Part shown: piece after piece, positions 1-64,000 of the stretch
How the letters are laid out: each line of letters starts with the position of its first letter
How positions within the stretch are numbered: the stretch's first letter is position 1
Source: Thalia democratica
Taxonomy: Eukaryota
Assembly (NCBI GenBank): GCA_965202585.1
Contig: OZ241827.1
Span: forward strand, 51,336,001 to 51,400,000
DNA length: 64,000 nt
Direction of reading: 5' to 3'
The notes under the pieces: generated by a model
Seen by the model: only the letters and a program-made list of their open reading frames with translations
Told to the model about the DNA's origin: nothing
Database searches by the model: none
Made by a program: the position numbers and the translations under genes

Positions 1-1179
1 AAAAAATTTTTTGAGCAAATTTTTTTTTTTTCGTTTTTGTTCAATAAACTTTATTACAAAAGAAATAAGGTCAAATATTGATACTTTTAATATTGATACT
101 TTACTTTAGCTGAACATTTAAAAATTTAATAATTTTTTTTGTACTCAATTATTTTTATTCACTTTCGGAAAAATAGTAGTTTTATATGACTTAATCCTTT
201 TTTAAATGCAATATTAAATTTTTTTCATAATTTTTAAAAAGATGTTTAAGCTGTTAATATTAGTTTTCTTGTTGTTTGTAACTTAATTATTAATAAGTTT
301 CCAAAAAAAAAATCGTTTTTAATGAACTCAAGTTTAAGTTCAATGTCTAAACTTTCTTTAGAATAACCCTTAGGCTGAGCTTTCAAGCGAAAAAAACAAA
401 CAGATAACATTTAAAACTAGTTAAATTTTATTTTGCGAGTATCATGCTTATTTAAAATTTAAATAAGGCTGTTTTATTCTAGTAGTATGTTGAAAAACTT
501 TATCCTAAACACACACAACTAAATCCAAGATAAAAAAGAATTATGTACTTTACAATTTATAAGAAAGTGAGTACTAGAAAAACTTTTTTTTTTGTATCTT
601 ATTTGTCTTAAGATTTCTATAAAGTTTAACTTATATAATGTATTAAACTCCAAAAATCAACAAAAAACAACATTAATGATTTAGTTAATTTAGAATACTT
701 ATCTACAAAAATAAGAGCTCTAAATCTAAAAGTCTAAACTAGTTATTAAGATAACCTAGTACAATATTGATTGCTGTAATCTAGAGTTTCCAGCATATGG
801 GTATTGCGTAAATTTAGCGGTTGTAAATGCTATAGATCAGTAAAGAATTGCTAAAAGGCTAAAGTTGTCATACCAATTGAGCTCTCAAACGTAATATGCT
901 TTTGATTTTTTAAAACTAAAACTTCACGCTCGAGTAATTAAAGCAGTTTGTTTTATTAATTATAAACCACTCAGAGTTTTTTTAAATGATCTATAATCCA
1001 TAAAGCCTCCTTCGGGGCCAACTTAGCAAGTCCGGATGTTGTAGTAAGCTGCAAAGTGGCCAAAAGGGGGAATGGCATAAAAAATATAGAAGCCCTAAGG
1101 GGGTACTAAAGTAGATTCAGTAGATAAAATAGAGAAATTCAAATCTTTTAGATATTATAGCAAACACAAAAATCTTAGC

Positions 1180-1372
1180 CGAAACTTACACAAAGTATTT
1201 TGGGATTTGTTTTAAGGAGCAAAAAAAAGGTCTTATGCACAATTTACGGAAAGTTCAAAACTTACACTAGATACTTTAGGGGTTTGTACTGATAAACAAG
1301 AAAAAAAGATCTCAGTCAGGTACAAATTGCGGGGAATTTGAAACTTACACGAGGTATTTTGGGATTTGTAAT
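1180..1372. repeat. Degenerate tandem repeat of about 80 bp, 3 copies
   Basis: Core AAACTTACAC-n3-(G)TAYTTT-n-GGG-n-TTTGT at about 1182, 1258 and 1342. Confidence 0.5.
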
Positions 1373-2027
1373 AAGTGGAAGCAATCATTTTTCTAACTCT
1401 CTGAAAAAGAAATGTTTATGAAAGTTATTTTGGGAGACACTGCTAAAGACCATACTTGATGAAACAAGTTGCTTAATTCACACATTAATTACTAGAGCCT
1501 CGTTTACTAAAATAAAAAAAAACTGTATAGTATTTAATGTTCAGATAGATTAGCAACAATAGCATTCTTCCAGCACTACTAAGATCAAAGCTGCTGAATG
1601 TTAATTTCAGTTTATGCAAAATCATTTCATTCATACCTAGTAAGTTAGTTTTTTATGGAAAAGACTGTTGTTTTTGTTCTTGAAAATTTTCCAATATATT
1701 TTGGTAGTTACTTTTCGAAGTAATTTATTTTTGCTTTTAATTTAAGTTAATAAATCAGTCAATATTAAATAACTCTAAATCTAATTTTTTGAACTTTAAA
1801 AATTATTTAGTCGAATTTTTAAAGCTTTACTGCTATTAGTTTTTAACTGTAAATTTTTTACACTTTTTAAAATACTTAGTTGTTAAAGTTAAAAACTATG
1901 AAACATAATATCTCCTTACTACTGCTACCGTAACTAATAAAAGGCTTTTAAAAAGTACTTTTATATGTAGGTTTTATTTGACTATTCAATAAAAAAATAA
2001 TATAATGCTTTGTAAGTGAATGTAAAT

Positions 2028-2033
2028 TTTATT
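2028..2033 (-). terminator. Putative polyadenylation signal of the giant gene
   Basis: AATAAA on the minus strand about 165 nt after the stop, at the end of a slightly GC-richer UTR-like stretch; AATAAA is common by chance in this AT-rich DNA. Confidence 0.4.
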
Positions 2034-2198
2034 AGATATAATGCAACTGCGACAAATGACAGTAAAATAAGTTGTATAAAATAAGATAACAGTGTCGTAA
2101 ATGATACTAATATCACAGTGACAAGCGACCGAGCAGTTTAAAGTTATAAATGAGCAGTGGAAGAAAAATCAAAATGTCGCAGTCGTGAGTCGTAGAAT

Positions 2199-2713
2199 TT
2201 AATAATCGCCGCAACTAGAGCAGGCGCAGGACTTTATGACCGGAACGCTGATGGTGGTCTTGCTTCCGTCACCGCAAACAGCCGTCACCTCCTTCTGAGC
2301 AACCTCGCTCGGCTGGCAACAGTGGCAGTTTGACTGTAGAAAATAAAAGCTGATTAGTGTATAAACTATCAATAGTATTATATAAAATAGTTTTAGTTCA
2401 GTTAGTTTAACGGGGATCTTACAACAAAAAGGCATTTGTAAAGAGTTCTTAATAAAGAAATGATAACAATTGGGCTGTTTTAAATAAAAACTTCAAGTGG
2501 TTTATTGAAATTTAAATGTTCTAATATTTAAGTAATTTTGCGTAATCTTTTAAAGTCTACAAACTTGTATGTATGGTGGATACTGCAGCATAGTTGTGCT
2601 GGACGCGCAGCTTCCGGAGCACACGGATACTTCCTCCTCGTTCTCCGAGACGCATCCGTCAGCAGTGAAGAGTCGCTGAGTCTTCACCACTGGCTCACAG
2701 CTTTCCTTCTTAA
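2199..2713 (-). CDS. C-terminal cystine knot (CTCK), 11 Cys
   Basis: Exons 2565-2713 and 2199-2333 give [46 protein letters not shown]|[44 protein letters not shown], with the CxGxC and CxCC motifs of vWF/mucin knots. Confidence 0.93.
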
Positions 2714-5700
2714 CTGTGATGTCATATATTACTAAGACGTTTGTGTTAAACTAAAAACAGAGTGATTAATTTTACTCACAGAAATAGAAGCTAATGAAAA
2801 GGTATCTACACAAAATTTTCAAATTAAAAAAAGTAATGTTTCTTCATAAAAAAATAAAAGTTTACAAAAAGCTAACCACAAGTTGGGCAGCATTGGTCGT
2901 CAGAGTATTTAAGCTCATGTGTTTCGAAATCGCAGGCAACATCGCAGTGTTGTCGGTGGTCGACGCACGTGACAGAAGCCATTTTGTCGCAAGAACACTC
3001 CATACAGGGCCCATCGGTCCATGACGATCCATGTTTGTGAGATACGTTGTTGTATACACAGTCAGGTTCTTTTTTTAAGTGTTTATGCATGAGTTTTATG
3101 TTTAAAAAATATTTCTAAACACTTGCCTTTGTTAAAAAAAAATACCAAGAAGTATTATTTGCCAAAGGAACTTTTAAAATCGTTTTACTCATTGTTTTTA
3201 TCCACACAATATAATATTAACATTTAGATATTTGTCCAAAAAAATAAAAATAGAGAACAAAACAGTCAAACAAGTTGTAATTTTGATTAGTATATTAGTT
3301 TGAAGATTGAAAATAAAACACTAAAAAGTTGTTGTTTTTCACTTAATTAAGATATTTTACCTAAAATTGGTTTCAAACGACAGTTTCTTTCAAAGTTTTT
3401 TTAATTACTGTATATCACGAAACAAACCTTCCAGAACACAGGAGCAACAATCGTCAGAATCGGTACTCAACACGTGACCTTCAGGGCAAGCCGATATCGG
3501 ACAGAATTTACTGCAAGTTGAACTTCCATCTACGCACTTGCACATATGGCAACCGTCAACCCATTGGTTCTCCGGCTAAAATTTGGATTATGTCTTTTCA
3601 TGATTTTTAAAATTTAATAAAAAAAGATTGATTCTATTTAACAAAAAAATACAACAGTAAGAACTTATGTTTGTTAACAGATATTTTGAAGTTTTTATTA
3701 AAAATGTAAAATAGTCAAGTTGTCTTGTTTACTAGTTACAGTCATATTAGTTTGTAAACCAAGTTTGTTTCTTATATAAAAAATTAAACAAGAAAACATA
3801 CAGCTGGCTTGTTGTAGTCTACTCTATTAAAGTAGCAGTCGGTAGAAGTGGGTGGTGTGGTCCAGCTGGACGTCGGCTTCTTGGTGGTCGGCACTTGCAT
3901 GGTCGTCGTTGTCACGTTTATGAGTTGAGGCGCGCAGTAGCAGCACTTACCTGGTTGTTTTATTGCGTTTAACTATTTCGTTAGTCATAACTCTTTTTAT
4001 TAGTCAAACATTAAATTTAAATAGTAAAACTAGGAAGCTTTATAAAATTTCGAATACTTTCAGAGTTTTATTTTGTTACGAACCAAAAAAAAAGCTTGTA
4101 CATCCTTCGAGACCTAAACTGTTAAAAAATTGAAATACCTTCTTGGTTGACGAGGACTTGATCTTGTACCGAGCAGTCGCTTTCAGTTAACCTGCAGGAA
4201 TCGTACGTGCAAACTTCCTTGCTATCGACGCATTCGCAAAGCGCGCAGTCGCTCTTCCAGTACATGTCTCCCTCCTGCGAAAAAAAAAAGTATAGTTCCT
4301 GCGAAAATACAACTTAACCATAGTAAGTTTTTGTAGCTTGATTTATTTTGTTTCGTTAGCTGTCTTTCTTTTTTCAAAATCCGTGTCAATGCATGTAAAA
4401 TACTTTCAAAATATGAAAATAAGCGTGCGTCTAATGACAGAGGTGGCTTTAAATATTTTAAAACAGTTGTTTCTAATGTTTTGTAAACTTAATTAGATTA
4501 CTGCTGTCTTTGAACAATTGTCATTTACCATGTAAGTTTTATAGAGTAATAACCATTAAGTTTCTGCGAAAACGCAACAATAAAAACCAACGTTGTACGT
4601 TCTGCCCTCGTAAGTGCACTCCTTCTCGCAAGGTTCGTATTTGACGCACTTTCTCGTAACAGGGTCTTTTTCCTCTCCGTCCTCGCAAACGCACGTGTCG
4701 CACGTGTTGACCCTCGTCGATCCGCATCTTGTTGGCAGATGATCTGTGAATATCGAAACTTGTTAAAGCGATTAGGACCACCTACTAAAGCTACAAAATT
4801 AAGGTATGGTTTTATTAAATACTTTAACGGACAAACATACTTTAACATTTTTTGTAAAGTAGGAACCTGTTAAACTATTTTAAAAATAAGAAGTCTTAAA
4901 TATCTAGACTTGTTGATAAATATTTTAAAACTGAACTCTGACGAAAACAATTTTATTGAAATGTAATAAACTAACCAAAGTGCACTTGTTCGTCGCAAGT
5001 GATGGTGAACCTGCATTCTTCGGAACAAACTTCGGTGGCTGTAGTTGTTGACACTATACTCGATGTTGTTGTGATCTGAAAATTGTGGATAGACGCATTA
5101 TTTTTATCAAGAAAAAGCATTAGAAGAATGAATTACGATAAAAACTGTTTTGTTTGTTGTTACAACCTCACATCATTTTAATAAAAAAACTATAAGTTAT
5201 ATGTTTTTGTAAAATATGTTTAAGAAAGTGGAATCGCTATAGTACAAAACTACAGATTTACATTTTTTTAACTATGTTTAGTTATATTTAATAGTCTAAG
5301 TCATTATCAAATTAAACCAAGTGATCAAGTTTGTTCAAAAGTTATGAAATATCTAGAATTAAAAATGCATACATTTGCTCTTGGTGTTGAAGTAGTTGTA
5401 TCACAAGGAACAGACTTCTTCGTAATTCTACTGTCAGCATTGCAATAAACAACGTAACATTTTCCAAAGAAAGTAACTCTGTTAATTTCTTCACCTGTGA
5501 AAAAGCAGTAAAAATAGTAAGCAGATATTAAAATAAGTTAGTTAATTACAATTATAAAATAACAAACCTGGCATGTATTGGAAGTTGTTGTATTGACAGT
5601 ATTTAGTTGGCTCAGTTGTTTCTACAAATGGAGTAGAAGTTGATGATGCTGTAGTTGGGCAGTTAACCGTCTTGTTTGCAATATTGCTATCAAGATCGCA

Positions 5701-8700
5701 GTATACAAGTACACATCCAGAATTAACAACAACAATTCCAATGACATCACCTGTGATATAAAAAAATATTGCTTGTTTTTACTATAAAAATTTGCTTATG
5801 GTCATTTTGATAAAATTACCTGGTGCATAAACAAAGTTTTTCCATTCACAAACGCTTGGTGTTACTTGCCTAGGTGTAACTGTAACAACTTCTTCTGTAG
5901 TTCTTGTTTCTTCAGTTGTTGTTACCTTTTGATATTATTAAAATTATTAATAAAGTTTGCTTAAAATGTCTAACAACTATTTTGTTATTAGATTAGAATT
6001 TAAATATATAATTTAAGAAAATGTATGCTAAATAAAAGCTTGAGTAACATACTTGTTTTAATTAATGAACTTATAAACTCTTAACAAACGTTGTAAAAAG
6101 AGCCCATCTTAGCTGAAGTAAAAGTTAAAAAAGTTATTAGGATTAAATTTATTATAGGAAATACTAAATATGTACCTCAGGTGTAGGTGTAGTTGTGCAT
6201 TCAACAGTTTTGTTAACTACTTCGCTGTTTTCATCACAATAGACCATGAAACAAGTTCCGTCTGAGTTGACACTTCCAATAATTTGTCCTGAAAAGAAAA
6301 AGTTTTCAATAAAAAAATGTCTAATTAGCTTATAGTAGTTCTCTAAGATCAAACAAGTTACCTGGAGTAAACTGTAAGTGATTCCATTCGCAATGTTTTT
6401 CAACAATTTCAGTTGTTGTAACAACGAATGGTGTTGTTGTATCGTCGTTATCAGTAGAAGTTGTAGTGAAAATATCGCTAACTGTGCTTGTATCCTAAGA
6501 TTTAGAAAACGTTTGAGTAAAACTTAGTTTATGGCAAATTATTAGATTAATACGATTGTCGTATACGAATGATAAGCACTATTTCAACTTACCGGTCTTG
6601 TTGTTGATGGACAATTAACAGACTTCTTTTTGATCTCGCTATCCTTGTCGCAGTAAACAAGGAAGCAGTCTTCTCTGACGAGAATAATACCGATCATCTG
6701 ACCTGCTTCATAGACAAACTGGTTGTAGACACATTGCTTTGGTTTAGTTGTTACAATTGCTGTTGTGGAAGTTTCAATTGATGTAGTAGTTTCAACATCT
6801 ACTGGTGTTGTTGTTGTACTTACTGGTGACTCACATTGGATTTCTTTTTTGGAAATTTTGCTGTTAGAATCACAATAAACAAGGTAACATGTTCCCTGGA
6901 ATACAACTCTTCCTACTTCTTGACCTAAGATTTTGAACTTGTTAGTAATGCAAGAAACTTATCAAGAATATTGAGACGTAATCAAATAAACCTGGCATGT
7001 ATTGGAAGTTGTTGTATTGACAGTATTTAGTTGGCTCAGTTGTTTCTACAAATGGAGTAGAAGTTGATGATGCTGTAGTTGGGCAGTTAACCGTCTTGTT
7101 TGCAATATTGCTATCAAGATCGCAGTATACAAGTACACATCCAGAATCAACAACAACAATTCCAATGACATCACCTGTAATTCGAAAAAATAGATTGTTT
7201 GTCAGTTTTATATTTTGCTGATGATTCTTGTTTCTTAAATTAAATTTACCTGGTGCATAAACAAAGTTCTTCCATTCACAAACGCTTGGTGTTACTTGCC
7301 TAGGTGTAACTGTAACCACTTCTTCTGTAGTTCTTGTTTCTTCAGTTGTTGTTACCTTTTGACATTATTGAAATTATTAATAAAGTTTGCTTAAAATGTC
7401 TAACAACTATTTTTTTATTAGATTAGAAATTAAATGTATAATTTAAGAAAATGTATGCTAAATAAAAGCTTGAGTAACATACTTGTTTTAATTAATGAAC
7501 TTATAAACTCTTAACAAACGTTGTAAAAAGAGCCCATCTTAGCTGAAGTAAAAGTTAAAAAAGTTATTAGGATTAAATTTATTATAGGAAATACTAAATA
7601 TGTACCTCAGGTGTAGGTGTAGTTGTGCATTCAACAGTTTTGTTAACTACTTCGCTGTTTTCATCACAATAGACCATGAAACAAGTTCCGTCTGAGTTGA
7701 CACTTCCAATAATTTGTCCTGAAAAGAAAAAGTTTTCAATAAAAAATGTCTAATTAGCTTATTGTAATTCTCTAAGATCAAACAAGTTACCTGGAGTAAA
7801 TTGTAAGTGATTCCATTCGCAATGTTTTTCAACAATTTCAGTTGTTGTAACAACGAATGGTGTTGTTGTATCGTCGTTATCAGTAGAAGTTGTGGTGAAA
7901 ATATCGCTAACTGTGCTTGTATCCTAAGATTTAGAAAACGTTTGAGTAAAACTTAGTTTATGGCAAATTATTAGATTAATACGATTGTCGTATACGAATG
8001 ATAAGCACTATTTCAACTTACCGGTCTTGTAGTTGATGGACAATCAACAGACTTCTTTTTGATCTCGCTATCCTTGTCGCAGTAAACAAGGAAGCAGTCT
8101 TCTCTGACGAGAACAATACCGATCATCTGACCTGCTTCATAGACAAACTGGTTGTAGACACATTGCTTTGGCTTAGTTGTTACAATTGCTGTTGTGGAAG
8201 TTTCAATTGATGTAGTAGTTTCAACATCTACTGGTGTTGTTGTTGTACTTACTGGTGACTCACATTGGACTTCTTTTTTGGAAATTTTGCTGTTAGAATC
8301 ACAATAAACAAGGTAACATGTTCCCTGGAATACAACTCTTCCTACTTCTTGACCTAAGATTTTGAACTTGTTAGTAATGCAAGAAACTTATCAAGAATAT
8401 TGAGACGTAATCAAATAAACCTGGCATGTATTGGAAGTTGTTGTATTGACAGTATTTAGTTGGCTCAGTTGTTTCTACAAATGGAGTAGAAGTTGATGAT
8501 GCTGTAGTTGGGCAGTTAACCGTCTTGTTTGCAATATTGCTATCAAGATCGCAGTATACAAGTACACATCCATAATCAACAACAACAATTCCAATGACAT
8601 CACCTGTAATTCGAAAAAATAGATTGTTTGTCAGTTTTATATTTTGCTGATGATTCTTGTTTCTTAAATTAAATTTACCTGGTGCATAAACAAAGTTCTT

Positions 8701-11700
8701 CCATTCACAAACGCTTGGTGTTACTTGCCTAGGTGTAACTGTAACCACTTCTTCTGTAGTTCTTGTTTCTTCAGTTGTTGTTACCTTTTGACATTATTGA
8801 AATTATTAATAAAGTTTGCTTAAAATGTCTAACAACTATTTTTTTATTAGATTAGAAATTAAATGTATAATTTAAGAAAATGTATGCTAAATAAAAGCTT
8901 GAGTAACATACTTGTTTTAATTAATGAACTTATAAACTCTTAACAAACGTTGTAAAAAGAGCCCATCTTAGCTGAAGTAAAAGTTAAAAAAGTTATTAGG
9001 ATTAAATTTATTATAGGAAATACTAAATATGTACCTCAGGTGTAGGTGTAGTTGTGCATTCAACAGTTTTGTTAACTACTTCGCTGTTTTCATCACAATA
9101 GACCATGAAACAAGTTCCGTCTGAGTTGACACTTCCAATAATTTGTCCTGAAAAGAAAAAGTTTTCAATAAAAAAATGTCTAATTAGCTTATTGTAGTTC
9201 TCTAAGATCAAACAAGTTACCTGGAGTAAATTGTAAGTGATTCCATTCGCAATGTTTTTCAACAATTTCAGTTGTTGTAACAACGAATGGTGTTGTTGTA
9301 TCGTCGTTATCAGTAGAAGTTGTAGTGAAAATATCGCTAACTGTGCTTGTATCCTAAGATTTAGAAAACGTTTGAGTAAAACTTAGTTTATGGCAAATTA
9401 TTAGATTAATACGATTGTCGTATACGAATGATAAGCACTATTTCAACTTACCGGTCTTGTTGTTGATGGACAATCAACAGACTTCTTTTTGATCTCGCTA
9501 TCCTTGTCGCAGTAAACAAGGAAGCAGTCTTCTCTGACGAGAACAATACCGATCATCTGACCTGCTTCATAGACAAACTGGTTGTAGACACATTGCTTTG
9601 GTTTAGTTGTTACAATTGCTGTTGTGGAAGTTTCAATTGATGTAGTAGTTTCAACATCTACTGGTGTTGTTGTTGTACTTACTGGTGACTCACATTGGAC
9701 TTCTTTTTTGGAAATTTTGCTGTTAGAATCACAATAAACAAGGTAACATGTTCCCTGGAATACAACTCTTCCTACTTCTTGACCTAAGATTTTGAACTTG
9801 TTAGTAATGCAAGAAACTTATCAAGAATATTGAGACGTAATCAAATAAACCTGGCATGTATTGGAAGTTGTTGTATTGACAGTATTTAGTTGGCTCAGTT
9901 GTTTCTACAAATGGAGTAGAAGTTGATGATGCTGTAGTTGGGCAGTTAACCGTCTTGTTTGCAATATTGCTATCAAGATCGCAGTATACAAGTACACATC
10001 CAGAATCAACAACAACAATTCCAATGACATCACCTGTAATTCGAAAAAATAGATTGTTTGTCAGTTTTATATTTTGCTGATGATTCTTGTTTCTTAAATT
10101 AAATTTACCTGGTGCATAAACAAAGTTCTTCCATTCACAAACGCTTGGTGTTACTTGCCTAGGTGTAACTGTAACCACTTCTTCTGTAGTTCTTGTTTCT
10201 TCAGTTGTTGTTACCTTTTGACATTATTGAAATTATTAATAAAGTTTGCTTAAAATGTCTAACAACTATTTTTTTATTAGATTAGAAATTAAATGTATAA
10301 TTTAAGAAAATGTATGCTAAATAAAAGCTTGAGTAACATACTTGTTTTAATTAATGAACTTATAAACTCTTAACAAACGTTGTAAAAAGAGCCCATCTTA
10401 GCTGAAGTAAAAGTTAAAAAAGTTATTAGGATTAAATTTATTATAGGAAATACTAAATATGTACCTCAGGTGTAGGTGTAGTTGTGCATTCAACAGTTTT
10501 GTTAACTACTTCGCTGTTTTCATCACAATAGACCATGAAACAAGTTCCGTCTGAGTTGACACTTCCAATAATTTGTCCTGAAAAGAAAAAGTTTTCAATA
10601 AAAAATGTCTAATTAGCTTATTGTAATTCTCTAAGATCAAACAAGTTACCTGGAGTAAATTGTAAGTGATTCCATTCGCAATGTTTTTCAACAATTTCAG
10701 TTGTTGTAACAACGAATGGTGTTGTTGTATCGTCGTTATCAGTAGAAGTTGTAGTGAAAATATCGCTAACTGTGCTTGTATCCTAAGATTTAGAAAACGT
10801 TTGAGTAAAACTTAGTTTATGGCAAATTATTAGATTAATACGATTGTCGTATACGAATGATAAGCACTATTTCAACTTACCGGTCTTGTTGTTGATGGAC
10901 AATTAACAGACTTCTTTTTGATCTCGCTATCCTTGTCGCAGTAAACAAGGAAGCAGTCTTCTCTGACGAGAACAATACCGATCATCTGACCTGCTTCATA
11001 GACAAACTGGTTGTAGACACATTGCTTTGGTTTAGTTGTTACAATTGCTGTTGTGGAAGTTTCAATTGATGTAGTAGTTTCAACATCTACTGGTGTTGTT
11101 GTTGTACTTACTGGTGACTCACATTGGACTTCTTTTTTGGAAATTTTGCTGTTAGAATCACAATAAACAAGGTAACATGTTCCCTGGAATACAACTCTTC
11201 CTACTTCTTGACCTAAGATTTTGAACTTGTTAGTAATGCAAGAAACTTATCAAGAATATTGAGACATAACTAAATAAACCTGGCATGTATTGGAAGTTGT
11301 TGTATTGACAGTATTTAGTTGGCTCAGTTGTTTCTACAAATGGAGTAGAAGTTGATGATGCTGTAGTTGGGCAGTTAACCGTCTTGTTTGCAATATTGCT
11401 ATCAAGATCGCAGTATACAAGTACACATCCAGAATCAACAACAACAATTCCAATGACATCACCTGTAATTCAAAAAAATATTGCTTGTTTTTACTATAAA
11501 ATTTGCTTATAAGTCTTGTTTTTAATAAAATTACCTGGTGCATAAACAAAGTTCTTCCATTCACAAACGCTTGGTGTTACTTGTCTTGGTGTAACTGTAA
11601 CCACTTCTTCTGTAGTTCTTGTTTCTTCAGTTGTTGTTACCTTTTGACATTATTTAATTAATTAATAAAGTTTGCTTAAAATGTCTAACAACTATTTTGT

Positions 11701-14700
11701 TATTAGAGTAGAATTAAAAATTTAACTTAAGAAATTGTAAGCTACTAAAAAGCTTGAGTAATTTATTGGTCTAGTTAATGAACCTTTAAGCCCTTTAAGA
11801 GAAGTTTTAACAAAAGACAACCTTCGCTAAAGAAAAACTTTAATCGGATTTTGAATTAAAATATTTATTTAATAATATATCTTATGTACCTCAGGTTGAG
11901 TTGTAGATGTGCATGCAACAGTTTTGTTAACAATCTCGCTGTTTTCATCACAGTATACCATGAAACAAGTTCCGTCTGAGTTGACACTTCCAATAATTTG
12001 TCCTGAAAAGAAAAAGTTTTGACTAAAAAAGTGTCTAATTAGGTTATTGTAGTTCTCTAAGATCAAACAAGTTACCTGGAGTAAATTGTAAGTGATTCCA
12101 TTCGCAATGTTTTTCAACAATTTCAGTTGTTGTAACAACAAATGGTGTTGTTGTATCGTCGTTATCGTCAGGTGTTGTAGTGAAAATATCAGTAACTGGG
12201 TTTGTGTCCTTTATTTTTTAAATAATTTTTAGCTATTTATCGAGCAGAGGTATGAAATAGTTTCATATAAATTAAATTTTCATAGAGTTTAAAGTTTAAC
12301 TCACTGGTCTTGTTGTTGATGGACAATCAACGGACTTCTTTTTGATCTCGCTATCCTTGTCGCAATAAACAAGGAAGCAATCTTCTCTGACGAGAACAAT
12401 ACCGATCATCTGACCTGCTTCATAGACAAACTGGTTGTAGACACATTGTTTTGGCTTAGTTGTTACAATTGCTGTTGTGGAAGTTTCAATTGATGTAGTA
12501 GTTTCAACATCTACTGGTGTTGTTGTTGTACTTACTGGTGACTCACATTGGACTTCTTTTTTGGAAATTTTGCTGTTAGAATCACAATAAACAAGGTAAC
12601 ATGTTCCCTGGAATACAACTCTTCCTACTTCTTGACCTAAGATTTTGAACTTGTTAGTAATGCAAGAAACTTATCAAGAATATTGAGACGTAATTAAATA
12701 AACCTGGCATGTATTGAAAGTTGTTGTATTGACAATATTTAGTTGGCTCAGTTGTTTCTACAAATGGAGTAGAAGTTGATGATGCTGTAGTTGGGCAGTT
12801 AACTGTCTTGTTTGCAATATTGCTATCAAGATCGCAGTATACAAGTACACATCCAGAATCAACAACAACAATTCCAATGACATCACCTGTAATTCAAAAA
12901 AATATTGCTTGTTTTTACTATAAAATTAGCTTATAAGTCTTGTTTTTAATAAAATTACCTGGTGCATAAACAAAGTTCTTCCATTCACAAACGCTTGGTG
13001 TTACTTGTCTTGGTGTAACTGTAACAACTTCTTTTGTTGTTCTTGTTTCTTCAGTTGTTGTCACCTTTTAAAAATTATGAATTAATTGTCAGTTCTAAAA
13101 ATAAATGCAAGCTAGAAGTATGTTTTTGAGAAAACTCACTTTAACACATGAAATAGACAACTTCAAAAATACATAGGTGTAAATTAAGCTTTATTTAAGT
13201 TTTATTTTTAGTTTTTCTGTCTTGATATTGTGAAACTGGTGTTTCTAAATAATTTTCCAAAATTTTTTAAACTGTTTCACCTCAACCGTTAAAGTTGATA
13301 TTTTTTATGGTATTTTAGATTGAAAAAGCACGAATTTGGTCAAAAAATGTATCATTTAATGCATTACCTTAGGTTGAGTTGTAGTTGTTGTGCAGTCAAC
13401 AGTTTTGTTAACAATTTCGCTGTTTTCATTACAATATACCATGAAACAAGTTCCGTCCGAACTAATTTTTCCGATCAATTGACCTACATTAATTTGAAAT
13501 ACTTAGTTCCACTTAAAAAAAACAATAAAATATGACGTTTTTATCTGTACCTGGTTTAAATTGTAAGTGATTCCATTCGCAATTCTTTTCAGTAATCTCG
13601 GTCGTGCTTGTTTCAACTGTAGTTGTTTCGTTGAAGTTGTTTTTCGTAGTAAAACCGGTTGTTACTGTTGTTGAATCCTAGACAAAAGAATTTTTACATA
13701 AAGAATTGCAAGGTTGTTAGTTATTCTTTCAAAACTATTTTAAAAAACTGAGTAAAAAAGAGCTTTTAAGTAAAAGTCTTACAGGATTGATTGTAGTTGG
13801 GCAAGCAACGGACTTCTTTCTGATCTGGCTTTGCTTATCGCAATAAACAAGGAAACAGTTTTCTCGGAAGGCAACTATTCCAATCATTTGACCTGTACAG
13901 TACAAAATACTTGTTTAGTTTTACGTCATACACAAAAGTTATAAAGTAGAAGTATATTTAGTCCTTTTCAAGCCTACTTTTTTTTTGACTATTTACGTTT
14001 TAAGACAAACAAAGTTCTAAAGTGAGATAAACTTTATAATTAAACCAATCTCATAAACTTTAACGTTTATTAGAGAGTAATGTACTTATTGATATCAAAT
14101 AGTTAAGTTGTTTTTTTCAAAAATAGTAAAATAAATTGCTTGTTTTACCTGGCTCATAGTCGAAGTTTTTGTACTGACATTTTTCATTAGAAATTCCCGT
14201 TGTAGTTGTCTGTTAAAAAAGTAATATGTATTTGTTTTACTTTTGTTTACTTAAAATTAGCAGCTGTTAAAAACTTATAAACCGAAGTCTTAAAAATAAA
14301 GCAACTAAACTAACCGGCTCTGGTAACTCAGTTGGGCAGGTGTATTTTTCCTTGACAATGTTAAGCTGATCGTTGCAGTAAACTCGGTAACATACGCCGT
14401 CGAACGCCGACGACCCAATTACTTCGCCTGTTTGTTTTCCCATGTTAGATTGAAAAAAGAAACTTACTCAAAATGGTAGTTAAAAATATAAAATCAACCT
14501 TTGGATAAAAAACTCATACCTGGCCTGTATTTGAAGTTGTTGTACCAGCAAGCCATTTCTTCGGTCGTTGAAACTGGTTTCGGTTGTGTTGTGCTTTCAG
14601 TTACTTTTTGTGTTGTCTGTAAAAGACTTGAATTCAAAAGTTGTTAAGTTTTTTCAATAGTTTAAGCTGCATGCTGCAGTTAAAGTAAACGGTTAAGACA

Positions 14701-17700
14701 TGAGACTGTAAGTAAGTTACAAGCAAAAGTTGTTATAAAGTTTCAAAGTAATAAATACTTATTTCACAGTATTTAACCTTAACAATAGTTGTTGGACAGT
14801 CAACTGAACTGTTTGCAATTTGGAAGTTTACGTCACAATAAACCATGTAACAGCCAGACTCTACGATAACCAATCCGATTTTGTCACCTGTTTATTTTTC
14901 ATGGGTTTGTTAAAGTGCTAAAATTCGAGTAAAAAATTAAACCATATTGAACAAACATTGACAACTGATTTTTGAAAAGGATATATTTAACTTTGTTTTG
15001 ACATTTAAACTAAACCTGGTTGGTAAATAAAGTTTTTGTATCTGCAGAACCGATCCCATACAGTAGTTGGTTCCGTCTGTTATAAAATATATTGTTAGAA
15101 AAAAAAATTAAAAGCTTATTGTTAAATGAAAGGTGTGAGTTTAAGTTTTGAAATTCTTTTTTAAACAATATTGATACTTTTTTAGTGTTGAAAATATGTT
15201 GATTAAAAAAAAATCATGTTAATCACGTGACGAAACTTTGTACAATACTGAAACTAACAGTGGTGGTGGTGGTAGTGGGTGGTATGTAACAAGCCCCGGG
15301 TACATCCTTCTTCATGGTGGCGCATTTTCCGTTCACCTTGATCTCGTTATCTCGACACTTGCAAGTTTTACCGCACGCTGGCGCTGCGAAGCACTCGTCC
15401 TGGTTGTCATGACAATCGATCTCGCAAGTGCATTCGTCACTGCAATACTCCAGAGGAGTAGTGAAATCAGGTGTTGTTGTGTCTTCATCGGTTGCTGAAA
15501 ATTATTTGCAAATATCAGCATCAACAAAAAAATATTAGCTGTACACTAAGCTTTGTTTTGAAAAAAAAGTTCAATATTTAAAAAAAATACGGTTAGTTTT
15601 TACTATTCTGTTAAAATAAATTAGTCTTAAAAGTTATAACAGCGCAAGAAGCTAGGGGTAAGTTAGGTTAATTATATAAATAATTAAAAGCTTTATAAAA
15701 ATTATTTTTATTAAAACTCTATCATTTTTTAAACGTAACTAACTAGTGAAGATGTTAGATACAGTGGATACAATGGTGGACCAAGTAGAAGGTGCTTCAG
15801 TTTCAGGTGCAGGAGTGGTAGGCTTGTCGACACAGCTGTGCAATTATTAATAATTATATTTACGTACGTCAGAGAATTTTGTTATCAAATTTAACAAAAT
15901 TTTTGTTGTAGGTAGGTCAACAAACTGTTTAGATAACGACAACTTTTTAAAACTCGTATACTATTTATTAAAAATCTGAGACATGGATAAACGTAAACAG
16001 ATAAGTAAATTTTGTTAGTTTTTATAAAACTTCATATTATATTCTACCTGCAGCAGTCGTTCGAGTCGGTTTTGAGAGTTTTTCCGATTGACTCGCAGTG
16101 AGCTTCAGTGAGATTGCAGAAGGGGAGGCACTGCTCGAAGAGACCGTCATTGTAATCGCACTCGCAGACCTTGCAGCCCCTGTGGAACATGTCACCCGGC
16201 TGTAAGTTAAACATAAAGTTAAGACCACATTTCAAACACAGATTTTGAGTAGCTATTACAGTCGTAGCACTCTAAGGAGTTCATTTACTCAGGACTTCAA
16301 GGTAGACTATCTTGTTTTCTTATTCAAAAGCTTAGCTTGAGTACATTAAAAACACAAAATCCAAAACGGTTGTAATTGTTTTATATAAACTTAAGTGAAA
16401 ATTTAAAGTTTTTAAAAAACTAATATTGATAAAAACATACTTGGTATTGCACGTCATCGGACACGCAAACGTCATCGCACTCCTCGTCGACCCGGATGCA
16501 CATCCCTGTCTGCCACAAGTCGTCCATATTTGATCCTTGCGGGCATCCGCAGTCAGCCATGACGCATTCCATGTTCATCTGGAATGGGATACCGGGCAAT
16601 CCGAGGCGGAGGTTGTTCTGATTAGATAAAATGTTTAAATTAACAAAAAGTTTACAAACTGTTTTAACATGTTATGGGTATACTAAATTGCAATGTAGTT
16701 GTATAACATTTTCAGTTTAATGTTAAAATTGTACTGTTTTGAAAATTGTGGGGGTTCAAGCGGCTTAAGTAAGCGGCTTCTAGTACTTAACGTTATAAAA
16801 ATTACTACCTTTAAAAACTTTTAATTATTGTTTACAACCTAAATTCACACTTTGATCAGTAATGTAAGAAAATATACAATTTTTTTAAAGTCAACAACTA
16901 ACGATGTCATCGCAAGTGACAGTAACGACGCATTCCTGTGGGCAAGGCGTCTTTGTTGTTGCCGGTGTTGTGGTCGTTTTCAACGTTGTCGTTGTCGGAA
17001 TTGGCTCGCAGTGGCAGCAAGTCACTCCGTCGTCGACCAATCTCATGTTTTTCTAATTAAGATGTTACGTTTTTATTTAAAAAAAAAAGCTGTCAATAAA
17101 TTAACTTGGTTATTTTTAATTATAAATTTACCGAAACAGGTAAAAGTGAAACTTTTACTATCGAAGTTAACTTAACGTTCTGCAATTTGATAGTTTTAAA
17201 AATCGTTCTTATATATGAAAATTTTACCGATAAACGAATTTTTCAAACATTCAAACCAAACAATCAACTAACAGCTTTGCAATCAGAGGGGGATATGTTG
17301 CAACTGGGGTAGCAGTTCATCTGCATTTCTCCCTCCATTGTCTCGTAGCACATGCACTCCTCGCAGTCTCCCTCCCTGATGGTGGCTCCCACCTGGTACT
17401 CCTGTCCCTTGTACATGCATCCCTGGCAATTAGTAGGCATTCTCGTGCACATTTCAGGGTACAAATCTGTGATATGGTGAGATTTGATTGAAACTAGTTC
17501 GTTTGTAACAGTTTTATATATGGAACAAAAGTTAGCCTATTAGGTATTGGGGGTTTAGGTTTATAAGAAAACTTGGTTGAGTTTATACTAGCTGTATCAA
17601 ACAATCTTCCGATGGAAAAAATATACTAAACCATTTTTTTAGATTTTCGAACACTCAATACGAGTCACAAATTATAAATCGACAATGCAGTGTGAAAAAA

Positions 17701-20700
17701 TAATAACTTGTGTTAACTTAGAAAATAAATAAACCTTTAGAGGTTCCTGCGGGACATTCGCACGAATCGCACACAAACGGGTTGAAGTCCACGTCCAAGT
17801 TCATGGGGAACATGTCCATGGGGCTGAAGTTCCTCATCTCGAAGCATGTCATGTTGTAAGTGCAAGATGACGGACACACTGCATTGAAAACACAGGCGTG
17901 AACGAATGTTAATAATTGGTAAATTCGTGCTACTTTTTACAGAAAAAAACCTTATCAAACACAGAATTGTGTTTTTTAAGATTAATTATTTTTCAAGCAT
18001 TTCGAAGTGTTACCGGTGTCTAAGTTTGTTTCTTCAAACTAACTTATTAATATTTTCAAAAACATTTAAATCATAAGTTACCGTTTGAAGCAGTTGTAGT
18101 TTCTGTTCTGATTGTGGTTGTTATATCTTCTTTTGTGGTGCTGATAATCTTGGGAGATGTTGTTCTCGGTGCTGTTGTTTGTGTTGTTGTGGTTGTCACC
18201 TCGCACATTTTCTGCGGAGGTCTTATGATGCAACGCCAGTTGAATCGATCGTATTCATTGACTAAAGCGTTCGGGCACTGACACCTAAGATAACACTTTT
18301 ATTCAGTTGTGCTTATATTGAATTTAAGCTAATTAAATTAAAACAAATGCATTAAACTAAAATACAGTAAAAATAATACGAAAAAAACAATATACATAGT
18401 TTTTTTACATGGGTCCATTAATTTTGGTACTTTTGAAAAAACAAATTACAAATGATATAATTTAAACAATACTATAATACAAAACTTATAAAAAATCAAA
18501 ATACACGCCATAAAGTTCTAAACAGATTCCGAATCAGGTAAAAATTTTAAGCTTAAAAATCTAAAATTCGTCCCCAAAAACAACGCATGTGTCTTTTTTT
18601 TACTTTAAAACGATTAAGAAGCTATTTAAAATCTTAAAAAAAAGAGAAAAGTTTTTAACGAATAGTTATTTAGTTTCATTAACACAATAAACTTACTCAG
18701 CTGTACACTCTGGAAGCTTGGAACACTTCGCGAGGTTACCGTCGCAACCGATGACGCAGAAACAGTGTTGCGGGCATTCATTGATAGGTGACGTTGTAGT
18801 GACGTCAGATGGTGATGTTGACGTTATGACGTCATCTGTGGTTGTGTTTGTAACCTGCTTAGGTTCAACTGTTGTCTGCTAAAACAAATTAAAGGTAGTA
18901 ACTTATTCTAGATAATAAACTAAATCAGTTGATTTTAGAAACTAACGATTACTGTTGTTGTGTTCACCGTTGGTATAGAAGTGATATCAATTGGTGTAGT
19001 AGTCTGTAAAAAACAAGAAAAAAGTTATGATAAAGTAACAATAAACTTGTCGCAACTGTCAAAAAAAGCTATAAACAAACTAACTTCAGTTTCACACTCA
19101 ACTTGTTTTTTAGAAATTTTGCTGTCAGAATCACAAAAAACAACGTAGCATGTTTCCTTGAATACAACTTTTCCTACTTCCTGACCTTAAATTTATAGTC
19201 GTGAATGTAAAAGAATAAAAAGCTAAGACTTCAATTAATGATTATCATAAAAGAATTTATACCTGGCATGTATTGGAAGTTGTTGTATTGACAATATTTA
19301 GTTGGCTCAGTTGTTTCTACAAATGGAGTAGAAGTTGATGATGCTGTAGTTGGGCAGTTAACTGTCTTGTTTGCAATATTGCTATCAAGATCGCAGTACA
19401 CAAGTACACATCCAGACTCAACAACAACAATTCCAATGACATCACCTGTAATTCGAAAAAATTGATTGTTTGTCAGTTTTATATTTTGGTGATGATTCTT
19501 ATTTCTTAAAATAAAATTACCTTGTGCATAAACGAAGTTCTTCCATTCACAAACGCTTGGTGTTACTTGTCTTGGTGTAACTGTGACAACTTCTTCAGTA
19601 GTTGTAGTTCCAGTTGTAGTTACGACCTCTTCAGAAGTAACCTTATAAAGATTAAAATATTTACTTATAAGGTATTTTCGACAAGCAAATTTAAAATAAA
19701 GTTAAGAAAAACTATAAATAAAAACATTATTTAAACAGCTTGAATTTTGTGCTCTAAAATGTAGTCTATTTTAAGTAAATAAAACATAATTGTTTAGTTT
19801 GTGAAGTTAGAATCGAATAAATATATATTTTTTTATTAATGTTTATAATCTATACCTCAGGTGTAAGTGTAGTAGTTGTGCATTCAACAGTTTTGTTAAC
19901 TACTTCGCTGTTTTCATCACAATATACCATGAAACAAGTTCCGTCTGAGTTGACAGTTCCGATAATTTGTCCTGAAAAGTTTTTTGTTTATAAAATAAAA
20001 CTATAAAATATAAAGACTATAATTTAAGAAAAAAAATATTACCTGGAGTAAACTGTAAGTGATTCCATTCGCAATGTTTTTCAACAATTTCAGTTGTTGT
20101 AACCACGAATGGTGTTGTTGTATCAACGTTATCGTCAGGTGTTGTAGTGAAAATATCAGTAACTGGGTTTGTGTCCTAGTTTTTTTAAATAATTTTTAGT
20201 TAATTTTTAAGCGTAGATATGAAGTAGTTTAATATAAATTAAATTTTCATAGAGTTTAAAGTTTAACTGACTGGTCTTGTTGTTGATGAACAATCAACGG
20301 ACTTCTTTTTGATCTCGCTATCCTTGTTGCAATAAACAAGGAAGCAGTCTTCTCTGACGAGAACAATACCGATCATCTGACCTGCTTCATAGACAAACTG
20401 GTTGTAGACACATTGCTTTGGTTTAGTTGTTACAATTGGTGTAGTAGTGTCAATATCTACTGGTCTAGTAGTTTCATCATCTACTGGTGTTGTAAAAGTA
20501 CTTACTGGTGACTCACATTGGATTTCTTTTTTGGAAATTTTGCTGTTAGAATCACAATAAACAAGGTAACATGTTCCCTGGAATACAACTCTTCCTACTT
20601 CTTGACCTAAGATTTTGAACTTGTTAGTAATGCAAGAAACTTATCAAGAATATTAACACCTAATTAAATAAACCTGGCATGTATTGGAAGTTGTTGTATT

Positions 20701-23700
20701 GACAATATTTAGTTGGCTCAGTTGTTTCTACAAATGTAGTAGAAGTTGATGATGCTGTAGTTGGGCAGTTAACTGTCTTGTTTGCAATATTGCTATCAAG
20801 ATCGCAGTATACAAGTACACATCCAGAATCAACAACAACAATTCCAATGACATCACCTGTAATTCAAAAAAATATTGCTTGTTTTTACTATAAAATTAGC
20901 TTATAAGTCTTTTTTTTAATAAAATTACCTGGTGCATAAACGAAGTTCTTCCATTCACAAACGCTTGGTGTTACTTGTCTTGGTGTAACTGTGACAACTT
21001 CTTCAGTAGTTGTAGTTCCAGTTGTAGTTACGACCACTTCAGAAGTAACCTTATAAAGATTAAAATATTTACTTATAAGGTATTTACGACAAGCAAATTT
21101 AGAATAAAGTTAAGAAAAACTATAAATAAAAACCTTATTTAAACAGCTTGAATTTTGTGCTCTAAAATGTAGTCTAGTTTAAGTAAATAAAACATAATTG
21201 TTCAAATTGTGGAGTTAGACTCGAATAAATATATATTTTTTTATAAATGTTTATAATAAATACCTCAGATGTAAGTGTAGTAGTTGTGCATTCAACAGTT
21301 TTGTTAACTACTTCGCTGTTTTCATCACAATATACCATGAAACAAGTTCCGTCTGAGTTGACAGTTCCGATAATTTGTCCTGAAAAGTTGTTTTTTTTAT
21401 AAAAAAAAACTATAAAATAAAAAGACTATCATTTAAGAAAAAAATATTACCTGGAGTAAACTGTAAGTGATTCCATTCGCAATGTTTTTCAACAATTTCA
21501 GTTGTTGTAACAACGAATGGTGTTGTTGTATCAACGTTATCGTCAGGTGATGTAGTGAAAATATCAGTAACTGGGTTTGTGTCCTTTATTTTTTAAATAA
21601 TTTTTAGCTATTTATCGAGCAGAGGTATGAAATAGTTTCATACAAATTAAACTTTCATTGAGTTTAAAGTTCAACTCACCGGTCTTGTTGTTGATGGACA
21701 ATCAACGGACTTCTTTTTGATCTCGCTATCCTTGTTGCAATAAACAAGGAAGCAGTCTTCTCTGACGAGAACAATACCGATCATCTGACCTGCTTCATAG
21801 ACAAACTGGTTGTAGAAACATTGCTTTGGTTTAGTAGTTACAATTGGTGTAGTAGTGTCAATATCTACTGGTCTAGTAGTTTCATCATCTACTTGTGTTG
21901 TTGTTGTACTTACTGGTGATTCACATTGGATTTCTTTTTTGGAAATTTTGCTGTTAGAATCACAATAAACAAGGTAACATGTTCCCTGGAATACAACTCT
22001 TCCTACTTCTTGACCTAAGATTTTCAACTTGTAAGTAATGCAAGAAACTTATCAAGAATATTGAGACATAACTAAATAAACCTGGCATGTACTGGAAGTT
22101 GTTGTATTGACAATATTTAGTTGGCTCAGTTGTTTCTACAAATGGAGTAGAAGTTGATGATGCTGTAGTTGGGCAGTTAACCGTCTTGTTTGCAATATTG
22201 CTATCAAGATCGCAGTATACAAGTACACATCCAGACTCAACAACAACAATTCCAATGACATCACCTGTAATTCGAAAAATAGATTATTTGTCAGTTTAAT
22301 ATTTTGCTTGGGATTCTTGTTTCTTAAAATAAAATTACCTGGTGCATAAACGAAGTTCTTCCATTCACACACGCTCGGTGTTACTTGTCTTGGTGTAACT
22401 GTGACAACTTCTTCAGTAGTTGTAGTTCCAGTTGTAGTTACGACCTCTTCAGAAGTAACCTTTTAAAGATTAAAATATTTACTTATAAGGTATTTACGAC
22501 AAGCAAATTTAGAATAAAGTTAAGAAAAACTATAAATAAAAACATTATTTGAACAGCTTGAATTTTGTGCTCTATAATGTAGTCTAGTTTAAGTAAATAA
22601 AACATAATTGTTCAAATTGTGGAGTTAGACTCGAATAAATATATATTTTTTTATAAATGTTTATAATAAATACCTCAGGTGTAAGTGTAGTAGTTGTGCA
22701 TTCAACAGTTTTGTTAACTACTTCGCTGTTTTCATCACAATATACCATGAAACAAGTTCCGTCTGAGTAGACAGTTCCGATAATTTGTCCTGAAAAGTTG
22801 TTTGTTTATAAAATAAAACTATAAAATATAAAAACTATGATTTAAGAAAAAAAATATTACCCGGAGTAAACTGTAAGTGATTCCATTCGCAATGTTTTTC
22901 AACAATTTCAGTTGTTGTAACAACGAATGGTGTTGTTGTATCAACGTTATCGTCAGGTGTTGTAGTGAAAATATCAGTAACTGGGTTTGTGTCCTAGTTT
23001 TTTTAAATAATTTTTAGTTAATTTTCAAGCGTAGATATGAAACAGTTTAATATAAATTTAATTTTCATAGAGTTTAAAGTTTAACTGACTGGTCTTGTTG
23101 TTGATGGACAATCAACGGACTTCTTTTTGATCTCGCTATCCTTGTTGCAATAAACAAGGAAGCAGTCTTCTCTGACGAGAACAATACCGATCATCTGACC
23201 TGCTTCATAGACAAACTGGTTGTAGACACATTGCTTTGGTTTAGTTGTTACAATCGGTGTAGTAGTGTCAATATCTACTGGTCTACTAGTTTCATCATCT
23301 ACTGGTGTTGTAATAGTACTTACTGGTGATTCACATTGGATTTCTTTTTTGGAAATTTTGCTGTTAGAATCACAATAAACAAGGTAACATGTTCCCTGGA
23401 ATACAACTCTTCCTACTTCTTGACCTAAGATTTTGAACTTGTTAGTAATGTAAGAAACTTATCAAGAATGTTAACACCTAATTAAATAAACCTGGCATGT
23501 ATTGGAAGTTGTTGTATTGACAATATTTAGTTGGCTCAGTTGTTTCTACAAATGGAGTAGAAGTTGATGATGCTGTAGTTGGGCAGTTAACTGTCTTGTT
23601 TGCAATATTGCTATCAAGATCGCAGTATACCAGTACACATCCAGAATCAACAACAACAATTCCAATGACATCACCTGTAATTCGAAAAAATAGATTGTTT

Positions 23701-26700
23701 GTCAGTTTAATATTTTGCTGGGGATTCTTGTTTTTAAAATTAAAATTACCTGGTGCATAAACGAAGTTCTTCCATTCACAAACGCTTGGTGTTACTTGTC
23801 TTGGTGTAACTGTATCTACTTCTTCAGTAGTTGTAGTTCCAGTTGTAGTTACGACTTCTTCAGAAGTAACCTTTTAAAGATTAAAATATTTACTTATAAG
23901 GTATTTACGACAAGCAAATTTAGAATAAAGTTAAGAAAAACTATAAATAAAAACATTATTTGAACAGCTTGAATTTTGTGCTCTAAAATGTAGTCTAGTT
24001 TAAGTAAATAATTCATAATTGTTTAATTTGTGAAGTTAGACTCGAATAAATATATATTTTTTTATTAATGTTTATAATCTATACCTCAGGTGTAAGTGTA
24101 GTAGTTGTGCATTCAACAGTTTTGTTAACTACTTCGCTATTTTCATCACAATATACCATGAAACAAGTTCCGTCTGAGTTGACAGTTCCGATAATTTGCC
24201 CTGAAAACAAATTATTTAAATTAAATAAAACTAAAAAACATAAAAAACTACCATTTCTGAACAAAAATATTACCTTGAGTAAACTGTAAGTGATTCCATT
24301 CGCAATGTTTTTCAACAATTTCAGTTGTTGTAACAACGAATGGTGTTGTTGTATCGACGTTATCGTCAGGTGTTGTAGTGAAAATATCAGTAACTGGGTT
24401 TGTGTCCTTTATTTTTAAATAATTTTTAGTTAATTTTCAAGCGTAGATATATAATAGTTTAATATAAATAAAATTTTTATAGAGTTTAAAGTTTAACTGA
24501 CTGGTCTTGTTGTTGATGGACAATCAACGGACTTCTTTTTGATCTCGCTATCCTTGTTGCAATAAACAAGGAAGCAGTCTTCTCTGACGAGAACAATACC
24601 GATCATCTGACCTGCTTCATAGACAAACTGATTGTAGACACATTGCTTTGGTTTAGTTGTTACAATCGGTGTAGTAGTGTCAATATCTACTGGTCTAGTA
24701 GTTTCATCATCTACTGGTGTTGTAAAAGTACTTACTGGTGACTCACATTGGATTTCTTTTTTGGAAATTTTGCTGTTAGAATCACAATAAACAAGGTAAC
24801 ATGTTCCCTGGAATACAACTCTTCCTACTTCTTGACCTAAGATTTTGAACTTGTTAGTAATGCAAGAAACTTATCAAGAATATTGAGACGTAATCAAATA
24901 AACCTGGCATGTATTGGAAGTTGTTGTATTGACAATATTTAGTTGGCTCAGTTGTTTCTACAAATGGAGTAGAAGTTGATGATGCTGTAGTTGGGCAGTT
25001 AACTGTCTTGTTTGCAATATTGCTATCAAGATCGCAGTATACAAGTACACATCCAGACTCAACAACAACAATTCCAATGACATCACCTGTAATTCGAAAA
25101 ATAGATTATTTGTCAGTTTAATATTTTGCTTTGGATTCTTGTTTCTTAAAATAAAATTACCTGGTGCATAAACGAAGTTCTTCCATTCACACACGCTCGG
25201 TGTTACTTGTCTTGGTGTAACTGTGACAACTTCTTCAGTAGTTGTAGTTCCAGTTGTAGTTACGACCTCTTCAGAAGTAACCTTTTAAAGATTAAAATAT
25301 TTACTTATAAGGTATTTACGACAAGCAAATTTAGAATAAAGTTAAGAAAAACTATAAATAAAAACATTATTTGAACAGCTTGAATTTTGTGCTCTATAAT
25401 GTAGTCTAGTTTAAGTAAATAAATCATAATTGTTTAATTTGTGAAGTTAGACTCGAATAAATATATATTTTTTTATAAATGTTTATAATCTATACCTCAG
25501 GTGTAAGTGTAGTAGTTGTGCATTCAACAGTTTTGTTAACTACTTCGCTATTTTCATCACAATATACCATGAAACAAGTTCCGTCTGAGTTGACAGTTCC
25601 GATAATTTGCCCTGAAAACAAATTATTTAAATTAAATAAAACTAAAAAACATAAAAAACTACCTTTTCTGAACAAAAATATTACCTTGAGTAAACTGTAA
25701 GTGATTCCATTCGCAATGTTTTTCAACAATTTCAGTTGTTGTAACAACGATTGGTGTTGTTGTATCAACGTTATCGTCAGGTGTTGTAGTGAAAATATCA
25801 GTAACTGGGTTTGTGTCCTAATTTTTTTAAATAATTTTTGGTTAATTTTCAAGCATAGATATGAAATAGTTTAATATAAATTTAATTTTCATAGAGTTTA
25901 AAGTTTAACTGACTGGTCTTGTTGTTGATGGACAATCAACGGACTTCTTTTTGATCTCGCTATCCTTGTTGCAATAAACAAGGAAGCAGTCTTCTCTGAC
26001 GAGAACAATACCGATCATCTGACCTGCTTCATAGACAAACTGGTTGTAGAAACATTGCTTTGGTTTAGTTGTTACAATTGGTGTAGTAGTGTCAATATCT
26101 ACTGGTCTAGTAGTTTCATCATCTACTGGTGTTGTAAAAGTACTTACTGGTGACTCACATTGGATTTCTTTTTTGGAAATTTTGCTGTTAGAATCACAAT
26201 AAACAAGGTAACATGTTCCCTGGAATACAACTCTTCCTACTTCTTGACCTAAGATTTTGAACTTGTTAGTAATGCAAGAAACTTATCAAGAATATTAACA
26301 CCTAATTAAATAAACCTGGCATGTATTGGAAGTTGTTGTATTGACAATATTTAGTTGGCTCAGTTGTTTCTACAAATGTAGTAGAAGTTGATGATGCTGT
26401 AGTTGGGCAGTTAACTGTCTTGTTTGCAATATTGCTATCAAGATCGCAGTATACAAGTACACATCCAGAATCAACAACAACAATTCCAATGACATCACCT
26501 GTAATTCAAAAAAATATTGCTTGTTTTTACTATAAAATTAGCTTATAAGTCTTTTTTTTAATAAAATTACCTGGTGCATAAACGAAGTTCTTCCATTCAC
26601 AAACGCTTGGTGTTACTTGTCTTGGTGTAACTGTGACAACTTCTTCAGTAGTTGTAGTTCCAGTTGTAGTTACGACCACTTCAGAAGTAACCTTATAAAG

Positions 26701-29700
26701 ATTAAAATATTTACTTATAAGGTATTTACGACAAGCAAATTTAGAATAAAGTTAAGAAAAAATATAAATAAAAACCTTATTTAAACAGCTTGAATTTTGT
26801 GCTCTAAAATGTAGTCTAGTTTAAGTAAATAAAACATAATTGTTCAAATTGTGGAGTTAGACTCGAATAAATATATATTTTTTTATAAATGTTTATAATA
26901 AATACCTCAGGTGTAAGTGTAGTAGTTGTGCATTCAACAGTTTTGTTAACTACTTCGCTGTTTTCATCACAATATACCATGAAACAAGTTCCGTCTGAGT
27001 TGACAGTTCCGATAATTTGTCCTGAAAAGTTGTTTTTTTTATAAAAAAAAACTATAAAATAAAAAGACTATCATTTAAGAAAAAATATTACCTGGAGTAA
27101 ACTGTAAGTGATTCCATTCGCAATGTTTTTCAACAATTTCAGTTGTTGTAACAACGAATGGTGTTGTTGTATCAACGTTATCGTCAGGTGATGTAGTGAA
27201 AATATCAGTAACTGGGTTTGTGTCCTTTATTTTTTAAATAATTTTTAGCTATTTATCGAGCAGAGGTATGAAATAGTTTCATACAAATTAAACTTTCATT
27301 GAGTTTAAAGTTCAACTCACCGGTCTTGTTGTTGATGGACAATCAACGGACTTCTTTTTGATCTCGCTATCCTTGTTGCAATAAACAAGGAAGCAGTCTT
27401 CTCTGACGAGAACAATACCGATCATCTGACCTGCTTCATAGACAAACTGGTTGTAGAAACATTGCTTTGGTTTAGTAGTTACATTTGGTGTAGTAGTGTC
27501 AATATCTACTGGTCTAGTAGTTTCATCATCTACTTGTGTTGTTGTTGTACTTACTGGTGACTCACATTGGATTTCTTTTTTAGAAATTTTGCTGTTAGAA
27601 TCACAATAAACAAGGTAACATGTTCCCTGGAATACAACTCTTCCTACTTCTTGACCTAAGATTTTCAACTTGTAAGTAATGCAAGAAACTTATCAAGAAT
27701 ATTGAGACATAACTAAATAAACCTGGCATGTACTGGAAGTTGTTGTATTGACAATATTTAGTTGGCTCAGTTGTTTCTACAAATGGAGTAGAAGTTGATG
27801 ATGCTGTAGTTGGGCAGTTAACCGTCTTGTTTGCAATATTGCTATCAAGATCGCAGTATACAAGTACACATCCAGACTCAACAACAACAATTCCAATGAC
27901 ATCACCTGTAATTCGAAAAATAGATTATTTGTCAGTTTAATATTTTGCTTGGGATTCTTGTTTCTTAAAATAAAATTACCTGGTGCATAAACGAAGTTCT
28001 TCCATTCACACACGCTCGGTGTTACTTGTCTTGGTGTAACTGTGACAACTTCTTCAGTAGTTGTAGTTCCAGTTGTAGTTACGACCTCTTCAGAAGTAAC
28101 CTTTTAAAGATTAAAATATTTACTTATAAGGTATTTACGACAAGCAAATTTAGAATAAAGTTAAGAAAAACTATAAATAAAAACATTATTTGAACAGCTT
28201 GAATTTTGTGCTCTATAATGTAGTCTAGTTTAAGTAAATAAAACATAATTGTTCAAATTGTGGAGTTAGACTCGAATAAATATATATTTTTTTATAAATG
28301 TTTATAATAAATACCTCAGGTGTAAGTGTAGTAGTTGTGCATTCAACAGTTTTGTTAACTACTTCGCTGTTTTCATCACAATATACCATGAAACAAGTTC
28401 CGTCTGAGTAGACAGTTCCGATAATTTGTCCTGAAAAGTTGTTTGTTTATAAAATAAAACTATAAAATATAAAAACTATGATTTAAGAAAAAAAATATTA
28501 CCCGGAGTAAACTGTAAGTAATTCCATTCGCAATGTTTTTCAACAATTTCAGTTGTTGTAACAACGAATGGTGTTGTTGTATCAACGTTATCGTCAGGTG
28601 TTGTAGTGAAAATATCAGTAACTGGGTTTGTGTCCTAGTTTTTTTAAATAATTTTTAGTTAATTTTCAAGCGTAGATATGAAACAGTTTAATATAAATTA
28701 AATTTTCATAGAGTTTAAAGTTTAACTGACTGGTCTTGTTGTTGATGGACAATCAACGGACTTCTTTTTGATCTCGCTATCCTTGTTGCAATAAACAAGG
28801 AAGCAGTCTTCTCTGACGAGAACAATACCGATCATCTGACCTGCTTCATAGACAAACTGGTTGTAGACACATTGCTTTGGTTTAGTTGTTACAATCGGTG
28901 TAGTAGTGTCAATATCTACTGGTCTACTAGTTTCATCATCTACTGGTGTTGTAATAGTACTTACTGGTGATTCACATTGGATTTCTTTTTTGGAAATTTT
29001 GCTGTTAGAATCACAATAAACAAGGTAACATGTTCCCTGGAATACAACTCTTCCTACTTCTTGACCTAAGATTTTGAACTTGTTAGTAATGTAAGAAACT
29101 TATCAAGAATGTTAACACCTAATTAAATAAACCTGGCATGTATTGGAAGTTGTTGTATTGACAATATTTAGTTGGCTCAGTTGTTTCTACAAATGGAGTA
29201 GAAGTTGATGATGCTGTAGTTGGGCAGTTAACTGTCTTGTTTGCAATATTGCTATCAAGATCGCAGTATACCAGTACACATCCAGAATCAACAACAACAA
29301 TTCCAATGACATCACCTGTAAATCGAAAAAATAGATTGTTTGTCAGTTTAATATTTTGCTGGGGATTCTTGTTTTTAAAATTAAAATTACCTGGTGCATA
29401 AACGAAGTTCTTCCATTCACAAACGCTTGGTGTTACTTGTCTTGGTGTAACTGTATCTACTTCTTCAGTAGTTGTAGTTCCAGTTGTAGTTACGACTTCT
29501 TCAGAAGTAACCTTTTAAAGATTAAAATATTTACTTATAAGGTATTTACGACAAGCAAATTTAGAATAAAGTTAAGAAAAACTATAAATAAAAACATTAT
29601 TTGAACAGCTTGAATTTTGTGCTCTAAAATGTAGTCTAGTTTAAGTAAATAATTCATAATTGTTTAATTTGTGAAGTTAGACTCGAATAAATATATATTT

Positions 29701-32700
29701 TTTTATTAATGTTTATAATCTATACCTCAGGTGTAAGTGTAGTAGTTGTGCATTCAACAGTTTTGTTAACTACTTCGCTATTTTCATCACAATATACCAT
29801 GAAACAAGTTCCGTCTGAGTTGACAGTTCCGATAATTTGCCCTGAAAACAAATTATTTAAATTAAATAAAACTAAAAAACATAAAAAACTACCATTTCTG
29901 AACAAAAATATTACCTTGAGTAAACTGTAAGTGATTCCATTCGCAATGTTTTTCAACAATTTCAGTTGTTGTAACAACGAATGGTGTTGTTGTATCGACG
30001 TTATCGTCAGGTGTTGTAGTGAAAATATCAGTAACTGGGTTTGTGTCCTTTATTTTTAAATAATTTTTGGTTAATTTTCAAGCGTAGATATATAATAGTT
30101 TAATATAAATAAAATTTTTATAGAGTTTAAAGTTTAACTGACTGGTCTTGTTGTTGATGGACAATCAACGGACTTCTTTTTGATCTCGCTATCCTTGTTG
30201 CAATAAACAAGGAAGCAGTCTTCTCTGACGAGAACAATACCGATCATCTGACCTGCTTCATAGACAAACTGATTGTAGACACATTGCTTTGGTTTAGTTG
30301 TTACAATCGGTGTAGTAGTGTCAATATCTACTGGTCTAGTAGTTTCATCATCTACTGGTGTTGTTGTAGTACTTACTGGTGACTCACATTGGATTTCTTT
30401 TTTGGAAATTTTGCTGTTAGAATCACAATAAACAAGGTAACATGTTCCCTGGAATACAACTCTTCCTACTTCTTGACCTAAGATTTTGAACTTGTTAGTA
30501 ATGCAAGAAACTTATCAAGAATATTGAGACGTAATCAAATAAACCTTGCATGTATTGGAAGTTGTTGTATTGACAATATTTAGTTGGCTCAGTTGTTTCT
30601 ACAAATGGAGTAGAAGTTGATGATGCTGTAGTTGGGCAGTTAACTGTCTTGTTTGCAATATTGCTATCAAGATCGCAGTATACAAGTACACATCCAGACT
30701 CAACAACAACAATTCCAATGACATCACCTGTAATTCGAAAAATTGATTATTTGTCAGTTTAATATTTTGCTTTGGATTCTTGTTTCTTAAAATAAAATTA
30801 CCTGGTGCATAAACGAAGTTCTTCCATTCACACACGCTCGGTGTTACTTGTCTTGGTGTAACTGTGACAACTTCTTCAGTAGTTGTAGTTCCAGTTGTAG
30901 TTACGACCTCTTCAGAAGTAACCTTTTAAAGATTAAAATATTTACTTATAAGGTATTTACGACAAGCAAATTTAGAATAAAGTTAAGAAAAACTATAAAT
31001 AAAAACATTATTTGAACAGCTTGAATTTTGTGCTCTATAATGTAGTCTAGTTTAAGTAAATAAATCATAATTGTTTAATTTGTGAAGTTAGACTCGAATA
31101 AATATATATTTTTTTATAAATGTTTATAATCTATACCTCAGGTGTAAGTGTAGTAGTTGTGCATTCAACAGTTTTGTTAACAACTTCGCTATTTTCATCA
31201 CAATATACCATGAAACAAGTTCCGTCTGAGTTGACAGTTCCGATAATTTGTCCTGAAAAGTTGTTTGTTTATAAAATAAAACTATAAAATATAAAGACTA
31301 TGATTTAAGAAAAAAAATATTACCTGGAGTAAACTGTAAGTGATTCCATTCGCAATGTTTTTCAACAATTTCAGTTGTTGTAACAACGAATGGTGTTGTT
31401 GTATCAACGTTATCGTCAGGTGTTGTAGTGATAATATCAGTAACTGGGTTTGTGTCCTTTATTTTTAATAATTTTTAGTTAATTTTCAAGCGTAGATATG
31501 AAATAGTTTAATACATATTTAATTTTCATAGAGTTTAAAGTTTAACTGACTGGTCTTGTTGTTGATGGACAATCAACGGACTTCTTTTTGATCTCGCTAT
31601 CCTTGTTGCAATAAACAAGGAAGCAGTCTTCTCTGACGAGAACAATACCGATCATCTGACCTGCTTCATAGACAAACTGGTTGTAGACACATTGCTTTGG
31701 TTTAGTTGTTACAATTGGTGTAGTAGTGTCAATATCTACTGGTCTAGTAGTTTCATCATCTACTGGTGTTGTAATAGTACTTACTGGTGATTCACATTGG
31801 ATTTCTTTTTTGGAAATTTTGCTGTTAGAATCACAATAAACAAGGTAACATGTTCCCTGGAATACAACTCTTCCTACTTCTTGACCTAAGATTTTGAACT
31901 TGTTAGTAATGCAAGAAACTTATCAAGAATATTAACACCTAATTAAATAAACCTGGCATGTATTGGAAGTTGTTGTATTGACAATATTTAGTTGGCTCAG
32001 TTGTTTCTACAAATGGAGTAGAAGTTGATGATGCTGTAGTTGGGCAGTTAACTGTCTTGTTTGCAATATTGCTATCAAGATCGCAGTATACCAGTACACA
32101 TCCAGTATCAACAACAACAATTCCAATGACATCACCTGTAATTCGAAAAAATAGATTTTTTGTCAGTTTAATATTTTGTTGGGGATTCTTGTTTTTAAAA
32201 TAAAATTACCTGGTGCATAAACGAAGTTCTTCCATTCACAAACGCTTGGTGTTACTTGTCTTGGTGTAACTGTATCTACTTCTTCAGTAGTTGTAGTTCC
32301 AGTTGTAGTTACGACTTCTTCAGAAGTAACCTTTTAAAGATTAAAATATTTACTTATAAGGTATTTACGACAAGCAAATTTAGAATAAAGTTAAGAAAAA
32401 CTATAAATAAAAACATTATTTAAACAGCTTGATTTTTGTGCTCTATAATGTAGTCTAGTTTAAGTAAATAAATCATAATTGTTTAATTTGTGAAGTTAGA
32501 CTCGAATAAATATATATTTTTTTATTAATGTTTATAATCTATACCTCAGGTGTAAGTGTAGTAGTTGTGCATTCAACAGTTTTGTTAACTACTTCGCTAT
32601 TTTCATCACAATATACCATGAAACAAGTTCCGTCTGAGTTGACAGTTCCGATAATTTGCCCTGAAAACAAATTATTTAAATTAAATAAAACTAAAAAACA

Positions 32701-35700
32701 TAAAAAACTACCATTTCTGAACAAAAATATTACCTTGAGTAAACTGTAAGTGATTCCATTCGCAATGTTTTTCAACAATTTCAGTTGTTGTAACAACGAT
32801 TGGTGTTGTTGTATCAACGTTATCGTCAGGTGTTGTAGTGAAAATATCAGTAACTGGGTTTGTGTCCTAATTTTTTTAAATAATTTTTGGTTAATTTTCA
32901 AGCATAGATATGAAATAGTTTAATATAAATTTAATTTTCATAGAGTTTAAAGTTTAACTGACTGGTCTTGTTGTTGATGGACAATCAACGGACTTCTTTT
33001 TGATCTCGCTATCCTTGTTGCAATAAACAAGGAAGCAGTCTTCTCTGACGAGAACAATACCGATCATCTGACCTGCTTCATAGACAAACTGGTTGTAGAC
33101 ACATTGCTTTGGTTTAGTTGTTACAATTGGTGTAGTAGTGTCAATATCTACTGGTCTAGTAGTTTCATCATCTACTGGTGTTGTAATAGTACTTACTGGT
33201 GATTCACATTGGATTTCTTTTTTGGAAATTTTGCTGTTAGAATCACAATAAACAAGGTAACATGTTCCCTGGAATACAACTCTTCCTACTTCTTGACCTA
33301 AGATTTTGAACTTGTTAGTAATGCAAGAAACTTATCAAGATTATTAACACCTAATTAAATAAACCTGGCATGTATTGGAAGTTGTTGTATTGACAATATT
33401 TAGTTGGCTCAGTTGTTTCTACAAATGGAGTAGAAGTTGTTGATGCTGTAGTTGGGCAGTTAACTGTCTTGTTTGCAATATTGCTATCAAGATCGCAGTA
33501 TACAAGTACACATCCAGACTCAACAACAACAATTCCAATGACATCACCTGTAATTCGAAAAAATAGATTTTTTGTCAGTTTAATATTTTGCTGGGGATTC
33601 TTGTTTCTTAAAATAAAACTACCTGGTGCATAAACGAAGTTCTTCCATTCACAAACGCTCGGTGTTACTTGTCTTGGTGTAACTGTGACAACTTCTTCAG
33701 TAGTTGTAGTTCCAGTTGTAGTTACGACCTCTTCAGAAGTAACCTTTTAAATATTAAAATATTTACTTATAAGGTATTTACGACAAGCAAATTTAGAATA
33801 AAGTTAAGAAAAACTATAAATAAAAACATTATTTGAACAGCTTGATTTTTGTGCTCTATAATGTAGTCTAGTTTAAGTAAATAAATCATAATTGTTTAAT
33901 TTGTGAAGTTAGACTCGAATAAATATATATTTTTTTATTAATGTTTATAATCTATACCTCAGGTGTAAGTGTAGTAGTTGTGCATTCAACAGTTTTGTTA
34001 ACTACTTCGCTATTTTCATCACAATATATCATGAAACAAGTTCCGTCTGAGTTGACAGTTCCGATAATTTGTCCTGAAAAGTTGTTTGTTTATAAAATAA
34101 AACTATAAAATATAAAGACTATAACTTAAGAAAAAAAAATATTACCTGGAGTAAACTGTAAGTGATTCCATTCGCAATGTTTTTCAACAATTTCAGTTGT
34201 TGTAACAACGAATGGTGTTGTTGTATCGTCGTTATCGTCAGGTGATGTAGTGAAAATATCAGTAACTGGGTTTGTGTCCTAATTTTTTAAAATTAATTTT
34301 TAGTTAATTTTCAAGCGTAGATATATAATAGTTTAATATAAATAAAATTTTTATAGAGTTTAAAGTTTAACTGACTGGTCTTGTTGTTGATGGACAATCA
34401 ACGGACTTCTTTTTGATCTCGCTATCCTTGTTGCAATAAACAAGGAAGCAGTCTTCTCTGACGAGAACAATACCGATCATCTGACCTGCTTCATAGACAA
34501 ACTGGTTGTAGACACATTGCTTTGGTTTAGTTGTTACAATTGGTGTAGTAGTGTCAATATCTACTGGTCTAGTAGTTTCATCATCTACTGGTGTTGTAAT
34601 AGTACTTACTGGTGATTCACATTGGATTTCTTTTTTGGAAATTTTGCTGTTAGAATCACAATAAACAAGGTAACATGTTCCCTGGAATACAACTCTTCCT
34701 ACTTCTTGACCTAAGATTTTGAACTTGTTAGTAATGCAAGAAACTTATCAAGATTATTAACACCTAATTAAATAAACCTGGCATGTATTGGAAGTTGTTG
34801 TATTGACAATATTTAGTTGGCTCAGTTGTTTCTACAAATGGAGTAGAAGTTGATGATGCTGTAGTTGGGCAGTTAACTGTCTTGTTTGCAATATTGCTAT
34901 CAAGATCGCAGTATACAAGTACACATCCAGACTCAACAACAACAATTCCAATGACATCACCTGTAATTCGAAAAAATTGATTGTTTGTCAGTTTTATATT
35001 TTGCTGATGATTCTTGTTTCTTAAATAAATTTACCTGGTGCATAAATGAAGTTCTTCCATTCACAAACGCTCGGTGTTACTTGTCTTGGTGTAACTGTAC
35101 CAACTTCTTCAGTAGTTGTAGTTCCAGTTGTAGTTACGACCTCTTCAGAAGTAACCTTTTAAAGATATTAGATAAAATACTTAGCTTGTAGAAATATTTA
35201 CAATATAAATATTTAGATATTAGTTTCAAATAGAAACTGTTATCAAAAAATATTTGAAATGCTTATTTCTTACTTTAGATCCGTAGTCTAATGTTTTTCT
35301 ATCAAAAACAGATGAAAAGTTACACTAGATTGTGTATTAATTTGACTTAAATGAAAATAGTCTGTACCTCAGGTGTAGGTGTAGTTGTGCATTTCACAGT
35401 TTTGTTAACTACTTCACTGTTTTCATCACAATAGACCATGAAACAAGTTCCGTCTGAGTTGACAGTTCCGATAATTTGTCCTGAAAACAAAGTATTTAAA
35501 CTAAACTAAAAGTTTAAAACATAAAATATAAATAATTATAATTTCTGAACAAAAATATTACCTGGAGTAAATTGTAAGTGATTCCATTCGCAATGTTTTT
35601 CAACAATTTCAGTTGTTGTAACAACGAATGCTGTTGTTGTATCATCGTTATCGTCAGGTGTTGTAGTGAAAATATCAGTAACTGGGTTGGTGTCCTTTAT

Positions 35701-38700
35701 TTTTTAAATAATTTTTAGCTATTTATCGAGCAGAGGTATGAAATAGTTTAATACAAATTAAATTTTCATAGAGTTAAAAGTTTAACTCACCGGTCTTGTT
35801 GTTGATGGACAATCAACGGACTTCTTTTTGATCTCGCTATCCTTGTCGCAGTAAACAAGGAAGCAGTCTTCTCTGACGAGAACAATACCGATCATCTGAC
35901 CTGCTTCATAGACAAACTGGTTATAGACACATTGCTTGGGTTTAGTTGTTACAATTGCTGTTGTAGTAGTGTCAACATCTACTGGTGTTGTAGTATCTAC
36001 TGGTTTTTCACATTCAACAACTTTTTTGACAATTTTGCTGTTTGTATCACAAAAGACTACGTAACATGTTCCTTTGAACACAACTTTTCCTACCTCTTGA
36101 CCTGTTTCATTAAAAACACTAGTTTAACCTGAAGCAGTTAGTGTAGAAAGCTTACAATTGTAATAAATTATTTAATCATATAACTTTATTGGTTAATTAT
36201 TTAAAAAGTTGTAGTCATTTAGTTAACCTGGCAAGTATTCGTAGTTGTTGTATTTGCAGCGTTTTACGGATGGTGTTGACGTAACAATGTTTGTAGTTGA
36301 TACTAATGGTTCTGTCAAAGCTGTTGTCATTTTCATAATTTTTTTTTATGTTCTTTTTTCAAAGTTACGTAAAAAAGAAATCTACAGTCTCATAAAAAGT
36401 TGAAAAAGTCAGTGACGTATTTACTAACATTTTCAAATATGTATTTACTTTAAACCAAAAAGCTACACAAATAAACTTCAAAACTATACTCACCAGCAGT
36501 GGTCGGGCAAGAGACAGTCACGTTGTAAATCTTTCCTTCTTCGTCGCAACTGAGGCGGTAACAAACTCCATTTCCAATCATCAGCCCAATGTTACTTCCT
36601 GTTGCAATTATTTTAATAAAAAAATTCCCGAAGTAAAACAAAAATATATTTAAAACTATTTTTTCTGCTTCACAGTTTTTTAGTTTTCAAAAAAAAAATT
36701 CTACCGGCAACGTAGACGAAGTCGTTGTACTTGCAGTACGGGAGGAGCTCAGTCGTGGTCGTTTCGTTCTTTGTGACGTCATCAGTGGTCGTGACCGCCG
36801 AGCTCGTCGTGTCGATGACGACGGTCGTTGTAACGTCACAGTTGGCCTCGTCGCTGTTGTCTGCGCAATCGTTTGAACCGTCGCATCTTGTAATTTAAAA
36901 TGTATGAATATTTAAACTTTAACTCTACTAGCACACAGCAAATAAAAACTTCAACCTTTGATAAAAACTATAAAAGTTATGCTTAGGTTAAATAAGAAAA
37001 GCTTGCAGGTATTTTTATAATAGTTTAGAATCATTAAAGTTCAAAAAGAGCAATAAAGATATTTTTAGCACTAGATTATTACATTAGTTATTGAAGCTTT
37101 ATTCAAATACATACATTGACTGCAGTTTTTCTTTAAAACAATACTGAATTTTTTCATCAATTAAATAAACTTACAGCCACTCAGGTGGTATGCACTTGTC
37201 ATCGCCACAAACAAACCATCCTTCACTGCATTTCTCTGTTGTTGGTTCACCTAAAAGAAAAATTTGCATTTAAAAGATCAGCTTCAAAGTTTAAACTTTA
37301 TTCTTTACAGTACTCTGTAATACATTTGTTGAGTAAAGATAGTTTTGTGACTTGTAACATAAAAAAATTTAACTTGTGAATAAAACTAGAGATGCAAATT
37401 TATTCTTTTATTTAAAAGTGTCTAACTTGTTTTGGTGGTTGTCATGTAAACCGGGGCGCAGGTGCCGCAGCACGTTCCGGTCACCGGCTTGGCAACGGAT
37501 CCCGGCGGACAGGGCGGACACTTGGTGACGCTGCATGTGACCGTCAGCTGGTCCGTGCATTTGCATCTGGTGCATTCGTCCTCGTTCCAAGTTGAGTTAA
37601 CCTGCAAAAGTTTCAATGCAAGTTAATAAAAGTGTTTAAGATAACTTTTTTTTTTGTGAAAACTATGACAACTCACAGGAACAAAAGAGCTGTCCTGCAA
37701 CTTGCACTTGCCGATTGGCTGGCAGCTGCAGCAAACCCCGTCGTCCGCGTTGTCATTGACAACCTCGTATCCGGGCTCGCAGTCGAGGAAGCAGTGTTCG
37801 CTGCACTTCGTGGTGCCCTCCTCCGTGCATTTGCACAACTGACACTCGCCTTCTTGCCACTTGTCCGATGGCTGCTCGAGTAAGTTGAAAATAGTTAACA
37901 TTGGTACAAGTTAGTATTTTGATTGTTTTTTGCAAAAGCAGTTTGTTGATGCTTGATTGAGAGCGTAGCAAAGAACTCTACGCACAAAACACCGCAAGTA
38001 AAATAAAAATGTCCATTAAAACTACTTTTTTATTTAACCTTTACCAAAACAAGATGTTTACAAGTACTTATAAACCATTTTTGAAAAGAAAACACTAAGT
38101 CTTTACCGTTAACTTATCCAAAATAGTTTAAAATGTCGTAGTAAACATTATGCAAAAAAATAATTAAAAAAATAAAAATATGTACATGTTGGTTGCATTC
38201 GCGTACAGCTGCTGTTGTGGTTGTCATGGTTACAGGAGTTGTAGTTGCAGGGCACCCCTTTTCGTCAGATGCATCGACGCAATCAGCTCTGCCGTCGCAT
38301 AACCAGTCGAGCGGAATGCAAATATCGCCACATTGGTGCTCTGAAGGGCATTTCTTTTCTGTAAAAGAAACAGTTTGCTTAAACATTGGCAATTTAAACA
38401 TAGTTTCAGTAGCGTTTATTAGACTTAAAAACTAAAGTTTTATTAACAATATAAAGATGAATAGTTAATGAATTATCAACTAGTTTTATTTATCATGTCA
38501 AAATAAACTAAAACGGAATGTTATCATATTTAGAAAAAATAATAGTAAAAATTAGAAAGAAGGTATTGTTTGTTTTATTACAACTCTAGCTAACCGCAGA
38601 CAGACGATCTTAGATGAATAGTAAACAAGTTATTGATAAGTTTTGTTCTAAGAGTGAAAAGTTGTACAAAAAGTCTTCACAGTTAAAACTTCTTAATAAT

Positions 38701-41700
38701 ACAACTCAAACCGCAGACGGAGCAGCAGACGTTTTCTTTCTGTACGAGCTGGTAGCCGTCCTGGCAGCTGGTGGCAGGGCACAATGTTTTCAGGCACTCG
38801 GTGGCGCCCTGTTCGTTCTTGCAAGTGCAGTTCTCGCAGGCATTCGGGTTCCAACTCGATCCAACGGTGAGACACCTGGAAAATTTGAAGTTTATAGTTT
38901 AATGTTATTGATGTTGTCAGAATTGTTGACTTAAGTATCATGCCAACAAAACTTTTAATAACCACATACCAAATAGAAAAATGCTGAATTTAACTTCTAC
39001 AAAGTAATATAAAACATTAAACTTTTTCAATTAAATTTCTTCACAAAGTACTTAGTATAAAGTTAATAATTCTTAGGCAAAGCTTTATAGAACTTTTTTG
39101 AAATTAAGACAATATAATACAAGTACGAAACAAACTCTAATCCGACGATGCAACCGGGACATCTGGGTTTTGGGGTGCTGGTCGTCTGAGGGGTGGTGAC
39201 GTCATCACAAATATCAGTACAGATGACCTCATTCTTCATGCATTGACAAGACGAACATTCCGTTTCATTCCACATACCTCCGTTTGGATATCTGTAATAC
39301 GGGAGTATTAAAAAATTATTAAGTAGCTTGTTGTTTTTAGTAAAACTTTTTGATATCTAGAAAGTTATAGGTAATAGTAAATTTTTTTAAACTGGCTTAC
39401 CTAACACCATTAACAACGCAAGATGGAGACATCGTAGTTGTGAGTGGAATACTTGTAAATTCAGAAACTGTTGTTGTCTATAAAACAAAAGTAGTTGAAG
39501 TTGGTTTTTAAGAAATTAGGAAAACCTTAGGAATATTTGTCTTTTCAAATTTAAACAGGAAAATACTTGAAATGGAAGATAACAGTATAAAATGTACATA
39601 TTATTGCAATTCTATGAAAGTTTAAAAATAAAAAACTCTTAGTTCAAGCAAATTAAATAATTACAGTTTCAGTTGCGTTACAATCTACTGTCTTCTTTAC
39701 AATTTTGCTGTTAGAATCACAATAAACAACGTAGCAAGTTCCCTTGAATACAACTTTTCCTACTTCTTCACCTAAAAAATAAAATCATTAATAATGACAT
39801 TGTTAAGTTAAGACATCAAACTACCATCATCAGAAATGTATATACCTGACATGTATTGGAAGTTGTTGTATTGACAATATTTAGTTGGCTCAGTTGTTTC
39901 TACTGATGGAGTAGAAGTTGATGATGCTGTAGTTGGGCAGTTAACCGTCTTGTTTGCAATATTGCTATCAAGATCGCAGTATACAAGTACACATCCAGAC
40001 TCAACAACAACAATTCCAATGACATCACCTGTTGTTTTAGAAATTGTATAAATACTTATCATAATGCGTTAAACAAAAGACCAAATTAGCTCATTACCTG
40101 GTGCATAAACAAAGTTCTTCCATTCACAAACACTTGGTGTTACTTGTCTTGGTGTAACTGTAACAACTTCTTCTGTTGTTCTTGTTGCTTCAGTTGTGGT
40201 TACAAATTCTTCTGAAGTTACCTTAAAGGTTTACAGTATTAAAGTTTTTGTCTTTTTTTATTTCTTACATATCAAATAACATTTACCTCAGGTGTAGGTG
40301 TAGTTGTGCATCCAATAGTTTTGTTAACAATTTCGCTGTTTTCATCGCAATATACCATAAAACAAGTTCCGTCTGAGCTAACTTTTCCGACGATTTGACC
40401 TAAAAAATAAGGTAGTTAGTTTGCATACATTCAAAAATAATATTTAAACTATTTCAAAATAAAAGACCTGGTGTAAACTGTAAGTGATTCCATTCGCAAT
40501 GTTTTTCAACAATTTCAGTTGTTGTAACAACGATTGGTGTTGTTGTATCAACGTTATTGTCAGGTGATGTAGTGAAAATATCAGTAACTGTGGTTGTATC
40601 CTAATGGTTTAATGGAGTTTTAGATAAAAGCTCATAAGGTTTTATAAACGAAAACATTATTTTCACTTACTGGTCTTGTAGTTGAAGGACAGTCAACGGA
40701 CTTCTTTTTGATCTCGCTATCCTTGTCGCAATAAACAAGTAAGCAGTCTTCTCTGACGAGAACAATACCGATCATCTGACCTGCTTCGTAGACAAACTGG
40801 TTGTAGACACATTGTTTTGGTTTAGTTGTGACAATTGGTGTAGTAGTGTCAATATCTACTGGTGTAGTAGTATCTACTGGCGTTGAAACTGGGGTCTGTT
40901 TGTTTATTTTTAAATAAGTGTGCATTCTCAAAAAGCTTTTAACATATAAATAAATCTTAAACTTACATTTTCACATTCAACTGTTTTTTTAACAATTTTG
41001 CTGTCAGAATCACAATAAACAACGTAGCATGTTCCTTGGAATACAACTCTTCCTACTTCTTGACCTAAGATTTTAGAATCGTTAGCAATGCAACAAACTT
41101 ATCAATAATATTAACACCTAATCTAATAAACCTGGCATGTATTGGAAGTTGTTGTATTGACAGTATTTAGTTGGCTCAGTTGTTTCTACAAATGGAGTAG
41201 AAGTTGATGATGCTGTAGTTGGGCAGTTAACCGTCTTGTTTGCAATATTGCTATCAAGATCGCAGTATACAAGTACACATCCAGAATCAACAACAACAAT
41301 TCCAATGACATCACCTGTAATTCAAAAAAATATTGCTTGTTTTTACTATAAAATTAGCTTATAAGTCTTGTTTTTAATAAAATTACCTGGTGCATAAACA
41401 AAGTTCTTCCATTCACAAACGCTCGGTGTTACTTGTCTTGGTGTAACTGTATCAACTTCTTCTGTAGTTGTACTTCCAATTGTAGTTACGACTTCTTCAG
41501 AAGTTACCTGTTTATAAATACACAATAAAATATCAAAATTGAAAAATTCTACATGAACAAATAAAACTGTTAGAGAGTTGTTAATAATATTAACAGCAAT
41601 GTTTTTAGTTTGTTTAACTTATATCGTCATAGAAATTGTAAAAAAAAACTTTTTAAACTTTTCAAATAGTTTTAGCCTATTGATTGAACTGTTTCTTTTT

Positions 41701-44700
41701 GTCAATCTAAATATTAAATTTATATTGTTTATTAACAAATTTTTATAATTTATAAAAATTATTTGTTTAGGTTTTAAAATATGCAAAAATTCTATCTTGA
41801 AAAAATAACTATATCGAACATGCTATAAGCATACTAATAAGTAATTCTGTATTGTATTATCAAACACTTTATACACCTCAGGTGTATTTGTAGTTATACA
41901 CTGAACAGTTTTGTTAACTACTTCGCTGTTTTCATCACAATATACCATGAAACAAGTTCCGTCTGAGTTGACAGTTCCGATAATTTGTCCTGGAAATAAG
42001 GTTATAAATTTCATTATAGTTATAAGTTATAAAAAATATCCTTTCCAAATAAAACCATTACCTGGTGTAAATTGTAAGTGATTCCATTCGCACTGCTTTT
42101 CAACAATTTCAGTTGTTGTAACAACGATTGGTGTTGTTGTATCGACGTTGTCATTAGGTGTTGTTTTAAAAATATCAGTAATTGTGGTTGTGTCCTAAGA
42201 TTTTGATAAAGTTTTAGTAGAAATTTATAAAAGACTAAAATATTCCTTTTATATAGCTTTATTTTACAAGTGAGAAACCCAAATCAACTTACCGGTCTAG
42301 TTGTTGAAGGACAATCAACGGACTTCTTTTTGATCTCGCTATCCTTGTCGCAATAAACAAGGAAGCAGTCTTCTCTGACGAGAACAATACCGATCATCTG
42401 ACCTGCTTCATAGACAAACTGGTTGTAGACACATTGCTTTGGTTTAGTTGTAAGTATTAAAGTAGTTGTATCAATATCTTCTGGCGTTGTAGTTGAAAAC
42501 GGTGTCTGTTAATTTTATGAAGCGTGTAAGAATAGTACAGACTTTTGTTTAAAACAAGCATTGAAATTAATTGCAGTTCAAACCGTAATTGGCTCCTCAC
42601 ATTCAATTGTTTTTTTGACAATTTTGCTGTTAGAATCACAGTAAACAACGTAGCACTTTCCTTGGAACACAACTTTTCCTACTTCTTGACCTGAAAGTTT
42701 ATGTTGGTTAAACTTTTATAAATAAAAAGCCTTAATATTTTTAAAAAGCAAACAATTTTTAATTAACCTGGTTTGAACAAGCGTCCATCGTACTGACAGA
42801 ACTCAACACCAGGGGTCGTAGTTCGTGGGGTTGTAGAGAAAGGTGTTGTGGAAAAAGGTGTTGTTGTAAAATTATATGGTTCTGCAGTTTTATTTTTACT
42901 TATTACTAATGTAACACAATTTATACTTTACTGGTTGAAGAAGTATTCATTTTAAAGTTAGCTTTTGGATTTGTTAAAACTAACGTGTCGTGGTGTCTAT
43001 AGCGTCACAATAGCAGCAGCCGCTATCGTCGTACTTCATCAGCATTCCCTCTCTGCACTGATCGATCGTGCAGTAAGTCGTACATTTCATCTTACCGTTG
43101 ACACAATTGCACTTTTCACAGCTTCCAACTGCTCTTTCTGCAAAAATAAAGATGGCTTAAATTAATACATGTAAAGATTAAGTTTTTTTTGTTAAAATTT
43201 AAATTATAAACTACAATTATGACCAAAAGTTAAATTGTTAAAAAGTTTATTACTTAACAATTGTTTCACGCCTGAGCGATGATCACAAGTAAAAAAGTAA
43301 ATTATTAAATTAAATTATAAACTACTAAAAATTTTTCGAGCCAAAGTTTGCTGTAACTTATAAATTACATACTGTCACTTTTTGTTTTTTTCTAGAACTA
43401 TCTACCAAGCATTTTTAAAGCTCATAACTATTAAGTTTTGTCAACATTTTCAAAACAAACCCATTGTAGCGCATCCGCATTGGCTGACGTCAACGCATTC
43501 ACCTGACTCCTCGTCTCTAACTTTTCCCGACTTGCACTGACAACAGTCTTCTGTTGATGACGTCACAGTCAAGTTGCAAGCTTCTCCGTTGCGCATCATT
43601 GAGCACGTCGCCTCGCAACCGCAAACTCCAAATTCTTCGTCTAAAAAGAGGATATCAGTATGTTTTTTAATTTTTATATTGAAGTCTAGCAGGTCGAGTA
43701 GAACTGTATTATTTCTTATTGTTTTTTTGTACTAACTTTTATGAAGACATTTATGCAACAAATATAAGCTTTTAGAGATAAATTTTATTTTATTAAGCAC
43801 AGTTTTTGTTTTTAAGTAATACTGTATATGTTCAACAAAGAATATTTAGCCTACATTAAAACATAATAAAAATAATATTCTGCAAAATTTTCTCAAACAA
43901 ACCTTCATTGCAAATGGGGCTAGTCGCAGTAGTTTGGGGCTTTGGTGTGACAGTTGTAACTTCAGGGACGCAAGTCGGACAGCACTGGCCTGCAACACTC
44001 GCTTCGACTAAACCCTCTCCGCACGTCACCGTTCCACACATTATGACGTCACAATGAATTTCGTTGTTGAAGCAAGAACACGTGGTACAGTCGTCCTTTT
44101 TCCAAGAGCTTCCAGCCTTTATGAAATTTGTTTTAACCAGTGTAACTATTTATTTAAATATATCTGTTAGTCTATCTTATTTACAAGTATTTTTTTGTTG
44201 CTGTTAATTTTAATCCTAATGTATTCATATATGAACAAAAGCATTTGGAATCTAAACAAAAAGGTTAGGTAAAAATTATATTTATAGATGAATTTAGTTT
44301 AAAACGGCTGGTATGTTTAATTAGTGTAAAACAAAAACTTTAGTACTATACGATAATTAAATGATAGATGCGTGATTTTAGCCTATAAATACATAATTGT
44401 TATACTATATAAATATTTAACACCATGGAAAAGAAAAATTTAGAAAGATTAATATTGCAAACCTCGCGAATAATGCCTCTGTTGTCCCTGCAAGTGCAGT
44501 CGTAAGCCTCAATGCAGGTTCCTTGATACAGGATCTTGTTGGGCGGGCATTCGCATCCCTCAGTGCATTCCGAAGGTTCCACGCATTCTGACACGTCTGA
44601 CTGGCAAACTTTCGGACAAGATGCGCACTGAACAGGCACCATGTTCGACGGGCACACTGTTACAAAGCGGCATGTTGATATTTGAGACGAATAAAAAAAC

Positions 44701-47700
44701 TTTTATTAGTCAAAAGTAATTTGTGCTCTCAAAAGTATGTTAAAAACTTTGACTTGCATATTCGAGACGTGAACAATTGAATTTATTCAATGTTATCGCA
44801 CAGTTTTCAAAGCGTTAATAATTACTTAAATATATCAGATCGAAATATTTTTGATGTGCTGACCAGGTATTGTTGTTGAAGGAGGTGTGGATGTAACGTC
44901 TGTAGAACTTGTGGTAGTGTTTGTAATAATCTAAAGTTTGAAAACAAGTTTTACAATTTTGTTCAAAAAAATTTAACTACATTAGTCTTAGTTACTTTAG
45001 TAACATAAGTTACATTAGTTTCGATAAAATTTTACTGGATAAAATGTATGGGTATTTAAAAGTTTCAACGTTACTTAAACCTTGTATTATAACAAAAAAA
45101 ACCTTTGGCTGAGTTGTTGTTTTGGGTATAGTTGAGTTATTGCAGTTTTCATCTGAGCATACTGGGCTTCCATTAGTGCAAGAGCTAATTAAAATTAAAA
45201 AGTTACATTGCATGTTTGTCTTTTTTTTGCAGAGTAGTTAAAACTTTATTAGTAACACACAAAATATCAACAGTTTTAATAACAAATATCGAGTTTATTA
45301 CTATCAGTTTTTATGAGTCTTAAAGTAAATAATCCATTGCACCCGTGAAAGCAAGAGAATAAATTGAAAATTAAATGTAACAAGTACTCACCAAACTTCA
45401 CAGCCGACTTCGACAGACTCTCCGTTTTCGACCACTTTGTCGCCGATCATGCAGGGGCACTCGGTCCTCTTGATGCACTCTCCCTTGTGAAGGACGCTAC
45501 CTTGCGGACAGAAGCATCCTTCGAAGCACTCCTCCTCGCACTCCTCATCTTCGGGCTTGGTGAAGCAGCCCGAGTTGCAGACTTTTCCGCACTCCTGGTA
45601 CTCCATCCCGTTTTCACACTCCAAAGCTGTGTTTCAAAATCGATAAGAGTTGGACATATATGAAAAGTTTAATAAAATTTTGTTGCAATAAAACTTCTAT
45701 ACTCCTACCACTAATTGTGTAATTTTATAAAGTTGTGGCAGAGTCGAGTTTTAAAACGAGAACTTATCTTTGTAAAGCCCTTTAATTATTAATTGTTTGG
45801 GTAAAATAAAATTCAAGACAAACAAAATAAAAGAACTCACACTTACAATTTATTAGTTTCTTATAAAACTTAATCAAAATTTATAAACAGACAGCTTTAA
45901 AACATTGGGCCATCTAAAAAAAAACAATTTGAAACTTACCGCAGTTGGCAGTGGACCTCCACCTGATGTGCACGTTCTGCGCGTTGCATTCCCTCACGTA
46001 AGCGGCCACCGCCGTGCAGTAGCACTCGCAATCGCCACCACGATCGCAACCGCACGAGTCCCACAGGCACGCCTGGTAGTACGGGGAAACGTCCACCGCA
46101 AGATGGCACTTGTCGAAGGGGGAGTCGTTGAGGACCTTGCACTGCTTGTGCGCCCACTCGGACCTCTTGGGGTTGGAGATGCACGGGTGCTGAGGAACGT
46201 CGTCGCTCCTGGGGCACGTGAAGTACACTTTCCAGGAGTGACCGAAGTCGTGAGGAGACGACAGAAGGTTTCCTGGAATTTTTTTTTGTTTACAAAAAGA
46301 GCTTTAAAAAATAGATCTTAAGTTTTTGGTTGTTGCAGCTGAATGCTAGATCGGTTTATTTACAAGTTTCAAAAGTAAATAGAATGATAATTGTTCACAG
46401 CATTATCTACCTTGCCTGCTTCTGAAATCATTAGTAGAGCTACCGTCGTAGTCGCCACACAAACCGCACACTTTTCCTCTGTAACTCGGCTGAAGTTTCA
46501 CGTAGACACGAGTACCTACATCCCACATGACAGTGAGACCGATCTGTTGAATTGAAAAAAAAAACATTTATTCTGCTTCAATCTGTTTCTTATGTTTAAT
46601 GTATCTTGTGTAAATATTCTGTATATTTTTTGTATTTTTTTTTAAACTACTTACCTGTGTTTTAATGATAATAAAAAGGCCGCTTTGAGTAAGAGAGAAT
46701 TTAGCCACAGGAGTGCCGGGTCTTGCAAGGGGGTTTTTCGAAACAATTGGTTCAACTCCGCGCACCATTTGAATAACTGTGTCGTGAAGTGCAACCTGTA
46801 GTAAATAAAAAATAGTTGAAACTTGCAAAAATTTCTATAACGTTGAAGTTATACGTTTTTTAGTAGACGATCATACAGACTCAACTAAATGATTTAAACA
46901 ATAGAGAAAACAAAAAAAACATTGTGAAAGTTATTATTTATTTCCCAATAACCGACCTTGACGGCTTTAGTGCAAGTGACGCCGCCCGTGCTGCAAGGAA
47001 CGTTCTCCACAGTGATCCTGAAGTTGCCCAGCCCGTCGTCGCAGTAATCCTCGCTCAACACGTACGTGCAGTCGCCGTGGAACTCGAACTTGCCTCCGTC
47101 GAACGTCTGGTAATGGGGGTCTCCGTAAGCCGAGCAAGTTGCCGGGCACACTCGCTTCGTGCACTGCCACCTCGATCCCTTGCACTGGCTGTTTGTGAAG
47201 TTGAGGTTGTTTTACAATGCATGTCCGTTTGAGTGAATTTGTTTTATTCTATTATGTAGCTATTGGCTACCACAAACTTGTTTGATATAGAATAATATCT
47301 CAGTTGATAGCTATCTTAAAATTCAAAATATTTTTTTTCCAACACATGTAGGAATTGTTCACATGTAAATTGAAAAAAAAAACAACAACCATCTCCTATA
47401 AATATAGAAACACAAAAAACAGAATTGATGCACAAACTTAAACATACTAAAAGAAAAAGTCCATGATATCATCAAACTAACCAGTAGTTGCAGTCTTTCT
47501 TGATCCACATTCCGTTCGAGTAGCTCTCGTTGTTGAAAAAGCAGGAGCACCTTTCGGCGGTGACGCACTTGTCCCCGTCCAAATACTGGCCAATGGGGCA
47601 GCCGCAACCCTCGCTGCACGTGGACCTCTCGCACTTCACGTCTCTGTTGTCGCACGTTGCCTGGCATTCCGTGCAGTTCGTCCACACCATGCCTCCCGTC

Positions 47701-50700
47701 TGTTGGTTTTAACGGGGTGAAATGATTTGTTTGTTTTTATTTTGAAATAAACTTTAGATGGGATTTAATAAAGCTGTATTAAAAAATGTATTGCTTTTTC
47801 TGTCAATGAAGTGAATAATTGAGTCTGGTTTAAGATTAAAACATTTTAAAAGCGTGTCATTATTTTTTTATTTTTCAGATCTAAATAAAACTGTTTTCAA
47901 TTGATACTAAAAATACTTTTCATTATTAAAAACATTTACGATCAACTTAGAATAATTTTCACAAATCTCACCGTTCCACAGACGTTGTTCTCGTTGCAGC
48001 CTGGTTTCTCGGTGCACTTCCAGACACCACCCTCGCATTCGCAACTCGAACACATCGCCTGTCTCGTAGCTCCGTTCGGGTATGCTCGATCACTGAATAA
48101 TATATTAGCAACAATTTAAAATTTGTTTGTTTCCAATTTAAGAAAAATATGCTAATATGCTGGGTCCCTAAATAACACTTTCAAGTATTTATCTTAATGT
48201 GTTAGTTTTAGAAACAGATAAGTTTTAGTATTTAAACTTATTTTATGAGTTTAAAGTTTTCACTTGAGACTAAAGATATCAAACTTGAGTTTATCAAATG
48301 AAATGCAAAACAAAAACTACTGCTTTACACTATAAAACATAATACAATATACGTAGTCAACAAACTTGTAGTAGCAAGAACATTCAGAAACATCAACGCA
48401 TTTTTCCGCGTTATCATCATAAGCCGTACCGTCCGGGCAAACACAACCTTCGTAACACGTAGAGCTCTGTAAAAATAAAAGTTTAAGCTATTAGTTTACA
48501 AACTTCAAAAATAATTAAAAATTAGTTAAGAAGAAAGAATCCTTAACTATTAAATTTTTTAAATGAAGCAAAATGTAAGTTATACGCCTAAGTTACATTA
48601 ATGTGAGTTGATTACTGTAAAAACTAAAAGAAAGTGTTAACAACTAATGACTTACATTTTGAATACTAATTGTTATGTAATTACTAAAACACCGGTTACT
48701 AAAAAACATATATTTTCAAAATGTAATACAAACTGTCTACAAATGTTTTATTATAAAAAAGGACCATTTACTATTTTAATTCTTTTTAAAATTTAAAACA
48801 AACTTTTCTGCATTCTTCACCAGCTGACGCTCCCGAAGACTCGCTGATCTTCCTGCAAGTTGCCTCGCAGTCCATTTGGGCGCACGAGCTCCACTCCCTG
48901 CCCTCACTGCAAGTTGCCTGGCAACCGGTGGCGTTGCGCCAATCGGAAGCGAGGGGGCGATGCGCGTCACTGCACATCTGCGAGTAGCTGCTGATGACGG
49001 AGCACTTGCAGGTCGAGGGGTTTTCCGAGGTTTTGTGCATGCAGTGGCAGACGTCGTGCTCGCACATCTCGACGTACTTGTGAGGAGAAACGTGGGCGTG
49101 ACACGATGAGAACAGTTCTGATTTAAAATGTGAAAACTATGATGCAGTTATTTTAATAGAAAAAAAGCTAGAGCCGGTTTCGTTCAGCGATGTCAAGTTT
49201 TAAGTAGTTTGTAGAGTTGTGCTTTTATTGAAAGCATTGTTTTATTGGTAGCACACGATAATAGTTTTGAAAAACTGTTTGCTTCAACTTATATAATTAA
49301 AGGTTTTTTATGTGTAGTTTTCTCTGATGAAAACAATTCTTTTGCATGGTAAGGTAACGTTTTTGTTACTAGATTATAAAGAAGACATCTGAAGTATTAG
49401 CTTATTTTGATTTTAAGTCTTTATATAGAAATTCCCTAAAGTTTGATATAAAGTTCTAATAATTCATGTTTTGTTCTTTATAATTGACTATGTCGGTTTT
49501 TTGAAAAACGTTGTACATGATCAATCCAACTTTCTATGTAACTTTAAGAGATTATTACACACTAACAATACTGATTTGATACTCACCGCTCTTGAGAACG
49601 CTGCAGACTTCAGTGGCGTGCTTTTGGTAGCCAGTCGCGAGAACGCAGGCGTCGACGGCCATACCGGTGGAAACGTTCTCCTCACAATTGATCCCCGTCT
49701 TCCAAGATCTTCCGAACGTCGACACGCAGGTGGTGGTGACACCGGAGGGCAGCGTTAAGTCGTCGTGCTGGTTCAAGTTGTACACTCCGCACAGACCGGA
49801 CACCTTTGAAAGAACCATAAATAAAAAATGGTGATACTGCATCTTAGTATGGGAGCTATATTCTTTTAAAAATATTTTTATAACTGTGTAAATTTGATAT
49901 TTTAAGAGTTTTTTTTTTTAACTTATTAAAAACTTTATGACAACAATAGTTTTTCATTCTCAGCTTACCCTGGACTTGAGCGTTGGATCGATTTGAATGT
50001 AAATTCTGAAACTTCCGTCCCATCGCAATGAAATCGAACCGTCGGCCGTGGTCATCTGCATCATCAGAGAGGAAATTTTCTTGAAAGTAACGTCATCTGT
50101 AGTGTACGGCATTCTGACGTCATTACTTCCATCTTGGATTCGATTGAGCGAAAGCATTCTAATCAAAACGTATAAAATTAAACTCATGTTTCAAAAAACT
50201 TTAGTTAAAAAAAATCTAAGGTAAATATTAATTAAAAGTGTACCTGTATGTTTTTGTTCCGTAATTAAAAATGAGAGATTTTCTGCAAGGCTCAGTATCG
50301 TAGAATCCGCATCCTGAGTTTCGGACCCAAATCGCAAACGGGTTTGCTAATCGTGAGTCTGATTGCACTAGTACGTATTCGCATCCACCGGAGAACTAAA
50401 GTTGTTTAGATTTATTCAAAAACATACATAAATAAGTAGGGTAGGATAAAAGAAATACTTATTTTTAAAGCGTTAGTTATACTGACTTTTCCTGGTCTCT
50501 CTTTAACTATATATAAGCTTAAATTTTATTAGTCCATTAATCTATTTACTATAATTTACAGATACAAAGATAAACTTAAAACTAAGTTATACAGGCCAAG
50601 TAAAATGAGCGATTATAAAAGTCACAAATTAAAAAGTATACTTTACCTATTCTATTTTCCAACTTTATTTTTTATAAGTTCAAAAATACAATTAAAACTA

Positions 50701-53700
50701 GCCAAGGTTATCCACATACTAAACATTTTTGTACAATAGCACTTAAATTAGTTCACTACCAACCTGGTAGCTTCTACCGTCGAAGGTGATGTAATGATCC
50801 TCGCCGATGACCTGGCACGTCGGAGGACACTCCTTTTGAGTGCACTCCCACTTTCCTCCCGCGCAAGTGCAGTTGTTGCAGTTCTCCCTTATGACGTCAC
50901 CGTTGTGATACACGTCATCGCCGCTGGTGCAAGGGCAGTCGCGCTCGCTGACGCAGGAGTTCGTGACGGTGTCGAGCACCGTACCTTAAAAAACAATATA
51001 ATTATTTTCAAAAACTTAAAAGAAAGAAGTTGAGTCTTTAAGATTAGCTTTTTAGAAAGATTTGATTTTTTCAGTATTTAGTTATATGAAATTAACACTT
51101 AACATGTATGGCATAAGTCAAAAATTGTTTGTTACGCAAAAATTTTAATTCATGTTTCAAATCAAAATATTTGTTAATTCACAAACCAGGAGGGCAATGG
51201 CAGCCGTCGATGCAGATGTCGGTTGTGCACTCGGTGACTATTTCCTTGTTCTCACACGTTTTCGGGCATGCTGAGCTGCACTCGCTGTGAACCATTCCTC
51301 TCGCACACTGTATTCCTGTTTGGAGAAAATGGTTATCGCCTTGAAAAAAACTCTAATTTCAAAGTCAAATAAAGTCTAATACACCAAATCATTTGCATTA
51401 ATAACTGCAGCTAATATGAAAAAAATATATGTTAATTGAGCCAGCTTTAAGTATATATGGATCTATCGTCTACTTAATTCTAACAATTATCGGCTGAAAA
51501 ACACCGAACCATACAAACCAAACTGACCGCACAAACTTTCACTCCTCCAATCCAACACGACGTTTTTGAATGCGCACTGCCTGGAGTAGTGGGTGAAGGC
51601 CTCGCAGGCGCACTCCTCAAAATTGTCCACTCCGCACATGCACACGTCCGATACGCACCTTTGGTAGTAGATCTGTGATGGTTGTCGAATTTTTGAACCC
51701 GTTGTAAATTCTTTTGTTTTAAAGATAAAGGCTTAAAAAATAAAACTGTTAAAAAGGTAAAACATTCGTTGTTTGCAGACACAAGCTTTAAAATATTTTA
51801 CTGGTAAATAATATACCTTGCAACAATTTAAACGCCTAAACTTAACCATTTGATGTTTTAATCAACACGTTCTACTCACTGTTGGATTGATCGCGTCGTG
51901 ACAAGCAGCAAACTTGGAGCCGAGAAGCAGCTTGCAGTGTTCCTCTACAGGGCGAAGTTGTTCCTGCGAAAAGGCGGAGCAAGGGTGGGAAGTTCTCTTC
52001 GGAACGTTGGAACACTGGGAGGAGCTGTCGATGTTCATGTGGTAGAAGTTTCCAAACTCGTTTGCCTCAGTGAATGACTGTTATTGATATGTGTTTTAAA
52101 ACTTAAGACTTTTTTTTTAAATTTCTAATTTGTTAAAACATACAAAATAAAAAAATTATTTAAAAACAAACACTTTATTGTTTATTTGAAAGCAAATGAA
52201 AACTTACTTTTCCTTCAACTACGAAATCATTGTCTTCAATGCCGTCAAAGTTACCACATAAACCAAAAACATCATTTTTGAAAATATCGGGAACAACTAC
52301 GTCTACTGATTGGTCATTGTCGAATATTACTCGAAGTCCTGAAAATATTTTTTTTTAAATAAAAAGCTATCGATATTCTAAGAAAGTTATTCTAAGAAGC
52401 TTAAACTTGTAACCTTATTTCAATATAAATTTTAAAAATAACAGATGATAAGTGATAGAGTCTGAGAAATTAACAAACAGTTTTTTTATTTATTGTTCTA
52501 TATTTAGAATTAGTATCTTGAAATATATACGAACTATACTTATAGTAACAACTCACCTGATGCTAATCTGACGGTAGTGTATTCTCCGATCCTCTCGAGA
52601 ATGATGGTGTTTTCCACGGTCTTGGGCAGGTTGATGAATCTTCCGTTGTAAGTAGCAGTACTGTTCGGGTACAGCATGATGTTGTTCATGCCTCCCACTT
52701 CAATTCGCACTGATTTCTTGCACCTCTCGTTCGCAACGTTGCATCCAAATCTGTGGTTCACCTAGAAAAAAGTTTGTTTTTTAATTAAAAAGTTTATTTG
52801 ATGTTTGTTTTACTCAACAATCATAAAAAGTTAAAGCCTTTGCTAAGTCGCAGTACATTTTTACTTGGTAAAAAATGCTTTATTTAGTTCTTAAATCCTT
52901 TTAGTTTTTATATAAAAGCTTTTATTAGTAACTTCAGTTTACAGAAAAATACAAACTAAGTTTTTGTTATGTATTGTTGTATCAACAATATAACGATTTT
53001 TAAGGTTAAAGTATTGATTTTTTAAAACTTTTACACCAACCATAACGTGGAAAGTTCCTCCTTTCTGGGCCACCATCGAGTATGTGCACTCGCCTGGAAA
53101 GAAGTATTTGGCGCCATCGAGTGTCGTGTAGTGGTGAAGGCCGTACACCGAGCAGACGCTCGAGTGCCTCCGGGATCTCCCGTCGTCGAGAATGGTGCTC
53201 ATGATCGGGTTGCTGTCCTGTGATTGGTCCCTGAACTGACACATGTCCCCGGTGAACCCCCTCTTGCACATGCAGGTGTCGGGCACGATGCACTGGCCGC
53301 CGTTCATGCAACCGCGCTTGCAGATCGCTGCGGTAAATATGTTGTTTAGAAGTTGAAAGCACTAATACTTAGTGTTTTATTTATACAAAATTCAATAATT
53401 TTGTTGTATTCAAATGTGTAAGCAAATAAATGATTTAAACTTCATCGAAGAGCAAATGAAAGGGTTTAGTGCGAACACCGATTACTAATAAACGATGTTT
53501 CTTATTTCATTTTCAAAGCGGTTGGAAACCAAATCCAATTATTTTTTTATTAAAAAAAAATCATGCTCTACTAGTTACCGAATTCGCAGTGGCTTCCTTG
53601 GTAACCTTCAGCGCACTTGCACACGTCTTGACCGACACAAGTACCTCTGTTCAAGCAGCCACCGCAGGTAAATCGAGCTGTTAATATTACATACGTTTAT

Positions 53701-56459
53701 TTATTTTTTATTAAATACCAGTGTAGTTTTTTATACAAAATCAAACCAGTTTCGCATTGCCTTCCAGTCCAGCCGACGGGACATGAGCATTTGTTTGGTA
53801 AAACACAAACTCCTCCGTTTTTACACGGTTCACTGCACACGGCTGTCAAAATTTTCAAACTAATTAATTTTTTTTTTTTACGTTTACCTCTGAAACATTA
53901 TACTATATTATTCATTAACAATATTCGAATTTGTTAAAAAAAATGCTTTAACTATTACAAATTTTTATTAACAATCCACTATAAGTAGAAAAAAAAATTA
54001 ATACTTGAACCTAATAGAAATAATCACACTTAATAAACTTACGGGTCTCACACATGTTTCCTTGCCAGCCATCTCTACATTGACATTTGTCAGGAGCAAC
54101 ACATTTTCCCATATTTCTACACCCTTTCGAGCAGTGAGCTGGTAAAAATTTTTTTTAGCGTTGACAGTTGTTTCAGTTAAGTTTATCTAAATTAAGACAC
54201 AGCATTTGACAAAGCTATATGTTTAGTAGGTTTTTACAAACCAAAAAATATTTAAAATCTTGTTTAAAAACTCAATTCTACTAAATACAGATATTAAGGG
54301 TTTTTAAGTTTGCATAGATAAAAAAACACAAATGTTTTATAGTGTTTACTTAACTTTTTTATTTTGGTTACAGCAACCAATAAATATTAAATACAATTAT
54401 ACATTGAACACTGCTTTATATTTGAAATAAGTTTAAAAATATTAAACTAACGAATTTCACAAGATATTCCAATGTATCCAGATTGTCTGCAGTCACACAC
54501 ATTAGGACTGACACACATTCCTCCGTTCAAACACTTGTTACGGCACACCGCTGTATTATTTATATTTAAAATTATAGTTTTCCCGCAAGATTTTCGACGA
54601 CAAGTTTATGGTAAATTTTTAATTAAAACTTAGCTTTTAAATTGAATAATAGTTTTTAACTATTAACTATTGCTAATTTCATCGATTTAGGTAGATTGTT
54701 TAACCTAATATAGTTTGTTTTTACAAAACTTTTGTTTTTAACCGTTTTAACACATTTTAGTGAGGTTAATTGATTCAATCTTTCTAAACTGCTTTAAACT
54801 ATGCTGAAGAAATCCTTAGAAAAACATCTTAAAACTCTTAAAGTTGTTTTTATAAATTTAAACTTACTATTAGAAAAAATTACTCTTAATAAACTGGTAA
54901 TAAAGCAAGTAAACTACCGATTGAACAGTTGTTTCCAGTCCAACCTCTGCAACAAGCTTGTACTTTGTAAGGCACTTTTACCATCTTTTTAACAAGAACT
55001 GGCCTCCTTACGACACTGTTAATGAATTAATAACTTAGTTGAGCTGCTTATGTACGAATAATAAAAGGAAAAATTAGATAATTTCAATGATGAGTAGACA
55101 GTTTGTATAACTACGAGATTTGCTTCAGCTGCCTACGTCATATTGCGTGTGCAACTGAAGAAAATCTCTCAGTCGTACAACTAGATTTGTTTAAAAAAAG
55201 TGTTAAAACTTTTCTATGCATGTTTTAGTAGTAAATTATTCAAAAAATTTTTGTTTATTAAATGAAGAAAAATTAAAAAAACAATACAATAATTTGTTTG
55301 GTTCATCTAAATTATTTTTGAACAAAAGTGCGTGTGTTAAACCGTTTAAATTTTTAGACTTTAGTTTAATCTTAGTAATATAAAAACTACTTACAAACTT
55401 AACAAAACGTTTATCAAATTATTTTTTGTAAATGTTTTGTTATTTTTATTTGTTTATTTTTTTGCTTTCTTACAACTTCTAATTTCAATATGATTTTAAT
55501 GTGTATTGAAAAATACAATACATTCGGTACTACACAAACTTTCGTGAGAAAATATGTTTTCTTAAAATAAACTGTTTTGAAAGTATTTGTAAAACTTAAA
55601 AAAAAAAACACTTTTCTAATCTTCCATAAGTTTTTGTTTGTATTTTTTCAACAAAAAGTGGATTTAAATGTCCTGTCTTTGTTTGCTAACCGCAAAGCTG
55701 TTTTTTGTGGATTATAAAAAATAAATAAAAATCTGATAACTTGTATTAAAAATATGTTTGTTTTTATAATAATTAATAAAATGTTGTTTTAGCTCTTATG
55801 CAGTTTGATTAAAAGTTTCAATACTTTTTTACAAAAACTTCTATTAAAATCTATAGTTTTTACGATCGATTTACAGATTTAATTAATATTAGACTTAAAA
55901 ATGTTTTGTTTAAACAAGTTTAAGAAATTATTTAAATTTTATAAAAATTTAGTTTTACTTTAATCAAACTTATTCAAGTTAAAATTAAATAAAAGGAAAT
56001 ACTAAACCACAACAACTTTCTCAAAAGAAAAGAATAATGTTTAAACGTTTAATACCATCATTAAGCTCCTATGTATACATAAAGTACTAATTTTACTGTT
56101 TCTTAAATCCATCTTAAAGACATGTATTCAAACTTTTTTAATTATTAAAATAAAACAAGCTTAATTACCGGCTGAAGGTGCAGTACACTTGCTGGTCCTG
56201 CCGGATCCTGTTGATGATGGTATCGTCCCTGGTCGCCTGATCGCACCTCTGGTACTTCAACACGATCTGCGTCTTCTGCACCTCTTCAACTTCCTTTTCG
56301 ACCATCTTGACTTGAGTTATCGGGCACCAGCTGTATAATTACCATTGGCTTTTATAATATAAAGTTCAATCTAAGTTTGGTATAAACTTACTGCTCTGAA
56401 GCGCTGGCCTCGATAGCGAGGAAAATTGCGAAAATCGCAACAAAACGGAACGTGCCCAT
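2199..56459 (-). CDS. Giant multi-exon secreted vWF/gel-forming-mucin-like protein (SP-EMI-5xEGF-3x[VWD-C8-TIL-E]-TIL/VWC-[4-Cys module + Thr-rich spacer] arrays with VWC/LDLa/TIL linkers-VWC-CTCK); about 171 exons, about 9,200 aa by hand splicing
   Basis: ATG at 56459 is followed by a signal peptide, and the stop TAA is at 2199-2201 after the cystine knot. Hand-derived N-terminal exons: 56392-56459, 56169-56330, 54918-55015, 54452-54550, 54043-54138, 53747-53842, 53579-53677, 53041-53327, 52557-52761, 52208-52338, 51880-52077, 51528-51672, 51187-51315, 50764-50984, 50244-50395, 49969-50158, 49587-49803, 48804-49117, 48366-48466, 47972-48092, 47482-47699, 46957-47188, 46655-46795, 46411-46543, 45940-46272, 45392-45626, 45103-45184, 44864-44930, 44463-44656, 43903-44116, 43461-43640, 42985-43137, 42768-42881. 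All are GT-AG with consistent phases. Exons B-E of most array units were inferred from representative units, so the totals are approximate. Confidence 0.9.
2877..5075 (-). CDS. C-terminal variant TIL plus three VWC modules (no fourth VWD)
   Basis: Exons 4976-5075, 4592-4743, 4139-4274, 3802-3950, 3428-3575, 2877-3068. Motifs CTYEGRTYN|[15 protein letters not shown]; [13 protein letters not shown]; [24 protein letters not shown]...QCCPTC. Confidence 0.85.
5373..15076 (-). repeat. Array 3: four diverged lead-in modules (13368-15076), one D/E module, 5 homogeneous units of about 1430 bp (867 coding nt, 289 aa) and one terminal module
   Basis: Exon-A starts at 12636, 11212, 9783, 8353 and 6924, with a terminal module at 5494; spacings 1424-1430; exon A is 332 nt in all five units. 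Confidence 0.92.
15259..19003 (-). CDS. Linker 2: Thr-rich segments, variant TIL-like modules and VWC modules
   Basis: Exons 18953-19003, 18697-18878, 18082-18284, 17735-17878, 17273-17466, 16903-17052, 16441-16617, 16048-16199, 15744-15835, 15259-15494, all phase-compatible. Example motifs [13 protein letters not shown]...CQCPNA and [25 protein letters not shown]. Confidence 0.82.
19085..36101 (-). repeat. Array 2: 12 tandem units of about 1410 bp (5 exons, 888 coding nt, 296 aa, 4 four-Cys modules per typical unit) plus one terminal module
   Basis: Exon-A starts at 36101, 34710, 33297, 31885, 30477, 29065, 27655, 26248, 24836, 23424, 22014, 20606 and 19185. Exon A is 335 nt in 11 units and 311 nt in the first. 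Representative unit: A 20272-20606, B 20043-20175, C 19856-19971, D 19521-19641, E 19263-19445. Confidence 0.93.
36228..39477 (-). CDS. Linker 1: VWC-type modules and two LDL-receptor class A modules
   Basis: LDLa [33 protein letters not shown] (exon 38186-38358) and [19 protein letters not shown]|[16 protein letters not shown] (37175-37250 plus 36705-36886). VWC-like motifs [55 protein letters not shown]. Confidence 0.85.
39665..42690 (-). repeat. Array 1: about 2.25 diverged units (9 four-Cys modules), mostly unique introns
   Basis: Exons 42584-42690, 42293-42505, 42062-42194, 41877-41989, 41387-41507, 41132-41314, 40967-41064, 40671-40895, 40468-40600, 40287-40399, 40098-40221, 39846-40028, 39665-39771; same module sequences as arrays 2 and 3. 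Confidence 0.88.
42985..44930 (-). CDS. Short Thr-rich stretch and two TIL-VWC pairs
   Basis: [17 protein letters not shown]...CECPPNK; [15 protein letters not shown]...QCCPTC; second [20 protein letters not shown]...; VWC-like [13 protein letters not shown]...GCCYC. Confidence 0.8.
45103..47699 (-). CDS. D' (TIL'-E') plus VWD3-C8-TIL-E assembly
   Basis: TIL' [14 protein letters not shown]...[10 protein letters not shown]; VWD3 [32 protein letters not shown]...[19 protein letters not shown]; MWDVGTRV; [10 protein letters not shown]; C8 [34 protein letters not shown]. Confidence 0.92.
47980..50820 (-). CDS. VWD2-C8-TIL-E assembly
   Basis: [29 protein letters not shown]; LRWDG; VSGLCGVYN; C8 [22 protein letters not shown]...WRNATGC; then TIL and E modules. 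Confidence 0.9.
50820..53160 (-). CDS. VWD1-C8-TIL-E assembly
   Basis: [25 protein letters not shown]; [10 protein letters not shown]; C8 [31 protein letters not shown]...WRSESLC; [21 protein letters not shown]...[10 protein letters not shown]. Confidence 0.9.
53220..54550 (-). CDS. Five EGF-like repeats; the first four are phase-1 symmetric exons of 96-99 nt and the fifth begins the exon that runs into VWD1
   Basis: [19 protein letters not shown]...C; [28 protein letters not shown]; [28 protein letters not shown]; [27 protein letters not shown]; [28 protein letters not shown]. Confidence 0.9.
54918..56330 (-). CDS. EMI-like domain (2 exons)
   Basis: Spliced sequence [15 protein letters not shown]...YQRC...VYCTFSR|[30 protein letters not shown]; the N-terminal Cys and terminal CCxGWxGxxC are typical of EMI domains that precede EGF repeats. 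Confidence 0.65.
56392..56459 (-). CDS. First coding exon: signal peptide [22 protein letters not shown]
   Basis: ATG, a basic residue, a hydrophobic core and an A-S-A cleavage-type motif; ends at a CA|GTAAGT donor that is phase-compatible with the next exon. Confidence 0.85.
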
Positions 56460-56555
56460 TTTCGTTCGTCTCCTTTCGATTGTTTCAGTTTACCAATCAA
56501 AGTTTTCGCACAAAATTTTGTTCTTAAACTTTTGTTTTGTTTCGCTCCAAATTGG

Positions 56556-56592
56556 AACTGTGTGACTGACACTGAACTCTGCTGTTTTTATA
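56556..56592 (-). promoter_or_regulatory. Putative core promoter (TATA box and Inr-like motifs) of the giant gene
   Basis: TATAAAAA at 56592-56585 on the minus strand, followed 25-33 nt later by TCAGTC/CAGTT initiator-like motifs, about 100 nt before the ATG. Confidence 0.5.
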
Positions 56593-57955
56593 CCCCTCTG
56601 CCATTGTCTTGCCACGTGTGTTTTGTGTTTTGCTACGATTTGTTTGTGTTTCTCGCCATGTGAAAGTTTTAAGCGAAATTAAGTAAAAATCAACAAATCT
56701 CTTAATAAAGCAAACAGCGAAAAGCGAAACATTTCGCGATTAAAAGCCTCCAGTTTTTGATGAATAACCTGAATTAAGGCTTCAGACAATGGCTGAAGAC
56801 GCGTAAACACTTGAAAATAATTGTCTAATATAATTTACTAGCAACATTTCGTTAAATTGTGAAACACATATTATTAAAAGCGACACTTAGTTGTTCCGAT
56901 TATTTTACTTAATTTAATATTTGTTTATAAAGCTTAATGGATTTTTGTTTTTATGATATTTTTACCTGTTTTCATAATTTATTTCGAAATTTTTTGAAAT
57001 TATTATTTCTAGTTTAAAAAAAGGTTTAAACCAATTTAATGTTTAGTATCATAGAGGTAGTTGTAAACATAAAATAAAAAAGTTTGCTGCCGTAAAGTTT
57101 TTTTTTTTATTATGATAAGAATTGTATAATACTTTTATAAATATAACAATTTGTGCTTTTTTATAAAAAAAATTATCACCATTCAATTTTATTTAATTGT
57201 AAACGATACCAAAAACAAATTAAAATAACCGCGCTAAATAGAAACTTGGTTGTCATACTTATTTTTATTTCTAAATAACTAAAACTTTTATTTCAAAACT
57301 TAAGTATTTGTTTTTTCGTTAGTTTGAAGATAGTTTTAATTATAACAATTTTCATCAGAATGTTTTTAAACTAATTAAGAACATATATTAGTTAAAACGA
57401 ATTAAAACGTTAATACTTGTTTTGCAAAGTAGATTCACCTAATAAACTTTCTAAACCTAAACTTAACCGTTGTATCTATAACATTATTTTATTTTATTTA
57501 TTGATAAATATAAAATGGAAGGATTAAAGCTGTGGGAACCGCTCAGTTCCAACCTGCGCACAATTCCCATCCGATAAAATCCGAGAACCGCTTACCGACC
57601 AAGGGTAAGGGTTATGGGTAACAGTGAAAGTAAAAAAATAAGTAAATAAAATCATAAATAAATAGATAATGAAAACTTAGGTAGGAATTGTGAGTAAACC
57701 AAAACTTTCTAGACGATTTTTAGTTTTAATATTTTTTTCTTTGTAACTATAAAGTTAAACAGTAATATTGCAAGAAATTGAATTTTACCGAGGTTTTTTG
57801 ATAATTAACTGTTTTGAAAACTAAAAACAATTATATTATTAATTTGATTTTAATTTGGTAAATTTTTTTTTTGTTTACACGTGATAAGCTAAAGGTGGTG
57901 GATCTGCTCACGATAAAAATGTTTAAGGATATAGTTTAGTTTATAGCTTTAAAGT

Positions 57956-57972
57956 ATATATATATATATATA
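57956..57972. repeat. Short (TA)n microsatellite
   Basis: A run of TA dinucleotides. Confidence 0.6.
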
Positions 57973-60900
57973 AGTTTTGTTTAATTTGCAATTTTATTGC
58001 ATACTTTTTTATTTATATAGATATCAATGAACATAAAATTGAAATATAATTTGTACTGAGGTTTGTTATCCTTCCTAGAAAGCAATTTTCAAATAAAGCG
58101 ACCATTGTGTTGTATTTGTATAAAACATTTATTTATTAATAATAATAAAAACTTTAATAACTATTATTTCTTTATTTAGACATCATATTTCAAATAACAC
58201 TAGTTTTAGTATTATATAAAAAAATTAAAAAGAAAAGTTTTATAAAAAGATGTCTGTTTACTAATTTATATTATTGTCGAAACCGGTTATAAGTAAAATG
58301 TGTTTTAATTTTTGACGTTTTGGATATTTTGTATTGAAATTGAACATACAAGTGTTTTTTACAACAATGTAGTTTAATCAAACATAAAAATCAAATAATT
58401 TGTTGGTAAGTATTAGAAAACTACATATTATACTTATAACATTTAACCACTTGTTTTCATGAATTTATTCTTAAGTATTTCAACTAAATTTGGGTTAACT
58501 TTATAATTTTTACAAGCAATGTAAATTAAAAACTAACTTGAATGTAAAAATAATGAGGTTTTTTATAAGTAATATGTTTATCTAGTAAAATTGATACATA
58601 TTTTAAATCTAAATTAAATGCATTGTGGGTAAATTTTTTATTAGCTAGAAATAATTGTTGTAACTATCTAGTCTATTACTAAGCATATATTTATTTACTA
58701 AAACATTCAAATTGTTAAAGTTTTTTTTTAGTTAGTTCAAACTTTAGCGCAAATTAAATGACTTCGTACAGCTAGTTTGACAAATTTAATATAAACTGAA
58801 GGTTTTAGTATTTAATGCATTGTACATAAACACGGTTTTCGGTCAAAGCTTTAGTCTTTTTGTCGCTACAATAAAAAAATAAGAACTTTGAGAAAAAGTT
58901 TATAAACTTATTTCACAGTGACGAAATTTATAAGTAGTTAAAAACTGGCGATATCAATAATGATTTTATGCCGTTAAAGAAAGTTACACGTTTCAGTAGG
59001 CTTCAACCATATGTTGTGTTTTTTGGTCTGATAATAACTTTAATTAAAATAACTAGCAAACTAAACATTTTTAGTTCATTTATCTCTTTTTTAGTTGACA
59101 ATAAATCTTTATAATACAGTATCTGATTACTATAACTACTACGTAAATTAGCGTTATTGATTTTCAGCTTTTAACATATTTTTATCTGATATGCATCCCT
59201 AGTTTAAAGTACTAATTTTTTAAATGTTATTTTTGGAAACTATAATTTATAACTTCCAAAATTATAATTAAAACTAGTTTAAAAAACTACCTTACTAGAT
59301 TTAAACTTTTAATACTTACTTTATAAGGTTTAATTATATCATATACTAAATACTTTTTTATTAATACTCATCATATATTTCAGTTAAAACCTTTATATTT
59401 TATATTTAATTTATTACAAATGTATTTGAGTTTTACTTAAGTTTCTTATATCGTTTAACTATATCAAAATTATATTTTCTATCTAAACTTTTTAAATTAA
59501 TATTTAATATATAGTTTGTTAAAAAATTACGATTTTTAAAAATTCCAGAACATATGTATCATAAAGCTAAATGCTTTAATCATCAGCTAGTTTAATTTAA
59601 AACAAAAAGCACTTTGGTAAACAGAGATGCAAAAGTTCTACAAAAAAATACAAAAAACAGTAAGATTTAAGAATTGAATATTGTACTTTACAAAAATTCG
59701 GTACAATAATTGATCTTCCATCTAACTGATCAAATAACCAAAATTCACTAAAACAACAGTTAAGTGACTATAAGATACTTTAAAATTTATTGTATTTTAA
59801 AAGGAGCTTTTTCATATGTCGACAAGACGATATGAAATCACTCCTTTTATTTAAACAACCTTCCTTTTTTAACGCATACACAACGGCTGTTGATTCTTTT
59901 AAGCACAGTCTACAAACAGGATTATTACCATCTGCTATTGTAATTCATTTTTGTAGGATTTTTGGATAGTCTAGTCTAGTCTTATGAAACATATGTACCA
60001 GTATTTTTGAAATCTTACTTTTTCAATAAATTTTATATATATATATGTATGTTACAATAAAAGTGTCTTATATTTTTTAAAGATTCATTTAATGACGTAA
60101 CAATCTTTAAAGTTTTTTTTTGCTTAATTTAATATACATTTTGATTTGTGTTTTAGGATACTATTATAATAAACAAACTGAAAAGCTATTCTGTCTAACA
60201 GAACAGTGAAAGAATGGTATTTGTAAAACTTAGTGTTGTATTAATTTATATTTTATGTTTATAAATTGCTCTTTTACGTAGTTGAGTTGGGTTAAAAAGT
60301 TATATCATCTTTTAAATACTTGCTTTTTTAGCTTTATGAACATATTTGCAAAAACTTTTCTAAAAATAAGGTTCTTATTTAGAATTAAAACTCTATTCGA
60401 CCTCCAAAAAGAGGTGTATCTCCGACTTCATTTTATTCAAAAGACTAGAATATTCATTTCAAGAATTTTTTTTTGAAAATCCTTGTAAATAAATACTACT
60501 ACGTAGTCTTACTGCATCTGCAATTTTAAGTCTAAATGAAATTTTATTATTACTGTACAGCTTTTAAATGTTAAATATGTTCACATCATAGTTGTAATTG
60601 TTTGAGTTTTTGCAAAGCTAGCAGTTGTAAATGCTATAGTTTCTTTCACTTGTATCTTCATGTGTCAAGTCTTAACAAGTTTTGTGTTAAAATTACAACT
60701 TGTAGAACCACTAGTCAAACAAATTAAGTTCAAATGATGCTAGCTTATCAGTTTTTCTGAACTCAGTAACTTTAGTTAGCTGTTATACTATCACATTTGT
60801 AATTCAAATGTAACAAAATGGAATTGAAACTAAAGTTATTAAGCACATGTTTTAAAAAAGATAATTTTGGTGTTTTAATTAAAAATTTGAATTAACTTTC

Positions 60901-61684
60901 CTGCATAAAGAATTTGTTTACAAAATAAATACAATTAAAACATGGATGGTCGAAGAAGATATTGATAATAAAACAAAAACCCTGAATATAACGATAGTAA
61001 TCTTTATTATGTAAACAGTTCCGTTTTTGACAAGACAAAAAACTGTATCCGATGTGTATGACTTAAAAACCGAAAGGTGTTTTTGTACACCGGTTCTAAT
61101 ACAAAACTTTTTGAGCGCTTTTTTGTCATTCAATAAACAACAAAACAGTATAGGTTCGGGCAACGTTTTAAGTCGGCTGGCCAAATGTGAAAAAAAAAGT
61201 TCTTGGTGAACTTGAGCAATTCATTTTCATTTAATTTACGAAAATTACTAAACTATACTACTCATTTCGACAAATTACTGTTTCTATGTGACCACATTTT
61301 ACAATATCTAGTGTAAGTTTCAACATTTGGTTTAGCAGGCCACATTTACATGCTCGTGGTTTTACTTTTAAAAAGCCGGTTTACTTTTAAACTTTGTAAA
61401 AATTGGTGGGCCGTGCGATGCAAACCCCTATGTTAGATTGCTCATAGCAAGTTTTGCTTCGTAAAAGTATCAATATCTCATTGTTAATATTGTTTTTTGA
61501 TTGATAACTGGTACGGTTTTTTATTAGTTTTTAACATGTTTGTTAATCAGATGAATCAGATGAAAGTTTTTTTTTAATTGTTAAATTTATATGACTTTTA
61601 AGTCTAGGATAATCACTTATAAATTGACTTCTAAATTTTGGAGACTTGTTTTTCAAAGCTTCCTATTGGCACTACACTGCCTAT

Positions 61685-63601
61685 TTAAGATCTTATACTC
61701 TCTTGCTTATCCATGATCCAACCTAGATTCGGCTGAATCCTAGTGAACACTTTTGGTCCTGCACCCCCTCCAACACGTTCCCAGTATCCACCGAAAGATG
61801 CGACTCCGAAAACTTTAAAGACCTTGTCGCTCGGGTCTTTGCAAACCAAAGTCGTTCCCGCTCCAACGCTGATCGAAGGTCTTGAAAAGTCTTGCTGGGC
61901 ACAGATCTGATGATCGAGAAGTTGTTGCATAGCTTTCGGTTTCAGCATTCGAGACATGCACCTTTTTCCATCTATAATTTTCACCGACCTTTTTTGAAGG
62001 GGACTCTCGTAGGAGTTGCTCTCAGCTTCGTAGTTCTCTTCCCACCCGAACACTTTGCAAAGTGACGGCTGGCCTCGCCTGAGAAGATCGACCGCCTTGA
62101 CGTACTCTCCATAAATCCCGTCCGTCCTGATGTCTTTGGGCAGAAGGATGAGCGCCACGTTGTGCTTGTCGTACTTGTCACCTCGATCGTACGAGTCGTG
62201 CTGGTACCATTTGGTCGACTTCTGCTCCTGCAAGGTCCGTTCGTCGTTGGCCGCTCGCACGCGGTTCACTCCGGCTTTGACGACGACGTACGTGAGGTTT
62301 TTCGGCGCCGATTGAGCTCTTTGAGGACCTCTCGTGCGCGGAAGCGGGTTTTCATCAACGCAGCTCGCCGCCGTCAAAACCCACCTCTTGCTTATAACCG
62401 CGCCCTGGCAAATCGCAATTAAATCCTTTCTGTTTCGGTACTTTCCCGAAATGGACACGTGGTGAGGCGCTTCTCCGCTCGAAGCGTCGCTTCCCTGCTG
62501 CTCGATCCTCATGTTCGGAGTCTTCCACCGCATCCTGTCTTCGATCCAGTTGACGAAAGACGACGGCTTCACCACCATGCACGGGTCCTTCTTCGTTCCA
62601 GCTCGCGTGAAGCTGATAGCTCCTAAAATAAAACTAAATAAATAAAATAAATGTTTAGTTGTTTGGGTTGACTATGTTATAAGATTATCATGCAAACAAC
62701 AATGTCAGAGTGCAGTTAAGTATTTCGATAATTGATTGGCAAGGTCAGATTTTTTCTCACCGAAACCGGTCACAAAATAATTAGTAAATTTTCACGTATG
62801 TTATCTAAAAGATATACAAATAAAAGAAAAAAAACCTCCAGAAACAATTCCGTGCACTATGTTGCCAAACTCGTGTTTAACCGACTGCCTGCAAGCCACC
62901 GGGCCCCCGGAGTCGCCTTCGAACGAGCTCTGGCACATTTTGTCCTTTTTGTTCAGCGTCGCGTACGAAAACTGCGTCCGGTAATTTTGAACCACGTTCA
63001 TTTTGTCGGCCACCTGCAGGACGTGCGGCGTCAAATCGACCAATCGCTTGCCGTCGTGCGCCTGCCCGAAAACCCCCCAACCCGACACCCGGCAGTTCCA
63101 GTTGGTCTCGGGGTCGGTGACCACGTGGCTCAAGACGGCCGGCCGGACCCAGTCCGAGTAGAAGACTTTCTCGTTGAGAAGCAACAGAGCGACGTCGTGC
63201 ACCATCGTCTCCGGCCTTCCGAACTTGTAGCCCTCGTGGCCTATGAAAGTGTCCGAGGTGGTCGTCTGCTGGTTCGTTGCGTCTTCGCCGTCCCTGATGT
63301 ACCGGCTTCCGACCATGACCTCGAACTCTTCGATTTTTACAAAGTACCGTCCCACGTTCTGCCCCCTGATGCAGTGAGCGGCCGTCAAAACCCACTTTGC
63401 GTTCAGCAGCGAGCCACCGCAAGTCGCCTGGTCGTCGCGTTTGTTACTCACTTTTTTGCTGTACAAAGCTGTCAACCGGGCCCTGGTCACCCTCAGCAAG
63501 ACTTGGTAGGGGATTTCCTTTTCCTCGGCGTCGCGGCCGTTCTTGACCTGGCAGCTGGCGAGGGTCAGAGCCAGCATGAAGATGAAAAAACACTTTTTCA
63601 T
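61685..63601 (-). CDS. Secreted tandem S1 (chymotrypsin-fold) protein: protease domain plus catalytically dead homolog domain; 2 exons (62836-63601, 61685-62622), 567 aa
   Basis: Signal peptide MKKCFFIFMLALTLASC. Domain 1 has CGGSLL, TAAHC, HDVALL and GDSGGP. The phase-1 intron 62623-62835 (GGA G|gttttt...ttttag|GA GCT) restores the domain-1 C-terminus (...KPSSFVNWI) in frame with ORF 61685-62578. Domain 2 has TAASC, HNVALI and VGAGTT at the triad motifs. Confidence 0.88.
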
Positions 63602-64000
63602 GCTCGTGCAAGAAGTACAAACTCTTTAAATGAGAGATTTTTTTAATGAATATTTTTGTGAAAAACGTATATATTATTACGCACGTTTTATTAATTTTTG
63701 AAATAATTTCAACTGAACTGTCTATGATGGCTAACAATGCTTTGAAAAATCTTGAAACAATAATAACAAGAATAAAACATCAAATTGTTTGATATTATGT
63801 AGTGTTAAAAATAAGTTTAAAACCTTTCTGTAACAAAAAATCATCGAATAACTATCAAATTTTGTTTTTTACTCTTAATATATAACTGAAAAACAAGTTT
63901 TCCAATATTGTAAAAAGTAAGCAACAAAGTATTCTTATCAGTTTAATGTTTGATATAATTTGTTTTATCAAAGATTAGTATAAAAATGATTTGTACATAA

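Follow-up and report, generated by a model that had tools for sequence, protein, structure and literature searches.

The vertebrate gel-forming mucins MUC2, MUC5AC and MUC5B share the D1-D2-D'-D3 assemblies, VWC modules, an 11-Cys cystine knot and a Thr-rich centre with the protein described here, which lacks their CysD domains (WxxW), D4 and long PTS exon, and adds an EMI-like/EGF head and LDLa domains. MUC6 and MUC19 likewise lack D4. SCO-spondin (Acipenser ruthenus RXM28414.1, P0175) shares D1-D3, LDLa, TIL, VWC, the cystine knot and a putative EMI-type head, but it consists mainly of thrombospondin type 1 repeats and contains about ten LDLa domains, against zero and two in our protein, which has five EGF domains and 85 small modules in addition. 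The same head, i.e. a signal peptide, an EMI-like region ending in CCxGWxGxxC, five EGF domains and D1-D2-D'-D3, is found in a crinoid protein annotated as "SCO-spondin-like" (Anneissia japonica XP_033114357.1, P0133). However, the annotated crinoid protein ends after D3. Its probable continuation is a same-strand gene that lies 273 bp further downstream (LDLa, TIL, FA58C, VWC, Kringle), and the 10 kb read downstream contain no module arrays.

Tandem copies of the small module treated below also make up the centres of two elasmobranch mucin-2-like proteins, 28 in the shark Chiloscyllium punctatum (XP_072448971.1, P0156) and ten in the sawfish Pristis pectinata (XP_051885680.1, P0035). Their period is about 70 aa and, as here, the Thr-rich linkers are short. 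The elasmobranch module differs in having 6 Cys and a CxC start, the copies are fewer, and these proteins lack the EMI-like/EGF head and LDLa.

In the window, i.e. the whole 64,000-nucleotide stretch of Thalia democratica DNA that was analysed, the interval 2199-56459 is quite probably a single minus-strand gene whose product, a secreted glycoprotein of about 1 MDa, belongs to the multi-VWD superfamily (mucin, SCO-spondin, hemocytin); secretion is predicted from the signal peptide. The parts and the design principle have precedents, while the combination and the scale are new.

Gene model and transcription

According to a six-frame reading of the window, the Cys-rich coding segments are on the minus strand; the initial annotation had not named the strand. 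The gene model was built with a dynamic-programming exon chainer, trained on the window itself and restricted to GT-AG introns. The one chain on which it converged has 173 exons, stays open over 9,254 aa and terminates at 2199. Two mini-exons at its 5' extreme (57570 and 56632) were dropped as artefacts of score maximisation: an in-frame TAA lies 11 codons upstream of ATG 56459, and this ATG opens a canonical signal peptide. The ATG has A at -3 and G at +4, and the donor of the first exon is GTAAGT.

The final model runs from ATG 56459 to the stop at 2199-2201 on the minus strand in 171 GT-AG exons (median exon 133 nt, median intron 98 nt). It encodes 9,230 aa with 688 Cys, a mass of 1,015 kDa and a pI of 4.5. 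This is the one phase-compatible path from signal peptide to cystine knot that had been described initially, the estimate of about 1 MDa before glycosylation agrees with the computed mass, and the expectation that ORF-based annotation would fragment the gene is supported. The uniform 41 aa and 4 Cys of all 85 small modules support the model, as does the even number of Cys in total. The features, from 5' to 3', are:

2199..56459, minus strand: whole coding region, 171 GT-AG exons, 9,230 aa (exon-chain model, start-codon check, composition)
56392..56459, minus strand: first coding exon, with ATG 56459 and signal peptide (start-codon check)
54918..56330, minus strand: EMI-like region, two exons, 6 Cys (motif only; aligns with the same region of crinoid P0133)
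53236..54550, minus strand: five EGF-like domains, one per exon, exons 6-10 (exon table; Pfam EGF on exon 10)
50818..53154, minus strand: D1, with VWD1, C8-1, TIL1, E1 (Pfam VWD, C8, VWC/VWF; tblastn)
47972..50817, minus strand: D2, with VWD2, C8-2, TIL2, E2 (Pfam VWD, C8; tblastn)
45103..47699, minus strand: D' (TIL'-E') and D3, with VWD3 starting with GDPH, C8-3, TIL3, E3 (Pfam)
42985..44930, minus strand: short Thr-rich exon, then TIL, VWC, TIL, VWC (Pfam TIL, VWC, exons 31-34)
39665..42881, minus strand: array 1, nine modules of 41 aa with Thr/Pro linkers, exons 35-48 (own HMM)
36705..39477, minus strand: island 1, VWC-type modules and two LDLa, exons 49-56 (Pfam, RNA contigs)
19085..36598, minus strand: array 2, 50 modules (own HMM, unit comparison)
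15259..19003, minus strand: island 2, Thr-rich stretches alternating with TIL-like and VWC modules, exons 120-129 (exon table; weak Pfam VWC only)
5373..15076, minus strand: array 3, 26 modules (own HMM, unit comparison; RNA joints in exons 163-165)
2877..5075, minus strand: C-terminal Cys-rich block, TIL-like piece and VWC modules, exons 166-171 (Pfam VWC; all introns in RNA contigs)
2199..2713, minus strand: C-terminal cystine knot with 11 Cys (CSGSC, CHCC, CACSSC), then stop (Pfam Cys_knot 3.8e-5)
2027..2198, minus strand: 3' untranslated region (RNA contigs extend to 2027-2050)

Four marine metatranscriptomes yield contigs in which 19 of the predicted introns are spliced out, including three junctions between arrays and unique parts. 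Eleven introns of exons 163-173 (173-exon numbering) are found in up to four metatranscriptomes; the cystine-knot intron, 2334-2564, is present in four RNA runs, and one 1,752-nt contig extends from the 3'UTR into array 3. Eight introns are seen in and around island 1, including those from array 1 to island 1 and from island 1 to array 2. Here a 745-nt contig joins exons 51-54, and other contigs join exons 48-50, 56-57 and 58-59. The RNA support is limited to the surroundings of island 1 and to exons 163-173, with the junction between the N-terminal part and array 1, and island 2, outside this coverage.

For the claim of one transcript, the contigs show local splicing at 19 introns; none of those found spans the whole gene. 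In run X7 the word depth is in the thousands at the unique 3' exons and 5-8 at island 1, which could be due to 3' bias or to shorter 3'-coterminal transcripts. This gap of about 500-fold, together with runs X11, X12 and X14 covering the 3' end only, would fit more than one transcription unit, e.g. an abundant shorter mRNA starting from or after island 2 and sharing the 3' end, alongside or instead of a 28-kb mRNA. We find this rather unlikely, as no internal signal peptide or terminal exon breaks the open frame of the 171 exons, spliced RNA links island 1 with the arrays on both sides and array 3 with the C-terminus, and oligo-dT priming, used for at least one library, gives poor coverage of the 5' part of a 28-kb mRNA.

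Rfam detects no RNA gene within the window. The close matches of a neighbouring protease gene are environmental only, and its named matches, at most 31% identical, come from many phyla.

Head, D assemblies and relatives

Database searches used single exons or the sequences of relatives rather than the whole spliced protein. The signal peptide is followed by the EMI-like region, five EGF domains, D1-D2-D'-D3 and TIL/VWC; then come nine modules, VWC with two LDLa, 50 modules, TIL-like/VWC, 26 modules, VWC and the 11-Cys cystine knot. Pfam matches on single exons comprise three VWD, three C8, TIL, VWC/VWF, EGF, two Ldl_recept_a and Cys_knot. The E-values in D'-D3 are 1.7e-14 (VWD), 1.8e-20 (C8) and 1.5e-12 (TIL), and D1 is collinear with P0133 and P0050 in tblastn. 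The five EGF-like domains align with those of the crinoid protein, which match EGF_TEN. The two LDLa after D3 are in island 1, beyond the first array (Ldl_recept_a 1.1e-9 and 2.5e-3, plus VWC).

The list of EMI, five EGF, three VWD, two LDLa and a cystine knot given initially is confirmed by Pfam, the exon table and alignment in all but the EMI domain. The EMI-like region is defined solely by the pattern WC...CCxGWxGxxC; Pfam EMI matches neither the two exon pieces nor the complete homologous region of the crinoid relative, and the fold prediction has a pLDDT of 43 (three-row AF2 model), too low to be of use.

There are no W-x-x-W motifs in the 9,230 aa and likewise no CSxTCG, i.e. no TSP1 motif and no CysD, in agreement with the reported absence of TSP1. 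The reported absence of D4 also holds: among the matches listed for two tblastn queries, one of them with D4, VWD-type matches lie only within 45,900-53,400, with no fourth VWD. Six multi-VWD relatives used as tblastn queries match nothing on the plus strand or outside the gene, and the gene model contains no unassigned coding stretch of discoidin size (exon table, with Pfam run on part of the exons).

The head aligns end to end with the crinoid protein at 35% identity over 1,536 aa. In a quick maximum-likelihood tree of D1-D3 (29 rows) the crinoid EMI-EGF protein is the sister (SH-aLRT 98), and the gene is placed in the half holding SCO-spondins and hemocytins, outside the chordate mucin clade. 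Compared with gel-forming mucins, D1-D2-D'-D3 is present (Pfam, collinear tblastn), as are the C-terminal VWC and 11-Cys Cys_knot, though no fourth VWD, while the long PTS/CysD region is replaced by 85 FN1/VWC-like modules. The search of a library of 1.84 billion representatives gave no relative with more than 45% identity.

The protein might instead be this animal's SCO-spondin counterpart, forming a Reissner-fibre-like thread or matrix cable and not mucus. The top identities in D2-D3 are to SCO-spondins (best local identity 36-38%, with 38% for sturgeon; in the C8-3 exon, shark and sea-star proteins reach 44%), LDLa and the EMI-like head are SCO-spondin traits, and invertebrate mucin-like proteins have been placed nearest to SCO-spondin (Lang et al. 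2016, PMC4948705). However, thrombospondin type 1 repeats, the bulk of SCO-spondin, are absent and LDLa number only two, the tree position beside the crinoid protein is outside the clade of sea-star and sturgeon SCO-spondins, and the very high plankton RNA depth suits bulk secretion better. We consider this reading quite improbable.

A hemocytin/hemolectin-type clotting or adhesive protein of the body fluid appears highly unlikely. The best D1-D3 matches include the hemocytins of Limulus, scorpion and Priapulus, which occupy the same half of the tree. However, Limulus hemocytin was itself among the tblastn queries that gave no match outside the gene or on the plus strand, the islands are filled by small Cys modules with no room for a discoidin domain, and two thirds of the protein is a Thr-rich array.

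The 41-residue module and its arrays

Our own HMM finds exactly 85 modules, each of 41 aa and 4 Cys, spread over 113 exons, in line with the roughly 85 small disulfide modules on more than 100 small exons noted at first. The Cys spacing is C-x22-C-x4-C-x12-C, and the profile, CxYxGxx(F/Y)xxGxxI...GxCxxxxCxxNxx(I/V)xxxxxxC, is placed beside Thr-rich sequence in a multi-VWD protein. The linkers are short (17-40 aa, median 34 aa, 35% Thr, 11% Pro; together about 1,100 Ser/Thr) and do not form a classical PTS domain, and there is no long PTS exon.

The AF2 model of the module (pLDDT 92) has five strands, and according to this model the module is a two-sheet β fold of fibronectin-type-I/VWC-like type, its four Cys forming two predicted disulfides. 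Foldseek matches it to FN1 modules, VWC domains and the D3 assemblies of VWF and MUC2; the probability is 0.9-0.99 and the TM-score 0.55-0.69 for FN1 pairs, the tPA finger, the VWC of collagen IIA and CCN3, and Kielin/chordin. The best match among Swiss-Prot models is chicken MUC5B residues 1208-1255 (TM 0.68). The FN1 domain and the N-terminal VWC subdomain (E modules of VWF) share the class of small two-sheet β modules with two disulfides, but sequence identity is 14-22% and Pfam fn1 and VWC are below threshold on the module. Pfam and PDB sequence searches with an array exon gave nothing usable, and the central unit matches unnamed environmental fragments only.

Profile comparison goes further. 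An HMM made from the window only matches residues 2993-3034 of P0008 with 18.7 bits. With an HMM made from vertebrate modules only, the model protein has 86 matching domains, the best at 27 bits, and its reversed sequence, the control, has none. Vertebrate gel-forming mucins have a small module directly behind D3 and another directly ahead of D4, e.g. beside D3/D4 in MUC5AC (PDB 8qsp/9gvj) and at the MUC5B residues above, and by these profile matches it is a homologue of our 41-aa module; vertebrate mucins usually have two such modules, against 85 here. The initial statement that the architecture matches no family is not supported as it stands for these parts: the head has its crinoid counterpart, in alignment and tree alike, the module corresponds to the PTS-flanking module of vertebrate mucins, and the shark and sawfish arrays are precedents. 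By their place in the tree the elasmobranch proteins are true vertebrate mucins of the mucin-2 type, so the module was amplified independently in that lineage. Oikosin 1 of Oikopleura came into question as a relative of the arrays but was rejected. The published description likens its Cys domain to vertebrate mucin and CILP sequences (PMC3390340); we infer that it is of the CysD type.

The arrays grew recently in tandem. In its regular core, array 2 repeats a unit of about 1.41 kb (four modules on five exons) 11 times in tandem; the units are 93-100% identical, introns included, and a 4.23-kb block is duplicated with 13 differences between the copies. In array 3 the units of about 1.43 kb differ by 4-6 nt. 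These units were measured by anchoring on exons; Tandem Repeats Finder (longest period 500) found no repeat. Between arrays 2 and 3 the exons are 91% and the introns 66% identical, which indicates purifying selection on the coding parts. As array units are 99.7-100% identical, the exact copy number depends on the assembly.

Possible assembly and function

Polymerisation, glycosylation and a role in mucus are suggested by the domain content. After cleavage of the signal peptide, two chains would join tail to tail through the 11-Cys cystine knot, and the D1-D2-D'-D3 head would then connect the dimers through disulfide bonds into long polymers or nets, as happens in VWF and MUC2/MUC5. The 85 modules would be rigid, with two disulfides each, spaced by Thr/Pro-rich linkers that are presumably densely O-glycosylated. 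The outcome would be an acidic, hydrated beads-on-a-string filament of about 1 µm per monomer, in which the VWC, TIL-like and LDLa islands and the EMI-like/EGF head are candidate sites for binding Ca2+ or partners. The arrays probably grew by unequal crossing-over of the 1.41-1.43-kb unit of four modules on five exons, multiplying a module that ordinary mucins use only at the two PTS borders. The proposal of a lineage-specific, polymer-forming and possibly undescribed protein is consistent with the signal peptide, D1-D2-D'-D3, the 11-Cys knot and the lack of close relatives, but has to be qualified by the precedents for its parts.

Mucous nets and gels of plankton animals shift a large share of ocean particles, and to our knowledge their structural proteins are almost wholly uncharacterised. 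The model provides a splice-checked 1-MDa polymer candidate, strongly represented in open-ocean metatranscriptomes, which automatic annotation would fragment. It is possible, though still doubtful, that this protein is the main structural polymer of the feeding or protective mucus (net, web or sheet) of this pelagic animal, with the beads taking, by independent evolution, the role that CysD has in MUC2/MUC5. If so, the 85 FN1-like beads, held on short glycosylated tethers, would form a filament that can stretch, be cross-linked and possibly bind particles, and sharks and rays would have come to this design through amplification of the one ancestral module of the PTS border. Since the 1.4-kb units are nearly identical, polymorphism in copy number is to be expected, as in human mucin VNTRs. 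A small unnamed module at the PTS borders of nearly all vertebrate gel-forming mucins has become the main body of the protein in two distant lineages, and such amplification makes its role, as spacer, cross-linker or ligand binder, open to experiment.

Gene model and domain order

At about 32% G+C the window is AT-rich, and it contains no runs of N. A six-frame reading shows that the "Cys-rich" segments of the plus strand are nonsense, while the minus strand carries recognisable EGF, VWD, C8, TIL, VWC, LDLa and cystine-knot pieces together with a long near-identical series. The gene lies on the minus strand, a point absent from the initial annotation. The exon chain was built by a dynamic program combining codon log-odds and splice-site matrices, restricted to GT-AG introns and trained iteratively on the window. 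It converged to a single open path with 173 exons, encoding 9,254 aa and ending at the stop codon 2199-2201. The two most upstream mini-exons were rejected as artefacts, as an in-frame genomic TAA is found 11 codons 5' of the ATG at 56459. This ATG starts a textbook signal peptide, and the model therefore has 171 exons and 9,230 aa, i.e. a protein of 1,015 kDa with a pI of 4.5, 688 Cys and 15% Thr. The chain reproduces what had been proposed initially, about 171 exons and about 9,200 aa at 2199-56459.

Pfam searches with single exons identified three VWD domains, three C8 (best 1.8e-20), TIL (1.5e-12), EGF, VWC and VWF-like E modules, two LDLa (1.1e-9 and 2.5e-3) and Cys_knot (3.8e-5). The order of the domains is listed below, where arrays are tandem copies of a 41-aa module and islands are the Cys-rich stretches between them.

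Domain order of the predicted protein (2199-56459, minus strand), from the N-terminus
1: signal peptide
2: EMI-like region
3: five EGFs, each on its own exon
4: D1, D2, D', D3
5: short Thr-rich exon, then TIL-VWC-TIL-VWC
6: array 1, 9 modules
7: island 1, VWC-type modules and two LDLa
8: array 2, 50 modules
9: island 2, TIL-like and VWC pairs separated by Thr-rich stretches
10: array 3, 26 modules
11: VWC modules
12: 11-Cys cystine knot with CxGxC, CxCC and CxCxxC signatures

The Pfam scans and the domain order agree with the five EGF, three VWD, two LDLa and one cystine knot of the initial annotation, and its absence of TSP1 fits with zero W-x-x-W motifs in the model protein. Its EMI domain stands only as an EMI-like region in place. 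Pfam EMI matches neither two exon pieces from the window nor the complete homologous region of a crinoid protein (Anneissia japonica XP_033114357, "SCO-spondin-like"), and a three-row AF2 model of the region reaches a pLDDT of only 43. Using tblastn, six relatives matched nothing on the plus strand and nothing beyond the gene. For two queries, one of them D4-bearing, the VWD-type matches among those listed are all within 45,900-53,400.

At its start (47100-47136, minus strand, exon 24), VWD3 has GDPH, a motif for autocatalytic Asp-Pro cleavage that FCGBP and the D4 of MUC2/MUC5AC are known to carry. The motif is missing from VWD1 (GLHHY) and VWD2 (GEDHY), and in VWD3 it may, judging from sequence, be a candidate autocatalytic cleavage site.

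Outside this gene, two single-exon trypsin-like genes are located on the minus strand at 61685-63601, in a patch of about 46% G+C compared with 25-30% around it. The gene at 62801-63601 encodes 266 aa, including a signal peptide, and its His/Asp/Ser triad is intact. The product of the other (61685-62578, 297 aa) is likely a pseudoprotease, because His57 is replaced by Ser and Asp102 by Asn. Their close matches are marine metagenome proteins only, and named matches have at most 31% identity.

The 41-aa module and its arrays

Exactly 85 strong copies are counted by an HMM made from modules of the window itself, in line with the roughly 85 small disulfide modules first reported for the centre. 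Each copy is 41 aa long with four Cys, and the copies follow a strict four-type cycle. The 82 linkers between them are 17-40 aa long and consist of 35% Thr, 11% Pro and 7% Ser, about 1,100 Ser/Thr in total.

An array exon has no Pfam match and no sequence match in PDB. The window-only HMM matches single modules in vertebrate mucins, e.g. CHYNGEDFLPGSLIYNVTDHDGHCYTGYCDENCKVVVTHYTC at 18.7 bits, located immediately after D3 and immediately before D4; the MUC5AC constructs 8qsp and 9gvj include the post-D3 copy. At least one copy is found in 83 of the 196 proteins examined, and two is the commonest count among those listed. Reciprocally, when an HMM is made from vertebrate modules alone (15 of them), it detects 86 domains in the predicted protein, with up to 27 bits, and 0 in the reversed protein used as a control. 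With a 30-row alignment, AF2 predicts a five-stranded β module (pLDDT 92). Foldseek relates it to FN1 modules, the VWC domains of collagen IIA and CCN3, and the D3 assemblies of VWF and MUC2 in PDB. Among Swiss-Prot models the top match is chicken MUC5B residues 1208-1255 (TM 0.68), followed by Kielin/chordin VWC domains and the tPA finger. ESM-Atlas features agree weakly with an FN1/VWC-type reading. According to the HMM matches in both directions, the predicted structure and these features, the module is of the FN1/VWC-N (E-like) type and is a homologue of the PTS-border module that flanks the PTS region in gel-forming mucins.

At the DNA level the repeat unit is 1.41-1.43 kb long and consists of five exons encoding four modules, three of which are interrupted at the PG|G turn by a phase-1 intron. 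Within array 2 the units share 93-100% identity even when introns are counted. A second copy of a three-unit, 4.23-kb block (30477-26249) lies at 24836-20607, with 13 differences between the two, and among three units of array 3 (6925-11212) there are 4-6 nt differences per 1,430. This block duplication and the near-identical array-3 units suggest very recent unequal crossing-over, and unit copy number is likely to be polymorphic and assembly-dependent. Between arrays 2 and 3 the exons are 91% identical and the introns 66%, a signature of selection on the coding sequence.

Transcription

Sequence of this stretch was found in runs of two organisms and in marine metagenomes and metatranscriptomes. 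RNA contigs from four metatranscriptomic runs at 2000-5900 reproduce all eleven introns of exons 163-173 (numbered in the raw 173-exon chain), and a single 1,752-nt contig extends from the 3'UTR into array 3. In one of these runs, X7, eight introns are reproduced at 35700-40100, including the junctions from array 1 to island 1 and from island 1 to array 2, and the VWC-LDLa-VWC exons are joined on a single 745-nt contig. Two X7 joints looked displaced by 1-3 nt, but they match the model once a neighbouring SNP is taken into account. For the proposal of one gene, local splicing is thus confirmed at 2000-5900 and 35700-40100, with the junction into array 1 and island 2 lying outside these intervals, but the contigs fall short of a full-length mRNA.

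The word depth of the X7 contigs is in the thousands on the unique 3' exons (2199-5500) versus 5-8 on the island-1 exons (36200-39500), a gap of about 500-fold, and the three other runs cover the 3' end only. This pattern is consistent with oligo-dT bias on a 28-kb mRNA, but abundant shorter 3'-coterminal transcripts could also produce it.

Relatives and proposed function

When the C8-3 exon was compared by a full HMMER search against 1.84 billion representatives, 1,487 matches resulted, none above 45% identity. The array exon matches ten environmental fragments only, at 72-98% identity. The best whole-head match is the crinoid XP_033114357, with 35% identity over 1,536 aa; the signal peptide, the EMI-like region, five EGFs and D1-D3 are common to both. 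At the crinoid locus (VUNX01003736.1, 10001-55396) a second gene in the same orientation begins 273 bp beyond the end of this 1,580-aa gene. It encodes 3,084 aa with LDLa, TIL, FA58C, VWC and Kringle domains, and the two are probably one gene split by annotation. There are no module arrays in the 10 kb of this locus that we read.

In a quick ML tree of D1-D3 (29 rows) the window protein pairs with XP_033114357 (SH-aLRT 98). Their half of the tree contains SCO-spondins, hemocytins and other invertebrate mucin-like proteins, separate from a clade of vertebrate, Ciona and amphioxus mucins. This agrees with Lang et al. 2016, who placed the mucin-like proteins of invertebrates nearest to SCO-spondin (PMC4948705). 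Families of vWD glycoproteins are expanded in ambulacrarians and amphioxus and have been tied to mucociliary feeding (Simakov et al. 2015, PMC4729200).

Tandem PTS-border modules with a period of about 70 aa also occur in two mucin-2-like proteins, 28 in a shark (Chiloscyllium punctatum XP_072448971.1, residues 2029 onward) and 10 in a sawfish (Pristis pectinata XP_051885680.1, residues 1890-2339). As both fall within the vertebrate clade, this amplification is independent. In the literature searched, no account of the architecture turned up.

By analogy with the established biology of VWF and MUC2/MUC5, the cystine knot would form dimers, D1-D3 would drive disulfide multimerisation, the linkers would be densely O-glycosylated, and the protein would be secreted as a polymer. 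Each monomer would then contribute a central beads-on-a-string filament roughly 1 µm long, assuming that a glycosylated residue spans about 0.25 nm and a module about 3 nm. The initial statement that the domain order matches no nameable family was too strong, as there are precedents: an echinoderm protein has the same head, the module is an ancient constituent of mucins, and vertebrates provide a parallel for the array design. The reading as an undescribed, lineage-restricted, polymer-type mucus or matrix protein holds in substance.

Follow-up and report, generated by a model that had tools for sequence, protein, structure and literature searches.

Eighty-five predicted FN1-like modules on threonine-rich linkers in a mucin/VWF-type gene of the salp Thalia democratica

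The window analysed here, a 64,000-nucleotide stretch of Thalia democratica contig OZ241827.1, contains a minus-strand gene that carries 85 four-cysteine modules on short, threonine-rich linkers. We propose, with a probability of about 0.7, that the product is secreted and polymerises through disulfides, as a protein of the gel-forming mucin/VWF type in which the modules form 85 FN1-like beads. Structural mucus is its most likely use, and the pharyngeal feeding net is possibly the site of that use. The features of the gene are listed in Table 1.

Table 1. Features of the gene in the window, in the direction of transcription, with one unit and one module singled out at the end.
Feature	Positions	Strand	Basis or remark
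Candidate first exon with putative signal peptide	56391..56459	-	Hydrophobicity scan of ATG-started frames; no RNA link
Four to five EGF-like exons, N-terminus	53574..54605	-	Cys patterns, stop-free frames
Three VWD-C8-TIL assemblies (D1, D2, D'D3-like)	45917..53361	-	Pfam
TIL and VWC between third D assembly and array 1	42983..45633	-	Pfam
Array 1, 9 four-Cys modules with Thr-rich linkers	39680..42798	-	
Inter-array segment 1; two LDL-receptor class A modules, exons resembling VWC	36839..39356	-	Pfam
Array 2, 50 modules	19094..36735	-	
Inter-array segment 2; exons rich in Cys, with weak resemblance to VWC	15226..18878	-	Exons joined in metatranscriptome contigs
Array 3, 26 modules	5403..15046	-	
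C-terminal VWC modules (about 4) and cystine knot (CTCK)	2202..5132	-	Pfam
One full 296-aa unit, five exons	22370..23780	-	Three-frame reading and splice model
Unsplit QMIG-type module, 41 aa	23108..23230	-	Sequence folded, extended by two residues at either end

The module array and its genomic units

A regular-expression search of the translation in all six frames located the 85 modules between 42798 and 5403, all on the minus strand. Their distribution over the three arrays (9, 50 and 26) is identical to the hand count of a preliminary description of this DNA. Each module measures 41 aa from the first to the last cysteine. The C-x-[YW]... consensus of about 42 aa proposed in that description is matched exactly by 57 of the 85 modules; 21 miss one constrained position and the rest miss two to five. 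An open frame and four cysteines are kept in all 85, and the second and third cysteines are spaced C-x4-C in every copy. The four subtypes named earlier were recovered (QEVG, QMIG and DVIG with 20 copies each, QIIG with 18), together with seven divergent copies. The subtypes share 41-51% identity and follow a fixed order within each unit. N-x-S/T sequons occur 42 times inside modules, chiefly in the QIIG and DVIG types, and an N-x-T sequon is conserved in two subtypes, as expected from the two sequon-bearing modules per unit described before.

The linkers, anticipated as Thr-rich spacers of about 20-40 aa, range from 17 to 40 aa (82 measured; 2,615 aa in total). They are rich in Thr (35%), Val (13%), Pro (11%), Glu (9%), Ser (7%) and Asp (6%), and contain no Cys. 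The spliced unit of four modules and four linkers (4x41 + 20+34+40+38) comes to 296 aa, the length originally given. The modules do not share a single open frame. An intron after Pro-Gly splits 65 of the 85 modules; all 65 introns are phase 1 with GT..AG borders, mostly 67-81 nt long and at most 256 nt. Since modules are split across exons in this way, the array is in fact an exon array of genomic units of about 1.41-1.43 kb. In the five-exon unit of Table 1, exon 1 encodes the first half of the DVIG module, exon 2 its second half, the 20-aa linker and the first half of QEVG, and exon 3 the second half of QEVG, the 34-aa linker and the entire QMIG module. Exon 4 contributes a linker and the first half of QIIG, and exon 5 the second half of QIIG and a linker, after which the next unit follows.

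Array 2 consists mostly of twelve 1.41-kb five-exon units with a mutual identity of 93-100%. It contains an internal repeat, a four-unit block at about 100% identity, and the 100%-identical blocks extend over 5.6 kb, so the exact copy number is open to assembly error. In array 3, the first four modules (15046-13392) are divergent and the remainder forms 1.43-kb units that are 98-100% identical. The units were amplified by tandem duplication of the 1.41-1.43 kb genomic unit, and a chance origin of the array is excluded. Between arrays 2 and 3, identity is 97% in module-coding DNA, 85% in linker-coding DNA and 61% in introns; the modules are under far stronger selective upkeep than the linkers or introns.

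Predicted fold and family of the module

AlphaFold2 folds a single QMIG module with a pLDDT of 96.9 into a 2+3 strand β topology (strands at residues 2-5, 8-11, 15-21, 24-30 and 36-41). The best structural matches comprise FnI modules (fibronectin, factor XII, tPA), E3/E' modules (MUC2, VWF, MUC5B) and VWC domains (NELL, collagen IIA). VIA-align Z scores against FnI modules, MUC2/VWF E3 and VWF E' are 4-5.1 over 40-45 of the 45 residues, and these scores, like the structural E-values, are modest, as one expects of a 45-residue sequence. The top match in the Swiss-Prot model library is chicken MUC5B 1208-1251 (TM 0.70), and the top matches in the ESM Atlas are chordate mucin clusters. In a four-module unit of a relative, all four modules are predicted to fold (pLDDT 84-97 per 10-residue block), with linkers at 35-56 and a pTM of 0.33. 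These models predict with high confidence that each module is an independent FN1-like β bead, a two-strand hairpin and a three-strand sheet, and that the linkers are disordered. They agree with the earlier likening of the module to the FN1-like first subdomain of VWC and with the beads-on-a-string layout. By analogy with FN1, the disulfides would pair C1 with C3 and C2 with C4.

The module shares with FnI its length (about 41-45 residues), four cysteines, the predicted hairpin on a three-strand sheet and an aromatic residue conserved in strand 2, with an rmsd of 1.6-2.8 Å over 40-45 residues. However, FnI has C-x-C at the second and third cysteines where the salp module has C-x4-C, the Trp after the Gly turn is replaced by Ile-Gly, and the surrounding protein resembles a mucin rather than fibronectin or a protease. 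The E modules (TILa) of VWF and mucins likewise have a small FN1-like fold, adjoin D assemblies and belong to the same protein class (structural Z 4.4-4.6 for E3 and E'), but they have six cysteines and a C-x2-C-x-C motif that is absent here. A VWC domain is built of two subdomains, which together hold ten cysteines and carry the motifs C-x2-C-x-C and C-C-x2-C, in contrast to the four cysteines and one subdomain of the module; genuine VWC domains are found elsewhere in the same gene.

No Pfam model passes its threshold on the modules of the window. The best match, Fn1_2 (PF23003), reaches 13.2 bits (E 0.1, profile positions 2-39 of 70), below the gathering cut-off of 27 bits. Close relatives score E 0.35-1.1 against this model, which has no match anywhere in the whole genome. 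Four spliced modules and one exon gave no match to Pfam fn1 (PF00039) at E <= 10, nor did 77 modules at E <= 1, and neither VWC (PF00093) nor TILa (PF12714) matched the modules. A search for the wider family gave only 42 matches among 1.84 billion representatives; in a 77-module alignment the four cysteines are invariant and a Tyr is near-invariant. A relative's transcript (P0043) repeats the four subtypes in an identical order and conserves the sequons.

More distant homologues lie in other phyla. Profile comparison with hhalign joins the modules of the window lineage to distant ones with 98.3% probability (E 1.6e-14), and one distant homologue (P0010) passes Fn1_2 at 79.5 bits. Modules on Thr/Pro linkers occur in a chiton protein and in an annelid mucin-like protein, that of Owenia, which also carries a CysD domain. 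The chiton protein (Liolophura sinensis, XP_064614883) passes both Fn1_2 (2e-22) and DUF7210 (PF23843, 2e-26), and its 18 modules agree with the salp module in their four-Cys pattern and Tyr-x-Pro-Gly turn. It differs in that the modules lie in one exon, whereas the salp modules are mostly intron-split, and in that Pfam detects no VWD or CTCK frame in it. The salp module also lacks the Trp-Cys-Tyr-Gly and Trp-Asp-Asn-Phe motifs. Given this homology to modules in other phyla, one protein of which passes Fn1_2/DUF7210, the module belongs to an FN1-like four-Cys family that already exists but is poorly annotated, and forms a divergent branch of it that is specific to its lineage. The suggestion of a new domain family thus stands only in that no Pfam model reaches threshold.

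The family profile also matches MUC5AC construct sequences (E 2.5e-7) in a stretch directly after D3/E3, which is not resolved in cryo-EM maps and has the same C-x4-C spacing. The profile built from window-lineage modules alone finds no MUC5AC match, so the link to MUC5AC is transitive, through the distant modules. The family probably occurs once in human MUC5AC. In the model library, chicken MUC5B 1208-1251 represents this four-Cys stretch behind E3. The preliminary description had placed such C-x4-C modules before D4 in MUC2 and MUC5AC; the stretch exists in MUC5AC, but it lies right after D3/E3. The E modules and the four-Cys stretch of vertebrate mucins are single copies, compared with the array in the salp.

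Gene frame and transcription

The region is one multi-exon minus-strand gene with a gel-forming-mucin/VWF frame, although no textbook gel-forming mucin, because no long PTS domain was found and Pfam gave no fourth VWD assembly (D4) in the scanned pieces downstream of and between the arrays. The Thr/Pro/Ser stretches are the 82 separate linkers, each no longer than 40 aa, and the modules occupy the place of the PTS domain within the frame, as had been proposed. The gene is of the order of 9,000 codons and is fully modelled within the arrays only. In the candidate first exon, a Met precedes a hydrophobic core that closes in an Ala-x-Ala-like sequence. Piece 52942-53361 has a Pfam EGF match. Among the exon pieces between 53361 and 45391, Pfam identified three VWD-C8-TIL assemblies (VWD E 1e-8, 2.5e-5 and 2.4e-15; C8 2.8e-13, 4.1e-15 and 8.8e-21; TIL 4.8e-8). 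The segment before array 1 has further TIL (1.8e-12, 2.1e-5, 1.7e-4) and VWC (8.6e-11, 1.9e-3) matches. The first inter-array segment matches Ldl_recept_a (4.6e-9) and VWC (4.6e-7); the second has a weak VWC match (E 0.023) and no VWD in Pfam. At the C-terminus, VWC (2.3e-6, 1.9e-4, 3.2e-4) and Cys_knot (1.8e-5) were found within 4313-2202, and an orthologous C-terminus (P0011) likewise has VWC and Cys_knot.

The gene is spliced and transcribed. The stretch is present in marine metagenomes and metatranscriptomes, and metatranscriptome contigs splice exactly at the predicted intra-module introns (for example 13481->13549, 13890->14147 and 14426->14519), including those of the divergent modules of array 3. 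Two linker introns that had been predicted independently (14616->14778 and 14209->14315) are also skipped in RNA contigs. These contigs derive from mixed plankton RNA, and thus give neither the level nor the site of expression.

It is extremely unlikely that the array is a pseudogene in decay or that the assembly has inflated a repeat which is really much shorter. The near-identical four-unit block within array 2 could be read in this way, but the open frames and four cysteines of 85/85 modules, the GT..AG borders of 65/65 intra-module introns, the much better conservation of exons than introns between arrays and the spliced RNA contigs all argue against it, as do DNA contigs from two separate studies, which cover the unique parts of the region.

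Alternative functions and significance

In a polymerising mucin of this kind, the linkers would be O-glycosylated, the cystine knot would dimerise the tails and a D3-type assembly would join the heads, as in mucins and VWF, to give long polymers. The beads may segment and stiffen the glycosylated rod, and their β-edge surfaces, repeated about 85 times per chain, may provide non-covalent cross-links or particle adhesion. Such a role would resemble that of the CysD domains of MUC2, MUC5AC and MUC5B, which are also small disulfide-rich globules interrupting an O-glycosylated rod (putative in the salp) in a VWD...CTCK polymer. CysD domains are nevertheless unrelated in sequence and in fold (about 100 aa, 10 Cys, WxxW), are present in 2-9 copies rather than 85, and separate PTS stretches of hundreds of residues rather than 17-40. 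The frog integumentary mucins FIM-A.1 and FIM-B.1 are also mosaics of Cys-rich modules alternating with short O-glycosylated repeats, and the C-terminus of FIM-B.1 resembles VWF; they use trefoil or sushi modules, not FN1-like ones, in copy numbers far below that of the salp gene.

The VWD...CTCK frame is shared by other extracellular fibres and coats, such as Reissner-fibre-like (SCO-spondin), tunic, egg-coat or adhesive proteins, and a function of this type instead of feeding mucus is unlikely but deserves weight. LDLa, EGF, TIL and VWC domains alongside VWD and CTCK recall SCO-spondin, and tunicates are rich in multi-VWD proteins (PMC4948705). Against it, the TSP1 repeats, of which SCO-spondin has many between its LDLa region and the CTCK, were absent from the 30 exon pieces scanned with Pfam, the linkers are mucin-like (54% Thr+Ser+Pro), and the nearest relatives of the bead, by structure and by sequence, are in mucins. 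A soluble regulator of BMP/TGF-β-type ligands, kielin/chordin-like, with each bead as a minimal VWC ligand-binding site, is very unlikely. The structural matches include first subdomains of VWC, and the nearest named distant homologue is called 'kielin/chordin-like', but that name is an automatic annotation. The beads have no second VWC subdomain, lack six of the ten VWC cysteines and have no Pfam VWC match, and 85 copies on mucin-like linkers in a VWD/CTCK polymer frame are not the architecture of a regulator.

A tentative scenario, with clearly less than even odds, is that the bead is the salp branch of an ancient and all but unannotated metazoan mucin-bead domain. An FN1-like four-Cys module would have lain behind D3 in ancestral gel-forming mucins, been left as a single copy in vertebrate MUC5AC/MUC5B, and been amplified independently on Thr/Pro linkers in salps (85 copies), chitons and annelids. 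In the salp feeding net it would then be the principal repeat that bears load or binds particles.

Salps filter a large share of the ocean picoplankton with a mucous net. To our knowledge the protein make-up of this net is undescribed, and a literature search found no paper describing salp net proteins. The gene, which is transcribed, offers a concrete candidate for a polymer of the net or of mucus, whose peptides can easily be sought by proteomics. For mucin biology, it shows a design other than PTS plus CysD, in which nearly half of the rod would be rigid FN1-like beads and the other half very short, presumably glycosylated spacers. One small fold unites the unannotated MUC5AC stretch after D3, the obscure Pfam entries Fn1_2 and DUF7210, and the mollusc and annelid bead-on-linker proteins, a grouping that could warrant a proper family definition.

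Module arrays and their mucin frame

The array region is not covered by a single long open reading frame because the feature is an array of exons on the minus strand. A six-frame motif scan found 84 module second halves, none of them on the plus strand, and a looser pattern returned 85 modules, with each second half paired to a first half. The array of four-cysteine modules proposed in the preliminary description was therefore recovered, in three runs of 9, 50 and 26. The distance from the first to the last Cys is 41 aa in all 85 modules. The previously proposed consensus is matched exactly by 57 modules and with one constrained position off by 21, and the remainder deviate at 2–5 positions. 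The subtypes QEVG, QMIG and DVIG are each represented by 20 modules and QIIG by 18, with seven divergent copies; identity between subtypes is 41–51%. The modules contain 42 N-x-S/T sequons, and the arrays by themselves code for ~6,100 residues. No repeat was reported by Tandem Repeats Finder, the period limit of which is below the ~1.4 kb array period.

The domain order of the surrounding protein was obtained from Pfam scans of stop-free exon pieces. In these pieces, neither a fourth VWD nor a thrombospondin repeat was found by Pfam. The candidate signal-peptide exon, which has a textbook signal-peptide shape and no joint to the gene, precedes the first EGF-like exon by ~1.8 kb.

Features of the giant gene, in order along the minus strand
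Feature	Position	Strand	Basis or content
Candidate signal-peptide first exon	56391-56459	minus	short ATG-started frame
EGF	first in domain order	minus	Pfam
Three VWD, three C8, several TIL	~53361 to 43453	minus	Pfam
VWC	ahead of array 1	minus	Pfam
Array 1	42798-39680	minus	9 modules
LDL-receptor class A + VWC	between arrays 1 and 2	minus	Pfam
Array 2	36735-19094	minus	50 modules
Weak VWC-like pieces only	between arrays 2 and 3	minus	Pfam
Array 3	15046-5403	minus	26 modules
VWC modules + cystine knot	4313-2202	minus	Pfam

Two adjacent intron-poor trypsin-like serine protease genes (61685-62578 and 62801-63601, both on the minus strand) have a GC content of 0.47, compared with ~0.3 in the surroundings. 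Their nearest relatives are unnamed environmental sequences with Pfam Trypsin, the best of which shows 88% identity.

Introns, linkers and transcription

Reading one unit in three frames showed that, in the split modules, an intron interrupts the Gly codon that follows Pro. All 65 intra-module introns are GT..AG and phase 1, mostly with lengths of 67–81 nt and a maximum of 256 nt. Nineteen QMIG modules (e.g. 23230-23108) lack this intron. The sole divergent QMIG copy (14179/13890; 14179-13801), which stands at the start of array 3, has an intron of 256 nt at the usual place, as confirmed by RNA contigs. The 19 unsplit copies versus one divergent split copy suggest that the QMIG intron was lost prior to the amplification of the unit.

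The linker introns were predicted with splice-site matrices trained on the intra-module introns. The resulting linkers of 20, 34, 40 and 38 aa per unit reproduce the 296-aa unit previously read from the sequence. The 82 linkers (2,615 aa in total) are composed of 35% Thr, 13% Val, 11% Pro, 9% Glu, 7% Ser and 6% Asp, with no Cys.

The stretch is present in marine metagenomes and metatranscriptomes. Contigs of two marine metatranscriptome runs, compared over 13300-19200, omit precisely the predicted introns (joints 13481 to 13549, 13890 to 14147, 14426 to 14519, 14209 to 14315 and 14616 to 14778); the joint ends are CT..AC on the plus strand, which corresponds to GT..AG on the minus strand. These contigs also link the Cys-rich exons that separate array 2 from array 3. 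In contrast, DNA contigs from two studies span the same interval without the RNA joints. The gene is therefore real, transcribed and spliced according to the model, and the metatranscriptome contigs are evidence of transcription that carries no expression level or tissue.

The RNA contigs also exhibit many exon differences from the window over 13300-19200, chiefly transitions (T>C, A>G). These differences are common to both RNA runs of one sample and absent in the DNA runs; the plankton RNA thus derives from a slightly different population or a sister species, not from the sequenced individual.

Predicted fold and relatives of the module

AlphaFold2 modelled the unsplit module with a 77-row alignment at a mean pLDDT of 96.9. 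The predicted strands (2-5, 8-11, 15-21, 24-30 and 36-41) form a hairpin and a three-strand sheet. For this very small domain, Foldseek returned no PDB match at E <= 0.001; we therefore weighed VIA-align Z scores together with the consistency of the match lists, which were coherent. The Foldseek PDB list contained the collagen IIA VWC and fibronectin FnI pairs. VIA-align superposed 40–45 of 45 residues (Z 4–5.1, rmsd 1.6–2.8 Å) on FnI modules of fibronectin, factor XII and tPA, the NEL VWC, MUC2 E3, VWF E3 and E', MUC5B and FCGBP. Among the Swiss-Prot models, chicken MUC5B 1208-1251 ranked first (TM 0.70), followed by KCP, otogelin-like and the tPA finger, and the ESM Atlas structure matches were headed by chordate mucin clusters. 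An ESM Atlas feature search with one exon gave weak leads only (score 0.78), and a circularly permuted module profile had no sequence match in the PDB. The confident model and the lists of FnI, mucin/VWF E modules and VWC agree with the FN1-like fold that had been guessed from the sequence.

A four-module unit of a relative was also modelled, with an alignment that was shallow for three of the four beads. All four beads show the same five-strand pattern, and 10-residue blocks within them reach pLDDT 84–97. The linkers have pLDDT 35–56 and no secondary structure (pTM 0.33), which fits independent beads on flexible spacers. Together with the VWD/C8/TIL/VWC/cystine-knot frame, the folded modules on low-pLDDT linkers support the earlier picture of beads on a string in a mucin frame.

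No Pfam model reached its threshold on single modules or exons; with two flanking residues included, the best match was Fn1_2 (PF23003; E 0.1, 13.2 bits versus a cut-off of 27). Among 1.84 billion representative proteins searched with a profile, just 42 matched, and these form two groups. P0029, a low-complexity false positive among the matches, was excluded from the family, and the Xenopus and shark matches (P0016 and P0040), which are six-Cys variants, were left out of the module alignment. The close relatives are fragments in marine metatranscriptomes and metagenomes, in one fragmented NCBI assembly and in one public run. Assembly GCA_024449705.1 contains a relative, and the database protein P0011 is an orthologous C-terminus with two modules, VWC and a cystine knot.

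The distant proteins share the four-Cys pattern and the Tyr-x-Pro-Gly turn, likewise on Thr/Pro-rich linkers. They include a protein of the chiton Liolophura sinensis with 18 modules (XP_064614883), which exceeds the Pfam thresholds for Fn1_2 (2e-22) and DUF7210 (2e-26), an Owenia fusiformis protein that additionally has a mucin CysD domain, and several more that are unnamed. With the chiton protein as query, a word-index search yielded a single further unnamed homologue. At whole-library size, a linker-free 41-position profile of the window modules matched the chiton at 4e-11 and Owenia at 7e-7. In the 77-module alignment, Cys is invariant at four positions and one Tyr is near-invariant. With hhalign, the window-lineage and distant modules aligned over all 41 columns (probability 98.3%, E 1.6e-14, the latter for a single comparison with a distant set chosen using the window's own profile).

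The chiton gene (at 501-4509 in L013, our handle for the locus on CM072731.1) has four-Cys modules in two length classes of 35–36 and 42 aa, and its residues 1-1011 are encoded by a single exon. Its automatic name "kielin/chordin-like" looks misleading because Pfam finds Fn1_2 and DUF7210, not VWC. An intron position common to both genes was ruled out; the intra-bead intron is specific to the window lineage because the chiton beads all lie in one exon.

The joint profile of window-lineage and distant modules also matched human MUC5AC construct sequences in the PDB (E 2.5e-7), at a four-Cys stretch with C-x4-C spacing directly after an E3-like stretch of the D3 assembly. The window-lineage-only profile found no MUC5AC match, so this link runs via intermediates. 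According to the two structure papers (PMC11933400, PMC11912381), E3 and everything beyond TIL3 were too flexible for modelling, and this four-Cys stretch is consequently without an experimental structure.

The suggestion of a possibly new domain family holds insofar as no Pfam threshold was reached, but the module is homologous to four-Cys bead-and-linker modules in other phyla. Within an FN1-like four-Cys family that has the same layout in those phyla and is covered in Pfam only via Fn1_2 and DUF7210, it forms a strongly diverged branch restricted to one lineage.

Array evolution and proposed role

The full 1.41 kb units of array 2 are 93–100% identical to one another, and those of array 3 are 98–100% identical, the first divergent unit excepted. 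Identity between units of different arrays is 79–85%. Within array 2, a four-unit block (~5.64 kb) is repeated at 30832-25192 and 25191-19552, with three unit pairs ~100% and the fourth 97% identical; either the block was duplicated or converted very recently, or the assembly puts the exact copy number at risk. Between arrays 2 and 3, identity is 97% for DNA that codes for modules, 85% for DNA that codes for linkers and 61% for introns; this shows that the beads are under strong purifying selection and the linkers under a weaker one. In P0043, a transcript of a relative found in a catalogue of marine metatranscriptomes, the four subtypes recur in unchanged order and the sequons occupy identical places; the four-subtype unit therefore predates the local amplification. 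Across the whole 802-Mb genome, all matches of two profiles (106/106 and 82/82) fall inside the window; the module thus occurs in no other gene of this genome. The tunicate-specific GH6 domain was found neither in this genome nor in the controls.

Judging from the families present, dimers formed by the cystine-knot tail and links formed by a D3-type head would yield polymers, as they do in mucins and VWF. O-glycans are expected on the Thr/Pro linkers, and the beads would act as rigid disulfide-stapled segments with repeated exposed beta edges. In FnI modules, the beta edge is a surface for partner binding via strand addition, and comparable exposed edges are proposed for the beads. The most likely role would be structural, in mucus and possibly in the feeding net. 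The gene does not constitute a novel type of system; it makes a good target for proteomic follow-up, and the module lends itself well to the definition of a proper domain family.
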